From Vairimorpha necatrix (taxonomy: Eukaryota): a stretch of DNA of 64,000 nucleotides. Shown piece by piece: positions 1 through 64,000 of the stretch. Numbering within the stretch: the stretch's first letter is position 1; every line of letters begins with the position of its first letter. The stretch covers positions 930,001 through 994,000 of the forward strand of contig CP142730.1 in the NCBI GenBank assembly GCA_036630325.1, written 5' to 3'. The position numbers and the translations under genes were made by a program. The notes beneath the pieces are model-generated. The model was given only the letters and a program-made list of their open reading frames with translations. It searched no databases and was not told the origin of the DNA.

Positions 1-540
1 GAATCAACAAACAAAAAAACACTCATTTTTAATGAAATTGATTTATAGACTATATTTCACAATTATGTATAAAATTAATGCCCTGTCAATGTTTTACAAA
101 TACCATATATTACTTATATGATTTTTTATAATTTTATAAGTTATGATTCGGGCTATATTCTAAAAGTCGATTATAATGAAAAATAATTAGAAACATCTTG
201 TTTCAATATGGCGAAAACATCATGCAAAAACAATTCAAGATTTTAGCAAATGCTATAACACGAAGCAGTAAAAAGACATGATGTTATGTGTGTTATAAAA
301 AAATAGCTTTTTTTAGTCGGTAAAATATAAATACATTTACAATCAATTTATTCTAAAAATAGACCCTATAAATCTATGATAATAGTTTAAATGTAATCAA
401 TAATATTTTTTTTTTTAAAAATGATTTCTGGTTTTTTTTTAAATAATAAAATGTTTTTTTGCACGTAAATTTTCTCCTTTGTCATTATAGCTATTCTTAT
501 ATTAATTTAATATTTATCATCAAAAGATATTTATCATTGA
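1..540. repeat. Segmental duplication copy A (upstream region of the 164-aa orphan gene), cut by the window edge
   Basis: 1-~130 (gaatcaacaaacaaaaaaacactcattttt...) matches 7637-7767 and 16637-16760. Similarity to the 16637 copy continues with decay to ~540/~17180. Confidence 0.85.
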
Positions 541-2163
541 GTAAGTTAAATGAACAGACAGAAATGATATAATTTATGATCTGAATAAATTATAAAGCAT
601 ATTCAGAAATTTATCATAATTTTGTAAATATTTTCTAAAATGTACCGGGTTATTCATTATTTTCTAGTAACTAAAAGCCTAATGCATTGTTTTGAAAAAT
701 TAGAAACTTTGTTTTTTTACGAACAAACTCCTCAAGTTTACTATTATATGAAGAGATTTTATCATTATAAACAGTAAATTCTGTGCACGGCAATTTTAAA
801 GATTACATTAGAAGAGTTTTATTTTTAGTCCAAAAAGACTTTATTTAGTAAAAATATCTCGTGCGACATACAGTTGCTTAGCGAGTTTTAATGGACAAAA
901 AGACAATATGTGCATATAATCCCTAGGATCATACATTATAGAAATATGAGATATTTGACACTTAAAAAATAGTTTATGGAATATATTATATAAGATTTTT
1001 GCATCTATGTGTCTTTATCAAATTTTTGGGCGACGTTCCATAATTGAAATTATGGCTATAGCGAGACAGGGCGATTCTACGGAAAGACAATAGTAAAAAA
1101 CATTCCTTTTCTCAAATTATGCCACACATCTTGTAAAAAAGTTTTTAATGATATTGTCTTGTGTTTTTTTTTACTATGGTATAAAACATTTCAGTCCAGA
1201 TAGAACTAAATTATTGTTACGGCCTAATTAATTATGTTAAGCTAAATGAGCAGACTTTATAAATCGAAGTTTACGCAAACAAATTGACAAAAATCACGTA
1301 TATGAAGTGCAATATGCATTTATCTGAAGGATCAAAAATAAATTTATATTGTTCAAACAATTATAATTATTTTTGTTAAATCTAATATATACAAAATGAC
1401 TGCAAGATACTTCAAAACATTTTCTGTTATTATTTGTATTAAAATCTTTAAAACTATTATTTTTCACTGTAGATAAATTAAAAATAATTTTGATAGTATT
1501 ATTATGCAATTAAACAATAAAATTTATCGTTCCCAAAAGGATAAAACTCATGAATTGCCCATATTATACATCAATTGCCTATAAAACCATGTAAATCGAG
1601 ATAAACATTTTGATTTGTTACGCATTGTTTTTTGATAATCACATTGGTTGAATTGCTACAAAATTACTACAAACTATGTATCGTTAAAAAACTTTTTATT
1701 TAAAGTAACACAACAATTACTTTTTTTCAGGATTATTTATTTCATAATATTAGAGATTTTTCTTATATTATGTTTAAAATTTAAAAAATCAATCAATTGT
1801 GCAAAATGCATATAATGTAAAGACGAGTTTCTTTTATTCTTCGTAAATTTTTAAAATCATTTCTTTCTCTTGTCGTTTTTTAAAAATTAAGAAATTATAC
1901 GTTCATCATTTTTATGTATTTTTGCTAACAAGGCCCGTTACAAAACAGTATATACAAAAAAGAATCTAAAATATCGATAGCAGCGAAACGTTTTTTAAGA
2001 TAATTCGCAAGAACTACAAATATTGTTGATATGTATGAATTAGGATGTCAAAAATCTATGTACTTAATTTTGACCAAAAAGTTATTTTTACCAATATTGC
2101 TTTAATAAAATCGAAAATTTAAAAAATTTATTTATATAAATAAAGTTTTTTTTTTAACCCTTA

Positions 2164-3025
2164 ATGTGTTATTTATTTTTTTCAGGCTTTTTTCCCCACA
2201 AATTATTAAGACCAGTATAAACAGCAAAATTTTTCTTAAAGATCTGTAAACGGTATTGGTAATTGTGAACTATTGTTTTTTCCAATTTTTGAAAATCGAC
2301 CACCCGATAAAAAATTTTATATTTTCGGGGATTAACTTTAGAATACTATTACGAATCATGAAATTTTAAAATAAATGATATAAAATAATTTGTTCGAATT
2401 ATTACAACAACAATCGTAATGTTTCGATCGAAGAGAACTTCTTGAAATATAATATATTTCAAAAATCGAAACCAAATGAGCTTGAATACCTTAAGTGAAG
2501 AAACAAAACTTTTAAACTAAATTATTTTTCTGATATATATATATTTTGATATTTACGCGTGTGTTATAAAGAAGTCATGAATAACGTAAAATTAACAGAA
2601 TAGTATATTTCAAAAATTATTAGACAACATACACGTTTTGTACCAAATGGTATGAATAATAAATTACATTTGTTTAAAATTAAATCATGTAAAGACCAAA
2701 TAAACACTATTATAAATTGTTTAGGGGAAATTGATTAAAAAAATATTTAAATTTACAAAAACTAATCGGGATCTATTTTTAAAGGCGTAATGGACAAATT
2801 TTGACGAATAAAATGACTTATATGATATTGACATTAAAATTTTTGAATTATAACTGCAATAAAAACTACAGAAAAGACAACATGAAGGATGCATCAATGA
2901 CAATATAACTGTAAGTAAAACTAATAAGAAAATTATATTTTTGATACAAATTTTACTAAACGTGGAAATGAAATACAAGGCAATGTATTTTGGACAAGTA
3001 TTATTATTGACATGAAAAGTTTACT
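2164..3025 (+). pseudogene. Frameshifted pseudogene of the Cys-head surface-protein family, closest to 10045-11028
   Basis: CCC-TTA-ATG at 2158-2166. Family motifs lie in broken frames: IKTSIN, NTITNHEI (~2341-2365), IIRQHTRFVPNG (~2615-2650), and a 3' part resembling the YFDTIST stalk end. The 3' end is approximate. Confidence 0.8.
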
Positions 3026-3645
3026 AATATTTACTTCAATATACAGAATTTTTATAAATAATTGTCACAAAAAAGACACATAATTTGTTTGATGTTTTAT
3101 ATAATTAAATAACATTGAATTTGTTATTATTCATAAATCCTTAGATTATATTAAATTTTATGGTATATTTATATTATATATCTATTTTTTTTTTTTATTA
3201 AACATTAGTACTATTTTAATAAAAATCTATACAATCTAATCACATCATAAGATAGAAAGGAAAAAAATCTTTTTTTATTGTAATATTTAGTTTGCGATAA
3301 AAAATAAATTATATTTTACTTATGATTCTAGACAACATATTAACAAATTTATGTTCTCTTTCCGTCGATATTTATATTTTTTTTGTAAAAGCATTATTTT
3401 AGAACGGTATAAAATTTTGATAGCCATTTCAATCATACTATTCTTCTATTTAAGTAGCTTAAATAGCTCTTGTATATTATATAGTAGCCTCTTCGGTCCC
3501 TAATGATTTATTTCTATACTTTAATCTTCGATAATCTTAAAATTTTCCTCATAGAAACATTAAGAATATGTTTAAATAAAGAGATATATTTTCTAATTTT
3601 CTGTGAAATTTGGCCAAAACACAATTGCGTCATCACATATGGCAC

Positions 3646-4447
3646 TTTTTTTTTTTTTTTTTTTTTCTTGCAAGTAAGAGGTAGGGAGAAACCTTACATA
3701 GGGACCAGAGGGATTTAAGTGTGATCCTCATCCAACTGGTACTGTGAGATTCTTACTCACTAAAACTCCCTCCATACACTTGCCGGTGCAGCAAGCTCCG
3801 CCGTATCCATTGGACTTTGGCTCCAGGAGAACACTTTCCATTTATACCTCAAATCGCGTCCAGAGTGACCTCACAGCGGATATACTTAACGGGCATGGTT
3901 ATCTATAACCCGAGGATAGACATCATCGTACTGACTCAAAGGTCCCTACAATCATCCGTATTGCACACACGGCTCCTTACACGACCACATCCCCAGCCCG
4001 GCGTTTTTATTAGGCTGCGTTGACCACCAGTCTCCCACTAGTTTCGGCCACCGTGTTACAGAATCATGTAGGATAGGGCCCACGAGACCTTCTATTGCCC
4101 TACTTCGTCTAGTCTCTTAGTTAGCTCTAGGATCCCACTCTAGAGTGCACCAGCCATGGGCTCCAATTAGGCCGTACCCATTAGATACTTTTATGTATCA
4201 TTAAGTCACCAAAGAGTGATACTGCTTTTTGGCCTTGAGGTGCGTTTATACACTAGATGCTAATCCCCTTGTGGCTGGACACACACAAGTTTCATTGAAT
4301 CAACTTAATGATTATCGTGGACATTTTCATCATCTGAGTTGTTCGAACTGCATCATAGAAAGTAGAAACAATTTTGGTGCCCCTGGGAATCGAACCCAGC
4401 CATTGCTCAATGGGAGCATTGCATTCTACCACTGTGCTAAGGGCACC
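3646..4447 (-). mobile_element. tRNA-derived SINE (~800 bp) with poly(A) tail and target-site duplication
   Basis: GC-rich island. tRNA-like head at 4447-4376, 21-nt poly(A) (T run 3646-3666 on +), and direct repeat CATATGGCAC at 3636-3645 and 4448-4457. Confidence 0.88.
4376..4447 (-). promoter_or_regulatory. tRNA-like SINE head with Pol III A and B boxes
   Basis: Minus strand reads GGTGCCC-TTAGCACAGTGGTAGAATGC-AATGCTCCCATTGAGCAATGG-CTGGGTTCGATTCCCAG-GGGCACC. It has a 7-bp acceptor stem, A box TAGCACAGTGG, a perfect T arm with B box GGTTCGATTCC, and a non-canonical anticodon arm. Confidence 0.8.
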
Positions 4448-4901
4448 CATATGGCACTATTGTTATCAAATTTTTGTATAACTTCAAAATATTTGCAAAA
4501 ACAATTTATTTTTTTATATTGAAAATCTAATTATATAATTCTTTTTATTTGAAAACACTTACTCAACTAATATATATTTCAGTTATTTGTTATAGCAAAG
4601 AATAATCTGGTATCATCTTTAATTATAGTGTTTCAAGAGATTCACGTGTCTACTCTCCCTTAGTTCGCTTGTGCCTACATTCTTTGTTATATATTGCGTA
4701 ACTTTTTTGATAATTTTGTTACATTTATACATAATAAAACGAGTCACTAAAATAACTAAATTATCGTTTATATGACCATATATCAACCCCTGGTCGGACT
4801 TGAAAGGCTATTAATATACACTCCCAACAAGATAAAAAAAATTGAGATGCCATTTCCCCACAGATTATATTTCATCTAAAAACCCAAAGTTACATCAAAT
4901 C

Positions 4902-5941
4902 GGTTGATCGGACCGAAATTCACCTTTTTTTGATGTCTTCAAATTTTCATTTTTTCACCCCAAAAAATGAAATTCCAAAAGTTGAGGAAGAAAATAAAAA
5001 AAGAATAAAAGTTTTAAATATTTAATTTTTCATATTAAATTACGTTAAAACAACTTATTACAGGATGAGTATTATAGTTTTTTATTAACATGTACCTCAC
5101 TAAATACCTATTAATTAATTTCCTTGTTCTACATCTGTATGGTATATGCTGTTTTAAACCAGACCATGTTCCTTCGATAGTATTAGTATGTATTCCTGTC
5201 TCGGGATCTTTAAAATATTTAGAGTGGTTTACAGTGTGGTGACTATAACCTTCATTTTGAATGCCCGTATATCCCTTCCAACAGTCAGAATATAATTTGC
5301 TACCTTCTTTTACACTATTTTTAATGTGAAATTTTAACGTACTTTTAGTACGATCACTAACTTGAAATAATATGACTAATTTTTTTACCATCTCTTTCAA
5401 CTACTCCAAATAGCCAAACTCCTCCTACTGGATGTCCACGATTATATTTATTCTTTCCAATCTTTGACTCATCCATTTCAACTGTTTCACCAGGATTCCA
5501 ATATATTCAATGTTTTGGTAGAATTTTTTAACTAGTACTTCACTAGTTTCTTTCAATATTCTCCATATAACTTTTTTATCAATTTTGGTTACGTATGAAA
5601 TAGTATCCACACTACATTTTGATAACCAGAGGTCAATAACCTCGATAATTTCACTTTAGAAATTTTTACATGACTAAATATTGTACCTTTCCAAACATTA
5701 ATATGTTTTTTATATAGTGGACATATTTTATTTGTACATTTCATATATTCATACTTATTTTTTGTGTATGATGTAAGCTCTTCATTGCATATTTTACAAT
5801 TGCTAAGTTGTAAGATTTTTATTTGTTGTATTATTTTCTCTTCAATCTCTCTTTTCCTCAACTTTGGGAATTTCATTTTTTGGGGTGAAAAAATGAAAAT
5901 TTGAAGACATCAAAAAAAGGTGAATTTCGGCCCGAAGGTCC
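4902..5941 (-). mobile_element. Merlin (IS1595/ISXO2-like) DNA transposon with long TIRs
   Basis: GG...CC termini, ~85-bp near-perfect TIRs (ggttgatcggaccgaaattcacc...aagttgagga and its reverse complement), and 9-bp TSD CATCAAATC at 4893-4901 and 5942-5950. Confidence 0.92.
5035..5876 (-). pseudogene. Frameshifted Merlin/ISXO2-like DDE transposase
   Basis: Three ORF pieces (5589-5876, 5425-5610, 5035-5400) carry an N-terminal Cys ribbon, YSDCWKGY, HHTVNHSKYFKDPETGIHTNTIEGTWSGLK. Confidence 0.9.
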
Positions 5942-6679
5942 CATCAAATCTAATCTGATTGTTTCTATTGACCAAAATTTATTAAGCTGATTTTTTATTA
6001 TTTTCGACAAACCTCTTCTTTGTTTTAAATTTTTAATGTAAGGAGTTAAATTAACATATACTGCTCCTTTACGATCGAATATTTTTTGATTTCTAGATTA
6101 TATGTAGAACGTTCGTTATTTATTTATTGCGCAATTTAATTTAAACGATCTATAATTATTTAATTAGTAATTTAATACAAAAGTCATATTATACGTAAGC
6201 ACTTGTGTAAGTTTTTATTTTGCGAAGACTTTCGATTTCAGATATTTACAGTAATTTTCCCTCGATGATCGAGGAAAGCCTTCTTTAACAAACATCTTAA
6301 TTCTTTTCATATGACTAGATGAATATAAAAATCTTTGTTATAACCAATAGTTGAATACTTATAAATAGTAACTATGAATTATAAACAAGTTTTTAGATAT
6401 TTATTTAGGTAAACTTTTTTTAACAACAAATTTATTATATTTACATATAGAAAAAAGATTTATATGCTCTAATTATGTTTTTACACAATTACATATATGC
6501 AATAAATATAATGGTTTTCGAAAACTGAAAAGAACTCGACTTTTTAGTGATGCTGAATTGTAATTTTATATAAATCAACTTCAACGAGAAAACTCATTTT
6601 AAAATTTAAGATATTTTTGTATCATTTAATTTATCTAAATAAAGTATTTAAAAATTATAAAAGTAATTTTTTAGGTATA

Positions 6680-7767
6680 GATACATTAAACAAGCATCAG
6701 CATGATGTTACATATAAAACAACACAATATAATAAAAAAAGGTAACACATTGATTATAGAAAAGTTATTGTTTTAATCTCTTATTTCTTTGTGAACTTTT
6801 AACACTTGTTCAAACTTTTGTTTGCACACTTTATAAAATCGTGTGAATGCCTTGTAACGCATTTTTGTATGTTTATAACACCATGATAAAGTATTAGTAG
6901 CCAAGTACGATATTTTGGATCTGAATTTAGAAAATAAACAAGAAATTGTTGACCAAATATTTCCTAATGATGAAGAAATTATTTCTCTCAATCTCATTAT
7001 ATTCTTAAAGACGACATTTCTGATCCTTTTGAGGTGGCCGGGCAATGGTTCTGAAACTTTCTTCTTCGGCTTAATGTTCTTCCAATCTAATGGTGAATTA
7101 CTTAGAAGAACATAGATTTGATCTTCCAATCTTACCACACACACTTCTTCGTTCTTTTCTTCTTGTATCCTTTGTAAAAGAGTTATTCCCAAATCCATCT
7201 CTGTAGGAGGATATAAAAGCTTCCTTATGCTGACAGTTTTAATTAAGAACAGGACTTCAAATAACATGTTTATTTACATAAAATTTTATATTTATATTTA
7301 TTTCTGAAACAAATTTTTTTAAAAAAGAAAAGTAAAATAAAAAAATTCTTATTAATGATTATATTAGTGATTTATCAAATTTAATTTTTCATTTTTCTAT
7401 TGCATTGTTTCATTGTTTCAGATGTGTTTTGGTCTAAACATTTAAAAAAAGAACTTGAAAAAATATGGTTAATCATTGAATTTATGTACTTTTGTTACTA
7501 ATTTTTTTCTAAATTTTTTAAAATTTTAAGCTGTCAAACTGATTTGATATGCTTGATATCAAAGTTCATATCAATCGAATAAATTTTCAACCTTCTTTTA
7601 AAGTCGTATAATGTATTTTGGACAATGTGTTTGGTGAATCAACAAACAAAAAAAAACACTCATTTTTAATGAAATTGATTTATACACTATATTTCACGAT
7701 TATGTATAAAATTAATGCCCTGTCAATGTTTTACAAATACCATATATTACTTATATGAATTTTTTTA
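6680..7767. repeat. Segmental duplication copy B (164-aa gene plus flanks)
   Basis: Aligns nearly base for base with ~15680-16760 outside the variable part of the ORF. Confidence 0.9.
6773..7267 (-). CDS. 164-aa orphan protein, copy 1 (hydrophobic N-terminus, basic amphipathic C-terminal half)
   Basis: The ORF is kept at the same length in the paralog at 15778-16272 despite ~30 aa differences, with no indels or stops. It lacks the CCC motif before the ATG. Confidence 0.7.
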   Translation of the reverse strand: MLFEVLFLIKTVSIRKLLYPPTEMDLGITLLQRIQEEKNEEVCVVRLEDQIYVLLSNSPLDWKNIKPKKKVSEPLPGHLKRIRNVVFKNIMRLREIISSSLGNIWSTISCLFSKFRSKISYLATNTLSWCYKHTKMRYKAFTRFYKVCKQKFEQVLKVHKEIRD

Positions 7768-10044
7768 TCGTTCTCAGTTTGTAAATCTATTTAAAATTAA
7801 TAAGAGGATTCTATAGAAAAATAGAACTAAAACATTTTGTTTTAATATGTCAGGCGCTTAATGCATGATAATATAAACCCTCAATTTAATATTGATGCAT
7901 CAGATAACATTCGAGACTTTGCTAATATCAAAAATAAAGATATTTAGAAAAATCTTGATAGTTATATTGATATAAATATAGTTAAAATTAAATACGCTAT
8001 GCATTTAAAAAAATAAAAATTCTAGCAAAAACAAATTTGCGTTAAGAATATATTTGTTAATACTATTTACTTTATATTGTAGGGAAACATTTACTTATGA
8101 ACAATTTGATTATAATATCATAAATTCTTGTGTATTTAGACATATTTACTGAGGATTTTACTATATTTTTTTTATTACGCTTCAAAAGAAAATATAGTAT
8201 TTATTCTATAAGTATAAAATATTATTCACAAAAAATACATGATTTATAACATCACTTAAAAGACTTTTTAATAACAAGTTTTGTTTTGGTATATTGATAT
8301 TTTCTGAAATTTATTAAAATTGGATTCATATTTAAAGTCGTTTTGCTTTTAATGTGTTTATGTATTCAATGTGTTCATCATTATGAACTTTGTTTTTATA
8401 CATACAAATTCCTTTGTTTTATATTTTTAAAGAAACTATATCATGAATGAGAAACTTGTTCATGGTTTTTTGTAAAGTTTCTCATATTTATTTGTTGTAT
8501 AACAGCTACGTAAAATTAATTTCTGTAGAATGCCACCTTACGGCAAATAATACAGTAGGTTGTGGCTACAATATGTACGTAAAGTACAATAGACATAAAA
8601 GGCACATGGAGAGACCTCAAAGTAGGATGTCTTTCAAAGCAGTTTAAATACCATTGAAAAGAGATAGAACATATTAAAATGTTACAGGTTTCTGTATTGC
8701 CTGTTTGGCAGAGAAGAAAAGCGGTTGACTGCCAGTACAACTATCGGTTTGCTTGTTTAATGTAATGATTCCTATTAGCATAGATCTATTTTTTATTAAT
8801 TTAACAATGAAGTGCCTATAAACAAACAAGGCTCTAATAATATACATTTTTGAGGATTTTCCTAATATATATACAGAATTGCAATAGATCTTTTGATCCA
8901 TATCTAAAAAATCTTTGTTAGATTTTTATTACTCCGAAAATTTGAGATTGCGCTTATATAGTAAAAAAACCAAATTTCCACCAAAGAAATTACAGTCCTA
9001 ATTTTATACTGAATTTAATGTTAGGGTTCTTTCTATCATTATTATTTATAAAAATAATATTTAATTTTAAAAAAATTTATACTTTTTTGATATACTACTA
9101 ATTAAATTAATTATATTATAACAGTCATATCTTCACAAGTCGTAAGATATAGCAAATAATCTACTACAATATTATTACTAATATGAATATTACATAATTT
9201 ATATTATTATCACAGAACATTCATAACAAGGTTAATACTAAAAAAAATTATTCGATGCTATAAATAAGAGATAAATACCCAAAAACAAGTATAAATAAAT
9301 TATATTCAATAATTAAAAGGTTCTTTTGTGTGACAGTTTTATTTTTTAAAAATTAAAATTGTTGTGTATTTAACACAGATGTTACAAAATAATAAAACTT
9401 AAAGAACCTTGTGAAATTCTAATCAAAACTACCTTCTTTTACAGGTTTTTATATTTCCTATTATAACTTTAGATAAGCCGAAAAAATTAATGTCAAAACA
9501 TTGTTGTAACAGGATAAAATTTGGAAAATATGTTAAAAAATATTATCTCAAAGATTATTATGTTGAAATATAAGTTTTGAATTTTCATTTTTTTGATTTA
9601 GGATTATAAACTTTCTTCCTCATCTTGTTTTTTTTAATATCAAATTCTACATGTATTTTTATGTAAAATAACCTCGGAGTGAAAGTTTTCCAAAATGTGA
9701 TTGTAAACCTAATAATATCGATCTGTAAAGTTTCTATGGACAAATTTATTTAATTATATCAGCCAAGCGCTTTATAAGACGTAAAAAACAAAATGTTCGT
9801 ATTTAAACATATAATATTGATCTATATTGCTTCTTCATGACGAATTTCTTAATAAATATCTTCAACGAGCTTTAAGATTCGTAAAAAACAAATGTCAAAT
9901 TTTAATATTTGAATTTTTATCTTAGTAACAGCTTGTTTTTTATATACAATGACATAATTATGTAGAAAATAAAATAAAAAGAAATTAAAATTTTTTAGGT
10001 TAACTCTTTTTTTTATATAAATTAAATTTTTTTTATCTTCCCTT

Positions 10045-11028
10045 ATGTTTAATTTATCTTATCTTACAGCTCTTATATTTCATGTAAAAAACATAAAAAC
10101 CAGTTTAGATATTGAAGATTCCCTTAAAAAAGTTGTCAACAGTATGGATGTTTGTATTCCATTTACTCGACCAATTTATGATAATCCATTGTCAGATAAA
10201 AATTTTAATATATTTTATGAATTTTTTTGGAACACAATAACAAATCATGAAATTTTTTTAAAAATGACCAAAAATGATTTTTCAAAAAACAGTTTTAATA
10301 ACAGAAATATATCTTTGAAAAACAAATTCTTAAAATCCCTGAGGATTAACAAACTGAACACTGATGAAAGTAGCAAATATTCAAATGGAGAATTATTATT
10401 TATTGAAAAAATTTTATTTGGAACAGAAGAGTATTATGACATACTACGTATATGTTATAAAGATGTTATAAACAATGCTGTATCTGCAATAAAGAATATA
10501 GAAGAAATCATTAGACAACATACATGTTTTATACCTAATGGTGCAAGTAAGGAACTTCCGCTACCTGTTTATAAAATATGCAAAGGCCTAATAACTAATA
10601 TTAATTTTTGTTATGGAGAAGATGGATTAAGTTATTTCCATGATTTCATTAAAATTAATCACGATAATTTATCAAAAGCAGAATGTATAAATTCCAACGA
10701 AGACTATCTCACAATTGATATATTTGCTACAAAAAAAGACAATAATACGGAAACTTTTACAAATGAGATAAATAATATAACAGAATTTATCGAAGAACAA
10801 ACTGACAAGATAAATGCGTTGAATACATCCAAAACAAACAATTATTTTGATACAATTTCTACTGAGGAAACGAATATGACAAGTAATTTACAAATTTGGT
10901 GGTTAACGGCTGCTGTAATTTCTGTATGTTTTATAATATTAGGCATAATGTTTATGTTTAAAAAATACAAATGTTGGAAGAAGAAGCCGATTGAAAGAAA
11001 TGAAGTTTTATTGACGTCTACAAGTTAA
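10045..11028 (+). CDS. Cys-head type I surface-protein family member (327 aa)
   Basis: CCC-TT-ATG start, signal-peptide-like N-terminus, motifs WNTITNHEIF / LRICYKD / IIRQHTCF / LPLPVYKICKG / KAEC, short T/N/E stalk, TM helix WWLTAAVISVCFIILGIMFMF and basic tail. Confidence 0.92.
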   Translation: MFNLSYLTALIFHVKNIKTSLDIEDSLKKVVNSMDVCIPFTRPIYDNPLSDKNFNIFYEFFWNTITNHEIFLKMTKNDFSKNSFNNRNISLKNKFLKSLRINKLNTDESSKYSNGELLFIEKILFGTEEYYDILRICYKDVINNAVSAIKNIEEIIRQHTCFIPNGASKELPLPVYKICKGLITNINFCYGEDGLSYFHDFIKINHDNLSKAECINSNEDYLTIDIFATKKDNNTETFTNEINNITEFIEEQTDKINALNTSKTNNYFDTISTEETNMTSNLQIWWLTAAVISVCFIILGIMFMFKKYKCWKKKPIERNEVLLTSTS

Positions 11029-12604
11029 ACATTAAAATTTTTATCTATGAATATATAAAAAAACCTGTTTTTTTAAAAATATTTTTTAAATATAGTAGTA
11101 AAAAATTAATATTAATTATATTAAGAATATTAAAAATATATTATCTTTATTCGAAGTATCTGAAATATAATCAGAATATTATAATTTACATCAGAATTAT
11201 CTTTAAAGAAGAAATGATTTTATAGAGATTAAACATTTGTATGATGCGTATATAATTTTTTTTGCACAAAAATAGTTATTTAAAATCGATTTTGTGCTCA
11301 TAACTACATTATAAAAAAAATTATAATTTTTTGTTGTTTATCTAGTTATCTTTTTGAAGAAACGGAATCGAATTTTTGCTTATAAAAATTCTTGGGATTC
11401 TTAAGAATACGCAAAAAGATTCTAATCAAATTTTCATATTTTAAAGCAGATTTATAGCCAGACAATATTAATAGATACAGGCAAGACACAAAATGTTTAA
11501 TAAATAACGCAAATTTAAAATAATTAAACGTTGATAAATACTAAAGGAAATAAGTAAAGAAACTAATGAATCATAAGATCTACTTTAGTGTTATTATTTT
11601 TCATCTCAATATTCTTCAAATAACCCATTATCATTATAAAAAATCTTTTTGATCAATCTGATCATTTTTACTTTTTCATTTCAAATTTTTACCTAAACAT
11701 GCTTAATTACAGTTTCATTATAATTTTGCGTAGTAAAAAATCTTTACATACAGGCTAAAAAAGTTATTACCTCAACAGGCCAAAATTTAACTAAAACATG
11801 TGATCATTATATGTGATAATAGTTTAATAACCTTTACAAATTTACAACACTCCTCTAAAACTATTACAATTGGGGTTTTTAACTTTTTTAAATAATTATA
11901 AATGTGTAATTTCGATGTAAAGACTAAAAAAGATTCTTAAATACTTTCTAAGTCATAAAAATAATGTGGGCAAACGAGAGTAATGTTATTTTGACAAATT
12001 GTAGACAAAATAAAATGTTATCTTTTATATAGACTTCCTATACTACTTTGGGTTAAAATACATACAAATTAAGTAGCCACTAACAATTATTTATCACAGT
12101 TTTGCAAAGCAGAATTATTCACAATTCTTTTAAGACTAAAATTGTCGTAATTCAAATGCCATGGTAATCTGATAGTTATATAATGCGATTTTTATGTTTA
12201 ATTTAAGACCAAATTTGCTCAAAATTTTGTAATTCAAAACTTAAAGATTTTGCTGATGCTATTTAAGGTCTTATTAAAAACAATATATACGTTTTATGTT
12301 TTTGTTTGTATGTTTGTGTGGTTTTGAAGATGTAGATTAACAACTAAAAAATTTAATATAATATTCAATTTCATTTTAATTCGTAGTAACATAAACACTA
12401 CACTTTTTTGATATCTGGTTAACATTTAGTTTTATATTTCATATATCTGAAACTATTTTTGTGTCATTTTTAATGTACTTAATATTTTATTACACATAAA
12501 ACTTCAAATATAAATACCAACAATATTAATTTTGAATTGGAATAAAAAACAACTTCCTGTAGTTAGGATTGAAAATGTTCGATTATAAAATTTTTACCCT
12601 ATTA

Positions 12605-13440
12605 ATGAATATACTAATTATTTTTTGTTTGTTTTACACCCAGGTATACGTAAATTTAGTATCACTTTGAAAGTTTGTTCAATGAAATTATCATTAACGG
12701 TGTAATTTGTGATTCAGATAGAATATGTAATAACTTAAATAAAACATTATATAAATTGTTCAAAGTTATTACGAAATTGTATGGGAGCAATCACGATATA
12801 TTTAATAAAATTATTTAAAAAGATATTTCTGAATATGATTTTATTAATAGAAAAATGCTAATAAAAATGGCTTATCTAACACACTCAAACTTTTATAAAT
12901 GGGATTGGGAAATAATGAATTCTTTTCATTTCATAAAATGATTTACTTGGAAAATTAACAATATGCTTTAGATGCTTAAATACGGATTATTTATAAAGAA
13001 TATTTATATACTTCAAAATCTCTTATAAAATCAATTTAAGACATTATTAAAACGACTTGTGTTTCATATGCGACATAAATATTTAACAAATCTATATATT
13101 GGTTTATTAAAAATGTGAAAATAATTTTAATATTATGATAAATGTAATAAAGAGATTGGTAATAAAATCATTTATAACAAGATCAAATATGATCACGAGC
13201 AAGTGTTAAGAGCAGAATGTACTAATGATAAATATGATTCTAAAAATTTATTTGATATAATTAGTACCTATATATTAGATGTTACTCCAACAAAGAATAC
13301 CACCACTATTGATACTGAATTTGGTAGTATAAAGTATATCTAATACTTACAATTGTCATAATATTTAGTTTAATCATCATATATTATTGCTACAGATATT
13401 TCATAAAAGAGCTGTTTATTTCCAATAGAAGCCTTATATA
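12605..13440 (+). pseudogene. Decayed pseudogene of the surface-protein family
   Basis: CCC-TATTA-ATG at 12597-12607. Remnants include VICDS, EIVW, KWDW, DIIKTTCV and EQVLRAECTND (~13197-13230), followed by a Thr-rich stretch and a hydrophobic end. Many stops. Ends approximate. Confidence 0.7.
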
Positions 13441-14250
13441 ATTTGTATTAATTTTTTATTGTAGTTATCATAAACTATATAATTAGCAAATATGTAAAAA
13501 TTTTTATAGAGTGTTATTTACATAAGCAAACGTATTGTTTAAGCCCTAATATCTAAATTTGATATGTTAACTTATTAGGATTTTATAAATAATTATCTAG
13601 TAGAGTACACAACTAGAAAACTTGCTTTTTAAAGTTTAACATATAAAAAAACATGGTATAATAAAAAGTTCAATTTTTACAAAATATTTATAATATATTA
13701 AGCCAATAAAATGAAATCAGCAACAACAAAAGATTAAAAATTTTTCATTTTTAACAAATAAGGTTTGAATCTTGAAATAGAAGAATAATTATGTAAAAGA
13801 CAAAACTTTTATCTTGTTTGTAACAATTAGCACTAAAAAAAACAAAATTTTTAAAATAACAAAATATAAGAAAATCTAAAAATAATAGCCTAGAATACTC
13901 AGTTTAAATTTTTTTTATATAACAAAACTCAGGAGCAAAAAATCATAATTATTTCTTTTTTATATTTTAATTGACAATATACAAGTATATTTATATGAAA
14001 ATGTACTAACTAAAATAGCTCATAACACTACTGATAGACTTGAAGAAAATTCAATGACAATTCTGTATCAATAACAAATTTTTATTTTTTTATGCTCATT
14101 ATTTTTTTATATGTAACGATAATATATTGTACTTTTCATAAGAGTTAATCACTAAATAGAATTTTGTTTTCATTTCAAATAAATTTTAAAAGTTGTTTAT
14201 TTCGAATATTTATTAGAAATACTCTTTTTATAAAATTAATAAATTCCTCA

Positions 14251-14589
14251 CCTTGCGAACGAACTGGGCCTAATATATGGTTTATAAACAGAAATAATTC
14301 CCTACGTAATCACTTGGGACTGTATAGTGACTAAGTTTCACAAATCTTATACCACAAGACTTGAAATCCCTAAGAAGGTAGAAGCGTACATCCAGATGAT
14401 CACGCAAAGAAGACGCTAGAAAGCATTTCTCTGGACTACCGAAGGAGAGGAGACGAAGCCGATGTGGAAAGAACTATGGAGACGAGAAGCCACCTACAAG
14501 CAGGAGACGCCAACGCGGAACCTATCCTTGTTAAACTATAAATATAAACTACAATAAGCATACCCTAATTAAATTCATTTATTTTTTTT
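14251..14589 (+). mobile_element. 5'-truncated non-LTR retrotransposon (REL-endonuclease type), 3' end only
   Basis: Encodes LANELGLIYG..TEIIPYVITWDCIVTKFHKSYTTRLEIPKKVEAYIQ. Flanked by 12-bp direct repeat ATAAATTCCTCA (14239-14250, 14590-14601). A near-identical copy lies at 63270-63605. Confidence 0.85.
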
Positions 14590-14636
14590 ATAAATTCCTC
14601 ATAATTATTTATTTCTAAAATGAACAAAGTATGTAT

Positions 14637-15552
14637 AAAAAATAAACAAAACTCGAAGGGTATAGTTAATAATTGAGTTTATTTTTCATTGAGCTCATAT
14701 TCTTGCAACATAGCTTGCCCCGGTATCGCTCATGGGATTCAGCCGCTCACAGACTTTGGTTTCTGTGGAATTATTTTCGCTTTAAAACTCCAAACTTTTG
14801 GTTTCATTCTCCTTCAATGACTTACTTCTTAACAGACGCTATATTTGCTAGTGCGAATACAGCTCTAGCCACTTCTTCTTCTCCTGCATCCTCCTGATTG
14901 AATCCTCGTCATCGTTTCAAATAGATGGACTCTAGAGTCTTCTTCATCACAATAGACTGGGTATATGCTTTAAGAAGAGAATTGTATTTCAGCATCCTAA
15001 TAATTTTCCGTGATATTTGGTCACCACACCACTCCACGTCATTATATAAGGAACTATTCTTGTCCGGGATTTATGTATTAGTCCCAGTTCATTTGCAAGA
15101 AGGTCTTAATTTCTTAGTTTTTCATTCTCAACTATAGTAAGTCGATAATGGTTAGTTATACCTACTTCAACTATTAAAATTTCTTTTTTCTTCTTTATAA
15201 ACACAACTATATCAGGCTATTTATGGGTCGCCTTTAAAATTTTGGATGTTCTCGTATCTACTCCTATTTCTGCACGATAATTTTCTATTTTCTCTTTTAC
15301 TAAGTTCCATGTATTTTTCTGCTCTTCTTAAAACCATATTTAATACATAGTAAAAGATGGACACATCTAACCCCTTGTTTTCTTTTTATATAATTAATGT
15401 CCAACATTCGATCACAATTGGTAGCTATTGATCTACGGTCTTCCTATGAGATCCAAAATTTGGGCATTGTCTTTCTTGTACACAGAAAATATTTCTATCC
15501 TACAGAAAGCAGCTATTGCTTGGGAATTGGCATGATTGTAAAATGAGGGCCT
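14637..15552 (-). mobile_element. Degenerate non-LTR retrotransposon 3' fragment (zinc-knuckle remnant + PD-(D/E)xK REL endonuclease)
   Basis: Minus strand gives CP...KTVD..TNCDRML, PDIVVFIKKKKEILIVEVGITN, LLANELGLIHKSRTRIVPYIMTWSGVVTKYH, with stops and frameshifts. Confidence 0.85.
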
Positions 15553-15679
15553 AAATAATTATATTTCGATATTTACTGTATTATATAAATCTGTAATAGA
15601 CACACATATCCAATTTTTTTTTGCAATATTTTCAAATTATTTAATTCATCTAAATATAACGATAAAAATTTAATTTTTT

Positions 15680-17180
15680 TATGTATAGCTATATTAAACA
15701 AGAATCAGCATGATGTTACATATAAAACAACACAATATAAAAAAAAGAAACACATTAATTATAGAAAAGTTATTGTTTTAATCTCTTATATATTTGTGAA
15801 CTTTTAACACTTGTTCAAACTTTTGTTTGCACACTTCATAACCCCGTATAAATGTCTTGTAGCGCATTTTTGTATGTTTATAAGACCATGATAAAATATT
15901 GGTGTATAGACTCGATAATTTACATCTAAATTTAGAAAATATATGAGAAATCCACGACCAAACATTTCTTAATACCAAAGAAATTATTTCTCTTATTCTC
16001 TTTATATTCTCATAGACGATTTTTCTGAATCTTTTAAAGTGCCCGGGCAATGGTTCTGAAACTTTTTTCTTCGGCTTAATGTTCTTCCAATCTAATGGTG
16101 AATTACTTAGAAGTACATAGATTTGATCTTCAAATCTTACCACACACACTTCTTCGTTCTTTTCTTCTTGTATCTTTTGTAAAAGAATTATTCCCAAATC
16201 CATCTCTGTAGGAGGATATAAAAGCTTCCTTATGCTGACAGTTTTAATTAAGAACAGGACTACAAATAACATGTTTATTTACATAAAATTTTATATTTAT
16301 ATTTATTTCTGAAACAAATTTTTTGAAAAAAGAAAAGTAAAATAAAAAAATTCTTATTAATGATTATATTAGTGATTTATCAAATTTAATTTTTCATTTT
16401 TCTATTGCATTGTTTCATTGTTTCTGATGTGTTTTGGTCTAAACATAAAAAAAATAACTTGAAAAAATATGGTTAACAATTGAATTTATGTACTTTTGTT
16501 ACTAATTTTTTTTAATTTTTTTTAATTTAAAGCTGTCAAACTGATTTGATATGCTTGATATCAAAGTTCAAATCAATCAAATATATTTTCAACCTTCTTT
16601 TAAAACGTATTTTGTATTTTGGAGAATGTGTTTGATGAATCAACAAACAAAAAAACACTCATTTTTAATGAAATTGATTTATACACTATATTTCAAGATT
16701 ATGTATAAAATTAATGCCCTGTAAATGTTTTACAAATACCATATATTACTTATATGATCTTTATAATTTTATAAGTTATGAATCGGGCTATATTCTAAAA
16801 GTCGATTATAATGAAAAATAATAGTAACATCTTGTTTCAATATGGCGAAAACATCATGCAAAAATAACATAAATTTACGGAAAATGATAAAGCACGAGGC
16901 AGTAAAAAGACTGTTGTTAATGTTTGTAAACAAAAAGATTGCTTTTTATGGTTGGCATTATATGTATATACTCTACAATCAATTTCCTACAAAAAACAGA
17001 CCTTGAAAATCTATATTAATAGTTTAAATGAAATATATATTAATTTTTATTTTTTTAATTAAATAAACATGAATTTTTGAATATTAAAATGTTTTTTGCA
17101 AAATACTTTTTTTTTATAATAGCTTTTATCATATATGGAATTTTATTCAATATTCATCAGTGTTGATATTTATTTTGAAA
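15680..17180. repeat. Segmental duplication copy C
   Basis: 15680-16760 matches 6680-7767, and 16637-17180 matches 1-540. Confidence 0.88.
15778..16272 (-). CDS. 164-aa orphan protein, copy 2
   Basis: Paralog of 6773-7267 with the same length and an intact frame. Confidence 0.7.
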   Translation of the reverse strand: MLFVVLFLIKTVSIRKLLYPPTEMDLGIILLQKIQEEKNEEVCVVRFEDQIYVLLSNSPLDWKNIKPKKKVSEPLPGHFKRFRKIVYENIKRIREIISLVLRNVWSWISHIFSKFRCKLSSLYTNILSWSYKHTKMRYKTFIRGYEVCKQKFEQVLKVHKYIRD

Positions 17181-17284
17181 CTTTATAAACCTCCAATTTT
17201 CATGAAGAACAAGAATAAATTTATTGAGAAAAATAAAAAATTCTATTTTTAATTATATTATAAAGATTGAACTTAAAAGGCCTT

Positions 17285-18316
17285 TTAATTTATTTCAGAA
17301 TCACTGTTTCTTTGAGATCTTTTTCTTTTATAACACATTATTCCGAAAAAAATGAAGAAGGAAATAAAAATAAATAAACTTACAATGCCAATTATCAAGT
17401 CACTACCAATGTTCACAGTTGAAATGTCCGAAGTCTTTTGAAATACAGTATCAGTTATGTTATCGTTTTCAGTAATATTGTTAGAATTAATAGCAAATAC
17501 ACCAACTAAATCATGAGTTTTTGCAAATAAATTTTCGTTGATAATGATATTTTTTATATTATTATTAATAATATCATTGAAAAAAGAGGTAGTATTGTTA
17601 TTATTAGAAATTGTAGTGTCGCTTACACTATAAATTTCAGTAGTAAAATCATAAAAACTATTACTTACATTAGAACATTCTGCCTTTAGTAAAAGATTTT
17701 GATTTTTAAGTATCTCTTTTTGAAATTCTTTAAAATGTTTTAAAGAATAACAATCATCGTAATAAGAAGTAAGATTTTTACACTCTTTATAAACTATAGT
17801 TGGCAAGTTTTCATTTATACCCTTTGGTATAAAACAAATATTTCTACTAACTATATCTTTTATTGCATTTTTAGCAGACATTGCGCTTTTTATTGTATCT
17901 TTATAACAAAGTCGTAGCATTATATAAAATTTATCAACAACTTTTAGAATTTCATTAACAAATAATTCTTCGGGGGCGATAACCTGTTTCCATAGACTGA
18001 AATCAACTATTTTTCTACCAAATTTTTGGTCAAATGCTCTGTGTATTATGTCTCTTCTGACAACAAAACTATGTTCCGCGGTATCATTTTGTGTTATTCT
18101 TTTAAAAATGTAATGATTCGTTATTATGTTCCAAATAAGATCATAAAAAATCTGAATATCTGATTCTGACAATGCAAGATTGTACTGTGTATCTACTACA
18201 TCATCACAATTGTTACTATAAAAAACTAAAGAATTTAAAACAAATTCTTCATTATTAATAGTTTGAATTGCTATTGTCATAAATAGTAAATACAAAATAT
18301 TACTAGAACAAATCAT
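17285..18316 (-). CDS. Cys-head surface-protein family member (343 aa)
   Basis: CCC-TTC-ATG start, motifs WNIITNHYIF, LRLCYKD, NICFIPKG, LPTIVYKECK, LLKAEC, Asn-rich stalk, TM helix and YKRKR tail. Confidence 0.9.
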   Translation of the reverse strand: MICSSNILYLLFMTIAIQTINNEEFVLNSLVFYSNNCDDVVDTQYNLALSESDIQIFYDLIWNIITNHYIFKRITQNDTAEHSFVVRRDIIHRAFDQKFGRKIVDFSLWKQVIAPEELFVNEILKVVDKFYIMLRLCYKDTIKSAMSAKNAIKDIVSRNICFIPKGINENLPTIVYKECKNLTSYYDDCYSLKHFKEFQKEILKNQNLLLKAECSNVSNSFYDFTTEIYSVSDTTISNNNNTTSFFNDIINNNIKNIIINENLFAKTHDLVGVFAINSNNITENDNITDTVFQKTSDISTVNIGSDLIIGIVSLFIFISFFIFFGIMCYKRKRSQRNSDSEIN

Positions 18317-18713
18317 GAAGGGACATAATTTTTTTTATATAAATAATAAAAAATTTAAATAAAAACTATGTACTACAATATAATTTACAAAAATAACTAT
18401 TGTTATATGTATAGCTTAATCTATAGATTGAGATTTGACATGTATAAAAATCAAAGTAACTAATTTAAATGTATTTAAATATTTTACAAGTATGTTTTAC
18501 ACTCATAAGATTGTTCAACTTGTTTTGATGCATCAGCAGACATATTCTTACTTTTTTTTTTGTAAACATATATTATATTTTATTCATAAAAAACCTGCCA
18601 CAAATTATTTTTGCAATATAATTAATAAAATTTTGAAATTTAGCATCAGACTATAATAAACAAATGCAATTATGATATTTTTTGTATAAATTATACAAGA
18701 ACTTTTAAAAACG

Positions 18714-18766
18714 TGTGAAATATCAAACATCTTTTATGTGAAATATCAAACATCTTTTATGTGAAA
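18714..18766. repeat. 23-bp tandem duplication (x2.3)
   Basis: TGTGAAATATCAAACATCTTTTA repeated exactly, ~400 bp upstream of the 18316 start. Confidence 0.85.
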
Positions 18767-21700
18767 AACTACTCATCATGTAGAGTAAACTACAATACAA
18801 ATTTAAATTACATAAAAATTAACATTAGAAGTTTTTGAAGACATTTTTTGATTTCTTGAAAATGTTTTTTAGAAAAAAAAAAGAAATTATTTTAAACAAA
18901 TATGTAGAATATCACGAATCGTCATAATTTCCATAAATAATAAATTTAAGAGGATTTAGTGTAAGTACATCGATATTAAAAGTTAGTAAGTCTCATAATA
19001 ACTTTTGATTCAAATAAATATATAACAGGTATAATTGGTTATATTATCATATGTTTATATAAACTTTGTAATTTACATTCTAATGTATTAAAAAACCATC
19101 ATCTGATAACAAAGTATACTGTTTTTTTCTAAAATTTTACAAGTGTTTTTGTTGTAAAACTAAATTAGTAACGTTTCCGACGTGTGTTTTGACGAGTCAA
19201 TGTAAAAATTTTGTTACCGATTTTTGACTTGATTTAAAGCGCATTTGAAATATCTTGTAGACATAACAAATATTTAGTGTATGAGAAATTAATTATTTCC
19301 TGATATAAATTAAAAAAATATTCATTATAGTTCTTAAAAAAATATTATATATTATTATAAAAGTAAATATTTTCATATGAATCAAATAATTTCTAACAAA
19401 TCAACATCAATGAAGATTAAGAATAAAAGTAATTTTTTTAACTAGTTTTTGAAATTATGTATCTAATGAGCTTTGTTCCGAATTTTGAAATTAAGTCAAT
19501 ATGAAAACACTTACAGAGGTAGACATTTTTAAGATTTTGTTTATTATATGTTAGAGATACATGAAATTATGTTGTTTAAGTCAAAAAAGACACGTCAAAG
19601 TACTTTGATATATTAAAATACTTAACATTTCTAGTGTTTTTGACATAATTCCTAACTTAACTATGATACATCATGAATTATATAATGAAATTAAAAATGT
19701 ACGTATAATCAGTTTTAAACCTTTTGGGGAATTTATAAAAAACAACGTAACTGTTGACATGTGATAAGTATTTGAATCTTAAATTTTCTATGATAGAAAT
19801 AAAATTTTATTTTTTATGTTTTTTTATCATTTACGTTCACTTTTTTGCATCATTTGATACCAATTTTAATATTGTACTAATTTTAGACATTATCTCAAAT
19901 ATATCTTTATTAGAATAAAAAGTAATTATGAATGGGCATTGTAAATTTTTTTTGTATTAATTTTTACGTTTTATTTTTTCGTTGAACTAATTTATTATTT
20001 ATTTTTTACATTTAGTGGTATCAACTCATAGTGTATGACAAATCCTATTTTGATTTTTTTATTAGTAACAGCCCGCATTCTGAAAAATTAGTTTATTAAT
20101 CTTTAATGACTTGTATAATGCGTAAAAATAAGTTTTCTCGGGTTCCAGTTTTTCAAAACTAATATGATTTTTCTAATTATTCTTATTTTTATTCTTTACA
20201 TATAAAAAGTTAATTAACGTTAAATGATTATGATATTCGGTCATTGTAAAAACAAATCATAAAAATTAAATATATTAAGATTGAATGTTTCACTTATTCA
20301 GAACGAGAATAACAATACATTACATGCTAATGGTTTCTAATTACATTATAAAAATTTTAAAAATGAAATATCGTTAATAGGTTAATACATAGTATTTTTA
20401 TAGACAATTTCATAATTATTTATACAAAAAAAATCAAAGTAAATATATTTTACACCAAAATATTCAAATGCTAAAATATGTAAAAATTTCAATTCTATTG
20501 TTGTTGGAAAATTATAAAATAAATATCTCTTTAGAATTTAATGTACTATTCTATTTTCATGAACAATACTCATCTCTATATGCCAGCAAAAAAAAAAATA
20601 TGCTAATAATTATAATTTGTATAAATTTAAGCTAGTTTATGGCGAAAGCCAACGATGATGTAAGATAATTATCGTGTTAATGAAACATCTAGATATAAGT
20701 AGATATTTATTCATAAATTTCTAATAAGTTTACTGTAATATTTTGCAAAGAGAACTAATACCATATGTTAGCAACTATAGTCTTCTATTAAACATAATGA
20801 AATTTTTTTATTATTTACTTGTGAAACTCAGACATTGCTTACTTGATTATTGTTCTGTAACCGTTACACACTTTTGGAAGATAAACAAATTTGTTATTTA
20901 TTGGATAATAAAAAAAATTTTGAAAAATTGTGATAATATGTTAAAAAAACACTTTATAACAATTTGACTAAAACTAAAGAATCTAATGCAAATAATCTAT
21001 TTTAAGCTTTTTTATAAGCTTATAAAAAATCAAAAGTTTTTTTTATCATAAAGTATTTATCACATTATTATTTAATAAACTTAGAAAATTATAATCCCCG
21101 AAAAACTTCATTAAAATTTTTAAAACGTAATAGACTAGTAAATGATCTACATCGCATTTAAAACACTTCATGTATAAGTACTCGTTCTTTTTCCGCCGCC
21201 AAAAAAAATTATTTTATGTTTTGTCCTTAATATCAATAAAATTTATTCAGAGTTCAATAATTTCAAGAATAATCATCACACAAACTCATTAAAATTCCAT
21301 TTTGATAGTTATCATGAGTATTTATTACGTACATGTTTTTCGCTTATATGTATTATGTGTTGCTCTTCTCTTTTTATGACATAAAAAATGTTTAAGTAAA
21401 TTTAATTCCCTAATAAAATATATGTTCGCATAGAAGAAGAATAAAGACCAAATAAATTAAGTAATAACACAAAAAAGATTTGTGATATTGTAAAACCTGA
21501 ATATGGTTCATTTTTAAAAACAAACAATAAAATACATAATTTTTTTTTATTCATTTACATAATTTTAAAATTATATACGAAGTAAATAAATAAACAAGTC
21601 GCCAGGGATATTATTATAATAGATTTTACTATATAAAAATGCAAAATTTTTAACATGACATACTGCATGAAAAATATAACCTAGTTGTTAATTTTAGATA

Positions 21701-22857
21701 TTTCTCGAAATAAAGAATTTTTTCAATTGAAGATTCAGATAGATATCATATAAAACTACAGATGCTTGATAGAAAATTGCGCCTTACAATAGTAAGAAGA
21801 AATACTAATACTATTAAAATATTAAAAAATTATAAACAATTTCATAAGGCTTTAATTTTAAACTAACAACTTTATAAACTTTTTCTTAAAAATTTTAAAA
21901 AGTTTAGCATCTAAAAAATAAAAGCAAAATCTTAGTTTTTTTATGTATTTGTTTATAGTTTTCAACCATACATTGCATAGATTTGTTTTAAAAGATAAAA
22001 TTATTACTATAGATGATTGATTAACTACTATTTAAATTTTATCAGATTAAATCTTGTGCATATTCCTAATTATTGGTGGTAACTTGTTTAATGGACACAA
22101 AAAATTTGTTTTTATTAATTTGATATTTGAATGTTGAAAACATAATAAATATAAATTGAACACTCTTCAATAATTTGACATTATAAAATCTTTTCTAACG
22201 TATTATCTTCATGATAAATCAAAATCATTTAATAGTTAAGGACTTGTACACAAAATTTTAAAAAATACTATTTATTATTGAAATATACTTATAATATTTT
22301 AAGCAAATATATAAGATCATTTATATGAGAAAATGCATAAAGGCTAAATCTTCAAAGAATGTATAAATTTCAATCTATAGTTATAGTATAAAGAACTGCA
22401 TTATTTCGACCTAGAGAACAATAATTTTATTTTAAGAGCTCATATAAATTTTTAATTTGTAATATAGCCATGTTTTTTATAGAACATAATTTTTTATTAT
22501 TTAAAATTTTTTTATTTTTGTAATTTTAATACTAAGCCAAAACTAACAACATCATCATATACAAAAAGACCTTTTCCTTAAAACTATGCGCTTTTATTTA
22601 AAAGTAATTTAAGGGTATAACATTTTTTTGGATAAAAGAATAAAAATATTTCCAAACAGAATTGTCATCATTTTTTTTGTAATTATTCTTACTTAATTCG
22701 TTAATAGACAAAAAAATAAACAATAGAATGACAAGGTACTATTAATTTCAATTTTGCATTGTTTTTTTAAAAAAGTTCATTAATGCTATATACAAGTTTA
22801 TTTATCTAAAAAAATTTTAAATATGCTTAGAATCCTTGTAGATAAATATTTCAAAGC

Positions 22858-24234
22858 CTAACTTTTTGAGTTTATAGAAACTATGTTTTCTTTTAAATGT
22901 CCACGCTTACGACATTTGTATTTAAATAACATAAATAATATGCCAAATAATATAAAAATTAAAAAAATCAAAGCAGAGATAGATCCACAAACTCCCATAT
23001 AGCTAATTATATTTTTAAATTCCGTAGCAATTGTATCAAAAGTATTAGGTGTCTCGGTAGTTTGAATTGTTTGTAGTCTGGAAGATTTTTCATTTATTAC
23101 TGTATTAATTTCTGGGGCATGCGCGGAAACGAGACTTTCTGATTTTAATTTCATTGGTTCAGAAAGTTTCTGTGTCTCGATACTAAAAGTTTCAGTGATG
23201 TTTTCTAATCTTTCATTTTGTTCAATTAGGTTACTAATATTAATATCTGTAAAAATATTTTTAGTGACATTAAGGAATTCTTCATTAGTTTCTGTTAAAT
23301 TATAAAGCTCTGCAGTTATAGTTTCAGTAAAAATATCATAATTTTCATCGATTATTTCATTTATATTATTTATTTCCGCAATATTTGTTTCAGTAACATG
23401 CCCAAACTCTTCACTAGTTGCCACAGAAATCTTATTTAATTCAGTAGTAAGAGTCTCTTTGCTACTAAAATTACCGCATTTGCTATCGACTTCCCCATAA
23501 ATGTTATCTAATTCAGCAGTAATATTTTCAATCATATTTTCTCTAATGTATTTAGATAGAAAATCATCTGATAGAAAAGATGCATTTGAATTCGTACATT
23601 CCGCTTTGGTTAATAGATCACCATTCATTTTTAAATATTTTCTAAAACAATCCCAATCTTCCGCATCATTAAGACAATCATCAGAAGGTTTTAATTGGCC
23701 TTTACAAAATTTTATAACGGGCAAAGGTAGTTTAGCACTTATGCCATCTTGTATAAAACAAGTATGTTGTCTAATAATTTCTTTAATAGTCTCTGTAGTA
23801 GAACTGGCATCATTTATGACATCTTTATAACACGTACGTAATATATCATATAATATTGTAGAATCAGATATCATTTCAGCTAAAAAATCCTTTTCTTGTT
23901 TCGAAATAGTTACATTAGGATTATAATCGCCGTATATTAAAAATTCAAAGAATTTCTCTTTCATTATATTACTTCTATTGACAAAACTATTTTCTGAAGT
24001 GTCATTTGAAGTCATTCTTGCAATTATTTCATGATTTGTAATTGCGTTCCAAATAAAATCGTGAAAAACTTGGGCGTTTAAATCATACGAGTAATTTACA
24101 TACAATTGTGTGACCAATGGTTCACAAACATTTGGGCTATTAACAGCTTCTTTCAGACAATCATCAACATTTATACTAGTTTTTATAGATTTTATAAAAA
24201 ATATAACTGCATTTACATAAAATGGATATCTCAT
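22858..24234 (-). CDS. Cys-head surface-protein family member (458 aa, acidic repeat stalk)
   Basis: CCC-ATA-ATG start, all family motifs, stalk with ~22-aa degenerate ETITAELxNI repeats, TM helix and KYKCRKR tail. Confidence 0.93.
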   Translation of the reverse strand: MRYPFYVNAVIFFIKSIKTSINVDDCLKEAVNSPNVCEPLVTQLYVNYSYDLNAQVFHDFIWNAITNHEIIARMTSNDTSENSFVNRSNIMKEKFFEFLIYGDYNPNVTISKQEKDFLAEMISDSTILYDILRTCYKDVINDASSTTETIKEIIRQHTCFIQDGISAKLPLPVIKFCKGQLKPSDDCLNDAEDWDCFRKYLKMNGDLLTKAECTNSNASFLSDDFLSKYIRENMIENITAELDNIYGEVDSKCGNFSSKETLTTELNKISVATSEEFGHVTETNIAEINNINEIIDENYDIFTETITAELYNLTETNEEFLNVTKNIFTDINISNLIEQNERLENITETFSIETQKLSEPMKLKSESLVSAHAPEINTVINEKSSRLQTIQTTETPNTFDTIATEFKNIISYMGVCGSISALIFLIFILFGILFMLFKYKCRKRGHLKENIVSINSKS

Positions 24235-24666
24235 TATGGGTAGTAGAAAAAAAAAAATATTTATCTATAAATTAAGTTGACTTTAAAAATTTTATAAACT
24301 TTTTTTTAATATTTCGATATTGAATAGTTTTTTAGTAAAATTTTATGTTTGCAATAGGCAAAATAAGGTATATTAGATTTTTGACAGGTAAATTTAAAAA
24401 AACAAAAAAAAATAATAGTTACAGAAACATAATTTGAAATAAATTTATATTCAATTTAAAGAAATTTTATCGCAAAGTAACTTTTAGTACGGCCAAATGT
24501 GTTTTGAAGATACGAATTATCAAAATTGAAATAAAACATAATTAAATCTTATAAAAAAACAGTTTGATTGTATTTGAAAGACAAAAACAGAAATAAACAA
24601 ATTTATTTGATTTTTAATCATTTAAACACTTACTTTTCTTGATATACTAATAGGCTTTGCATTTTT

Positions 24667-25670
24667 GGCTAATTTCACCTTTAGTGTAAAAAAACTGGGG
24701 GTCAAAATGTTTAAAAAATTGCCCTTTCTTCAAAAAAGGAAAAGAATGCCGAGTAACTACGAGATTATAGATTTTTATATATCACTTACATAAAAAAATA
24801 CAAACAAAATAGTATAAACTGATTTGGCGTACAAGTATAACTAACTAAACAGCTTACTTAAGATGTAAGGCTGCAAAGTGTAGAGATAAATTTTCCAATT
24901 TTGTATAATAAATTATTTTTAAACCCTAAAGTAGAACGCTTACTTATGTTAAAAATAGTAAAATGTGGAAATAGGTTCTAAGGTAATTCGTACAACAAGA
25001 ATTTTTGGGATGAAATATAAAAAAAGTAGGCTACACCCCTGAAAAAAATTATGAGCAGTATTATAAAAGACCAATTAAACAGCGGGCAAAGGTTTTTTAG
25101 TTGAGATTAATGAGAGCAAATTAAATAAAAATAAATAGCACAAGGGAATGGTTGTTAAGGGGGTTTGGTGCTTCGGAATGGTAGAAAGAACAGAAGCAAA
25201 GAAGATAATCTTTGTAATAAAAAATAAAATAAGAAAGATAAGTAGCATTCACTAATCTTTAGGCATGTTAATTTGTAATCAATCATACATTCTGATATGT
25301 AGAAGGCATATATGACTAAAAAGTCATTATGCTGACCATAGAACTGTGAATCACAGTCAAACATTAAAAGACAGAAATACAGGTGTCAAACAAACACAAT
25401 CGAAGAGAATTAGAGGTCTTTAAAAGCCTCTATACACAATAGTTGTAGAACATATGAACTAGCAGAAATCTATTTAACTCTATATATGAGTAAAAAGATA
25501 ATAAATGTAAAACACGATCGAAGCAAAATAAGAAACTTATGTTTTTGATATTAATTACTTACTTTAATGTTAATTTTATTGCATTTTGTTTTTTTTCTGA
25601 AATTGTCTCTTCCTTTACATTTTTTTTAAAATTTTTCTTCTCTACATTTATACTAATGCTGAAATTAGCC
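24667..25670 (+). mobile_element. Decayed Merlin DNA transposon
   Basis: TIR GGCTAATTTCA...TGAAATTAGCC, TSD GCATTTTT (24659-24666) / GTATTTTT (25671-25678), and transposase remnants LVEINESK, HRTVNHS, TNTIE. Confidence 0.85.
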
Positions 25671-28600
25671 GTATTTTTTATTTATTGGTTCGATAAGAAA
25701 ATCTAAAAAATAATTTTTTCTATTAAACTAAATTTCTTATGATATTTTTGCAACAACCATTTAAAAATTCTTTAACTCAAGTGTATTTAGACCATAATTA
25801 AATAAAATAGAACACTATTAAACAAGTTTCTTTAAAATCAATCGTACGCTGTGTAATAATCATCTTGATATTCTGTAAAAAATTATTTTTTTTGCATTTA
25901 ATTTTTTAAAGTTTTAAATAATTTCATGAGGTCCTGTAATAAAAATTTTTATCACAAAATATATAAAAATGCAAGACAGTTTATAATTAAAGTATAAAAT
26001 ATGCTACGTTTCTTCATATGATTCTGATTTTCATTTACTCATTATCTAAATTTTATTTTCCAATATAACCCGATTTTTTCCTATCTGTTTTTTTATGTGG
26101 TTTTCATATATTTATATCTATGTGACAAATTCTAGCTGATGTCAATGTAGAAAATAAAAAGACAATTTATTTTTGTAGGATTATGCTGATCATATATTTA
26201 CTTATAAAAAATATTAAATTGTATTTATTTATGAGTCTTTTGTTAAAATCAAAAAATGTTTTAATAAGTTGATAAAATGCTTTTTTTTGATTCATTTTCA
26301 CCTTGTATAATATGATTATAAAAATAATAAAATATATAGCAATGCTTAAGCATTATAAAGGCTTTGCTTAAGCGTAATAATTACAAAGTTCATATCAATT
26401 CTTCTCATTTAAAAAAAGTTTTTTCATGCTTACATCCAACACGTGCATTTTTTTTCGATGATATATGTAACTTTATATTTCTATATATGATTTGTCTAAG
26501 GGTTTGCTCAGTCTATAACCAAAACAATTTAGTTTACTTTTTACATTTTTAGAAACATTAAAAATACATTTTATTACCAGTTTTATAAACAAACGTGGAT
26601 TATTATTTTATATATTACTTCATGATGTTAAGAAAGATTCTTTTTTTATTTCCATTGAACAACTTATGTAATAACTTAAACCGTTGGAGACAAAATGTAT
26701 TATATTCATCGAAAAATATTCAATAAATTTATATAATTCATAATTTTGTTGCCATATTCGTATTTATTATATAGTTTGTTATATGATTCGCCATTTTTTT
26801 GCTTTCTAAAAAAAGATATTTTAAAAATTATTCTCATTCGATCAGTAGCCTTGATTATTACACATATATTTAATAATGTCTCTGAAAATACCATCGTACA
26901 TTTTATTTGTAAAGTAATATTATTAGCAATTTTGAAAAGCGTAATTAGAACATTTTTACGGTACAACTAAATTTGCACACACATTTGGGAAATATAAATA
27001 AAAAATATGAGCTATTGATATTTAATTTTTTTTGTTATAGTGTAAAAATAGTAATATACATTGAATTTAGAGTATTATAAATTCATTGAAAATGATATCG
27101 TATATATTAATTTCATATAGATTTAATGTTATAACTTCAGAATAATTGTGCCTATTTGATATGACATGGTAAAATAATTATATTCAAAAAATTAAAAGAA
27201 ATATATAAAAGGAACGAAAATAATCGTTAGTAATTTTTCTAAGAAATTTAATAAGGTAAAATTTCTAGTTTAGTTCTACAAAATTATGTTATTATAAATA
27301 ATCTTTACTTAGAGAAAACAAAACATAAATATTCATCAAAAATGATATTTTTTTAGTAGAGTTTTTTGTTGGAAAATGGAAAATAATCAAGTTAAAAATT
27401 TTTGGTTTGAAAAATCTAATTTAAGGACAATACCTATCGATAATTGCTAAAAATTTGTATACTAGATTTTATAGCGCTGTGAAAAAAAGAAAGTTTATAC
27501 CAAGTAATAAACATGAGATATATGTAATAAAACTTAGTTTGCTCATATCAATACTATTTTATTTTAATAATGTATTTATTGTTTCTTCATAATTTTTGCT
27601 AGATGTTTTTTTAATAAAAGTTTTGAGAGAGATAGTACCGGATTCGGTTTTCAAATTCTATTGAATATTATGTAATGTGTTACATTAGTATTTGTTTATC
27701 AGACATAAGGCTATATTTGTTGTACTTGTAGCGTTACCTCTTTGTCAATTGAATTATTTTATTGTTAGATCACATACGCTACATGTGTGATTTAGCATAA
27801 GGAATTAGTCATAGATTGACATATTTCCAGAAAAATATAGTAAAGTTATATTATGAATCTTCAAATTGTAACTTTTATAGATCTTATAAACTTTCCTATT
27901 TTAAATAGTAAAAAATTTAATTTTACTGTGGCAAAAAAAATTCAAATAATTGTAATTAAAGTTTAATCTCCGAGAATTTAATTAAAAAACTAAAGAACGA
28001 ACTAAGTAATTTAGACTTGTTTTTATTTTTTTATACAAAAAACACAACGTCTTGATGATTATGAGCGCATTTATTCCAAAAATCGTTTCAATAAAAAAAT
28101 AAAAATCAAATGACAATTTTGAGTCTTTATTTTTTAGAACAGATTTTAATTTTGTATATATTTCTACGTAATTTTTTTTATATCTTTATAATTTGTCAGC
28201 ATGTCTTTATGAAATAAGCGGATAATTTAGCAGCTATTAAATAAACATAATTTTAGAGATATACTTAAAACCAAAATATAATATAACCTATTCTGTCCTG
28301 TATTGGGTGTAAAAATATTTTGTTTAAAATTTTATGACAAAGACATAAAAAATCACAGCATTTTCAGTGTGGTCGTATTTTTTTTAAAAACATAAATTTC
28401 ACTTAAACGTTTATATTAAATTACAAATGATATGTATATACTATGTCAATTTGTTCGAGAAGAATAACTTTCAATAAGTAGATTAAAAGATCTTGTATAA
28501 TAATCAAAAACATAATCTTTTTGTACTACGCGGAATAAGTTATATGCATTTTTAATATCTTTAAATAAATATAATTAGGGTAAAAAATTCAATAATTTAA

Positions 28601-29157
28601 AAATACAAACAAGTAAAACTAATTACTTGAATGTCTTAATATATATAAATTGAACCAATTTTTTTCAATCTAACTCCATGAGTCTTGATTTCTAAAAATA
28701 ATATTTTTTTTTGTAATAATTTTACTTCTAAAGTCCATTGAATTTGGCTTTATAAAGAAATAACAAAATCTAATTGCATTTTTTACTTAAACTAATATAA
28801 TAAAATTAAAGTACAAATATTAATTCCCTGTATAAATATAATACCAAATCTTCAGTTTAGTAAAAATAATGGGAAAAAACATTTATCAAAGTACAAATTC
28901 AATGTGAACTCCTTCGCGAAGGACTTAGTGTTTTTCGGTATCAGAATATCTTTAATGTTATTATACAATTTTGAAGTTATCTTACTAACAGTATCATTGT
29001 AAAAAAACATGAACATTCGATTTAACTCGAGTTAAATTTCTTTTTATAAATTTACATCTATTTATTTTTAAACACCGAATTTTTAAAAAACTTCAAGTTA
29101 AAAAAAGATATTGATATCTTTCAATCGTGATTTAAATAAAATTTTTATTTACAATAT

Positions 29158-29427
29158 TGTCATGTCCTCAAAACCATGACATCTGTGTTTTACTGTGTTA
29201 AAACTTTAATCAGTAAAACACTGCCCCGAACGAATAGTCTAAGGCGGTGATCTCTAACGATCGGACATGAAACGTTATGTTTCATAAATAAATATAAATA
29301 GTCCAAAAAAGTTAGAAGACACCGAGCATGAAGAGTAACTTTAATAACAAATCAAATAAAAAGAAATATAATACAAATATTTTAGAAATGTATTTAAAAA
29401 ACGGAGATATTACTCCAGTTCATGTCA
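29158..29427 (+). repeat. 5' LTR
   Basis: TGTCATG...CATGTCA, matching 31491-31760. Confidence 0.95.
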
Positions 29428-29440
29428 TTTTGAATTCAAA

Positions 29441-31480
29441 ATGACATTAAATGAACAAAACGAAAAACGAAATAACGAAGATGACTATATACAAGTCAAA
29501 ATCAAAGTTCCAGACTCGGACCTGGAATTTACGAAGAAATTAAAAATAATAAAAAACATCGAAAAATTCGATTTCATTCCTTGGTTTAAGGAATTTGAAG
29601 AAATAGCCACACAGAACAAATGGAATGCTGAACAAGGCATCATGATACTACGAAATTTAATTACTGATCGACGCCTAGAAGCGGATATTTTCATTACAGA
29701 TGCAGCAACAACCAAAAGAAACTTAATTAAACATATTTTTGAGCAAGATGCTAAAGAAATGTTGCAAGAAGCCTTTAAGGTAAAACAAATAGATTTTCTT
29801 TTTATAGAAAACTATTATGAAAAGATTTACAACAAGATAAGTATCTATAGCGCTTATTACGAAATAAGCAAATCGGAATTTAACAGACATTTAAGCGAAT
29901 GCTTTTATCAAGGGTTAGGAAGAAACTCTACGTTTGAAATAATAAAACATAACTTAGGCGAGAACGTCTTAAATGCTTATAATCACCTAAAAAATATTGA
30001 GAAAATGATTCGAAAGAAAGCAGAAACTAAGAAAATAAACAAGGTGTCTAATGACGAGCCAGTATATCAAGAAAGAGAAGGATCATACAGTAAAAAGTTT
30101 TCAAACAAGACGAATAACCCAAGATCTTCGTATATAAATAAATGGTGTTCTATACACAAAAACACTAGCCACGACACCAAAGACTGTTATTACAATAAAG
30201 ACCGACAAAATGAAAATAAGAAGAAAGAAACGAGAGAAAATCTTAAGATAATCAAAGAACCAATAAAAGTAATAAATGGAATTGAATTAGAAGGTTCAAT
30301 TGAGAAGAAAGAAACCAGATTTTTAATCGATACAGGTGCCACAAGAAATTTTATTAGTAATAAAAAGATCAAAGAATTGAAATTATCACCCATTGAAGAT
30401 GTGGAAATCCAAACAAAATTTGCCAATGAGCAAAAGGAAATAACTAACAAAACAGTACTTGTTAGAATAACATTAAAGAATCTAATGAAAGAAAAATACG
30501 TAAGATTTTATATATTAAAAAACAACAGCGATGATGTAATATTAGGAAATGAATTCCTAGTCGCAAACGAAGTAGTAGTAAATTACAAAGAAGGAACAAT
30601 TTATGTAGGAAGGGAGAGATTGAAATTTCTACATAACGACGAATGTTGCGAATTAGACGCAATGTTATTTGAGAAAATGAATGTGTGCAATCAGTGTATC
30701 GTATGTAAAGAAAACAAGGATTTTAAACAACAGAATCTAGAAAGAAATAAAATAGATAGCAGTGCACCATTTGAAATAATAAGCACAGATATTTTTGGTC
30801 TTTTTCTCCTGGAGGAGTTTGAGGGCGACTCTCTAAACCATAAGGGTTATATCTTGACCATAACCGATGTGTTTTCGAGATTCACGAGAATTTGGTTTGG
30901 TGAGAAGTTTAGGAGTGAGGAAGTTATTATGTGTTTAAACGAATGGAGTGATGATTTTGCGAAGCCTAAAGCGCTAATTTCGGACAATGGTCCGCAATAT
31001 AAAAGTAAAAAAACGAAAGATTATACTAATAAAATACAAATCGAACATCGGCTAATACCGATATATTACCCTCAAAGCAATGGAATTTCAGAACGTATAA
31101 ATCAAACAATTGCAGAAGTGCTGAGAATGAATATAGGAAAGAATATAAAACACATTATTATGCAAATTGAACATCGGATAAATAATAATGTTAATACCAC
31201 ACTGGGAATTGCGCCTATAGAAGCAATTTATAAGAATAGTTTTTATGACATTGAGAAAAGGGTTAATGTGCCATTTTTGCGAAACATACCTGCAGTTGAA
31301 GTGAACTATAAGCGACGTATCGCAGTAAATGACATTGTATACTTAAAAAATTATAGCAATAATAAACTCGAGCGGAAATACTATGGGCCGTTTAAAGTTA
31401 TGGAAATCGGTAAGAAAGGAAGTTGGGTTCGACTTAAAGACATGCCCAACTGGGTTCATATTAAACAGTTGAAGCTGTAG
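29441..31480 (+). CDS. Gag-protease-integrase polyprotein (679 aa) with no RT/RNase H
   Basis: Gag knuckle CSIHKNTSHDTKDC, aspartic protease LIDTGA...ILGNEFL, then directly CIVC, integrase STDIFG / ISDNGPQY / SNGISERIN and a GPF motif. No YxDD. Confidence 0.92.
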   Translation: MTLNEQNEKRNNEDDYIQVKIKVPDSDLEFTKKLKIIKNIEKFDFIPWFKEFEEIATQNKWNAEQGIMILRNLITDRRLEADIFITDAATTKRNLIKHIFEQDAKEMLQEAFKVKQIDFLFIENYYEKIYNKISIYSAYYEISKSEFNRHLSECFYQGLGRNSTFEIIKHNLGENVLNAYNHLKNIEKMIRKKAETKKINKVSNDEPVYQEREGSYSKKFSNKTNNPRSSYINKWCSIHKNTSHDTKDCYYNKDRQNENKKKETRENLKIIKEPIKVINGIELEGSIEKKETRFLIDTGATRNFISNKKIKELKLSPIEDVEIQTKFANEQKEITNKTVLVRITLKNLMKEKYVRFYILKNNSDDVILGNEFLVANEVVVNYKEGTIYVGRERLKFLHNDECCELDAMLFEKMNVCNQCIVCKENKDFKQQNLERNKIDSSAPFEIISTDIFGLFLLEEFEGDSLNHKGYILTITDVFSRFTRIWFGEKFRSEEVIMCLNEWSDDFAKPKALISDNGPQYKSKKTKDYTNKIQIEHRLIPIYYPQSNGISERINQTIAEVLRMNIGKNIKHIIMQIEHRINNNVNTTLGIAPIEAIYKNSFYDIEKRVNVPFLRNIPAVEVNYKRRIAVNDIVYLKNYSNNKLERKYYGPFKVMEIGKKGSWVRLKDMPNWVHIKQLKL

Positions 31481-31490
31481 GGGGGCAGAC

Positions 31491-31760
31491 TGTCATGTCC
31501 TCAAAACCATGACATCTGTGTTTTACTGTGTTAAAACTTTAATCAGTAAAACACTGCCCCGAACGAATAGTCTAAGGCGGTGATCTCTAACGATCGGACA
31601 TGAAACGTTATGTTTCATAAATAAATATAAATAGTCCAAAAAAGTTAGAAGACACCGAGCATGAAGAGTAACTTTAATAACAAATCAAATAAAAAGAAAT
31701 ATAATACAAATATTTTAGAAATGTATTTAAAAAACGGAGATATTACTCCAGTTCATGTCA
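31491..31760 (+). repeat. 3' LTR
   Basis: No mismatch to the 5' LTR seen by eye. Confidence 0.95.
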
Positions 31761-32278
31761 AATATAAACTTATTATTAAAAAAAAAAACAGAGATCGTTA
31801 TATTTTTACATAAAAATTTGTTTTTGTAAGCTAATATAAGAATAAAAGAAGACTTTATTATGTAAATTGAAAAGAGCTGAAAAAACAGTATTTAGAACAT
31901 ATTTATATTATATTATTTTCTTAATACAAATAAATTTCGACTATAAAATTTCACTGTTTCAAATTAAATAAGTGATTATATTAGTTATAAAAAAATCCCT
32001 ATTATTATTTAAGGCTTTTAAAATAAACCTTCTATTCTGTATATAATTAACGACACGATCTAAGGTAGCATCAATGTTATAATTTCTAGAAGTTTTAGTT
32101 AAATTAAAAAATATTAACTATTTTACTAATGTGTTATTACAAAGAAATTGAGATTTGAAATTATTTATAGATTTTATAAGTAAAAATTTTTAGCGAAAAA
32201 TGCTTTATGTTGTAAAAAATAACTTTACAATAATCCTATTTACAAGTTTATTAAACATAAAAAGTTCCAAGATTTATT

Positions 32279-33487
32279 TTAAATCTTTGTAGAATAGTAA
32301 CCTACGAGCGGAGTTTCTGAATTTATATAAACATAATTTTCTACAACATGCCGCCTCTTACGGCTTGTACGCTTATAAAATATAAATATAATACTAAGTA
32401 CTATAAAACATATAATTATTATAGCTGCAAAACTTCCCCAACCCGCCAAATAGTCACTTAATTTGTTAGTGTCTATAGTGGTTGGATCAAAAGAATTGTA
32501 TGATTCGCCCGTATATTTTCTTGATATTTTAGAATGGTTTTCCGGAATAGTTCCGTTTATTAGATTATCATTACCTAATAATAAATTTTCAGCTTTCATA
32601 CCTCCTATACTAGTATCTTTTTGATCTTCGCTACTAATATGTTCGGTTATATTATAAAAATTTTTAATGGGTTTAGATAGATTAAAAATATTTACCTCGG
32701 TAAGAATTGTTTCAATTGAAATGCTAGATTCCTCGTTGATATTAGTTTGGTAATTTATATCTATCTCATTAGTACTAGTTTCAATTGTACTGTCTCTTCT
32801 ATACTTAGGTATTAGATCAATTTGCGAATAATATACATTTGAATTTATACATTCTGCTCTTGATAATAATTCGCTATTATTTTTTATGAAAATATCAAAA
32901 TGTTCTCTTCCATTTGGCCCAAAACAATCATCGTATGTGTTTAATTGGCCTTTACACATCTTTATAACAGGCAAGGGAAGTTGAGCATTTATTCCATTTT
33001 GTACAAAACATGTATGTTGTCTAATAATTTCTTGGATGGTCTCTGTTGCATTATTGGAATTATCTATGACGTCTTTGTAACACATTCGTAGTATATCATA
33101 GAATTCTGTTGAACCATATATAATTTCTGTTACCAGTACCTTTTCTTCTTTAGAAATAATATTATTGGGATTGAATTTGCCGTATATAACATATTCAAAA
33201 AACTTTTCTTTCAGTGAATCACTTCTGTTTTTAAAACTATTTTCTGAGGAATCATTTACTGTCATTCTTGAAAAAATTTCATGGTCTGTCATTGAATTCC
33301 AAATAAAATCATAAAAAATATGAAATTTCAAATCAGGTGAAAAATTTTCATAAAAATGTTTTACTAATGGTTCACAAACATCAGTAGTGCTATTGATCGC
33401 TTCTTTAAGACTTTCATCGATTTTTATACTAGATTTTATACAATTTAACATAAATAAAACAATGTTTACACAAAACGGATACCTCAT
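32279..33487 (-). CDS. Cys-head surface-protein family member (402 aa)
   Basis: CCCCC-AA-ATG start, WNSMTDHEIF, LRMCYKD, IIRQHTCF, LPLPVIKMCKG, SRAEC, stalk, TM helix and basic tail. Confidence 0.93.
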   Translation of the reverse strand: MRYPFCVNIVLFMLNCIKSSIKIDESLKEAINSTTDVCEPLVKHFYENFSPDLKFHIFYDFIWNSMTDHEIFSRMTVNDSSENSFKNRSDSLKEKFFEYVIYGKFNPNNIISKEEKVLVTEIIYGSTEFYDILRMCYKDVIDNSNNATETIQEIIRQHTCFVQNGINAQLPLPVIKMCKGQLNTYDDCFGPNGREHFDIFIKNNSELLSRAECINSNVYYSQIDLIPKYRRDSTIETSTNEIDINYQTNINEESSISIETILTEVNIFNLSKPIKNFYNITEHISSEDQKDTSIGGMKAENLLLGNDNLINGTIPENHSKISRKYTGESYNSFDPTTIDTNKLSDYLAGWGSFAAIIIICFIVLSIIFIFYKRTSRKRRHVVENYVYINSETPLVGYYSTKI

Positions 33488-34239
33488 TTGGGGGTAACAA
33501 AAAAAAATTTATTTATGTAGAAAAAAAGTTGACTTTAAATTCTAATTTACCTTTTCGTTTATTTTTTTGATATAAGAGATGAAACAAATTAATGGGTTTA
33601 AACAATAAATTAAAAATATTATATTGATTGTTGACATGTCCACATTATGAATTTTCGAACGAACGTGTGGTTAATAGAAAACAAAAAAACCTTTTTAAGC
33701 AGACAGTTGGCGTGTCAGACTTTAGATATCTAGTTCTACGTTTTTTTTAATATAGAAATAATAGTTTGTTTGTACACTTCTATAGCAGAGAGAAACGACC
33801 ACAAAAAAGTTATTCTCAATCATTAGTACTTTAAAAATAACTTATACGGAGTTACATAAACGAAAAGTAATTTTTATTTTGAAAGTTGTCAATATATTAC
33901 ATTAAACATGTCAAGACCTATCATATTTTTTTAAAAAAAAACATATTGAGACCAAAACATCGAAGGGAATTTCTTTAATAACAGAGAGTTATTATTTTGC
34001 ATTTTTTTGAACAATAAACATTCGAGGTAAACATTACACTTCAGCAAAACATTAATTATTTGAAACAATATCTGGATATAATAACCGTTTAGAAAAAATT
34101 GAGGCATTTTATTTCATGAGATTAAAAATAAATTGCTAAATTTCAATACGAATTTAAAAATTAAACAATAATTTACTCTTAATTTTTTAATTTTCATATC
34201 GAAAACTCACAAATAAATATAATATAATTTTTTAAAGAG

Positions 34240-35075
34240 AGAACTATATACATTCCGTCTCATCCTTAATCGATTTCTTTTGATTAACATGTAGTCTAAA
34301 AACATACAAGTTCAAACAATTATAATAAAACATAAAAGATATATAAATAAAGGCAGTATCTAAAATTCATTTTAGTTGTATTGTTTATAGGTTCTGTTTA
34401 CTTGACGTATCAGTTATATTGTTAAATAATTTTATGCCATTGGCATTTTCGTTTTTTTCTGTAAATTTATTATTGGATAAATATTAAGAATTTAGTACTT
34501 TATCGTGTTTTTTTTTGCTTCATTATCATTAAATTACATTCCTTTTGTAACAAAACAATTTATAAAATTAAATGCTAAAACTTTACATTTTTTATAAACA
34601 GGTAATAGTAAAATTCTACTTATACCTTTTTGTAAACACATATGTAACATAATTATGCCTCGTATTTTTACTATCATATACAATGTCTTATTATATACAA
34701 CATATAAATCATTCTTTCTTTTCACCTTTCATTTCCACGATAAATTTTTTATCTATTTTTGTGATAGCTCTCGATAAGTAAATTTAAGTATAAAGATAAA
34801 ATTAGACAATAGAAATTTTTTCATTGAATTCTTTATCTTGCAAAACTTCTCTCTGAATTATCGTCTTGTGTCATTCTTTTAACATACCAAGATTTGTTAA
34901 TATGTTACAAATAAATTTATTAAAGAAACGACCATGGTTCATACTAAATTCCGATCATTATTTTTGCTATCTAATGCTTTTCATGGTCGCCATTATTAAC
35001 AGAATAAAAATAATCTTATTTATTGTTAAATATTGCCACACTTTACATGAAGATGATTAAATTAATAAAAAATTT
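34240..35075 (-). pseudogene. Decayed copy of the 47649-48560 type surface-protein gene
   Basis: DNA aligns with 47700-48520 across head, short stalk and TM region (e.g. aaacttctctctgaattatc, acaggtaatagtaaaattctacttatacc, attataataaaacataaaagatatataaa). Multiple indels. Ends approximate. Confidence 0.82.
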
Positions 35076-35892
35076 AACAATATTACGGAGGGTATAGTAT
35101 TTTTTATAACTAGTGTACTATCTAATTAAAAAAAAGTAACTCATTTAAATAATAAAATTGTATGATAAAATATACATATTCAAATTTGTTTAAGTATGTT
35201 TAATCGACATTTGTCTAGTTTTACATTATAAAATAAAGAAATGGAAACTAAAATACTTATCAATAAAATTGAATTTGGATCAAAATTAATATTTGACATT
35301 ATTGTAAATATTACTTGACAAAATTTTATTAGAATAAATTATATGGTTTGATAGCGTGCGAAAGGTACCAAACTACCTCTCCTCCTTAAGAGGTTCTTCT
35401 ATGAATTTTTTGAAAAACTGAATTGAAGCGTTACAAAAGCGAAGAAAAAATCTTTTATAACACTTATTGATTTTAAAAATGACAAAAAATTCTATATTGA
35501 TTATTTTCAAAAATCAAATTTTGCAATACGATCAGTTATAATTTGTGTTGCGCGATTCAAATTCTTTTTGATATTTATAATACTCTTTTAAATTTTATCT
35601 ATTTAAACTTTGTTATTTAAATTTAACTTCTTATTGATATTAAATTACTTATAAAATATTAAACTAAATATTACTAAGTCAATATTGCTAGATAAACTTT
35701 ATTCTATATTGGACTCAAATCCATGACATTAAAGATAAAGGTATTAACTAAATATTCAGCGATATATGATCTATTAATCTATTAAATTATTAATTTTAGT
35801 TTCAAAATTTATACAAGATTCATTTTTTACACAAATTAAAGCACGAAAACATCTAGATTAAAATAATTGGCTTTATCAGAAAGACTTAGGAG

Positions 35893-36988
35893 GGTTAAAT
35901 TGCGATGTTGACCCCCCCCCCACCATTAAAAAATAAAAAAAAGGGGTAAAATAAAAAAGGAATAAAATTATGCCCCTAAAATGAACATAAAGAATTTTAG
36001 AAAATTAATATACAAAAAAGAGGAATTATTTTTATTTCTTCTTGAAAAAAATATAATAAAGGTACCAATGTGCAATAAGTGCATGACACTCATGATCAAA
36101 ATTAAAAATGATTTGGACAAATATCGTTGTTACTTACGACGAAATGGGAGAAAAAACTCAAACAAAGGTAACATTTACAAAGAAAGCATTTTTAGAAGTT
36201 CTAGATTAGATATCGAAGATCTTTTAATTTTGCTGTGTGAATGGGTTTAAGGTGTAAGCAATGTTTCGGCTACTATCGAATTGGATATAGATAGTAGAAC
36301 CGTATCTTGCTGGTTTACGCGTTTTAATAACGCCGTATTCTTTTCCTATTTCACTACCTTCAAAACAAAACCATAGGGGGGTTTAAATTGCGTAGTTGAA
36401 ATAGACGAGACATTGCTTGTTGAAAGTAAAAACCATAACGGTAGAATCCTTCAATACCAAGATTGGGCTGTTGATGGAGTTGTAAGGGAAGACAGCAATT
36501 CTTTTTTTCGACATTGTTGAGAACCGATTAAGAACTACTCTTGTCGATTTAATTAAACGAAAAATCGCACCTGGATCTACAATTATTACTGATTGTTGGC
36601 GGGATCATGAAGGGTTTTCGGAACTATGTCCGGATTATTACTATTTACATTTAACTGTAAATCATAGCCAAAATTTTGTAAATCCAACAACAGGCGCCCA
36701 CACCCAAACAATTGAAGGAATGTGGTCTGTAATATAAAGGGAATTGCGCAAAGAAGGAACTTGCCATGGTTCTTTAATGAATCTAATTCGAATACTTTAT
36801 ATAGCTCGTTTGAAGTTAATTTCCAGAGAATCACTACTTGAAAGAATGTTATGCTTTTTTGAAGTTCAAAATATATGGTTTTTAAATTACGATTTAGCCC
36901 CTGAATTTGATTTTGAATTAATTGAATAAATTTTAGTTTTGTCTTTTTTTTATTTTTTTAGGGGTGGGGGCAACATCGCAATTTAACC
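35893..36988 (+). mobile_element. Merlin DNA transposon with disrupted transposase (35981-~36930)
   Basis: TIR GGTTAAATTGCGATGTTG...CAACATCGCAATTTAACC, degenerate 8-bp TSD CTTAGGAG/CAAAGGAG, CCCC-TAAA-ATG start, motifs [37 protein letters not shown]. Stops and frameshifts. Confidence 0.9.
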
Positions 36989-39900
36989 CAAAGGAGACAT
37001 CTGAGCCATAAATTTGATCACCAATCGAAACTCGGCACAAAGACTATGTCCTAAGCATTTATTTTATTTGATAGTCAGTTTTTACGACACACATCTTTGC
37101 TTTAATCTCTTAATTGATCGTAATTCTGTTTAATTTTATAAACAGAGGTTCGTTCGCTCATAGACAGCATCGAATGGCCAGCGCCGAAATTATCGGGGTG
37201 TTGAGAACCATACTTTAGTATAAGATAATACATTATAAAAGTAATTTGCATTGAAGAAATATATGTATGCAAACACAACCTCTAAAACAAAATAAAGTCC
37301 AAGCACATCGTCGCAAAAAAACCTCAAAAGATTTAATTTTATCTTGTCGATGTTAAGGAATAAAACTGTATAAAGATTGGTTTAACTGGAAACTAACAGT
37401 AGTACATTATTTTCCAAATGTATCTTTATTTCCATTTTTAAAATCAAAACCTTCAAAAACTCGTTTGCAAGTTAAAAAAAAATAAACATATAATATTTAA
37501 GCTATGATTCAAATTGATAACGCAAAGAATTAATTAAATATTAATAAAATTTTACAAAAAACAAAATATTTTCTAAATGGCAAACTAGTCTTCTCAGAAT
37601 CAAATCAAGTTGAGAGTTTTTATAAACTCTTTGACTGCTTATATTAATATCTACATAGATTGCATTGTAAAAAAGAACTAGTTGACAGTTATAATAAAAG
37701 TTTTTATATTTTTTATTTGTCTGTATTATTGGGGCTTTTGCATATTTTAAAAAGCTTCTAAATAATAAAAAATAATATTCATTTTTGCCTTTTTTTTGCT
37801 TATCTTATATTTTATACCCTTCAAAGAAAAACTTCTTTTATAGTTCATTAATAATAATAGAATGTTAAACAATAAATTTATAGGCTAACGCCTTTTACAT
37901 TTAAAAACCTATTGGGAAAATTCTTTTTTATTTGTTTATTGACTCATTGGGTCGCCATTAAAATATATTTAACAGAAGATATTTATGACATCTGTTATTG
38001 TGATGTAGATCTTAACATAATATTTTCAACTACATAACGGATCAACAAAATAGTCTTTAGCAGGTTTATGTTACGGAAGCTTTTGTTATACTACATGTCT
38101 AAAGAATAATGATGATTGTTGAGAACGTGTATTTAATAAATTTAGCCTTGAACTTACAATTATCTTTAACAATGATGATTCTTCTGATAAAAAAGAAACA
38201 TTCTAGACACTTTCCGGCTTAAAAAGACAGTGTAATAAAAAAATTGATAATTCTATTAATGATTTTTATATAAAAAGGGTTGGTGATCTAAGTATATTTG
38301 ACACTAATATAAAAAACAAAAAAAACAAACATAAGTTTTTGTTATAAAAGCTTTGTAAATGGTAGAAATTTATTCGAATTAATGATTAAGAGTAAAATAT
38401 AATGATATTAGAGAATACTATCAATGTATTTGGTCAAAAAATTTAAAAATAAAAATTTAGAAGAAGTTTATACTTGTTATAATTATTTCTTGATTTCTCT
38501 TGATATACTTTAGATATTAAAAACCGCTTTTAATGTGTTATTTATCGGTAATTGGTCGTTTCTAAATAAGGCTATTATCGCTGTAAAATAACGATAAATA
38601 GAATGTCGTTTATTCGTAATGTTCATTCTTATAATACATATTTATTCATATGTATTGTGTGAGCTTTATATTTAAAAATGTAAAATTGCTAATACCAACA
38701 TACTAGCAAAAAATTAAGGCTCAAACTGATTCTTTGTTTACTATTTATAAAGTGGAAATCACATATGAGTTAACAATTTTTTTAAGACAACTCATAAATA
38801 AGATGAAACTATTTTAAATTATAGTCACACGATTTTTGTATTCAAACTTTTCATAACAACATCACATCATAATTTCATAGGTTTATTCGTTATATTATTT
38901 TGCAAGATAGCCTACGCTCAATACTAAATTTAATCACTCTAGAAAAAAGTTGTATTTAATTTAAATTTAAAATCTTTTTAATTATTATATTTTTAAGGTT
39001 GTTTTGCATTTATAAATCAAAATTTAATAAATTTCATAAATCTACATGAAGTTAATTTAAATAGTTAAACGTAAAGCTAAGAATAAAAAAAAATATAAAG
39101 AAACAATGGAATACAGATTTACAAATTTTTTATAATTATTATGCATAAAACTTAGTTGTTAAAAGATTTTTAGACGGTCACTTTTCGTTGTAATCTACAT
39201 GGAATTTTTACGCAAAGAAAGTTTTATTTTATTCAATAACAAAACATTTATTTGAAAATCTATCACAAATGAATAAGCCCATATTTTAAAGGTCATTATT
39301 TAAGTGTTACTATAAAAATAAAATTTTGCTGCTTAGGTCCTAATTATAATATCTTGTTAAAAACAATAATAAAGTTTTACACAACACACTTTAGCATTGC
39401 TCAAGGACTATTTTATACCGAATTATTTCTGTAGCTTATAGCGAACGCATGCTAAAAGTGTGACATTATTACACGGCCTTAAAATTTCGTTTTTGTAGTT
39501 ATAAAAAAAATATCAATTTGGTTAATTAAATAGAGAAATTTTTTAATACTAATTAAACACAACGAATTTAGAAAAAAAAATCTTCTCTGAGTTTGTAACA
39601 TTTTTTATAATTGAGTATAAGTAAATTCATTGGTTTATATATATTATTATTTATATTTTAAATTGGAAAATTTAAAAAATACTAAAAACATGATTAAAGA
39701 CTAGTTTTGTAATTATATTTCGAATAAAAAACGACCAAAATAATATCTTATTTTATATCTTATTACAATTTAAAAAATTGATGTTTGAAATGAATATGAG
39801 AAAATTTATTCAAAGTCAAAAATTTTAAAATAATTATTACAAGAAAAAATATGAAACAAAACAAACTTTGGTTATTATTTGTACTTTATTATGTACATGT

Positions 39901-41370
39901 TGTTCGCTTATATTTAAGTTGGTTTTTCTTCTTTATATAAAAATTTAAACTGTTTATAAAGGTATTTTCCTCAATAAAGCTTATGTTCGATGAAAAAAAA
40001 AAATAAAGACCAATAATTTAAGAATAACATTAAAAAATTTGTTATATTATAAAACTCAAAATGATTTATTCCTTAAAAACAACTTAATCCATGAAGATTA
40101 TTTTGAATTTATTTATATTGTTCGTCTTATCTACAAAGTCAACATATGTTAAAAAGATCACTTTTATAATAATATAACTGCAGATGTTTTTATTAAAAAC
40201 CACTTTTTTTACAATAAAATTGTGTAACAATACATATTATCTTAATAGTATAATTTTAGATCAATTTCACATGTTTAACGATTTTTCAGAAGATTACGAC
40301 AGATATTGAAAAAAAAGGTCATGTGCTTAAAACAAGTAAAGGCGCATACAACTATAAAAGTATAGACTAATACGCCAATAAAATAGAAATAATAAAGTTT
40401 TAAACATCAAAAGATTTAATTAGATCTTACATAACGTATAAACATTTTTTTGAAATATTTCAAAAATTAAGTATCTAAAAAAAATCTCATTTTATTACAT
40501 GTATCGGCTTAAAGTTAGCTTTCCGTACATTACAAAACTATGTTTCAATTAAGCCAATTTATGCGATTATTAAAGAAAACATACAAACAATAAACCTAAT
40601 ATTTTATCAACATAAATCGTTCATATTCTCTAGTTCTTGATCGTCACTCGTTTCATAGACAACTAACTTGTACGTAATATTTACAGTTTATATATTTTAG
40701 TGTTGAAAACATAATAGACACATATTTAACTCTCAGGAACAACCAGAAATTAATAAACTTTTCTAAAAATAACATCTATATGACAAATTAAAAAGACTCA
40801 ATGGTTACCAACGTTTCCAAAATGCCAAAAATACTCATAAAAATTAAAATTTACTTTTGGTATTTTACATAAAATATGAGAAATTTTTGTAGAAAAAGTG
40901 CAAATGGAATCTAAAAGCTTTTAGAGAAATATTTGTTTTAATACTTTAAAAAAATTATTAAAACTGCATAATTTCTTGTTAAAATAAATATATTAACATT
41001 TAATTTTTTTATATTTTTAAAATCTGTAATATTGTCATTTTTTTTGTAATTTTAGTAACAAGACAAAACTAAAAACAATTAATAGTTAAAGACCTTTTAC
41101 AAAAAAAGTATATGCTTTTATCATAAAGACATTTTAAGGCTCTAAATGTGTTTTAAATATGATGATTATATTTGTACAAACAAAATTGTCATAATTTTTT
41201 TAATATTACCATGCTTACTTCATATGGTTTAATTTAAAAAATACGTATTATTGACAAATTTGTATCTTTTTTACATGAAAAAAACAATTAAAAACTATAT
41301 ACACGTTTACTTATCTAAAAATTTTAATAGTTATTAAAAATTTTGTAAATAAATATTATAAAGCCTATCT

Positions 41371-42738
41371 TTATGAGGATATAAAAACTAAGTTTTCTCT
41401 ATAATGTTTACGCTTACGAAATTTGTATTTGAACAAAATGAATACTATTCCAAATATTATAGAAATTATAAAAATTAAAGCAGCTGCAAATCCCCAAACT
41501 CCCATATAGCTAGTTATGATGTTGAATTCTGTATTAGCTGTATCGAAAATATTTGGCGTTTCTGTAGTTTCAAATGTTTGTACTCTGGAAGATTTTTCAT
41601 TTATAACTGTATTTATTTCTGGAGCATACGTGGAAACAAGACTTTCTAATTTAAATATTGGTTCAGAAAGTTTCTGTGATTCTATACTCAAAGTTTTAGT
41701 AGTATTTTGTAATCTTTCATTTTGATCAGTTAGGCTATTATTATTAATATCTGTGGAAATATTTTCAGTGACATTAAGTAATTCTTTACTAGTTTTTGTT
41801 GAATTATAGTGCTCTGCTGCAATATTTTCACCAATATGATCATAATTTTCATCGATTATTTTATTTATCTTATTAATTTCTGCAATACTAGTTTTAGTAA
41901 TATGCTCAAACTCTTCACTAAATGTTTTAGAAATGTTATTTATTTCTGAAATATGAGTTTCATTCGTAGTATCATAATCGCATTCATTATCGATAAACAT
42001 AGAGATATTATCTATCTCAGCAGTAAGATTTTCAATCATATTTTCTCTAATAAATTTAGATATCAGATCATTTGGCAAGTAAGATATAGTCGAACTTAGA
42101 CATTCTGCTTTAGATAGTTGATCACTATCAAATTTTAAAAATTTTTTAAAACAATCCAAATCTACCGTCTCATTTAAACAATTTTCAGCAAGGTTTAATT
42201 CACCTTTACAATATTTTATAACTGGCAACGGGATATTATCACTTATTCCATCTTGGATAAAACAAGTATGTTGTCTAATAATTTTTATAATAGCTTTTGT
42301 TGTAAAATCGGCACTATTTATGACATCTTTATAACACGTACGTAATATATCATATAATATTGTAGCGCTAGATACTATTTCAGTTATAAAATCGTTTTCT
42401 GCTTTCGAAACAGTTATATTAGGATTATAATCGCCGTATATTAAGAATTCAAAAAATTTCTCTTTCATTATCTTACTTCTTAAGGCGAAACTAATTTCTG
42501 AAGTGTCATTTGAAGTCATTCTTGCAATTATTTCATGATTTGTAATTGCGTTCCAAACTAAATCATGGAAAATATGATATTTTAAATCATACGAGTAATT
42601 TACATACAATTCTGTAACCAATGGGTCGCAAATATCGAGGCCATTAACAGCTTCTTTCAGGTAATCATCAACATTTATACTGGTTTCTATAAAATTTTTA
42701 AAAAATATAACGGTATTTAAATAAAATGTATATCTCAT
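41371..42738 (-). CDS. Cys-head surface-protein family member (455 aa); paralog of 22858-24234
   Basis: Start revised from 42819 to 42738 (CCC-ATA-ATG, MRYTFY aligns with MRYPFY). Same repeat stalk, TM helix and tail. Confidence 0.92.
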   Translation of the reverse strand: MRYTFYLNTVIFFKNFIETSINVDDYLKEAVNGLDICDPLVTELYVNYSYDLKYHIFHDLVWNAITNHEIIARMTSNDTSEISFALRSKIMKEKFFEFLIYGDYNPNITVSKAENDFITEIVSSATILYDILRTCYKDVINSADFTTKAIIKIIRQHTCFIQDGISDNIPLPVIKYCKGELNLAENCLNETVDLDCFKKFLKFDSDQLSKAECLSSTISYLPNDLISKFIRENMIENLTAEIDNISMFIDNECDYDTTNETHISEINNISKTFSEEFEHITKTSIAEINKINKIIDENYDHIGENIAAEHYNSTKTSKELLNVTENISTDINNNSLTDQNERLQNTTKTLSIESQKLSEPIFKLESLVSTYAPEINTVINEKSSRVQTFETTETPNIFDTANTEFNIITSYMGVWGFAAALIFIISIIFGIVFILFKYKFRKRKHYRENLVFISS

Positions 42739-43154
42739 TATGGGTAGTGGAAAAAAATTATTTGTATATAAATATAAGTTGACCTTAAAAGTTTGTATAT
42801 CTTTTTGTACATTTTTCATAATTTTTGGTATTTTAATAAAATTTTATGTTTTTAATATGTAAAATTAAGTATATTGGATTTTGACACGTCCACTTTTTCA
42901 ATTAACAAAATTTAAAATCGGCTAAACAAAATCTTTGTAATAAAAACATAACTTTATTAAAAATTGTATATTACTGTAACGAAAGATTCTAAAATAAATG
43001 TAACTCGAAGATACATTTATTAAAATAAAAATAAGTCATATATGTCTCGTACATTGAAACACATTAAAACGTATCTGAGATAAAAAAGACAGACATAGTT
43101 TAAATTTATGCAATTTATACATTTTTAAATACTAAATAAAAAAAATCTAAAAGA

Positions 43155-44198
43155 GGAGCTTCTTTGGTCTTCGATCAGATTAATAACCCTTGTAGTGAAA
43201 AATTAGGCAAAAATACTACAAATATAATTCAATTGAAAAAATTAGATAAGCATCAAGATAACAAACATAAAACTTATTTATTCCTGTTCAATATACTTAA
43301 AAATTGACTAAACAAAAATATTATAAACCAAGTATCTATTTCTTAGACTTAACTCCATGTTTTTTGTTTAAATTAGATTTTATAAGAAAACAAAGGTTCT
43401 CGATATTGTTGGTATAAGTTCCATCTGGAGATTTGAACCCGAAAAGAGTTTAGAAATATGTTGAGACAAAGATGTTATGCCACAGCTGAAAAATTTGCAT
43501 GATCATCACTATAAAATTTAACTTATACCTGTTTTACATTTTAAATCGCTTTATAACACTGGTAGTCATATTATCCAATTCGTAATTTAAAGCTTAGGGG
43601 TTAACAGCTTTTACTATGCACTAAACCCAAATTCTAATAGGAGTTGAATGATCAAACTTGTTGGATATCTTATTTTACATCTTCTCAAATAACAGACTAA
43701 CATATTGAACAATTTTACCTGGTTCACCAATAATTGATCTTTTAGACATTCTATTTTTAAAATTTCTCTAAGTCGCTTTTTTTGCATAGCAACTGTCGAT
43801 GATAATACTCCAAAAAACACTTCGATGTAAAATAGACCTTCTATATCGAATTAAAAATATTAATTCGCAGTATTTCTTCAAAAAACTCTTTTTTTTATTT
43901 ACTAATACGTTTGCACTGCATTTTAGTTTGTACACTTGTATGCTGCTCTTTTAGTCCTTCTCTCATTTTATATTAATGATTTTACTCAATTTAAAACACA
44001 TTTTTTTGCATAATCAACAAGTCTAACCCAAAAAATGGGTCTAAAAAACGTCAAAACTGTAAAGGCCGCTGTATTGGCTTGATTTTTACTTTCGTGCTTT
44101 TCTTCGGTATTCGATCAGAAATTTTAGTATCAGAATTTTCAATTTTTAGGGGTTCAAATTTTTTAAAAAAAATCCCGATCGAATACCAAAAAAGCACT
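43155..44198 (-). mobile_element. Decayed Merlin DNA transposon
   Basis: Imperfect TIRs GGAGCTTCTTTGGTCTTCGATCAGATT / AATCCCGATCGAATACCAAAAAAGCACT. Minus-strand remnants IGEPGKIVQ and FKSPDGTYTNNIENL. TSD is weak. Confidence 0.75.
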
Positions 44199-47100
44199 AT
44201 AAAAAAACATATTTATTTTTTTATTAAATAGACAAAACAAATGTAATAAAATAATAATATCTCTATCTTAATTTTGTTTTATCTTTGAGTAACAACAATT
44301 AATTTAAAGCATCTGTAACTCAAGTGCATATAGACCATAATCAAATTAAAAAAAACATTATTAAAAATCTTTTGCACATAATTTATTCGTATACAGAGCA
44401 ATTATTTTTGTTATATTATCGAATATTATTTTTTGCATTTGAAATACCAACAGTTGTAATAATTATAAAGGTGCTGGTAAAAAATATTTTATATATAAAT
44501 AAATTGCGTTAAAAAGTAAGTATAGGGGCAATTGACACGTAAGATATATCTTTAATTTTTTTTATGGTCTCGATTTTAATTTAGCATTAATATCAAAAAT
44601 GTTCTTTTCAAAAATATAACTTGATTTTTTTCTATTTGTTTTTTATTGAAATATCATATATATATATATATATATAATATATTTTTGTCGAGATTACAGC
44701 CGAGCAAGATCTAAATAAATGAAGGGTCTATTTCGATAAACTATCATTTTATTGATCATGTATAAGATATAAAGAAATCGCATTCATATAGTCTTATTAA
44801 TTTTAAAATTGTTTAATACATTAATCATTTATCTGAACGATTAAAACATTTTTTGAAAAACAAATCAGAGAAACGACGATTGCCTGCCTTATGTAATATT
44901 TTGTCTCAAGAGAACAACATAAAATTATCTTTTGTTTGATTAAATGAAATTATTGCATTTTTGCTATTACTTTAAATTTTTATGGTTTATGAGTATTTAA
45001 ATTATATACGAAAATTGATTTAGTTTTGATTGATACATAAGTTCTTCACTATTTATTATATCATAACAACTTTTTCCACATTTAATTTGACATATTATCC
45101 CTTCGTTTATTATTATAAACATTTTTATCTAAACCATTACATTAGAAATTTGAATCAAATTAATGCTAAATGGAAAATTTTTTATAGATAATTCATACCA
45201 CTAATATTCTATATTACTATTTTACGGTAAGATATTGAAATATGACATTTATAAAAAAAAAATCGCTTTTGACCTTCACAAAAATAGTTTAATACAGAAA
45301 AAGAATGAAATGGTCGTATCATAGAAGAGACTATGACGTGATTTTTCAGCTTAATATTCTTTCTTTTAGATACAAAGATTAATAAAAATCTGTTAAAACA
45401 AATAATATATTATAGCAAAAAAATTTTACCTTTGAATGAACTTTAAAGCTTAAGTTATAATGATTTATTTCTTTATAAAATTGCGAAGGACAAACTCTTA
45501 TTTTAAAATTATTTTTGTGATTTTATTACTTAAAAAGTGTATTAACTCTTTTTTTGTGCTATACTTATGTATATTTTATGTAAGAATTCTTTTCTTGATA
45601 AATGAAAAAAGCCTTTAAATTTCAAAATTTTGTATCAAAAGTAAAGACACTGTGTTATTTTATGTGTTTTTTTGATAAGACTTCAAATATGTATACTTTT
45701 TCAATTCAGAAAAATTTATCAAAAACACATTAGATCATTTGATTTAAAACATTCTTATATTTAATTGCAATAATGTTTTTCATTCTTGATTATCAAAGAA
45801 TACTAGTGAAAAATTTTTATTGTACGACATTCTATACCTTTATGAGAAGTTTTATCGATTTTAAGTTTAAAACAGACATATCATTATCTTTGTATATTTA
45901 TGCTCAGATATTATTGGTTTTATATTAATAATTATATATGCCAAATTCAAGATCACTGTTTTTGTTCTGAATATTTTATACGCAGTTTTAACTATTAATT
46001 AATACAGCGATAAGCTATTAAAATTATAGATAAATGATTTATAAACTAAAATTTCACCACATCGAAATATAAATACACTTGTTTTGTTCTAATTAATTGG
46101 ACAATAAACAAATTATCATGTTTTATAGTTAAAGCTTAAATATTAAGTCTTTTATCTTTTACCTTTCATGGTTGTCTCGACGTTATTATGAAAGCACAAA
46201 TAAAACTAAAAATAAACTATAAAATTTATTAGACCATTAAATAAAAAAAAATTTGTATTTAAATGTCAGAGACATCATTTCAATTCAAAAAAACCAAAGT
46301 TTCACTCTTTTGCATTTTTTTAAAGATTTATTCCCAAAAGTATTAATGTTTTCAGGATCTTTATATCGCAATTTATAAATCTTTTGTTAAGGTTGTAAAA
46401 AAAGTGGTCTGTCGTATGCGAATTATGAGTTAAAATTTGAGATTCTGCTATTAGTGATTACAAATCAACTTTATGAGATATTTAGCTACGAAAATCATAG
46501 AATCTTGTCTCTATGCTTTTAAGCTAAAATGTCAATATCAAAATTTTCATCATAAAATCTAAATCTCCTGATATGGATATAACTTTACGCCTGTTCTGTA
46601 TCATTAGAAACTCAGTGTTACGGAATAGTATTTAAAAATTATGTATTAATATATTTATTAAGATTTCTTTCTTTCTCTTAAAATGAGACACTCAGTGAAA
46701 ACTTCTTATTACGTTTATTTTAAATCTTTAACTAATTGTTAACTTCGTATAACAATAATGCCTTAACATTTGTAGACATATTACTAATTTTTTTGTTTGT
46801 TGCTTAATATGCATTGAAATGTCGTCGATATATATTTGTCAGATAATTCTACGACATCTGTTTTCTTTGGTTAGTCTCTTACTTCCTACATACAAAATTA
46901 ACTATTGGCTAGTTGTATACATGTTTATATATCAAAAAAATATTCTATTTTTTAATTATTTTGACAGCGCCAAAGCGTAGTCGATAATTGTTTATATTAA
47001 ACATTAAAGAAAGCTATACGAATTATATTTTTAATTTCATTTATTATGACAAAAGATAAAAGGATGTTTTCAGCGAAAAAAACTAAGAAAAATAATTAAG

Positions 47101-47648
47101 GACAAATGTTAAATAATAAAATTTTATATGCTTTTGTTCACATATACTTTCTAATTTTAGTAAATCGATTATAAACATACACAAAGTTTATTTTGACAAA
47201 AAATATTACAAAACAATTTTTTTAAAAAGCGTATTTTAAGCATTGGAATTGAACAATATGATTAAATTCTCGAATAATATAATTTTGTAGAAAAACTACA
47301 TAAAATTTATAACGTAGGTAATGTAGAACTAAGTTATTAAAATATAAAAAAGTAGAATAATATGATCAAGAATTTTTTGAAAAGTATTAAATCAAAATTT
47401 TTTGTTCAAATCGATTAATATTTTCCATATTTTTGAACAATATATATTCGATATTAAATGTTTTTTTTACAAAAAAATATTTTTGGCTAAACTTGTTTAG
47501 AATTAAAATAAGGGATTACATCAAAAAAAATAAAAACTACTTTCTTATATTTTTTTAAAACGTAAAAACGCAAAAATAAAATAAATCTCATAACATTATT
47601 TTTTTTAATTAATATCAAAGACTCCCAAATAAATATATTATAACTTTA

Positions 47649-48560
47649 TTAAGAATAATTAGATACTTTAATTCTACATTTCTTAGATCCTTTATTAAAA
47701 TATATGTAACCCAAAAACATAAAAATCATGCCGATTATAATAAAACTTAAAAGATATATAAACCCAGGTCGTTCCCAGAATTCAATGTGATTAGCTTTGT
47801 TGTTCATGGTTTCTGTTGAATTAAACGCAAATACACTAGAATTATTAGTTATATTGTTAAATTTGTTTATACTATTATTTAAAAAACTTTCGCTTTCTGA
47901 GTATTCATTATCTACTGAGCAAAAAGCTTTTAGGACCTTATCGTGTTTTCTGTTAGCTTCATCGACTATATATTTCAGTCCTGTTGTTCCAAAACATTTT
48001 ACAAAATTAAAACCTAAACCTTTACACATTTTAAAAACAGGTAATGGTAAATTTCTACTTATACCATTCGGTACAAAACATGTATGTAACTTAATTATAC
48101 CTCGTATTGTTTCTTCTGGATTTTTACTATCATTTATAATATCTTTATAACACATACGAAACATATCAAAATATTCAATCGCTCCACTTTTCAATTCCTC
48201 GATAAATTTTCTTTCTGGTCTTATAAGAGTTTTCGATATGTTAATATCCCAATTTTTGAGACTTAAATTAGACAAATAAACATCTCTTAACTGAATTCTT
48301 CTATTTGAAAAACTTCTCTCTGAATTATCATCTTGTGTTAATCTTTTAAATATTTCAAGGGTTGTTACCGTATCCCAAATAAATTCACTGAATAAAATAC
48401 CATAGTTTTCTGGCAAATTATGATTATTAATTTTGCTATCTAATGATTCACATACATTGGTGCCATTAATAACAGAATATAAAAAATTGTCTTCGCCATT
48501 AGATTTTACCACACCTAACATGAAAAATACTGAACCACAAAAAATTTTCAATAATCTCAT
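47649..48560 (-). CDS. Cys-head surface-protein family member (303 aa, short stalk)
   Basis: Start revised to the ATG after CCC-TTT (the ORF track used TTG at 48569). Family motifs, TM helix and tail present. Confidence 0.92.
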   Translation of the reverse strand: MRLLKIFCGSVFFMLGVVKSNGEDNFLYSVINGTNVCESLDSKINNHNLPENYGILFSEFIWDTVTTLEIFKRLTQDDNSERSFSNRRIQLRDVYLSNLSLKNWDINISKTLIRPERKFIEELKSGAIEYFDMFRMCYKDIINDSKNPEETIRGIIKLHTCFVPNGISRNLPLPVFKMCKGLGFNFVKCFGTTGLKYIVDEANRKHDKVLKAFCSVDNEYSESESFLNNSINKFNNITNNSSVFAFNSTETMNNKANHIEFWERPGFIYLLSFIIIGMIFMFLGYIYFNKGSKKCRIKVSNYS

Positions 48561-48724
48561 AAAGGGCAAATTTTTTTTTGTTATTTATATAAAGCAAAAT
48601 ATCTAATTTAAATAAAATATTTTTTGATTATTAAATTGTTTAAATTTTTGCATCTTCTTACATACAAATCAATATCTTCAATTTTAATTAGGTATATTAA
48701 ATTTTACGCAAATTAAATGTTATA

Positions 48725-49120
48725 AAATATAAAAACAACCTCCATGCAGTAGAAACAGAAAAGAAACATAAATACGACTTGCTCGCAAATCATGTGGCTT
48801 CTCTCTACAAATACAAGCCGAAAATTATTCCTTATGTGATGACGTGGGATGGAATAGTAACTAATTTTCACCGTACGCATATCAAAGTGCTCAAATAAGA
48901 ACCCAGAACGAAAGCATATATACAGTCAAGAGTCCTTAAAATGACTTTAGAAAGCCTAACTATGTCAGCCAGACATGGGCTTGATACAGATCAGGAGGGG
49001 GTTTGAGAGCCCAATGAGTGAATCTCAAAAGGAAGTCCTGGAACTGCCAGATGAGACTGTAAGCGTATCTTGTGAAAAGTAATTAATAAGCCGAATATTA
49101 TACCCAAATAAATTATATAT
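48725..49120 (+). mobile_element. Non-LTR retrotransposon 3' fragment (REL type)
   Basis: NNLHAVETEKKHKYDLLANHVASLYKYKPKIIPYVMTWDGIVTNFHRTHIKVLK*...KAYIQSRVLKMTLESL, homologous to the fragments at 14251 and 14637. Confidence 0.82.
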
Positions 49121-51624
49121 TATAAAATTCAAAAAACTTCAAGTTTAAAAATGTTTTAAAAGCATATTTTACGTTTTTTAAAATAAAACTAAATTCATTA
49201 AATATTTAATTTCAAAGTCGAAAAATTTATAAAAACAAAAATTATAGTAAAAAAAAATAAACCTAGGATTTTTTTAAAGATTTTAAGATTTTTAATTTCT
49301 AAGCAAATTTGTAATAAATGTAAAACAATAAAAATAATTAGTTTTGTGTAAATTAAAAATCATAACGATTCTAATGGTGGATTTATACGTATATAAAGCT
49401 TAGGAATTAGGTTTCAATATAAATTTAAATATAATTGCGCACGGAGAAATTTTAAAAACATTATTTAAATAGTTTAAGAGAAGTCCTACTCTATCAATGA
49501 CTTTTGTCCATTTTTTATATTATTTATTTCTAAAAAACTTTTGCAAAATTTCATTTTAATTTATTTATCAAAGAATTACAATTTTATTTTTACTAAAGTG
49601 AACTAAGTCCTAATCAAACTTATTACAATGTATTTTGTAAAAAAATATTAATTTTTAAAAACATGATTTTTAATTTCTAAAACATAATTTATTAAATAAA
49701 TTCTAGTATTTAAGATAGATATTATTTTTATAAAAATAATTAAATAATTTTTTAAAGAACCTTTATTTAAAAAACATCATTTTTTAGAAAAAATATCTTT
49801 GTAATAACTAATACATGTAGATTTTGTAAAAAATTGTAAAGATAAATGCAGTTATAAAAATCTCAAAATTGATATAAAATTTTTATAAGCGTTATAATCG
49901 AATTTATAACACAAGAATTTTTAAAAACAAAACACAAATGCTATATAATATTCTAGTGTACGCTATTTTAAAATAAAACTCCAATTAAATTACAAATTTA
50001 ACTGTAATTTTGAAAATTTGACCTATATTAATGCGTCTCTTTTTATCATCGAATTTATTGTTTATACCTTACATTTAATGTTTTACATTAAAAAAGTTCG
50101 GGTATAGTTATAAAAAATTTTATTACGGATTAATAGGTCTAAAATGATGTATAATTTTAATTATATATTTATTCTTCGCCAGATGATCATTCAATCAGTT
50201 TACAAAATATATAAATTTCTTAATCAATCTAAGAATACTTCTCATAATAAAATATACGGACCACGAATGAATTATACATTTAGTTAAATCTAAATTTTCT
50301 TATATTTTTTTTGCTTAGAATTTATAACATGTTTTATTATGGTAATTATAAAAATAACCTAAAATACAAAACTCTCGTTGTCAACTATAAAAAATGTATT
50401 TTATTCTTGTAAAATACATCAATCATTTTTTTAATACATTATTTTTAAATTTTGAAATTCGTAGAAGATTTGAAAAAGTAAATTTAATACAGTCTCATAA
50501 TAAATTACCATAGCATTATTTTTCCTTTTTTAACGAATTGTAATCTGAAAGAATTCGACGAGAACAAATTAATATATAGATTAATAAAACATTTCTTTTG
50601 CTTGTAATTATTTATTAAAAACACATAAAATAGATAATTTTTTTTAATTTTGATCAAATATAAAAAAAATGTGTTATTATTTGAATATTCGAATAGATTT
50701 TTTTTTAACATATATAACACATTGTTTTTGTTTTTATATAAAGAATAATTTACGACATGATCGTAGTCATTAAAAGCTTTATAATTTACTTAATGTTTCT
50801 TTTTATTTTTTTTAATAAATGAAATGCTGTTAGTGAAATATCTTATTAATTTAATTGTCATTGAATGGTATTTGCGACAAAATCAAAAAAAAACCTTTTT
50901 AATATAATTATTTTTTTAAAAAATTAGTAAACAGGAATACAATATCATAATGTATTCTGAATCCGATATTTTTGATCTTTTCTCAAATTAAAATAGAATT
51001 AAATTTTCCGGTACAAAAAGTGTAAACAGTGAATAAAGTATAATGCTTATTTTGAAGATGTTTATATGTACAGTATAAGTTTCACTGTTTAAGTCGACTT
51101 TTAAATGACAAATTGATAACATATAACTTGTTTACATAATTAGTTGTAAAAATAGACAACTTAACTCTATGAATTAAAAAAGCCACGAAAACTTACAATT
51201 TTAAGTATATTTTCTTTATAACATCACAATTTCACCTGCAAATAATTAACTTAAATATCTTATGCTTATTACAAAATGAAATGAAAATTTCTGAAGCAGA
51301 TTATAAATAAAAATTTACTTAACATTGTAATATCTAGTTTAAGCAAAAATATTTTATTTTTCTATTTATTATGCTCTTTGAACAAATTGTATAGATTTAT
51401 TGTTATTTGACGTAACAGACTTTTTTATAAAACAAATTAGACAATAAAAATTATAATCTATTGAACTCCGGATGTTTTATAAATTTTTGATCATTTAAAT
51501 TTATTCATATACAACATTATTCATGTGTAAGTATTAGGGAAAAAAACTATATACAATTTATTTTTCATTACAATAATAAAATTTTTTGAAAATATGTTTT
51601 TTTGAAAGATAAAGTAGTCTCAAT

Positions 51625-53571
51625 TTAAACTAAAGAATACTGCCGATACCTTCTGTTGCACCTTTTTTTGTAACGCCAAATTCCCAACACTATAAGAATA
51701 AAACTAAAAAATATAAAAAGCACTGTTTTATCAAAACCTCTATTTTCGAAGGAATTAGTATTTGCAATTTCTAACATTGTTAAACGCTCTGATTTTATGT
51801 TATCAGATATAATATAGTTTTCAGAGGCATCATAATTATTATTATAATTAGTCGTGCTTTCTGTAAAAGTATTAGAATCAGTAGTTGTATCTATAATTTC
51901 ATTGAAACCAATAGGCATTGTAGAAATATATTGATGACCTGTGATAGAGTCGATTATTGTATTAAAATCATAATTTTTTTCGGTTTTAATAGTAGATTCG
52001 ACATTATCCCGCTTGATGCCGTTAAAATCGGTGGTAGTATCTGTAGGGATATCAAAATCTGTTGTAGATTTAATTACACTATTAGAAGAAATAGTTGCAT
52101 CGGAGAATAAATTATAATCGGCATTAGACACTATAAACTCCTTGAAATCAGTAGTTGTCTCAGTAATATTATTATTGTATTCGATAGTTATGTCAGTAAT
52201 AATATTAAAATATTTAGTATAATCAGTGATGTTATTTTGATTAGTGTTTGTCTCCGTATTTATTAGACTTTCTTCAGTAGCTTGATCAAAAAATTCATTA
52301 TTACTTTCAGTAGTCGTTTCATTAAGTACATTTTTTATTATCGTAGACTCTGGATTTTTTTTATATTCCGTTGTAGTTTCTATCATATTAAAATCTGTAT
52401 AAACTTCAGTAATCATTTTATTTTCTATAGTTGCTTCTGTTTCATTATTACTTTTTATGTTTTCTCTTGTCATACAATTTGTAGCAATATCTGTACTTAA
52501 ATAATATTCTGTAGTTATATCGAGTTTGCTATTAAAATTGCGAGTTGTTTCAGAACCACTAGAATAATTTGTAAATTTATAAATAAAATCATAATCCATC
52601 GTATTTCCAGTTATGTTCATATTATTTGAACTTTGCTTTATATTTTTATCAGTTGTAGCTTTATAAATATCATCCATCTCTGTAGTAATTTGAGTACTAT
52701 ATTCAAAAAATTCAGTTTCTGTTGATACATCATTTTTAAATAAGTTGGTGTTAGTAGGCTCATTTCCAATGGCATAATTTAAATAATTAAAAGTTGTATT
52801 GTCAATATAACTTTCATTATTGTTATTTGTAGTGTCATATAAACTATTAATCTCAGTTGTAGTTTCAGCTGTGTTGTAGTCTTCTGTAGTTGTATAAGTT
52901 ATATTTGTAATGTTGTAAATTGGTATAAAACATTCGGCTTTAGATACTTGATCGAGTTTTCTGTTGGCTTCATCGACTATATATTTCATTCCTTTTGTTC
53001 CAAAACATTTTACAAAATTAAATCCTAAACCTTTACACATTTTAAAAACAGGTAATGGTAAATTTCTACTTATACCATTCGGTACAAAACATGTATGTAA
53101 CTTAATTATACCTCGTATTGTTTCTTCTGGTTCTTTACTTTCATTTATAATATCTTTATAACACATACGAAACATATCAAAATATTCAATCGCTCCACTT
53201 TTCAATTCCTCGATAAATTTTCTTTCTGGTCTTATAAGAGTTCTCGATATGTTAATATCCCAATTTTTGAGATTTAAATTAGACAAATAAACATCTCTTA
53301 ACTGAATTCTTCTATTTATTAAACTTCTCTCTGAATTATCATCTTGTATTAACCTTTTAAATAAATCAAGATTTGTTACCGTGTCCCAAATAAATTCACT
53401 GAATAAAAGACCATGGTTTTCTGGCAAATTATGATTATTAATTTTGCTATCTAATGATTCACATACATTGGTGCCATTAATAACAAAATATAAAAAATCA
53501 TCTTCGCCATTAGATTTTACAAAACCTAACATAAAAAATACCGAACTACAAAAAAATTTATATAATCTCAT
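51625..53571 (-). CDS. Cys-head surface-protein family member (648 aa, long mucin-like stalk)
   Basis: CCC-TTT-ATG start, head ~89% identical to 47649-48560, ~400-aa Thr-rich stalk with ~10-aa periodicity, TM helix and RYKKR tail. Confidence 0.93.
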   Translation of the reverse strand: MRLYKFFCSSVFFMLGFVKSNGEDDFLYFVINGTNVCESLDSKINNHNLPENHGLLFSEFIWDTVTNLDLFKRLIQDDNSERSLINRRIQLRDVYLSNLNLKNWDINISRTLIRPERKFIEELKSGAIEYFDMFRMCYKDIINESKEPEETIRGIIKLHTCFVPNGISRNLPLPVFKMCKGLGFNFVKCFGTKGMKYIVDEANRKLDQVSKAECFIPIYNITNITYTTTEDYNTAETTTEINSLYDTTNNNNESYIDNTTFNYLNYAIGNEPTNTNLFKNDVSTETEFFEYSTQITTEMDDIYKATTDKNIKQSSNNMNITGNTMDYDFIYKFTNYSSGSETTRNFNSKLDITTEYYLSTDIATNCMTRENIKSNNETEATIENKMITEVYTDFNMIETTTEYKKNPESTIIKNVLNETTTESNNEFFDQATEESLINTETNTNQNNITDYTKYFNIITDITIEYNNNITETTTDFKEFIVSNADYNLFSDATISSNSVIKSTTDFDIPTDTTTDFNGIKRDNVESTIKTEKNYDFNTIIDSITGHQYISTMPIGFNEIIDTTTDSNTFTESTTNYNNNYDASENYIISDNIKSERLTMLEIANTNSFENRGFDKTVLFIFFSFILIVLGIWRYKKRCNRRYRQYSLV

Positions 53572-54697
53572 AAAGGGCAAATTTTTTTTTGTTATTTATA
53601 TAAAGCAAAATATCTAATTTAAATAAAATATTTTTTTAATTATTAAATTGTTTAAATTGTTGCATCTTCTTACATACAAATCATTATCATCAATTTAAAT
53701 TAGGTAAATTAAATTTGACAATTGGCAGTTCGTACATAATAATATAAACTAATGAAAGCTAAAATACTTCTTCAATCAAATCTAATCTCGATTGTAAACA
53801 AATATTAAACAAATTAAAAAATATATTGATAGAAAAATTCATAGAATAATACTTGATATAGATTTAAATATAAAGAATGTATGTAATAAAAACATAAAAT
53901 TTAATTGAATATATTGATTGTTTTTTTACCAAATCTGTACATGTTAAAAATACTTACAATATGAATTGAAATTATATATGACCTAAATTTTTTGATATTT
54001 ATCTAATTACGATGGTATTTTGCTTTATATAATTTCGACTCAAATAAATATTTTCAAATTTTTATGAATAAAATTTTTAAATTAATAATAGGAAAAAAAA
54101 TAATACAAGGTTAAATTATCCCCAAAATTTTGTGTAATTTTTACTTATAATTCTTATTTCTATAAATTATTTATTTTTATAATCGATTGCAAAAAGACAT
54201 GCGACTTCAAATGCTTCATTGCTGTTTGTAAACAAACAATCTTATTAGATATTTCTATGGATTTTACTATTTAAAAATGTCATACTAAACAATAACACAG
54301 TTTTTTCGATCAAGAAATATTTTTTTCGAATTAATAATCGCTATAGGGGCTTTATAACGCACTCTAGACCTCTATACAAAAGATATAATAATTTGTTTGT
54401 TTTTAAAAAATAAATGAAAAATTATTTTGATATCTAACAGACTTTATAATACTTATATATCTCATATTTATATAAAAAGATATACTAAATGGCTAATTCG
54501 AAGAAAAAAAATGATATTGTTATTCTTTTTAAGAAATTGGTTCTGTCAAAATACAATAACCCTAGTGTTATATATGTAGCAACAAAATCTAATTGTTGTG
54601 AAAATATATATTTAAGAAATTTAATCCTTAGCATACAATTATCATTAACACTAACAAAAAAAATAAAAGACCTTTTATAGTTAAAACATTATTTTTT

Positions 54698-54760
54698 AAA
54701 AGAATATAAAAAATAATCTTATTTTTATTAAAGAATATAAAAAAATAATCTTATTTTATC
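54698..54760. repeat. ~31-bp tandem duplication
   Basis: AAAGAATATAAAAAATAATCTTATTTT occurs twice in tandem. Confidence 0.7.
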
Positions 54761-57073
54761 ATGAAACTTATAAACAAATATTGCATTGGTAATAAAAAAT
54801 CAAAGCCTTGGTTGTCATATACCATAAATGCATGACTTATATAGTTATGACTAGGGAATCGATGTCTTTGTGTAGTTTTAAACAGATTTTTTTAAAGGTG
54901 TATTAGGGTAAAATAGCTTATCATTCAATTCTACTATAATTGAACATATTAGAGTGTGTTTATAATTTTTATTATTCCGATTTTTTTCTCCTCTGCTTCT
55001 TTTTTATTCAATTTTCTTAATTTTTATTTAAATTTTATATTTATTTTCTACAAAAAGGTGTTTGCAAGATATCTTAATTAATAAAACATCAATAACATAT
55101 CATAATCATTATAAAAAATTTTGGGAGCCATAATAATAAGTAAGAACCTCTATTGTTTACATCAAACGAATAAAGCAATAAATTAATACCAAAATAAAAA
55201 TAAATTTGTATAAAAATTAAATCTGATACTAGCAGAAATGCTTAGTATTATTTAAATGTATAAAAACATATGTAAAATAAATTAATGATAACGACGTTAT
55301 GTTATTAACTTTTTTTATACTAACAGTATTAAATTATTTTTGATGTTAAAGACATATATAGCAAACTGCTAATAAATAATTATAAAGTGCAATTCCATCT
55401 TAAATGAATTTTCCTTGTTTCTTCTATCAAATTTGCATATGTGTAAAATGTGAATATACTAAAAACTTGTTATAAATAAAAAATTAAGGAATATTCGATT
55501 TTGTTGTTTTTTAACTATAATACAATTAAAATTTTTACTTATAAATATATTTAAATTTTTTTAATACAACTGATTAAACTACCAATTTTGGGGTTTGAAT
55601 CATTACATCCAAATGCTTGAATTTTTTATAAAACTTTAATGGTAAAAAAATTATGAAACATCGGTATGTGTTTGACAAAACTCAGAAAAAATTTATGGCT
55701 GAAAATTCAAATATGTTTAATTTACATCGCAAAACCGTTTCATTCATCATAAGGAAACTCACGAACAATTTGATAAGTCCAATCAACTATGCAAAAAATA
55801 AAAAAGATTTCGTTTATGTACCGTGTTATTGAAACTAATAGTTGTTTTTGCCAACCCTAGACTCTTTAAGAAATTTTTAACGAGTTCAATATCAACAACA
55901 AATATCTCTTGACAATAGCTTTAATATATGAAACTTATAAATCTCGGTATAACAAAAAAAATTCAATTGTAATTTATCGTTTTAACTCATAGAAACAATA
56001 GAAGTTTTATAATCTCGAAATCAGTACCATTCGTGTGAAAATGAAGTTTACCGATAAAACTGGAGTAAACTTATTACGAATACTAGGAAAACATAATGAA
56101 AACAATTGCCAAAATGTCTACTGCACTTGGAATATCAATATTTATTTTCTTATTCAGTTCAGAAGTTTAGCATACAATTCTAAAAGGTTTTTTCACTTTA
56201 TCATATATGTATTATCTTTGTGATGTATTTAATCCCGGTAAAATTATATCGCTGAATATGGCTGAGTATGATCGTTTACTAGTTTTAAGAAATTGAAGAA
56301 TTAAGGTATCAATTATAAATTCTATCTACTCATTCTCTGCAATTAACTTATTCTAGGGATTCTTTGCAAAAATCAAGGCAGAATTTTAATTTTTAAAATT
56401 ACAGCACAATTTATAGATGTTTAGAGTTTAGATTAAGAATGTAAGTGCCCTAGCCATTACAGATATATTAAGTCTGCCCAAAATGTCAGGAGCAAAAAAA
56501 GATTTTTTATTGGACTTTTAATTTATTTAAAATTTTTTTATTATTTCAAGCTTTAATTCAAACATGTAACTTGAACAATTCAACCTCTGTATTAATTTGA
56601 ATTATGAAAATACACGTCAAAAAAAAATTTTATTCTAAAAAAATATTTAGAATATTGTATATAATATTATAATTCAATGAATTATAAGACACTAAGCAGA
56701 TTGATTCATGATATCAGTTATTTTAACAATTATCCAATATTCGAATTCGAGGCCGTTTCTTCTTACTACTATACCTATCACTTGCTTAATCAACTTAGAT
56801 ATATTTTATTATTGCTTTAAAGGTTCTTTATTTATATTACTAAAGAATTATTAACACACAATCACATTTTATGAGATGCTAATCATGGAGACATATATCT
56901 TCAACAACTAAAAAACTTACTTTTTATAAAATAGTAGTTATTTTGCTTTAATTTTTATTTGTGATTATTTTCCTTTATTAAAAGTTTTATATGGTTTTAA
57001 TTATTTAATAAAATTTTTAAAGCATTAATTAAAATTTTACGAAAAAAAATATTTAATTCTCGATTTCGAACAT

Positions 57074-57997
57074 CTATGATCGTCGTGTCTTTCTTTGGTA
57101 TCTTCTTATGAAGTACACACCATAAATGAAAAAGAAAATTACAATTGGTATCACTCCGCATATATAGATTGTTTGACCCCAATTTCCCCAGAAATTAGTA
57201 TTAGACTCATTAGTATTGTTGTTTTTAATTTGCGTCATATTAAAATTGTTAGTATTCGATATAGCTGTTACATTATCATTGTCCGTGTTAAATGCATTGT
57301 TTATGTTATCAATCTCACTAAAAAGAATTGTCGAAAAATTTTTAAATTCATAGATATCGTTAAAACATTCAGCGTTCAAAACTAATTCGGAATTAACTCT
57401 TATACTTTCAATTAACTGGCTTAGGTTGGCCTTTTTATTACACTTGATATAATGTGGAATAAAATTTCTACACATTTTATAAACAAGAAGTGGAATATTT
57501 TCTCTGTTATTATTTAATATAAAGCAGGTATTGTTCTTAATAATTTCTTTAATTGGCCCTATAATATATTGCATATTAGTTAATGCTTTTTTGTGACATA
57601 TATGTAACGTATTAAAAGACTTAAAGGCAATATCGATAATTGATTTGATAAACACATGTTCGTTGTCTATAAGAGAATTCATTATGTAATTATCCCATTT
57701 ATCTTTTTTTAATGTAGTTAAAAACGCTTTTCTTAATAAATCACTTCTATTTGAAAAACTATATTCTGAAATATCATGCTGTATCATATGTTTAAATATA
57801 TCATTGTTTGTAACTACATCCCATACAATTAAATAATAATTTGTCATAGTATTACTTGATACAGTATTATATAGATAAAACTTTGTTTCCAATGTATCAC
57901 AAACATTTTTATCAAAAATATGCTGCTTAATAGAATCTTCTATTGTGTTATACGTATCTAGTATTAACAATACTGTTTGAATAAAAAATATAATCAT
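57074..57997 (-). CDS. Cys-head surface-protein family member (307 aa; alternative start 58009)
   Basis: CCC-TTTA-ATG favours 57997. Motifs NVCDTL, WDVVTNNDIF, LHICHK, NTCF, IPLLVYKMCR, LNAEC, TM helix and RRYQRK tail. Confidence 0.88.
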   Translation of the reverse strand: MIIFFIQTVLLILDTYNTIEDSIKQHIFDKNVCDTLETKFYLYNTVSSNTMTNYYLIVWDVVTNNDIFKHMIQHDISEYSFSNRSDLLRKAFLTTLKKDKWDNYIMNSLIDNEHVFIKSIIDIAFKSFNTLHICHKKALTNMQYIIGPIKEIIKNNTCFILNNNRENIPLLVYKMCRNFIPHYIKCNKKANLSQLIESIRVNSELVLNAECFNDIYEFKNFSTILFSEIDNINNAFNTDNDNVTAISNTNNFNMTQIKNNNTNESNTNFWGNWGQTIYICGVIPIVIFFFIYGVYFIRRYQRKTRRS

Positions 57998-58960
57998 TAA
58001 AGGGAACATTAAATATTTTTATTAAATACAATAATATTAAATTTATATTGTGTTTGAAAATATTTGAATTAATGTATAGAATTTGTTTTTTTTTTTGTTT
58101 AAATAATCTAATGAGCATCGTTTTACACATATCATAAAATGTTAAATATATTAAAACATGACATCGTGTTTCCCATAATAAATATTTTTTATGAAATTAT
58201 ATTAGATATTTTCAAAATAAAGCAGTAAATAGTTCCGATGTTTTTTTCATCATAAAATTTATTAACCTATAAAACTTTATTTAAAATATAAAATGACATA
58301 AAAAATCAAAAATACTATAAGAAAAACATAATGTATCAATAAGTTACATTAAATGATGGTTATAAAAACACAAATCTTTATATTCAAATTAACTTTTGTA
58401 AATTTAAAATTTAAAATTTAAAAATTTAAAAAATTTTACAACAAAACAATAAAATAGCTGGATTTTATAAAAATTTATCTTAAAACAAAAAATATTAAAT
58501 TTTTTGGTCTTAATTGTATTTGAGGATTATTTTTTTTGATGACAGCACATCTAAATAAATGCATTAAGTGAAAAAAAATACAAAAAAAAGAGAAACTAAT
58601 AAAATATTGTCATTAAAAATATAAAAGCTTAGACATAAAATTTTAAAAAATTTGTAGTAAAATTTATTAGTAAACATATTATTTAATTAAAATTATATGA
58701 GTTATACATTGGAAGTTTAAAAGTATTTTTTGCATATAAATCTATAACCAATACAAAAAAAAATAGAAACTCGCATCATTCCTATACAAATATAATATGT
58801 CAACCTATTACATTTTTTATAAAATTTACAAAATAGAAGTCTCCCATTAGGTTTCCAATTTTTTCATTATATGTTAATTTGAACATATTTTTTTAAAAAA
58901 GTAAAGATACAATTTAAAATTTTTATTAATTTTCAACATCAAAATACTTTTTTAATAATT

Positions 58961-59824
58961 TCAAATAAAATTTTGATTTCTTCTTATATCATCAGCTCTT
59001 TTTATACTACTAGTATTATAGCATATATATCCTATAAAAGCACAGAAGCAGCTGATTACTAATAAAAGTATAGGAATAGAAATATCATTACTCCAATTAT
59101 AATCTGTAGTCCCAAAACTATATTGAAATGTTTGCAAATGTCTAGTTTCCGTTATATTAGAAACATCATAATTACTAGTTAAGCATTCTGCTATTAACAA
59201 TTGCTTTTGATTTTCTTTTATTGTATTATAAATATAATTCATTTCAAATTCACCATAACACTCTTTGTAATGACCAATTAGACCTTTACATGTCTTATAA
59301 ATAACAGAAGGTAAATGTTTATTTATACCATTCAATATAAAACAAGTATTTTGACTTATTATGTCTATAATTGCCTCTTTTATAGAGTCAGAATTGTTAA
59401 TAGTATCTTTATGACAGATACGTAATGTATTAAATATGTTTAAAGTGTTAGATATCAAATCTCCTATGAATTTCTTTTCGAATGTAGTAAGTGATTTTAT
59501 CAAATTATAATCCCATTTTTCAAGGCTTAATCTTTTTAAATATCCATTCCAAATTAAAATTTTTCTATTTTTAAAACTATAAATAGATGTATCATTTTGT
59601 GTCATCCTTTTGAAAATATCATGATTAGTTATTATATTCCATGTTAGTTCATAAACACTCCTAATTTCGTTATCTGATAAGCTGAGTTGATATATTCTGC
59701 TATCTAAGGAATCACAAACTTTATCACCATTAAAAATGGAATTTATTATTTCATACATATTCATCATGCTTTTTATATAACTAATTCCAAATATAATGTA
59801 CTGAAAAAGTATAGAAATCAACAT
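58961..59824 (-). CDS. Cys-head surface-protein family member (287 aa, shortest stalk)
   Basis: CCC-AAA-ATG start, VCDSL, WNIITNHDIF, LRICHKD, NTCF, LPSVIYKTCKG, LIAEC and TM helix. Confidence 0.9.
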   Translation of the reverse strand: MLISILFQYIIFGISYIKSMMNMYEIINSIFNGDKVCDSLDSRIYQLSLSDNEIRSVYELTWNIITNHDIFKRMTQNDTSIYSFKNRKILIWNGYLKRLSLEKWDYNLIKSLTTFEKKFIGDLISNTLNIFNTLRICHKDTINNSDSIKEAIIDIISQNTCFILNGINKHLPSVIYKTCKGLIGHYKECYGEFEMNYIYNTIKENQKQLLIAECLTSNYDVSNITETRHLQTFQYSFGTTDYNWSNDISIPILLLVISCFCAFIGYICYNTSSIKRADDIRRNQNFI

Positions 59825-61933
59825 TTTGGGATATAATTTTTTAAAAACATTTTATTATGAATTATTATTTTTGAAATAAAGCAAATTATTAAAAAAAATA
59901 AAAATGTTAGTTCATATCAAACGTTTCTACAAATGAGCAATAAATATTTTTAATTGAATAATTAATATATTAATTTTTGATGTGCGTGGATTTAAAAAAC
60001 AAGTTTTCATCTTTTAACTTTTTTTTGCATAGATTTATTTAATTCCAATATTATTGTATATATTTGGTATGTATACATTTAGGTCCAACTATTGGATTTT
60101 CAATCATACTTTTTGATGTAATAAACATAATATTCTAATGAAAAAAAAGTATGATTACAAAAAATTTATAGGTTTAAAAAGTTTTTCATAAGTTCAATTG
60201 TTCTATAATTATATCTGGATATCATGGATAAAAATGAAGCTTGGATGCAAAACATTCCTCCTATGGTTTCATTTTAATTTTACCAACTCTAAAATAAGTG
60301 TAAAAAAGAAGACATAAACATTAAGCACTTATTTATATAAAATAACAAATATAATTTTTTAGATCGATATCAGATAGTATATTATGTATTTGAATAATTG
60401 ATAAAACATTGCATTTTTTACCAAGTTATATTTAAATGTTTAATCAGTTTATTAAATGTACATGAATTTTTTAAAAATTATTTATTATAGATAAAAAAAC
60501 ATATGAAAGGAATATCAATTAGGATTTTTTCAACCCAACACAAATTTTACATTTGAGACATGGTTTAATTAAAAAATTTCTTATAAAATAAGTCAAATTA
60601 TTAAAAATATCTATGATGAGGAATTAAAGATATCAGAATAAAATTCTCTTTTCGTAAAAATTATTTATTATTTTAATTAATAAGTGTATATTACATCTGT
60701 TTGAAGGCTAGTGTAACTTCGTGATCGTAAAGTCAATTTGGGCTAAAAAATAAAGTTAACACCCTTGAAAGGGGGTTAATCATAAAACACTTTTTTCACT
60801 TTTAAAATTTATGTTAAATATCTTTGTGTTATGTTTTAGTATAAAAAGATCGTTTACGAGTTTGCTTAAATTAATATAATCTATGTACAAATGATTAATT
60901 ATTGTTGTTTGACAAAGAACAATATTTTTCAACCTAAAATAAAAAAATATAATTCTTGAATTAGTCATATATTACCAATTGTTACAGCAAGAATATATAT
61001 TTTTTTTTTGTAAAGTTCGTCGTAGAAAAAATTAATTTTCTGTTATGAGAATTCTTTTAAAGGATAACATTAGATTATGTTGAATAGGTATCTTAAATTT
61101 ACAATGTTGTATTCTGCATATTTCTAATATATTGATTAAAAAGTTTTATTTATCAATTATACTAGAGACGTAGGGATAAAGAATCGAATGCTTCTGATTT
61201 TTACATATATAATTGAAAGTCAAAATTTTTGTTTATTAATAAAGATTTAAAAATAGTGTGAAAGTGATAATACTGAGTACTTAGAATATAAAGTATACTC
61301 TGGAGCATATTATTCAAAAAATTATATTTTAGTCAAAAAATAATCATAAATTTGAAAACATATAACCATAAGTTCAGAATCGAAATTTAAATAATTCTTT
61401 TAACTCTCAAAGCAAACCAAAAATTGTGTCATAATGCTTATAAATTTTATGTTTAATCTTTTGAATTTTAAATTATTTATTTTAATTACAGAGAAAATAA
61501 TTCATATTTATAAAAATATAAATTTTTTTTTGAGGTGTAATACGTAAAAATTGAAGATATTTAAGATTATGATTATGACATGTTATTGCACTTTTTTTAT
61601 AAAAAACCAAATTAAAATTTACTGTATTAGAAATAAAATATAATATTCAAAATTATATGATGGTAAATTAAAGTCTAATTAATATTTAGCTCGTAATTTT
61701 TAAATTCATTTATACTTTTAAGATAACGCTTGCTGATAAATATTAAGAATAAAAAAAGTTGTATATGAATATAATCTTTGTTTTTAGTTACGTAAGTTAC
61801 AGTTTTATTAGATATTTTTTTTTCTCTTAATCATAATCCATACAACCAAACTAAGTATTAAAAAATAATTGATGCGTTTTAAATGTATTTTCCGAATATA
61901 ATAAACACATTAGATTTTACATATAGATTTTTT

Positions 61934-63151
61934 GGCGCATCGGTCAGAACCCGGACTTTTTTTCTCTCTAAGGGTCCCCCCTTGGAGAGAAACGAAAAAA
62001 AATAATAATAATAAAAAACCATTTTATTTTAAGAAAACTTTGATAATTTCAATGAAGAACTCTCTTGAACTTTTGATGTTTTTATAAATTGCACATCTTC
62101 TTCTCCACTTAAATTCTTCCAAAAAAATCAGGGATAGCACTTTCTTTGATCCCTTTTCTAGCTATTATATCACATTTAAGATGTGACCAAACACCTTCTA
62201 TTAAGTTTGTGGTCTCTCCTGCTTCGTTTTTAAAGCCTTCATCATGAATTACAACGCGATGATCACCGTTGATAGATTCTACTGCAGCGGGATAAGATTT
62301 ATGACCATCAGTTATGCATGTAGTGTCGTTTTTTATATACTTTTTAAAAAACCGAGTCATCGTCTGTATAGTCCGGTTAGGTACTATTTCGATTCTCAGT
62401 TCTAACGTTCGCTCGTCTATCGTCCCTACCAACCACACACAGTTTTTGACTGTGTCATATCTTTCCGATGGAGATTTGACAAACTTCTCCTTTACTATAA
62501 CCATTTCATCGGTCTATGTCACTTCTTCAAATCCTCCAATTTTTTTTTGGTGTTTGAGATTTTCTTTTTTCAGTGCTTCGTATATTTTTTTTTTAGCCCT
62601 GAAGACACTGGAAGCAGACACCCGGGAATTTTTGTTTAGGTTTAGTGTAGACTGCTTTTCAGTGAACGAATACAGAATATACAAATAATTATATATAGGT
62701 ATTCGGGGATTAGAAAATGAAGTTTTATCAAAAACTCCGATTGATGTTCCACATACAGTCTTCCCCCTACACTTAAACCGGTGGCAGTTCATGTACGAAT
62801 CGTCCGGTGTTAATATCATTATACCAGGACATTTCGTACATTCCATTGTTGTTTTTAGTAGATTTTCATCCACTAACCAACATATTGCCTCATGTGGGTC
62901 TTGGAATATTTTTGACCTACTGTCAAGCGGCTCCATACATACCATAAGGGTAAAATATTTTTGAAAAAATCATCTAAAAAACAAAAATGTTTATAACTCA
63001 AGAAATGTTAATGCGAATGAAATTTAAACAAATCTGTATAATTTCGACTCTTGGGGATATGGTTCGTAAAAAACATTTCCCCACTTTACGGTCAGTACCC
63101 GGATTCAGTACGTAAAATATTAAGGAAAGTCCGGGTTTTGACCGTTGCGCC
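61934..63151 (-). mobile_element. Merlin DNA transposon, young, with near-intact transposase
   Basis: TIR GGCGCATCGGTCAGAACCCGGACTTT / AAAGTCCGGGTTTTGACCGTTGCGCC and perfect 8-bp TSD GATTTTTT (61926-61933, 63152-63159). Confidence 0.94.
62029..62945 (-). pseudogene. Merlin transposase with one in-frame TAG and a probable 3' frameshift
   Basis: CCC-TT-ATG start. ORFs 62514-62945 and 62109-62504 are in frame (GGFEEVT*TDEM). Motifs ITDGHKSY, TNLIEGVWSHLK. A shifted frame continues LEEFKWRRR. Confidence 0.88.
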
Positions 63152-63269
63152 GATTTTTTAATAAAGAAGTTGAATACGAATTAGCAGTTGTATAAAAGTA
63201 CAATTATAAGCCGCTAATCATTTTCGAATAATTTAAAATAGTTAAATATGTCGCATGGTAACTTTGACC

Positions 63270-63757
63270 AAAAAAAATAAATGAATTTAATTAGGATATG
63301 CTTATTGTAGTTTATATTTATAGTTTAACAAGGATAAGTTCCGCGTTGACGTCTCCTGCTTGTAGGAGGCTTCTCGTCTCCATGGTTCTTTCCACATCGG
63401 CTTCGTCTCCACTCCTTCGGTAGTCCAGAGAAATGCTTTCTAGCTTCTTCTTTAGCGTTTATCTGGAGGTACGCTTCTACCTTCTTAGGGATTTCAAGTC
63501 TAGTGGTATAAGATTTGTTAAACTTAGTCACTATACCGTCCCAAGTGATTACGTAGGGAATTATTTCTGTTTTAAAACCATATATTAGGCCCAGTTCATT
63601 CGCAAGGACATCATACTTTCTTAAATTATCGTTTTCTACTTGCTGAAGATTCTCTTGTGATGTGACACCTATTTCAATATTCGTATCAATTTGTTCTTCT
63701 TATCTACTACGACAATGTCCGGTTTATTATCCGAACTTCTATATACTCATTCTTATA
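63270..63757 (-). mobile_element. Non-LTR retrotransposon 3' fragment, same family as 14251-14589
   Basis: NKPDIVVVDKKNK..IEIGVTSQENLQQVENDNLRKYDVLANELGLIYGFKTEIIPYVITWDG (PD-(D/E)xK REL motif), with a 3' UTR nearly identical to the 14251 copy. Confidence 0.87.
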
Positions 63758-64000
63758 TATTCATTATAGAAAATGAAATATAATATTAATTTTAGTATTA
63801 AAGTATGAAGTGTCTATAAATGTAAGCGTACTAGCAAATATGGCGACTCTCAAAGAAGTAGTGTATTTAAAAAAAAAACAATGATAAAGTTTAGAGTTAC
63901 AAACGAAAATAATTTTACTGAAACAATATTTTTTAAAGCTATGCATTCATTAACAATACGTGGCAAGATGTGCTATAACAATATACGGTAAAATTTAAAT

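Follow-up and report, generated by a model that had tools for sequence, protein, structure and literature searches.

Microsporidia are known to carry lineage-specific "large gene families," such as NemLGF3 and NemLGF4 of Nematocida (Reinke et al. 2017, PMC5423893). In the text of that paper, the NemLGFs have at least 10 paralogs per species, are enriched in targeting signals, possess a C-terminal transmembrane (TM) segment and no known domain, and are confined to a genus or species. Their members are often adjacent, which suggested local duplication, and their exposure to the host was demonstrated by proximity labeling; the 23 genomes given there as analyzed do not include that of Vairimorpha necatrix (PMC5423893). 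In the latter genome, the Nosematida expansions of ricin-B-lectins, serpins, and spore-wall proteins are secreted families for which a role at the host interface was suggested (Svedberg et al. 2024, PMC10759460). Those families have recognizable folds, in contrast to the one described here, whose members carry just the descriptive name "SP-containing (membrane) protein" and for which no discussion was found in that paper (PMC10759460). Our best reading is that this V. necatrix family fits the large gene family category and that the family itself has not yet been described. The RIFIN, STEVOR, and PIR families of Plasmodium are lineage specific, form large arrays with pseudogenes, and encode a small, variable, mostly helical ectodomain with conserved Cys, a TM segment, and a short basic tail. 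The V. necatrix family shares with them the array with pseudogenes, the helical Cys ectodomain, the TM helix, and the basic tail, without homology, and differs in that its host lacks an antibody response.

We analyzed a stretch of 64,000 nucleotides (termed the window) from a 1.30-Mb contig of V. necatrix, a microsporidian, as the first-pass annotation had guessed from the sequence. That annotation had counted nine genes and three pseudogenes of one architecture. A profile (HMM) built from the nine heads and run against the six-frame translation of the window recovered nine intact open reading frames (ORFs), with E values of 6e-83 to 3e-96, and exactly three degraded copies, which are frame-split or contain in-frame stops. 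The only ORFs of >165 aa are those of the nine family genes and of one retroelement, and all ORFs of ≥100 aa outside the family are derived from transposable elements (TEs), repeat-borne, or antisense to family genes. Eight of the nine intact genes lie on the same (-) strand. The features are as follows.

2174..2753, + strand: degraded copy A, head only, frameshifted (two HMM matches lying in separate frames, 2174-2491 with E 6e-9 and 2394-2753 with E 2e-18; tblastn pieces in frames +2 and +3)
5035..5876, - strand: IS1595/ISXO2-like DDE transposase remnant (Pfam PF12762)
10045..11028, + strand: intact family gene, 327 aa, the sole intact copy on this strand, with a CCC motif before the ATG at 10045; database model P0004 begins 33 aa downstream of this and loses the leader
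12645..13340, + strand: degraded copy B (HMM E 4e-13 at 12645-13229, extended by tblastn to about 13340), with several in-frame stops in translation and the Cys of RxCYK gone
17285..18316, - strand: intact family gene, 343 aa (ORF, head HMM, hydropathy, CCC motif)
22858..24234, - strand: intact family gene, 458 aa (ORF, head HMM), within a 3.2-kb segmental duplication
29158..31760, + strand: LTR retroelement, outside the family, with two 270-bp LTRs that are 100% identical and AATAT at both ends
32279..33487, - strand: intact family gene, 402 aa (ORF, head HMM); the deposited model P0001 (352 aa) departs from it beyond residue 349 and is without the TM helix
34183..35166, - strand: degraded copy C (HMM at 34504-35069, extended by blastn; HMM and tblastn pieces in three frames), akin over its full length to the 47649 gene (69% identity to 47601-48628 by blastn)
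35981-36250, + strand: similar transposase remnant (ORF)
41371..42738, - strand: intact family gene; the ATG at 42738, preceded by CCC, gives 455 aa (database model P0003)
47649..48560, - strand: intact family gene, 303 aa, short stalk; its protein was used for AlphaFold2 modeling
47940..48707, - strand: promoter, leader, and head tract, ~95% identical to 52951-53719
51625..53571, - strand: intact family gene, 648 aa, 396-aa stalk (ORF, head HMM, hydropathy, CCC motif)
57074..57997, - strand: intact family gene; the ATG at 57997, preceded by CCC, gives 307 aa, and the one at 58009 gives 311 aa
58961..59824, - strand: intact family gene, 287 aa, shortest stalk (ORF, hydropathy, CCC motif)
62109-62945, - strand: similar transposase remnant (ORF)

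We then analyzed the sequences of the encoded proteins. Each intact protein contains, in order, an N-terminal hydrophobic leader, a head of ~195 aa with six Cys, a T/N/S-rich stalk, a TM helix, and a basic tail. Alignment of the nine heads revealed six invariant Cys together with invariant W62, T66, D78, S83, and R87. The head motifs listed in the first-pass annotation hold, except that the 57074 gene has HICHK instead of RxC[YH]K; likewise, in the proposed D-x-S-E-x-S-F-x-x-R motif, the D, the second S, and the R are invariant, whereas the other positions vary. TM segments and leaders were called by hydropathy, used as a proxy, and the "SP" of the database names is the depositors' own label. 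By this measure, the signal-like N terminus, single TM helix, and basic tail that had been noticed are indeed present: all nine proteins have one C-terminal TM segment (Kyte-Doolittle 19-residue mean of 2.2 to 3.1) and a tail with 3 to 5 K/R, and the N-terminal hydrophobic stretch is short, and weak in two of the nine. Stalks range from 29 to 396 aa and head identity between window copies from 27 to 88%. The stalk is richer than the head in T (13.5 versus 5.3%) and N (15.6 versus 9.8%) and nearly devoid of Cys (0.3 versus 3.3%). In a larger alignment of 49 rows, all six Cys were found in 44 of the 46 full-length rows, the other 3 rows being N-terminally truncated, and conservation of these Cys and of further core residues extended to copies that are just 18 to 30% identical. 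A C-terminal TM segment was found by hydropathy in 40 of 45 aligned family proteins; two of the five exceptions are database models that truncate the TM segment of an intact ORF.

AlphaFold2 modeling of the product of the 47649 gene, with the 49-sequence alignment, gave a mean pLDDT of 82.8, with 172 residues at ≥90. In the model, the head is helical with one hairpin (mostly pLDDT >90), the stalk scores below 50, and the TM segment forms a helix. Foldseek searches with the head model retrieved no match at E ≤0.001 in the PDB (best E of 1.1 with a 9-sequence model and 0.65 with the 49-sequence model) or in BFVD (best E of 0.19). Pfam gave no significant domain in the nine window proteins or in the 49 members, in line with the earlier remark that no named domain was recognizable. 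The head is predicted to be a folded, Cys-braced domain without a detectable structural relative in PDB or BFVD, which makes binding a guess from the architecture. Two candidate relationships were rejected. RIFIN (PF02009) reached 18.0 bits, against a cutoff of 32, in one of the nine window proteins, over the stalk, TM segment, and tail, and was absent from the Pfam matches of the 49 members at E ≤0.01. In Foldseek, matches to surface proteins of trypanosomes (5vtl, 6xz6) appeared with E of 1.6 to 2.3 and TM scores of 0.10 to 0.14, which is noise.

We then looked into the distribution of the family. The nine-head profile gave 51 matches at E ≤1e-3 among 1.84 billion (1.84e9) cluster representatives; two were judged by eye to be spurious repeats, leaving 49 credible clusters at 50% identity. 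Taxonomy was looked up for 30 matches, with 13 profile matches left out, and 28 of the 30 were from V. necatrix, on 8 contigs; 23 of these 28 carry the depositor name "SP-containing membrane protein." The family has at least 47 proteins of V. necatrix on at least 8 contigs, and a metagenome scan found no member. The first-pass annotation had described a dedicated array; the local cluster is real, but it is not self-contained. In the tree, the window copies group in a clade of 21 with chromosome 5 neighbors (support 97/86), and accession numbers of these neighbors suggest that the chromosome 5 cluster extends past the window.

The only cross-species homolog among the looked-up matches was NCER_101438 (P0052), a hypothetical protein of V. 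ceranae. It aligned with the family by hhalign (probability 96.3%, E 1.6e-9, 163 columns), with Cys 1, 2, 4, and 5 matched, and its 283 aa show the same leader, head, and TM layout. It differs in that Cys 3 and 6 are missing from it in the alignment and that its branch in the tree is very long, and it appears to be single copy, as a search with it returned itself alone. A literature search under this locus tag retrieved no publication. With one weak homolog alone outside V. necatrix, there is nothing to borrow from studied species.

These numbers can be compared with those of the large gene families. At least 10 homologs per genome characterize the latter, and V. necatrix accounts for 28 of the relatives looked up, in addition to the 9 genes of the window. 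TM segments, called by hydropathy, occur in 40 of 45 family proteins versus 382 of 2,971 genes in the table of the V. necatrix genome paper, and the sole relative from another species among the 30 looked up is from V. ceranae. The kind itself is thus a known one: lineage-specific microsporidian families with signal peptides and TM segments were already described (PMC5423893), and the present family leaves this picture, in place since 2017, unaltered. No sequence relationship with the NemLGFs emerged, and all relatives that were looked up and judged real are from Vairimorpha. The V. necatrix family differs from the NemLGFs in combining a leader with a C-terminal TM helix; its head is helical with six Cys, and its stalk is variable. 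V. necatrix is a model microsporidian for structural biology, and more than one third of its genes are unannotated. The family seems to account for a considerable part of its proteins with both signal peptide and TM segment: the name "SP-containing membrane protein" is carried by at least 23 of the members looked up, compared to 128 such genes in the table of the genome paper. Its definition provides a concrete set of candidates for the parasite-host interface, and the head profile is usable on many new Nosematidae genomes.

We propose, with a probability of about 60%, that the family consists of expressible type I membrane proteins of the Vairimorpha lineage, forming a repertoire of surface binding modules that contact host molecules. 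The leader, cleaved or not, would route the protein into the secretory pathway, and the single TM helix and short K/R-rich tail would anchor it in a parasite membrane. The mostly helical head, probably with three disulfides, would face outward on a disordered stalk of very variable length. The T/N/S-rich stalk is probably O-mannosylated, a modification recorded for the secreted microsporidian protein PTP1 (PMC10468886). The proteins may reside in the plasma membrane of intracellular stages, on the sporoplasm, or on the spore surface. Since a disulfide-braced domain would be unusual in the reducing host cytoplasm, an extracellular-stage or lumenal location is favored over the meront surface.

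The extracellular spore setting, which suits disulfides, would also accommodate proteins that do not bind host ligands and instead take part in the structure or assembly of the spore or of compartments inside the parasite, with the stalk as a spacer. Such components could be polaroplast or sporoplasm membrane precursors or belong to the outer layer of the polar tube, the spore wall, or the sporophorous vesicle, and the expansion would then reflect dosage or stage-specific isoforms. The polar tube typically contains disulfide-rich secreted proteins and O-mannosylated ones (PMC10468886), and a PTP3 pulldown in V. necatrix recovered unnamed, uncharacterized signal peptide proteins (PMC10931468). 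The dN/dS ratios reported below, all under 1, also agree with a structural role. However, structural components are usually conserved across the Nosematidae, whereas we found one weak homolog in V. ceranae, and head identity down to 27% in the array and stalks of 20 to 499 aa are unlike stoichiometric building blocks. The main text of the pulldown paper gives no gene ID of the family (PMC10931468). We regard a structural role as possible but rather unlikely.

We then evaluated whether the genes look functional, which they do by their start signals and substitution ratios. In all nine family genes, a CCC motif, described as a microsporidian start signal (PMC2803860), precedes an in-frame ATG by no more than 12 nt (the first ATG in eight), compared to 49 of all 2,248 ATGs of the window. 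Each intact copy is equipped with TATA-like and CCC signals of its own. Pairwise dN/dS ratios between the nine genes ranged from 0.31 to 0.82, below 1 in all 36 pairs and at 0.53 and 0.61 in the two young pairs; this corresponds to purifying-to-relaxed constraint, in a test with little power, since dS is ≥0.75 in 34 of the 36 pairs. The setting is TE-rich, as had been noticed, with the LTR element and transposase remnants inside the array. PF12762 matched in the window at E of 5e-15 and 8e-12. The ORF of the LTR element contains gag-type protease and integrase domains, and no reverse transcriptase domain was matched in it by Pfam. The idea that the family represents a retroelement envelope was rejected, as the single LTR pair (29158-31760) encloses only the gag-protease-integrase ORF. 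The locus could alternatively be largely neutral debris, from a family that hitchhikes on TEs or has lost its function and is decaying, its frames being open by chance or through recent origin. We consider this highly improbable: open frames of 287 to 648 aa are unexpected by chance at 23% GC, the six Cys, the core residues, and the start signals are kept, and within the window no family gene lies between LTRs or in a fixed arrangement with a transposase. Decay would agree with the 3 dead copies of 12, the dN/dS of 0.5 to 0.8 in many pairs, which indicates relaxed constraint, and the TE remnants and very young LTR element within the array.

The array has expanded locally. Positions 21238-24389 and 39801-42889 form a 3.2-kb segmental duplication (73% identity over 3,220 nt by blastn), and the pseudogenes, segmental duplications, and local clade bear out the birth-and-death process proposed in the first-pass annotation. 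In addition, the tract of ~770 bp at 47940-48707 is 94.7% identical to 52951-53719 over 769 nt (blastn). Its edges are sharp, with sliding-window identity falling to a background level of ~45% on both sides, and it adjoins unrelated stalks in its two genes. It could be a partial duplication fused by chance to another stalk, instead of a conversion.

Such a promoter-plus-head tract on unrelated stalks would be in keeping with a variant-antigen or contingency system, in which one or few copies are expressed and head cassettes are copied between loci, as for VSG, var, and vls. The pseudogenes interspersed in a TE-rich region and the helical, Cys-braced heads point the same way, and UniRef automatically labels one member "Variable surface protein," a label that is not evidence. 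We nevertheless judge this very unlikely, with one exchange tract among nine genes and dN/dS below 1. Trypanosome VSGs resemble the family by their disulfide-braced helical ectodomain and their diversification through copying of coding cassettes, and differ by a GPI anchor in place of the TM helix and tail, and by the promoter signals that each copy has here. With these signals on every intact copy, nothing points to one expression site served by silent cassettes, and their retention in all nine indirectly speaks against silent donors that lack a promoter. To our knowledge, insect hosts have no antibody-based adaptive immunity or memory, and there is therefore no obvious driver for immune-evasion switching. 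Variant-antigen switching is unsupported for this family, and the adhesin or antigen role put forward in the first-pass annotation, like its analogy to variant antigen families, is an inference. A gene conversion-driven variable coat, built from promoter-plus-head cassettes of an unseen three-disulfide helical fold with a subset displayed per parasite lineage, is likewise a long shot. If true, the exposed surface would be changeable between hosts or tissues, and a variant-surface system would exist in a fungus-related insect parasite.

For the reading that we favor, a repertoire of expressible surface binding modules, growth and diversification would proceed in three ways: genes are duplicated in tandem, head to tail; some copies decay; and promoter-plus-head cassettes are transferred to other stalks by ectopic exchange. 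For a microsporidian gene family, the 770-bp tract provides a clean example of heads exchanged as modules.

We searched the six-frame translation of the window with a profile built from the nine six-cysteine heads and recovered the nine intact genes (E values of 6e-83 to 3e-96), together with three degraded copies; no further family copy was found below E 1e-3. The first-pass annotation, made from the sequence alone, had counted nine genes and three pseudogenes and had proposed this profile as a check, and its count proved exact. Family genes are named here by the lower window coordinate of their open reading frame (ORF).

Degraded family copies in the window
About 2174-2753, plus strand: copy A, with fragments shared between two frames
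About 12645-13340, plus strand: copy B, with several in-frame stops and the second Cys gone
34183-35166, minus strand: copy C, with pieces in three frames and DNA 69% identical to the entire 47649 gene

The stretch is AT-rich (22 to 28% GC per 4-kb window) and under the standard code contains 18 ORFs that begin with ATG and reach 100 aa or more, 9 of which are clear paralogs by alignment. The non-family ORFs are mobile-element remains or unexplained, and no housekeeping genes were seen among the window ORFs. The probable microsporidian of the first-pass annotation is Vairimorpha necatrix, according to a 100% identical database protein recorded on a contig of 1,297,884 bp; its genome was published in BMC Genomics in 2024 (PMC10759460).

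We then analyzed the architecture of the nine window proteins. The six Cys and a few other residues are invariant in the alignment, and hydropathy revealed one strong C-terminal transmembrane (TM) segment per protein in 9/9, followed by a tail of 7 to 27 aa with 3 to 5 K/R, so that the combination of six Cys, TM helix, and short basic tail predicted at the outset is present in all nine. An N-terminal hydrophobic stretch is also present, weak in two of the nine. The positive-inside rule for membrane-protein orientation predicts a head on the lumenal or outer side. In 45 family proteins, the stalk (last Cys to TM) covers 20 to 499 aa, with a median of 72; it contains 13.5% T, versus 5.3% in the heads, is also enriched in N and S, and has only 0.3% Cys, versus 3.3% in the head. 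Tandem Repeats Finder detected no tandem DNA repeats inside any of the stalk-coding regions, and the stalks are thus not recent tandem arrays.

The product of gene 47649 was modelled with AlphaFold2, reaching a pLDDT of 74 with 9 sequences and a mean pLDDT of 82.8 with 49 sequences (172/303 residues at 90 or above). In the 49-sequence model, the head (about residues 30 to 215) consists of nine helices and one beta hairpin (160-163/173-176), the TM segment forms a long helix, and the stalk has a pLDDT below 50. Foldseek searches of the PDB with both models returned nothing at E ≤ 0.001 (best E values, 1.1 and 0.65; TM-score at most about 0.2), nor did a search of BFVD (best E, 0.19). The absence of a named domain, noted from the sequence, holds as well: Pfam gave only scattered subthreshold matches, each in 1 of 49 members, and a PDB sequence profile search gave nothing significant, the one match (E, 0.73) lying over the TM region. 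The ESM Atlas yielded no usable feature match, and since its own model of a family protein is poor (pLDDT, 0.36), the structure rows obtained from it are meaningless. Provisionally, the modelled head fold thus appears to be new relative to the PDB and BFVD. Cys 1 and 5 are absent together in database protein P0048, and Cys 3 and 6 are absent together in the Vairimorpha ceranae protein NCER_101438; this alignment-dependent co-loss in two sequences hints at disulfides C1-C5, C2-C4, and C3-C6.

We then looked into the distribution of the family, for which copy number, chromosome position, and array extent rest on protein records. The nine-head profile, run against 1.84 billion 50%-identity representatives, again recovered the family, with 51 matches at E ≤ 1e-3, 45 of them at E ≤ 1e-10. 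Two of the 51 (P0045 and P0050) were judged spurious on reading, as they are internally repetitive and without the family architecture. Among the 30 matches looked up, 28 are from V. necatrix, on 8 contigs, one is NCER_101438, and one is a spurious unnamed record. The depositors named the 28 V. necatrix proteins "putative SP-containing membrane protein" (23 cases), "SP-containing protein" (2 cases), or "uncharacterized" (3 cases). One V. necatrix member bears the UniRef name "Variable surface protein," which we treated as an automatic label; a literature search combining this name with microsporidia found only unrelated work. Ten of the 28 are carried by the window's own contig (chr-5), and the accession numbering of these same-contig relatives, WUR03596 to WUR03639, suggests that the cluster continues past the window. 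Word-indexed protein searches recovered few proteins (4, 3, and 1), and in a metagenome scan with the nine-head alignment none of the 248 stretches matching the pattern was confirmed by tblastn.

Comparison of NCER_101438 with the family profile by hhalign (probability, 96.3%; E, 1.6e-9; 163 columns; 4/6 Cys aligned) supports its being a true homolog; we found no publications under its locus tag. A V. necatrix protein encoded on chr-5 outside the window (P0051, WUR03634, 324 aa) matches the first three quarters of the head profile (hhalign probability, 97.9%). It has lost both the conserved Cys and the C-terminal region usual in the family and is a derived, possibly neofunctionalised member of the chr-5 cluster. 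In a maximum-likelihood tree of 46 heads (3 short rows were left out), the nine window genes group with three chr-5 neighbours and nine other matches in a clade of 21 (support, 97/86), and members from other chromosomes branch deeper. This is the pattern that would be expected for local tandem expansion.

A CCC directly upstream of the start codon is described as a microsporidian transcription-start signal (PMC2803860). In 8/9 family genes, the first ATG is preceded within 12 nt by a CCC triplet, and in the ninth the triplet precedes the second in-frame ATG, at 57997; window-wide, only 49 of 2,248 ATGs have such a triplet within 12 nt. The family genes also have a TATA-like A/T block ~30 nt upstream. 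The database models P0004 (for 10045-11028) and P0007 begin 33 and 13 aa downstream, thereby losing the leader, and the CCC motif argues for longer N termini than these models give. At the other end, P0001 (352 aa; gene 32279-33487) and P0009 (300 aa; gene 57074-57997) depart from the uninterrupted reading frame shortly ahead of the TM helix, and their last residues are unrelated to it; the P0009 model implies an intron of ~406 nt whose donor is not GTAAGT and whose excision eliminates the TM, tail, and stop. We consider these ends to be probably an annotation artefact; if true, they would yield a secreted isoform without an anchor.

For the heads of the nine window genes, the Nei-Gojobori method gave dN/dS values of 0.31 to 0.82 in 36/36 pairs, with a dS of at least 0.75, i.e., near saturation, in 34 of them; the two young pairs have dN/dS values of 0.53 (dS, 0.13) and 0.61 (dS, 0.26). 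These values indicate proteins that are constrained yet fast-evolving, and these 36 pairs, 34 of them near saturation, gave no sign of overall positive selection. A reading of the array as neutral debris was rejected because the Cys and the start signals are kept.

The eight intact genes between 17 and 60 kb, and copy C with them, are all in minus orientation, an arrangement that unequal crossing-over would be expected to produce. The two copies of a 3.2-kb duplication (73% identity, flanks included) contain genes 22858 and 41371. Genes 47649 and 51625 are ~95% identical over some 770 bp. This tract begins ~150 nt before the ATG and ends near codon 207, shortly ahead of the last Cys; beyond either edge, identity drops sharply to the ~45% background. 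The stalks of the two genes have 49 and 396 aa, respectively. Copy C resembles gene 47649 through the stalk and TM, which implies that the short-stalk form is older. A partial duplication could also have produced the tract, but we propose that a head plus promoter was probably copied onto a gene with a different stalk. Such a cassette exchange, of which this is one case, would be a neat example in this family, whose likeness to variant-antigen systems is organisational only.

Reinke et al. (2017) defined large gene families as having 10 or more members, with signal peptides or TM segments enriched 2-fold or more, and reported 68 of them in 23 microsporidian genomes, 59 being confined to a genus or species (PMC5423893). 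Most lack a known domain, members are often adjacent, and Nematocida members were found to be host-exposed by proximity labelling (PMC5423893). By this definition, the V. necatrix family is a large gene family; the survey did not cover it, having preceded the V. necatrix genome. We found no printed description of it in the literature searched or in the text of the genome paper (PMC10759460), from which the term "SP-containing" is absent and whose figures or supplements may list the family as a structural cluster. Likewise, the text of a polar-tube pull-down study (PMC10931468) contains none of the chr-2 to chr-7 gene IDs. The family is thus real, well delimited, and undescribed, within an already established category, and a surface or adhesin function is plausible.

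The mobile elements and repeats of the window are as follows.

Mobile elements and repeats
29158-31760: LTR retroelement with two 270-bp, 100% identical LTRs, TG..CA ends, and AATAT on both flanks
5035-5876, 35981-36250, and 62109-62945: IS1595/ISXO2-like DDE transposase remnants, each broken into separate ORFs
6611-7849 and 15626-16844: 1.24-kb repeat, 88.6% identical

The LTR element has a G-rich tract preceding the 3' LTR and a single ORF of 679 aa with gag-type aspartyl protease and integrase domains, in which no reverse transcriptase match was found; it appears to be an RT-less, presumably non-autonomous element that inserted very recently. The family genes are not inside the LTR pair, and a retroviral env identity was therefore rejected. 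Each transposase remnant, which we take to be Merlin-type, has an N-terminal zinc-finger-like ORF with a preceding CCC. The 1.24-kb repeat contains a conserved 164-aa ORF (6773-7267 and 15778-16272), for which Pfam gave no match and which has no CCC ahead of its start, and is an uncharacterised repeat family; positions 1-502, which match 16637-17134 at 83%, are a further piece of it. An inverted pair of 340 bp is also present at 14251-14589 and 63270-63607, with 94.7% identity.

Follow-up and report, generated by a model that had tools for sequence, protein, structure and literature searches.

Two neighbouring Vairimorpha necatrix genes with a shared promoter-proximal region and head and with unrelated stalks, membrane segments and tails

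Two genes, A and B, lie close together on the minus strand of the window, i.e. the whole stretch of 64,000 nucleotides that was analysed. Their host, Vairimorpha necatrix, is an insect parasite. The open reading frames of both genes were confirmed, and the features of the locus, in window coordinates, are as follows.

34240..35084, minus strand: pseudogene of the A lineage; its head DNA is 78% identical to A and to B
47649..48560, minus strand: gene A, an open reading frame of 303 residues
47940..48707, minus strand: A copy of the shared tract, 147 nt of upstream DNA and codons 1-207
48734..49120, plus strand: piece (~390 bp) of a high-copy repeat, 27 bp past the tract end in A
49121..51624, no strand: spacer from the B stop to the repeat; single copy, without homology to the upstream DNA of B or the pseudogene
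51625..53571, minus strand: gene B, an open reading frame of 648 residues
51625..52929, minus strand: B stalk, transmembrane segment (TM) and tail, occurring once in the genome
52930..52950, minus strand: B codons 208-214, a family-consensus block that includes the last Cys and originates outside the A/pseudogene lineage
52951..53719, minus strand: B copy of the shared tract, 147 nt of upstream DNA and codons 1-207
53720..53849, no strand: far-upstream DNA of B, homologous to the pseudogene upstream DNA (93/126, z 10.2) and absent from A

The product of gene A consists of a hydrophobic N-terminus, a head with six cysteines (C37, 137, 161, 179, 189 and 214), a 53-residue stalk, a TM starting at residue 268 and a short basic tail. 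In B the same kind of head is followed by a 398-residue stalk, rich in Thr, Asn and Ser and with scattered TTT[DE] motifs, by a TM from about residue 613 and by a basic tail. The sequence-only reading of this locus had estimated the stalks at ~50 and ~400 residues, close to the measured values. The basic tail behind the TM is about 15-20 residues long in both proteins. A and B are probably type I proteins of the plasma membrane, with the head, putatively disulfide-bonded and helical, outside the parasite cell. The head probably binds a host or a parasite partner.

A and B are members of a so far uncharacterised Vairimorpha family, whose proteins span the membrane once and have a helical head with six Cys. 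In the sequence stretches examined, at least 56 of 74 open reading frames of 150 residues or more match the head profile, 28 of the members being in one region of ~200 kb. A whole head and a later hydrophobic segment, as judged by hydropathy, are present in 51 of the 56. The NCBI names of ten of the proteins include 'putative SP-containing membrane protein' (five) and 'putative SP-containing protein' (two). When 1.84 billion proteins were searched with the head profile, 52 matches were obtained: 48 agree at 100% with the sequence examined here, one more is a named V. necatrix protein, one is from V. ceranae (hhalign 96.8%) and two are unnamed Logan proteins. The family thus appears, from these matches, to be restricted to the genus Vairimorpha. 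Neither A, B nor any of 46 heads has a Pfam match that passes the cut-off; a RIFIN match to the TM region of a neighbouring gene falls short of it (18 bits, cut-off 32). The PDB contains no sequence matching the head under E 0.6. The head is modelled (pLDDT 88.5) as a helical fold that includes one hairpin, and Foldseek found no match for it at E 0.001 in the PDB or among viral models. The HD-domain phosphohydrolase fold takes VIA-align ranks 1-4, at a level below that considered meaningful (best 2q14_A, Z 5.4, rmsd 4.2, 143 aligned). These negative results do not establish a new fold. A single-sequence model of the B head with 50 stalk residues has a pLDDT of 34. No description of the family or of the event discussed below was found in a literature search that covered few subscription papers.

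The shared tract, a recent copy, is 769 nt long and 94.67% identical between A and B, with 40 differences and one 1-nt gap. The near-identical upstream DNA (~140 bp) and the head differing at ~24 of ~214 residues, both reported earlier from the sequence, are borne out: 140 of the 147 bases before the ATG are identical, and residues 1-214 differ at exactly 24 positions. The synonymous divergence (dS) of the heads is 0.06. The abrupt stop of similarity had been placed at the last Cys, taken as a domain boundary. It is in fact located seven codons earlier, at codon 207/208 (47940/52951), and falls within the final head helix. In codons 208-214 the two genes differ at 11 of 21 nt, compared to 40 of 768 in the tract (binomial p ~2e-9, for a boundary picked after inspection), and a max-chi-square scan of synonymous sites shows a step at codon 209 that was reached by 0 of 300 permutations.

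Past the head, the stalks, TMs and tails of A and B do not align and neither do the 3' flanks, as had been claimed of the stalks, TMs and tails. The post-head alignment score of 56 is reached by 41 of 300 shuffles in which stalk, TM and tail were each kept apart (z 1.2). After the Cys, the A-B z values are 0.2 for the stalk, 1.8 for the end of the coding sequence and -1.2 for the 3' flank; the corresponding A-pseudogene values are 6.9, 9.6 and 7.3. The pseudogene, in which a simple global alignment shows ~20 indels that break the frame, does have the short-stalk layout attributed to it, its stalk, TM and 3' flank matching those of A (160/210, score 104 versus a shuffle maximum of 42). In this one haplotype the A tail matches only the pseudogene, and the genome holds no second copy of the B tail or spacer.

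The ancestry of B changes at the break. Codons 208-214 of B are 2 of 21 nt away from gene 41371-42819; A and the pseudogene have a derived version of these codons in common, and B has the family consensus. Because this consensus block is found in B at the break, the junction is attributed to a homologous crossover between paralogs. V209, a matter of one nucleotide, lies past the break and is common to A, B and the pseudogene; about 5 of 49 other family members have V at this position. The locus carries the mark of gene conversion, which is a high-identity tract with unrelated or older flanks and a switch of ancestry. Tract, breakpoint, switch and single-copy tails can all be read directly in the DNA.

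Upstream of the tract, A matches neither B nor the pseudogene. The B and pseudogene upstream sequences are 74% identical and the A and pseudogene 3' flanks 72% identical, as would be expected if the B upstream DNA were derived from the A lineage. When 580 nt of upstream DNA are compared under laxer scoring, B and the pseudogene reach a score of 112, not above the shuffle maximum of 126, so that only the block of ~130 nt is supported. Deletion of the A upstream DNA by the repeat at 48734 was considered and finds no support: the repeat may be flanked by a short duplication, and the DNA beyond it matches the upstream DNA of neither B nor the pseudogene. At the sites where A and B differ, the pseudogene agrees with A at 17, with B at 13 and with neither at 10, and the changes after the event are symmetric between the two genes.

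The best match to the B tail in the family is a paralog ~4 kb to the left of the window, L010:5107-6159 on the minus strand (protein z 8.6, 0 of 300 shuffles; DNA z 10.8, next-best 4.5). Among intact genes, this paralog also has the head closest to that of A and B (68-69% nt identity), and it is congruent with B over the full length (head 46% aa identity, tail z ~9). The best match to the A tail in the set is gene 10045-11028 (z 6.0), from the sister clade in the head tree (94/91), so that the A tail fits the place of the A head in that tree. A tree of 23 tails is star-like and does not group B with L010:5107-6159; AU tests reject neither A+B (p-AU 0.33) nor B+L010:5107-6159 (p-AU 0.34). The pseudogene had been used to fix the polarity of the swap. 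It is insufficient for this on its own, because the B tail is like the tail of the intact gene whose head is closest to the A/B head, and B could therefore be the native gene.

On balance, we favor the explanation that an older long-stalk gene had its front exchanged for the promoter and head of the A lineage. B would have arisen in a single ectopic homologous recombination between tandem paralogs, which joined DNA of the A/pseudogene lineage (head codons 1-207, the signal peptide and at least ~280 bp of upstream DNA) to codon 208 of this older family member and kept the frame; the recipient was plausibly of the L010:5107-6159 lineage. The crossover would have taken place in the conserved last helix, the final stretch of paralog homology ahead of the variable stalk. 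We infer the direction of the event and the repair route from these relationships. In this haplotype the event would have been non-reciprocal, either a long-tract gene conversion or a template switch, the latter inserting a foreign tail and spacer between two promoter-and-head copies. A simple unequal crossover was rejected, the tail and spacer not being duplicated. The ancestry that switches at one point, as seen in the upstream DNA, the head and the post-Cys codons, counts in favor of a chimeric B, and the relationship of both B tail and head to L010:5107-6159 counts in favor of the recipient lineage. A chimeric B is weakened by the need for a later loss of the A far-upstream DNA, or of the tail donor.

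The opposite direction is possible but less likely: B would be native, an old crossover having moved its upstream DNA and head onto a short tail and thereby founded the A/pseudogene lineage, with a later conversion between the neighbours A and B making alike again the proximal promoter and head, all the DNA that the two then had in common. The end-to-end congruence with L010:5107-6159 fits a native B equally well and V209 speaks for it, both counting against the chimera; furthermore, the tract stops on both sides where homology stops, and the missing A far-upstream DNA requires no later loss. The spacing of the A/B differences is also uneven (320 columns at 98%, 1 of 200 permutations, the best of 36 pairs tested), but patchiness within the tract, when tested directly, does not reach significance (p 0.09 and 0.06). 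A native B requires two events with an identical 3' breakpoint. Moreover, the B-pseudogene upstream DNA is no more diverged than the A-pseudogene flanks, and the A tail already fits the lineage of its head. A duplication of the whole gene without recombination, after which the B stalk diverged very fast and grew by repeat expansion, is scarcely credible and already contradicted. Stalks in the family do range from 20 to 499 residues, and tails outpace heads in close pairs. However, the heads have a dS of only 0.06 and yet TM, tail and non-coding 3' flank cannot be aligned, whereas other pairs with 72-99% identical heads retain tails 68-98% identical in DNA. Codons 208-214 of B are nearer to other paralogs than to A, and a tandem-repeat origin of the B stalk finds no support, its internal repeat (11/25) only equalling the shuffle maximum.

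A published V. necatrix assembly is described as tetraploid, with pseudo-haplotypes ~96% identical (PMC10759460), a value near the identity of the tract. A misjoin at the B junction, or two alleles placed in tandem, is nevertheless very unlikely. B remains open for 648 codons through the junction and on into the consensus block, where the sixth Cys keeps its register; 40 sites separate the copies, and each is flanked by unique DNA of its own; and even as alleles the two forms would require a recombination event. The two read runs listed, X1 and X2, contain only small shares of the words of the region (0.14 and 0.09); no RNA run is among them, which has no bearing on expression. An independent X1 contig bridges the A junction (47791-48292, 8 differences), and pieces of a B-like head and of the B stalk are present in both runs. 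Among the contig pieces listed, 52748-53315, with the B junction, is uncovered in both, and such holes prove nothing. In favor of an artefact, the X1 contig that carries the A stalk reads as B at 3 of 10 diagnostic sites, so that this sample has mixed or collapsed head types. Alleles from other haplotypes or strains were found neither by a metagenome scan nor by protein searches with A, the head profile (which took longer proteins) and B residues 150-420 (which took shorter ones).

Recombination or conversion between paralogs, as originally proposed, is upheld by the tract and the ancestry switch, but the combinatorial diversification of the family proposed with it is not. The 51 intact members form 1275 pairs, seven of which are close (heads at least 70% identical). 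In six of them the tails too are strongly alike (z 27.9-88.5), and A/B is the one discordant pair (z 2.9); with heads at least 50% identical, 1 of 14 pairs has a tail z below 7. The test does not extend to older events. No short converted tract other than A/B survives multiple testing in the 36 pairs scanned, and the event is apparently a one-off. Three of the six other close pairs show lower synonymous divergence in the head than in the tail (nominal p 0.024, 0.044 and 0.047, uncorrected; tail alignment can inflate the gap), a weak hint of repeated conversion. It is unlikely that promoter-and-head cassettes have been converted repeatedly among tandem neighbors while stalks, TMs and tails evolve apart. 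If they have, the family would be a modular system of surface display with A/B as its youngest visible case; a single binding head, whose fold has no clear match among solved structures, would be adjusted in its height and its signalling tail.

This kind of event is already known from fungal adhesins and another microsporidian, and its mechanism is ordinary. In the ALS-IFF/HYR and ALS-FLO hybrids, as described, recombination places one head on the stalk of another gene, and these too have a Cys-bonded N-terminal head and a Ser/Thr-rich stalk (PMC8712946). In A/B, however, both partners are from one family, head and promoter moved together, a TM with a cytoplasmic tail takes the place of the GPI anchor, and the head model is helical. 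A GPI signal was rejected, the C-terminus being a TM with a basic tail. The NT-Als domain has a β-sandwich fold and eight Cys, and ALS identity was rejected given six conserved Cys and a helical model. The interD genes of Encephalitozoon cuniculi, also a microsporidian multigene family and subtelomeric, are reported to be split by recombination into promoter plus N-terminal D1 and C-terminal D2, with several recurrent breakpoints (PMC4704409), whereas the A/B locus lies at 0.98 of 1.30 Mb and shows one event. Identity with interD (DUF2463) was rejected, as A, B and the 46 heads lack such a Pfam match. Large microsporidian gene families are described as lineage-specific and host-exposed, with exposure demonstrated in Nematocida (PMC5423893). 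The A/B family has traits given there: at least 10 members, a signal peptide or TM, restriction to a genus, local duplication and no known domain; unlike those families, its sequence is unrelated to any Pfam family tested. A microsporidian ricin B lectin was also rejected, for want of a Pfam match and because the head model is helical; the ricin B domain is a β-trefoil. Non-allelic gene conversion and chimeric gene formation are known between tandem duplicates. A/B resembles the former in its high-identity tract, diverged flanks and retained donor, without a reciprocal product or duplicated flank, as far as the post-event state of one haplotype tells.

A/B provides a clean, nucleotide-mapped case of the origin of a new microsporidian surface protein. 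A crossover in the last helix preserves the frame and the sixth Cys, so that one head gains two stalks. With head and proximal promoter nearly constant, and with spacers of very different length and different cytoplasmic tails, the two genes are a natural pair for studying the effects of stalk length or tail. The larger by-product is the family itself, with at least 56 members and a confidently modelled head.

A 54-codon frame of the repeat at 48734..49120 matches frames of up to 1199 residues elsewhere, and we take the piece to be the 3' end of a non-LTR retroelement. By eye, a possible duplication of 14-16 bp flanks it in AT-rich DNA.

The window (G000:C5:930001-994000, GC 20-33%) belongs to a genome of 15.0 Mb in 12 contigs. 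Two neighboring genes in it, A and B, have almost the same promoter and head:

47649-48560, minus strand, A, open frame of 303 aa
51625-53571, minus strand, B, open frame of 648 aa

Self-BLAST finds a single common tract, 47940-48707 versus 52951-53719, with 94.67% identity over 769 nt. It comprises 147 nt before the ATG, 140 of them identical, and codons 1-207 (588 of 621 nt identical). The sequence-only reading was thus correct about the common upstream DNA, and also about the head, as residues 1-214 differ at 24 places. The stalks are indeed unequal, with 53 aa following the head in A and 398 aa in B. That stalks, TMs and tails are unrelated agrees with a post-head score of 56, equalled in 41 of 300 shuffles that kept stalk, TM and tail separate. 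The 3' flanks of A and B do not align. The similarity does not, however, end at the last Cys, as had been proposed. Identity drops at codon 207/208, before Cys214; codons 208-214 differ at 11 of 21 nt, and a breakpoint test, the synonymous-site scan of A and B, has its maximum at codon 209. Placed on the modeled head, the break falls within the last helix, and Cys214 forms a bridge back to the region of the hairpin. Codons 208-214 of B are 2/21 nt away from gene 41371-42819 and 4-5 from seven other paralogs; the nearest intact match to those of A is 8/21 nt away. The closeness of B to other paralogs here argues that its sixth Cys and everything downstream derive from another full family member. 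Judged from the sequence, homology and reading frame are both kept across the junction.

The family was gathered by searching the genome and then extracting 39 stretches. Of 74 ORFs 150 aa or longer in these stretches, 56 match the head profile, a lower bound for the family; C5 0.90-1.125 Mb contains 28 of them, including nine inside the window. The layout is a hydrophobic N-terminus, a head of ~195 aa, a stalk of 20-499 aa, a TM and a basic tail, and the six head Cys are invariant in 46 aligned heads. A further family member, decayed and with many stops, is found at 2127-2800. Searched against 1.84 billion proteins, the head profile has 52 matches: 48 identical to sequence of this genome, one more from V. 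necatrix, one from V. ceranae and two unnamed Logan proteins. Members beyond the window are labeled 'putative SP-containing membrane protein [Vairimorpha necatrix]' at NCBI, which marks the genome as microsporidian. The generic label 'SP-containing membrane protein' occurs 190 times in PMC10759460, whose section 9 does not discuss the family; its network figure or supplement may group it. Database gene models of members P0003, P0012 and P0024 depart from the plain genomic frames, being cut short or fused to foreign sequence, so some family TMs are hidden in public annotation.

The head model (pLDDT 88.5, pTM 0.85) consists of helices and one hairpin. Its best structural match, an HD phosphohydrolase, is weak (Z 5.4, rmsd 4.2, 143 aligned). 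HD-domain phosphohydrolases occupy VIA-align rows 1-4 and several lower ones for this model (m83da5237423a), covering residues 1-190 at weak Z of 4.0-5.4. By topology, these are probably type I surface proteins. In Nematocida, exposure to the host cytoplasm is found for members of such families that carry a TM (PMC5423893), and in fungal adhesins heads are raised by Ser/Thr-rich stalks (PMC8712946). The dN/dS of the A and B heads is 0.3-0.7 by method over codons 1-207, and up to ~0.85 for the mature head, which from these few sites would indicate weak constraint. The unbroken 648-codon frame of B, next to a decayed pseudogene, suggests that B is in use.

This pseudogene (34240-35084, minus strand) has a head 78% identical to A and to B alike; at sites where the two differ it agrees with A at 17, with B at 13 and with neither at 10. 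Its short-stalk layout, recognized earlier, is confirmed, since stalk, TM and 3' flank go with A. Its upstream DNA beyond the tract goes with B (93/126, z 10.2), A diverging at 48707; when a longer region is scored more laxly, the match to B is no better than shuffles. Besides the ISXO2-like transposase described below, a second, decayed element lies upstream of the pseudogene at ~35890-36990, its inverted ends visible by eye. The B tail is single copy in the genome. Its best family match is G, a member ~4 kb left of the window (L010:5107-6159, minus strand; protein z 8.6, 0/300 shuffles; DNA z 10.8, next 4.5). Among intact heads, that of G is also nearest to those of A and B (45-46% aa), with tree support of just 83/51. 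The A tail matches gene 10045-11028 best (z 5.4-6.0). The tail tree resolves neither link and rejects neither A+B nor B+G, so the B-G link depends on local alignment alone.

High identity over promoter and head, with an ancestry switch at its end, upholds the claim of recombination or conversion. Fast divergence without recombination is ruled out because TM and flank are unalignable at a head dS of 0.06, and simple unequal crossover because tail and spacer (49121-51624) are single copy. We lean slightly towards one event explaining identity and switch jointly, in which A-lineage upstream DNA, promoter and head would have been placed on an older long-stalk gene related to G. It would require, besides, later loss of A's far upstream, or a template-switch insertion whose donor was lost. 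No loss is needed if B is native and the A lineage an old chimera, with later conversion limited to the head; V209 favors this too, but two events at the same place are then required, and we regard it as rather unlikely.

The idea that the family diversifies combinatorially is not supported. Among 1275 pairs of 51 members (five with a truncated head or without TM were omitted), seven have heads at least 70% identical, and only A/B is discordant, with a tail z of 2.9 against 27.9-88.5 in the other six. Tail z is at least 7.1 in 13 of 14 pairs with head identity of at least 50%; the test is blind to older swaps, which are invisible because tails lose alignment. Only in A/B is a DNA match (at least 74%, at least 150 nt) limited to upstream and head. 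In three of the six other close pairs synonymous divergence is lower in heads than in tails (nominal p 0.024-0.047), and the end of the head shows no step. In the tandem pair L038/L039 (C1:939643-940863, 928025-929254) codons 1-160 are less diverged than the remainder (max-chi-square p 0.02); this may be another head conversion, a partial one in which tails were not exchanged. An older 3.2-kb duplication of a family gene and flank (21238-24389 and 39801-42889, 73%) is congruent in head and tail; its 63-nt identical head patch is not significant after multiple testing.

Two independent sequencing runs, X1 and X2, contain pieces of the B stalk, and run contigs cover 53331-53485 and 53417-53590 with B-like head sequence. 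One 502-nt X1 contig (47791-48292, 8 differences) bridges the A junction, not the B junction; of its 10 diagnostic sites, 7 carry the A letter and 3 the B letter. A published V. necatrix assembly is described as tetraploid with pseudo-haplotypes ~96% identical (PMC10759460), and homeologue rearrangements have been reported in other microsporidia (PMC12558613), so the arrangement may be specific to one haplotype. The event is real and its kind is already known: it works like the ALS-IFF/HYR hybrids (PMC8712946) and the division of E. cuniculi interD into D1 and D2 (PMC4704409), although A and B lie outside both families.

The window also holds other elements. At 29158-31760, two 270-bp direct repeats, 100% identical, surround a 679-aa frame with aspartyl protease and integrase matches and no reverse transcriptase match in Pfam. 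This is a very young LTR element, probably non-autonomous, and a further copy may be represented by a 678-aa frame at L010 (C5:921437-923473). A duplication at 6611-7849 and 15626-16844 (88.6% identical) carries a 164-aa frame without Pfam match and has a third, partial copy at 1-502. An ISXO2-like transposase at 62112-62945 is divided between two frames.
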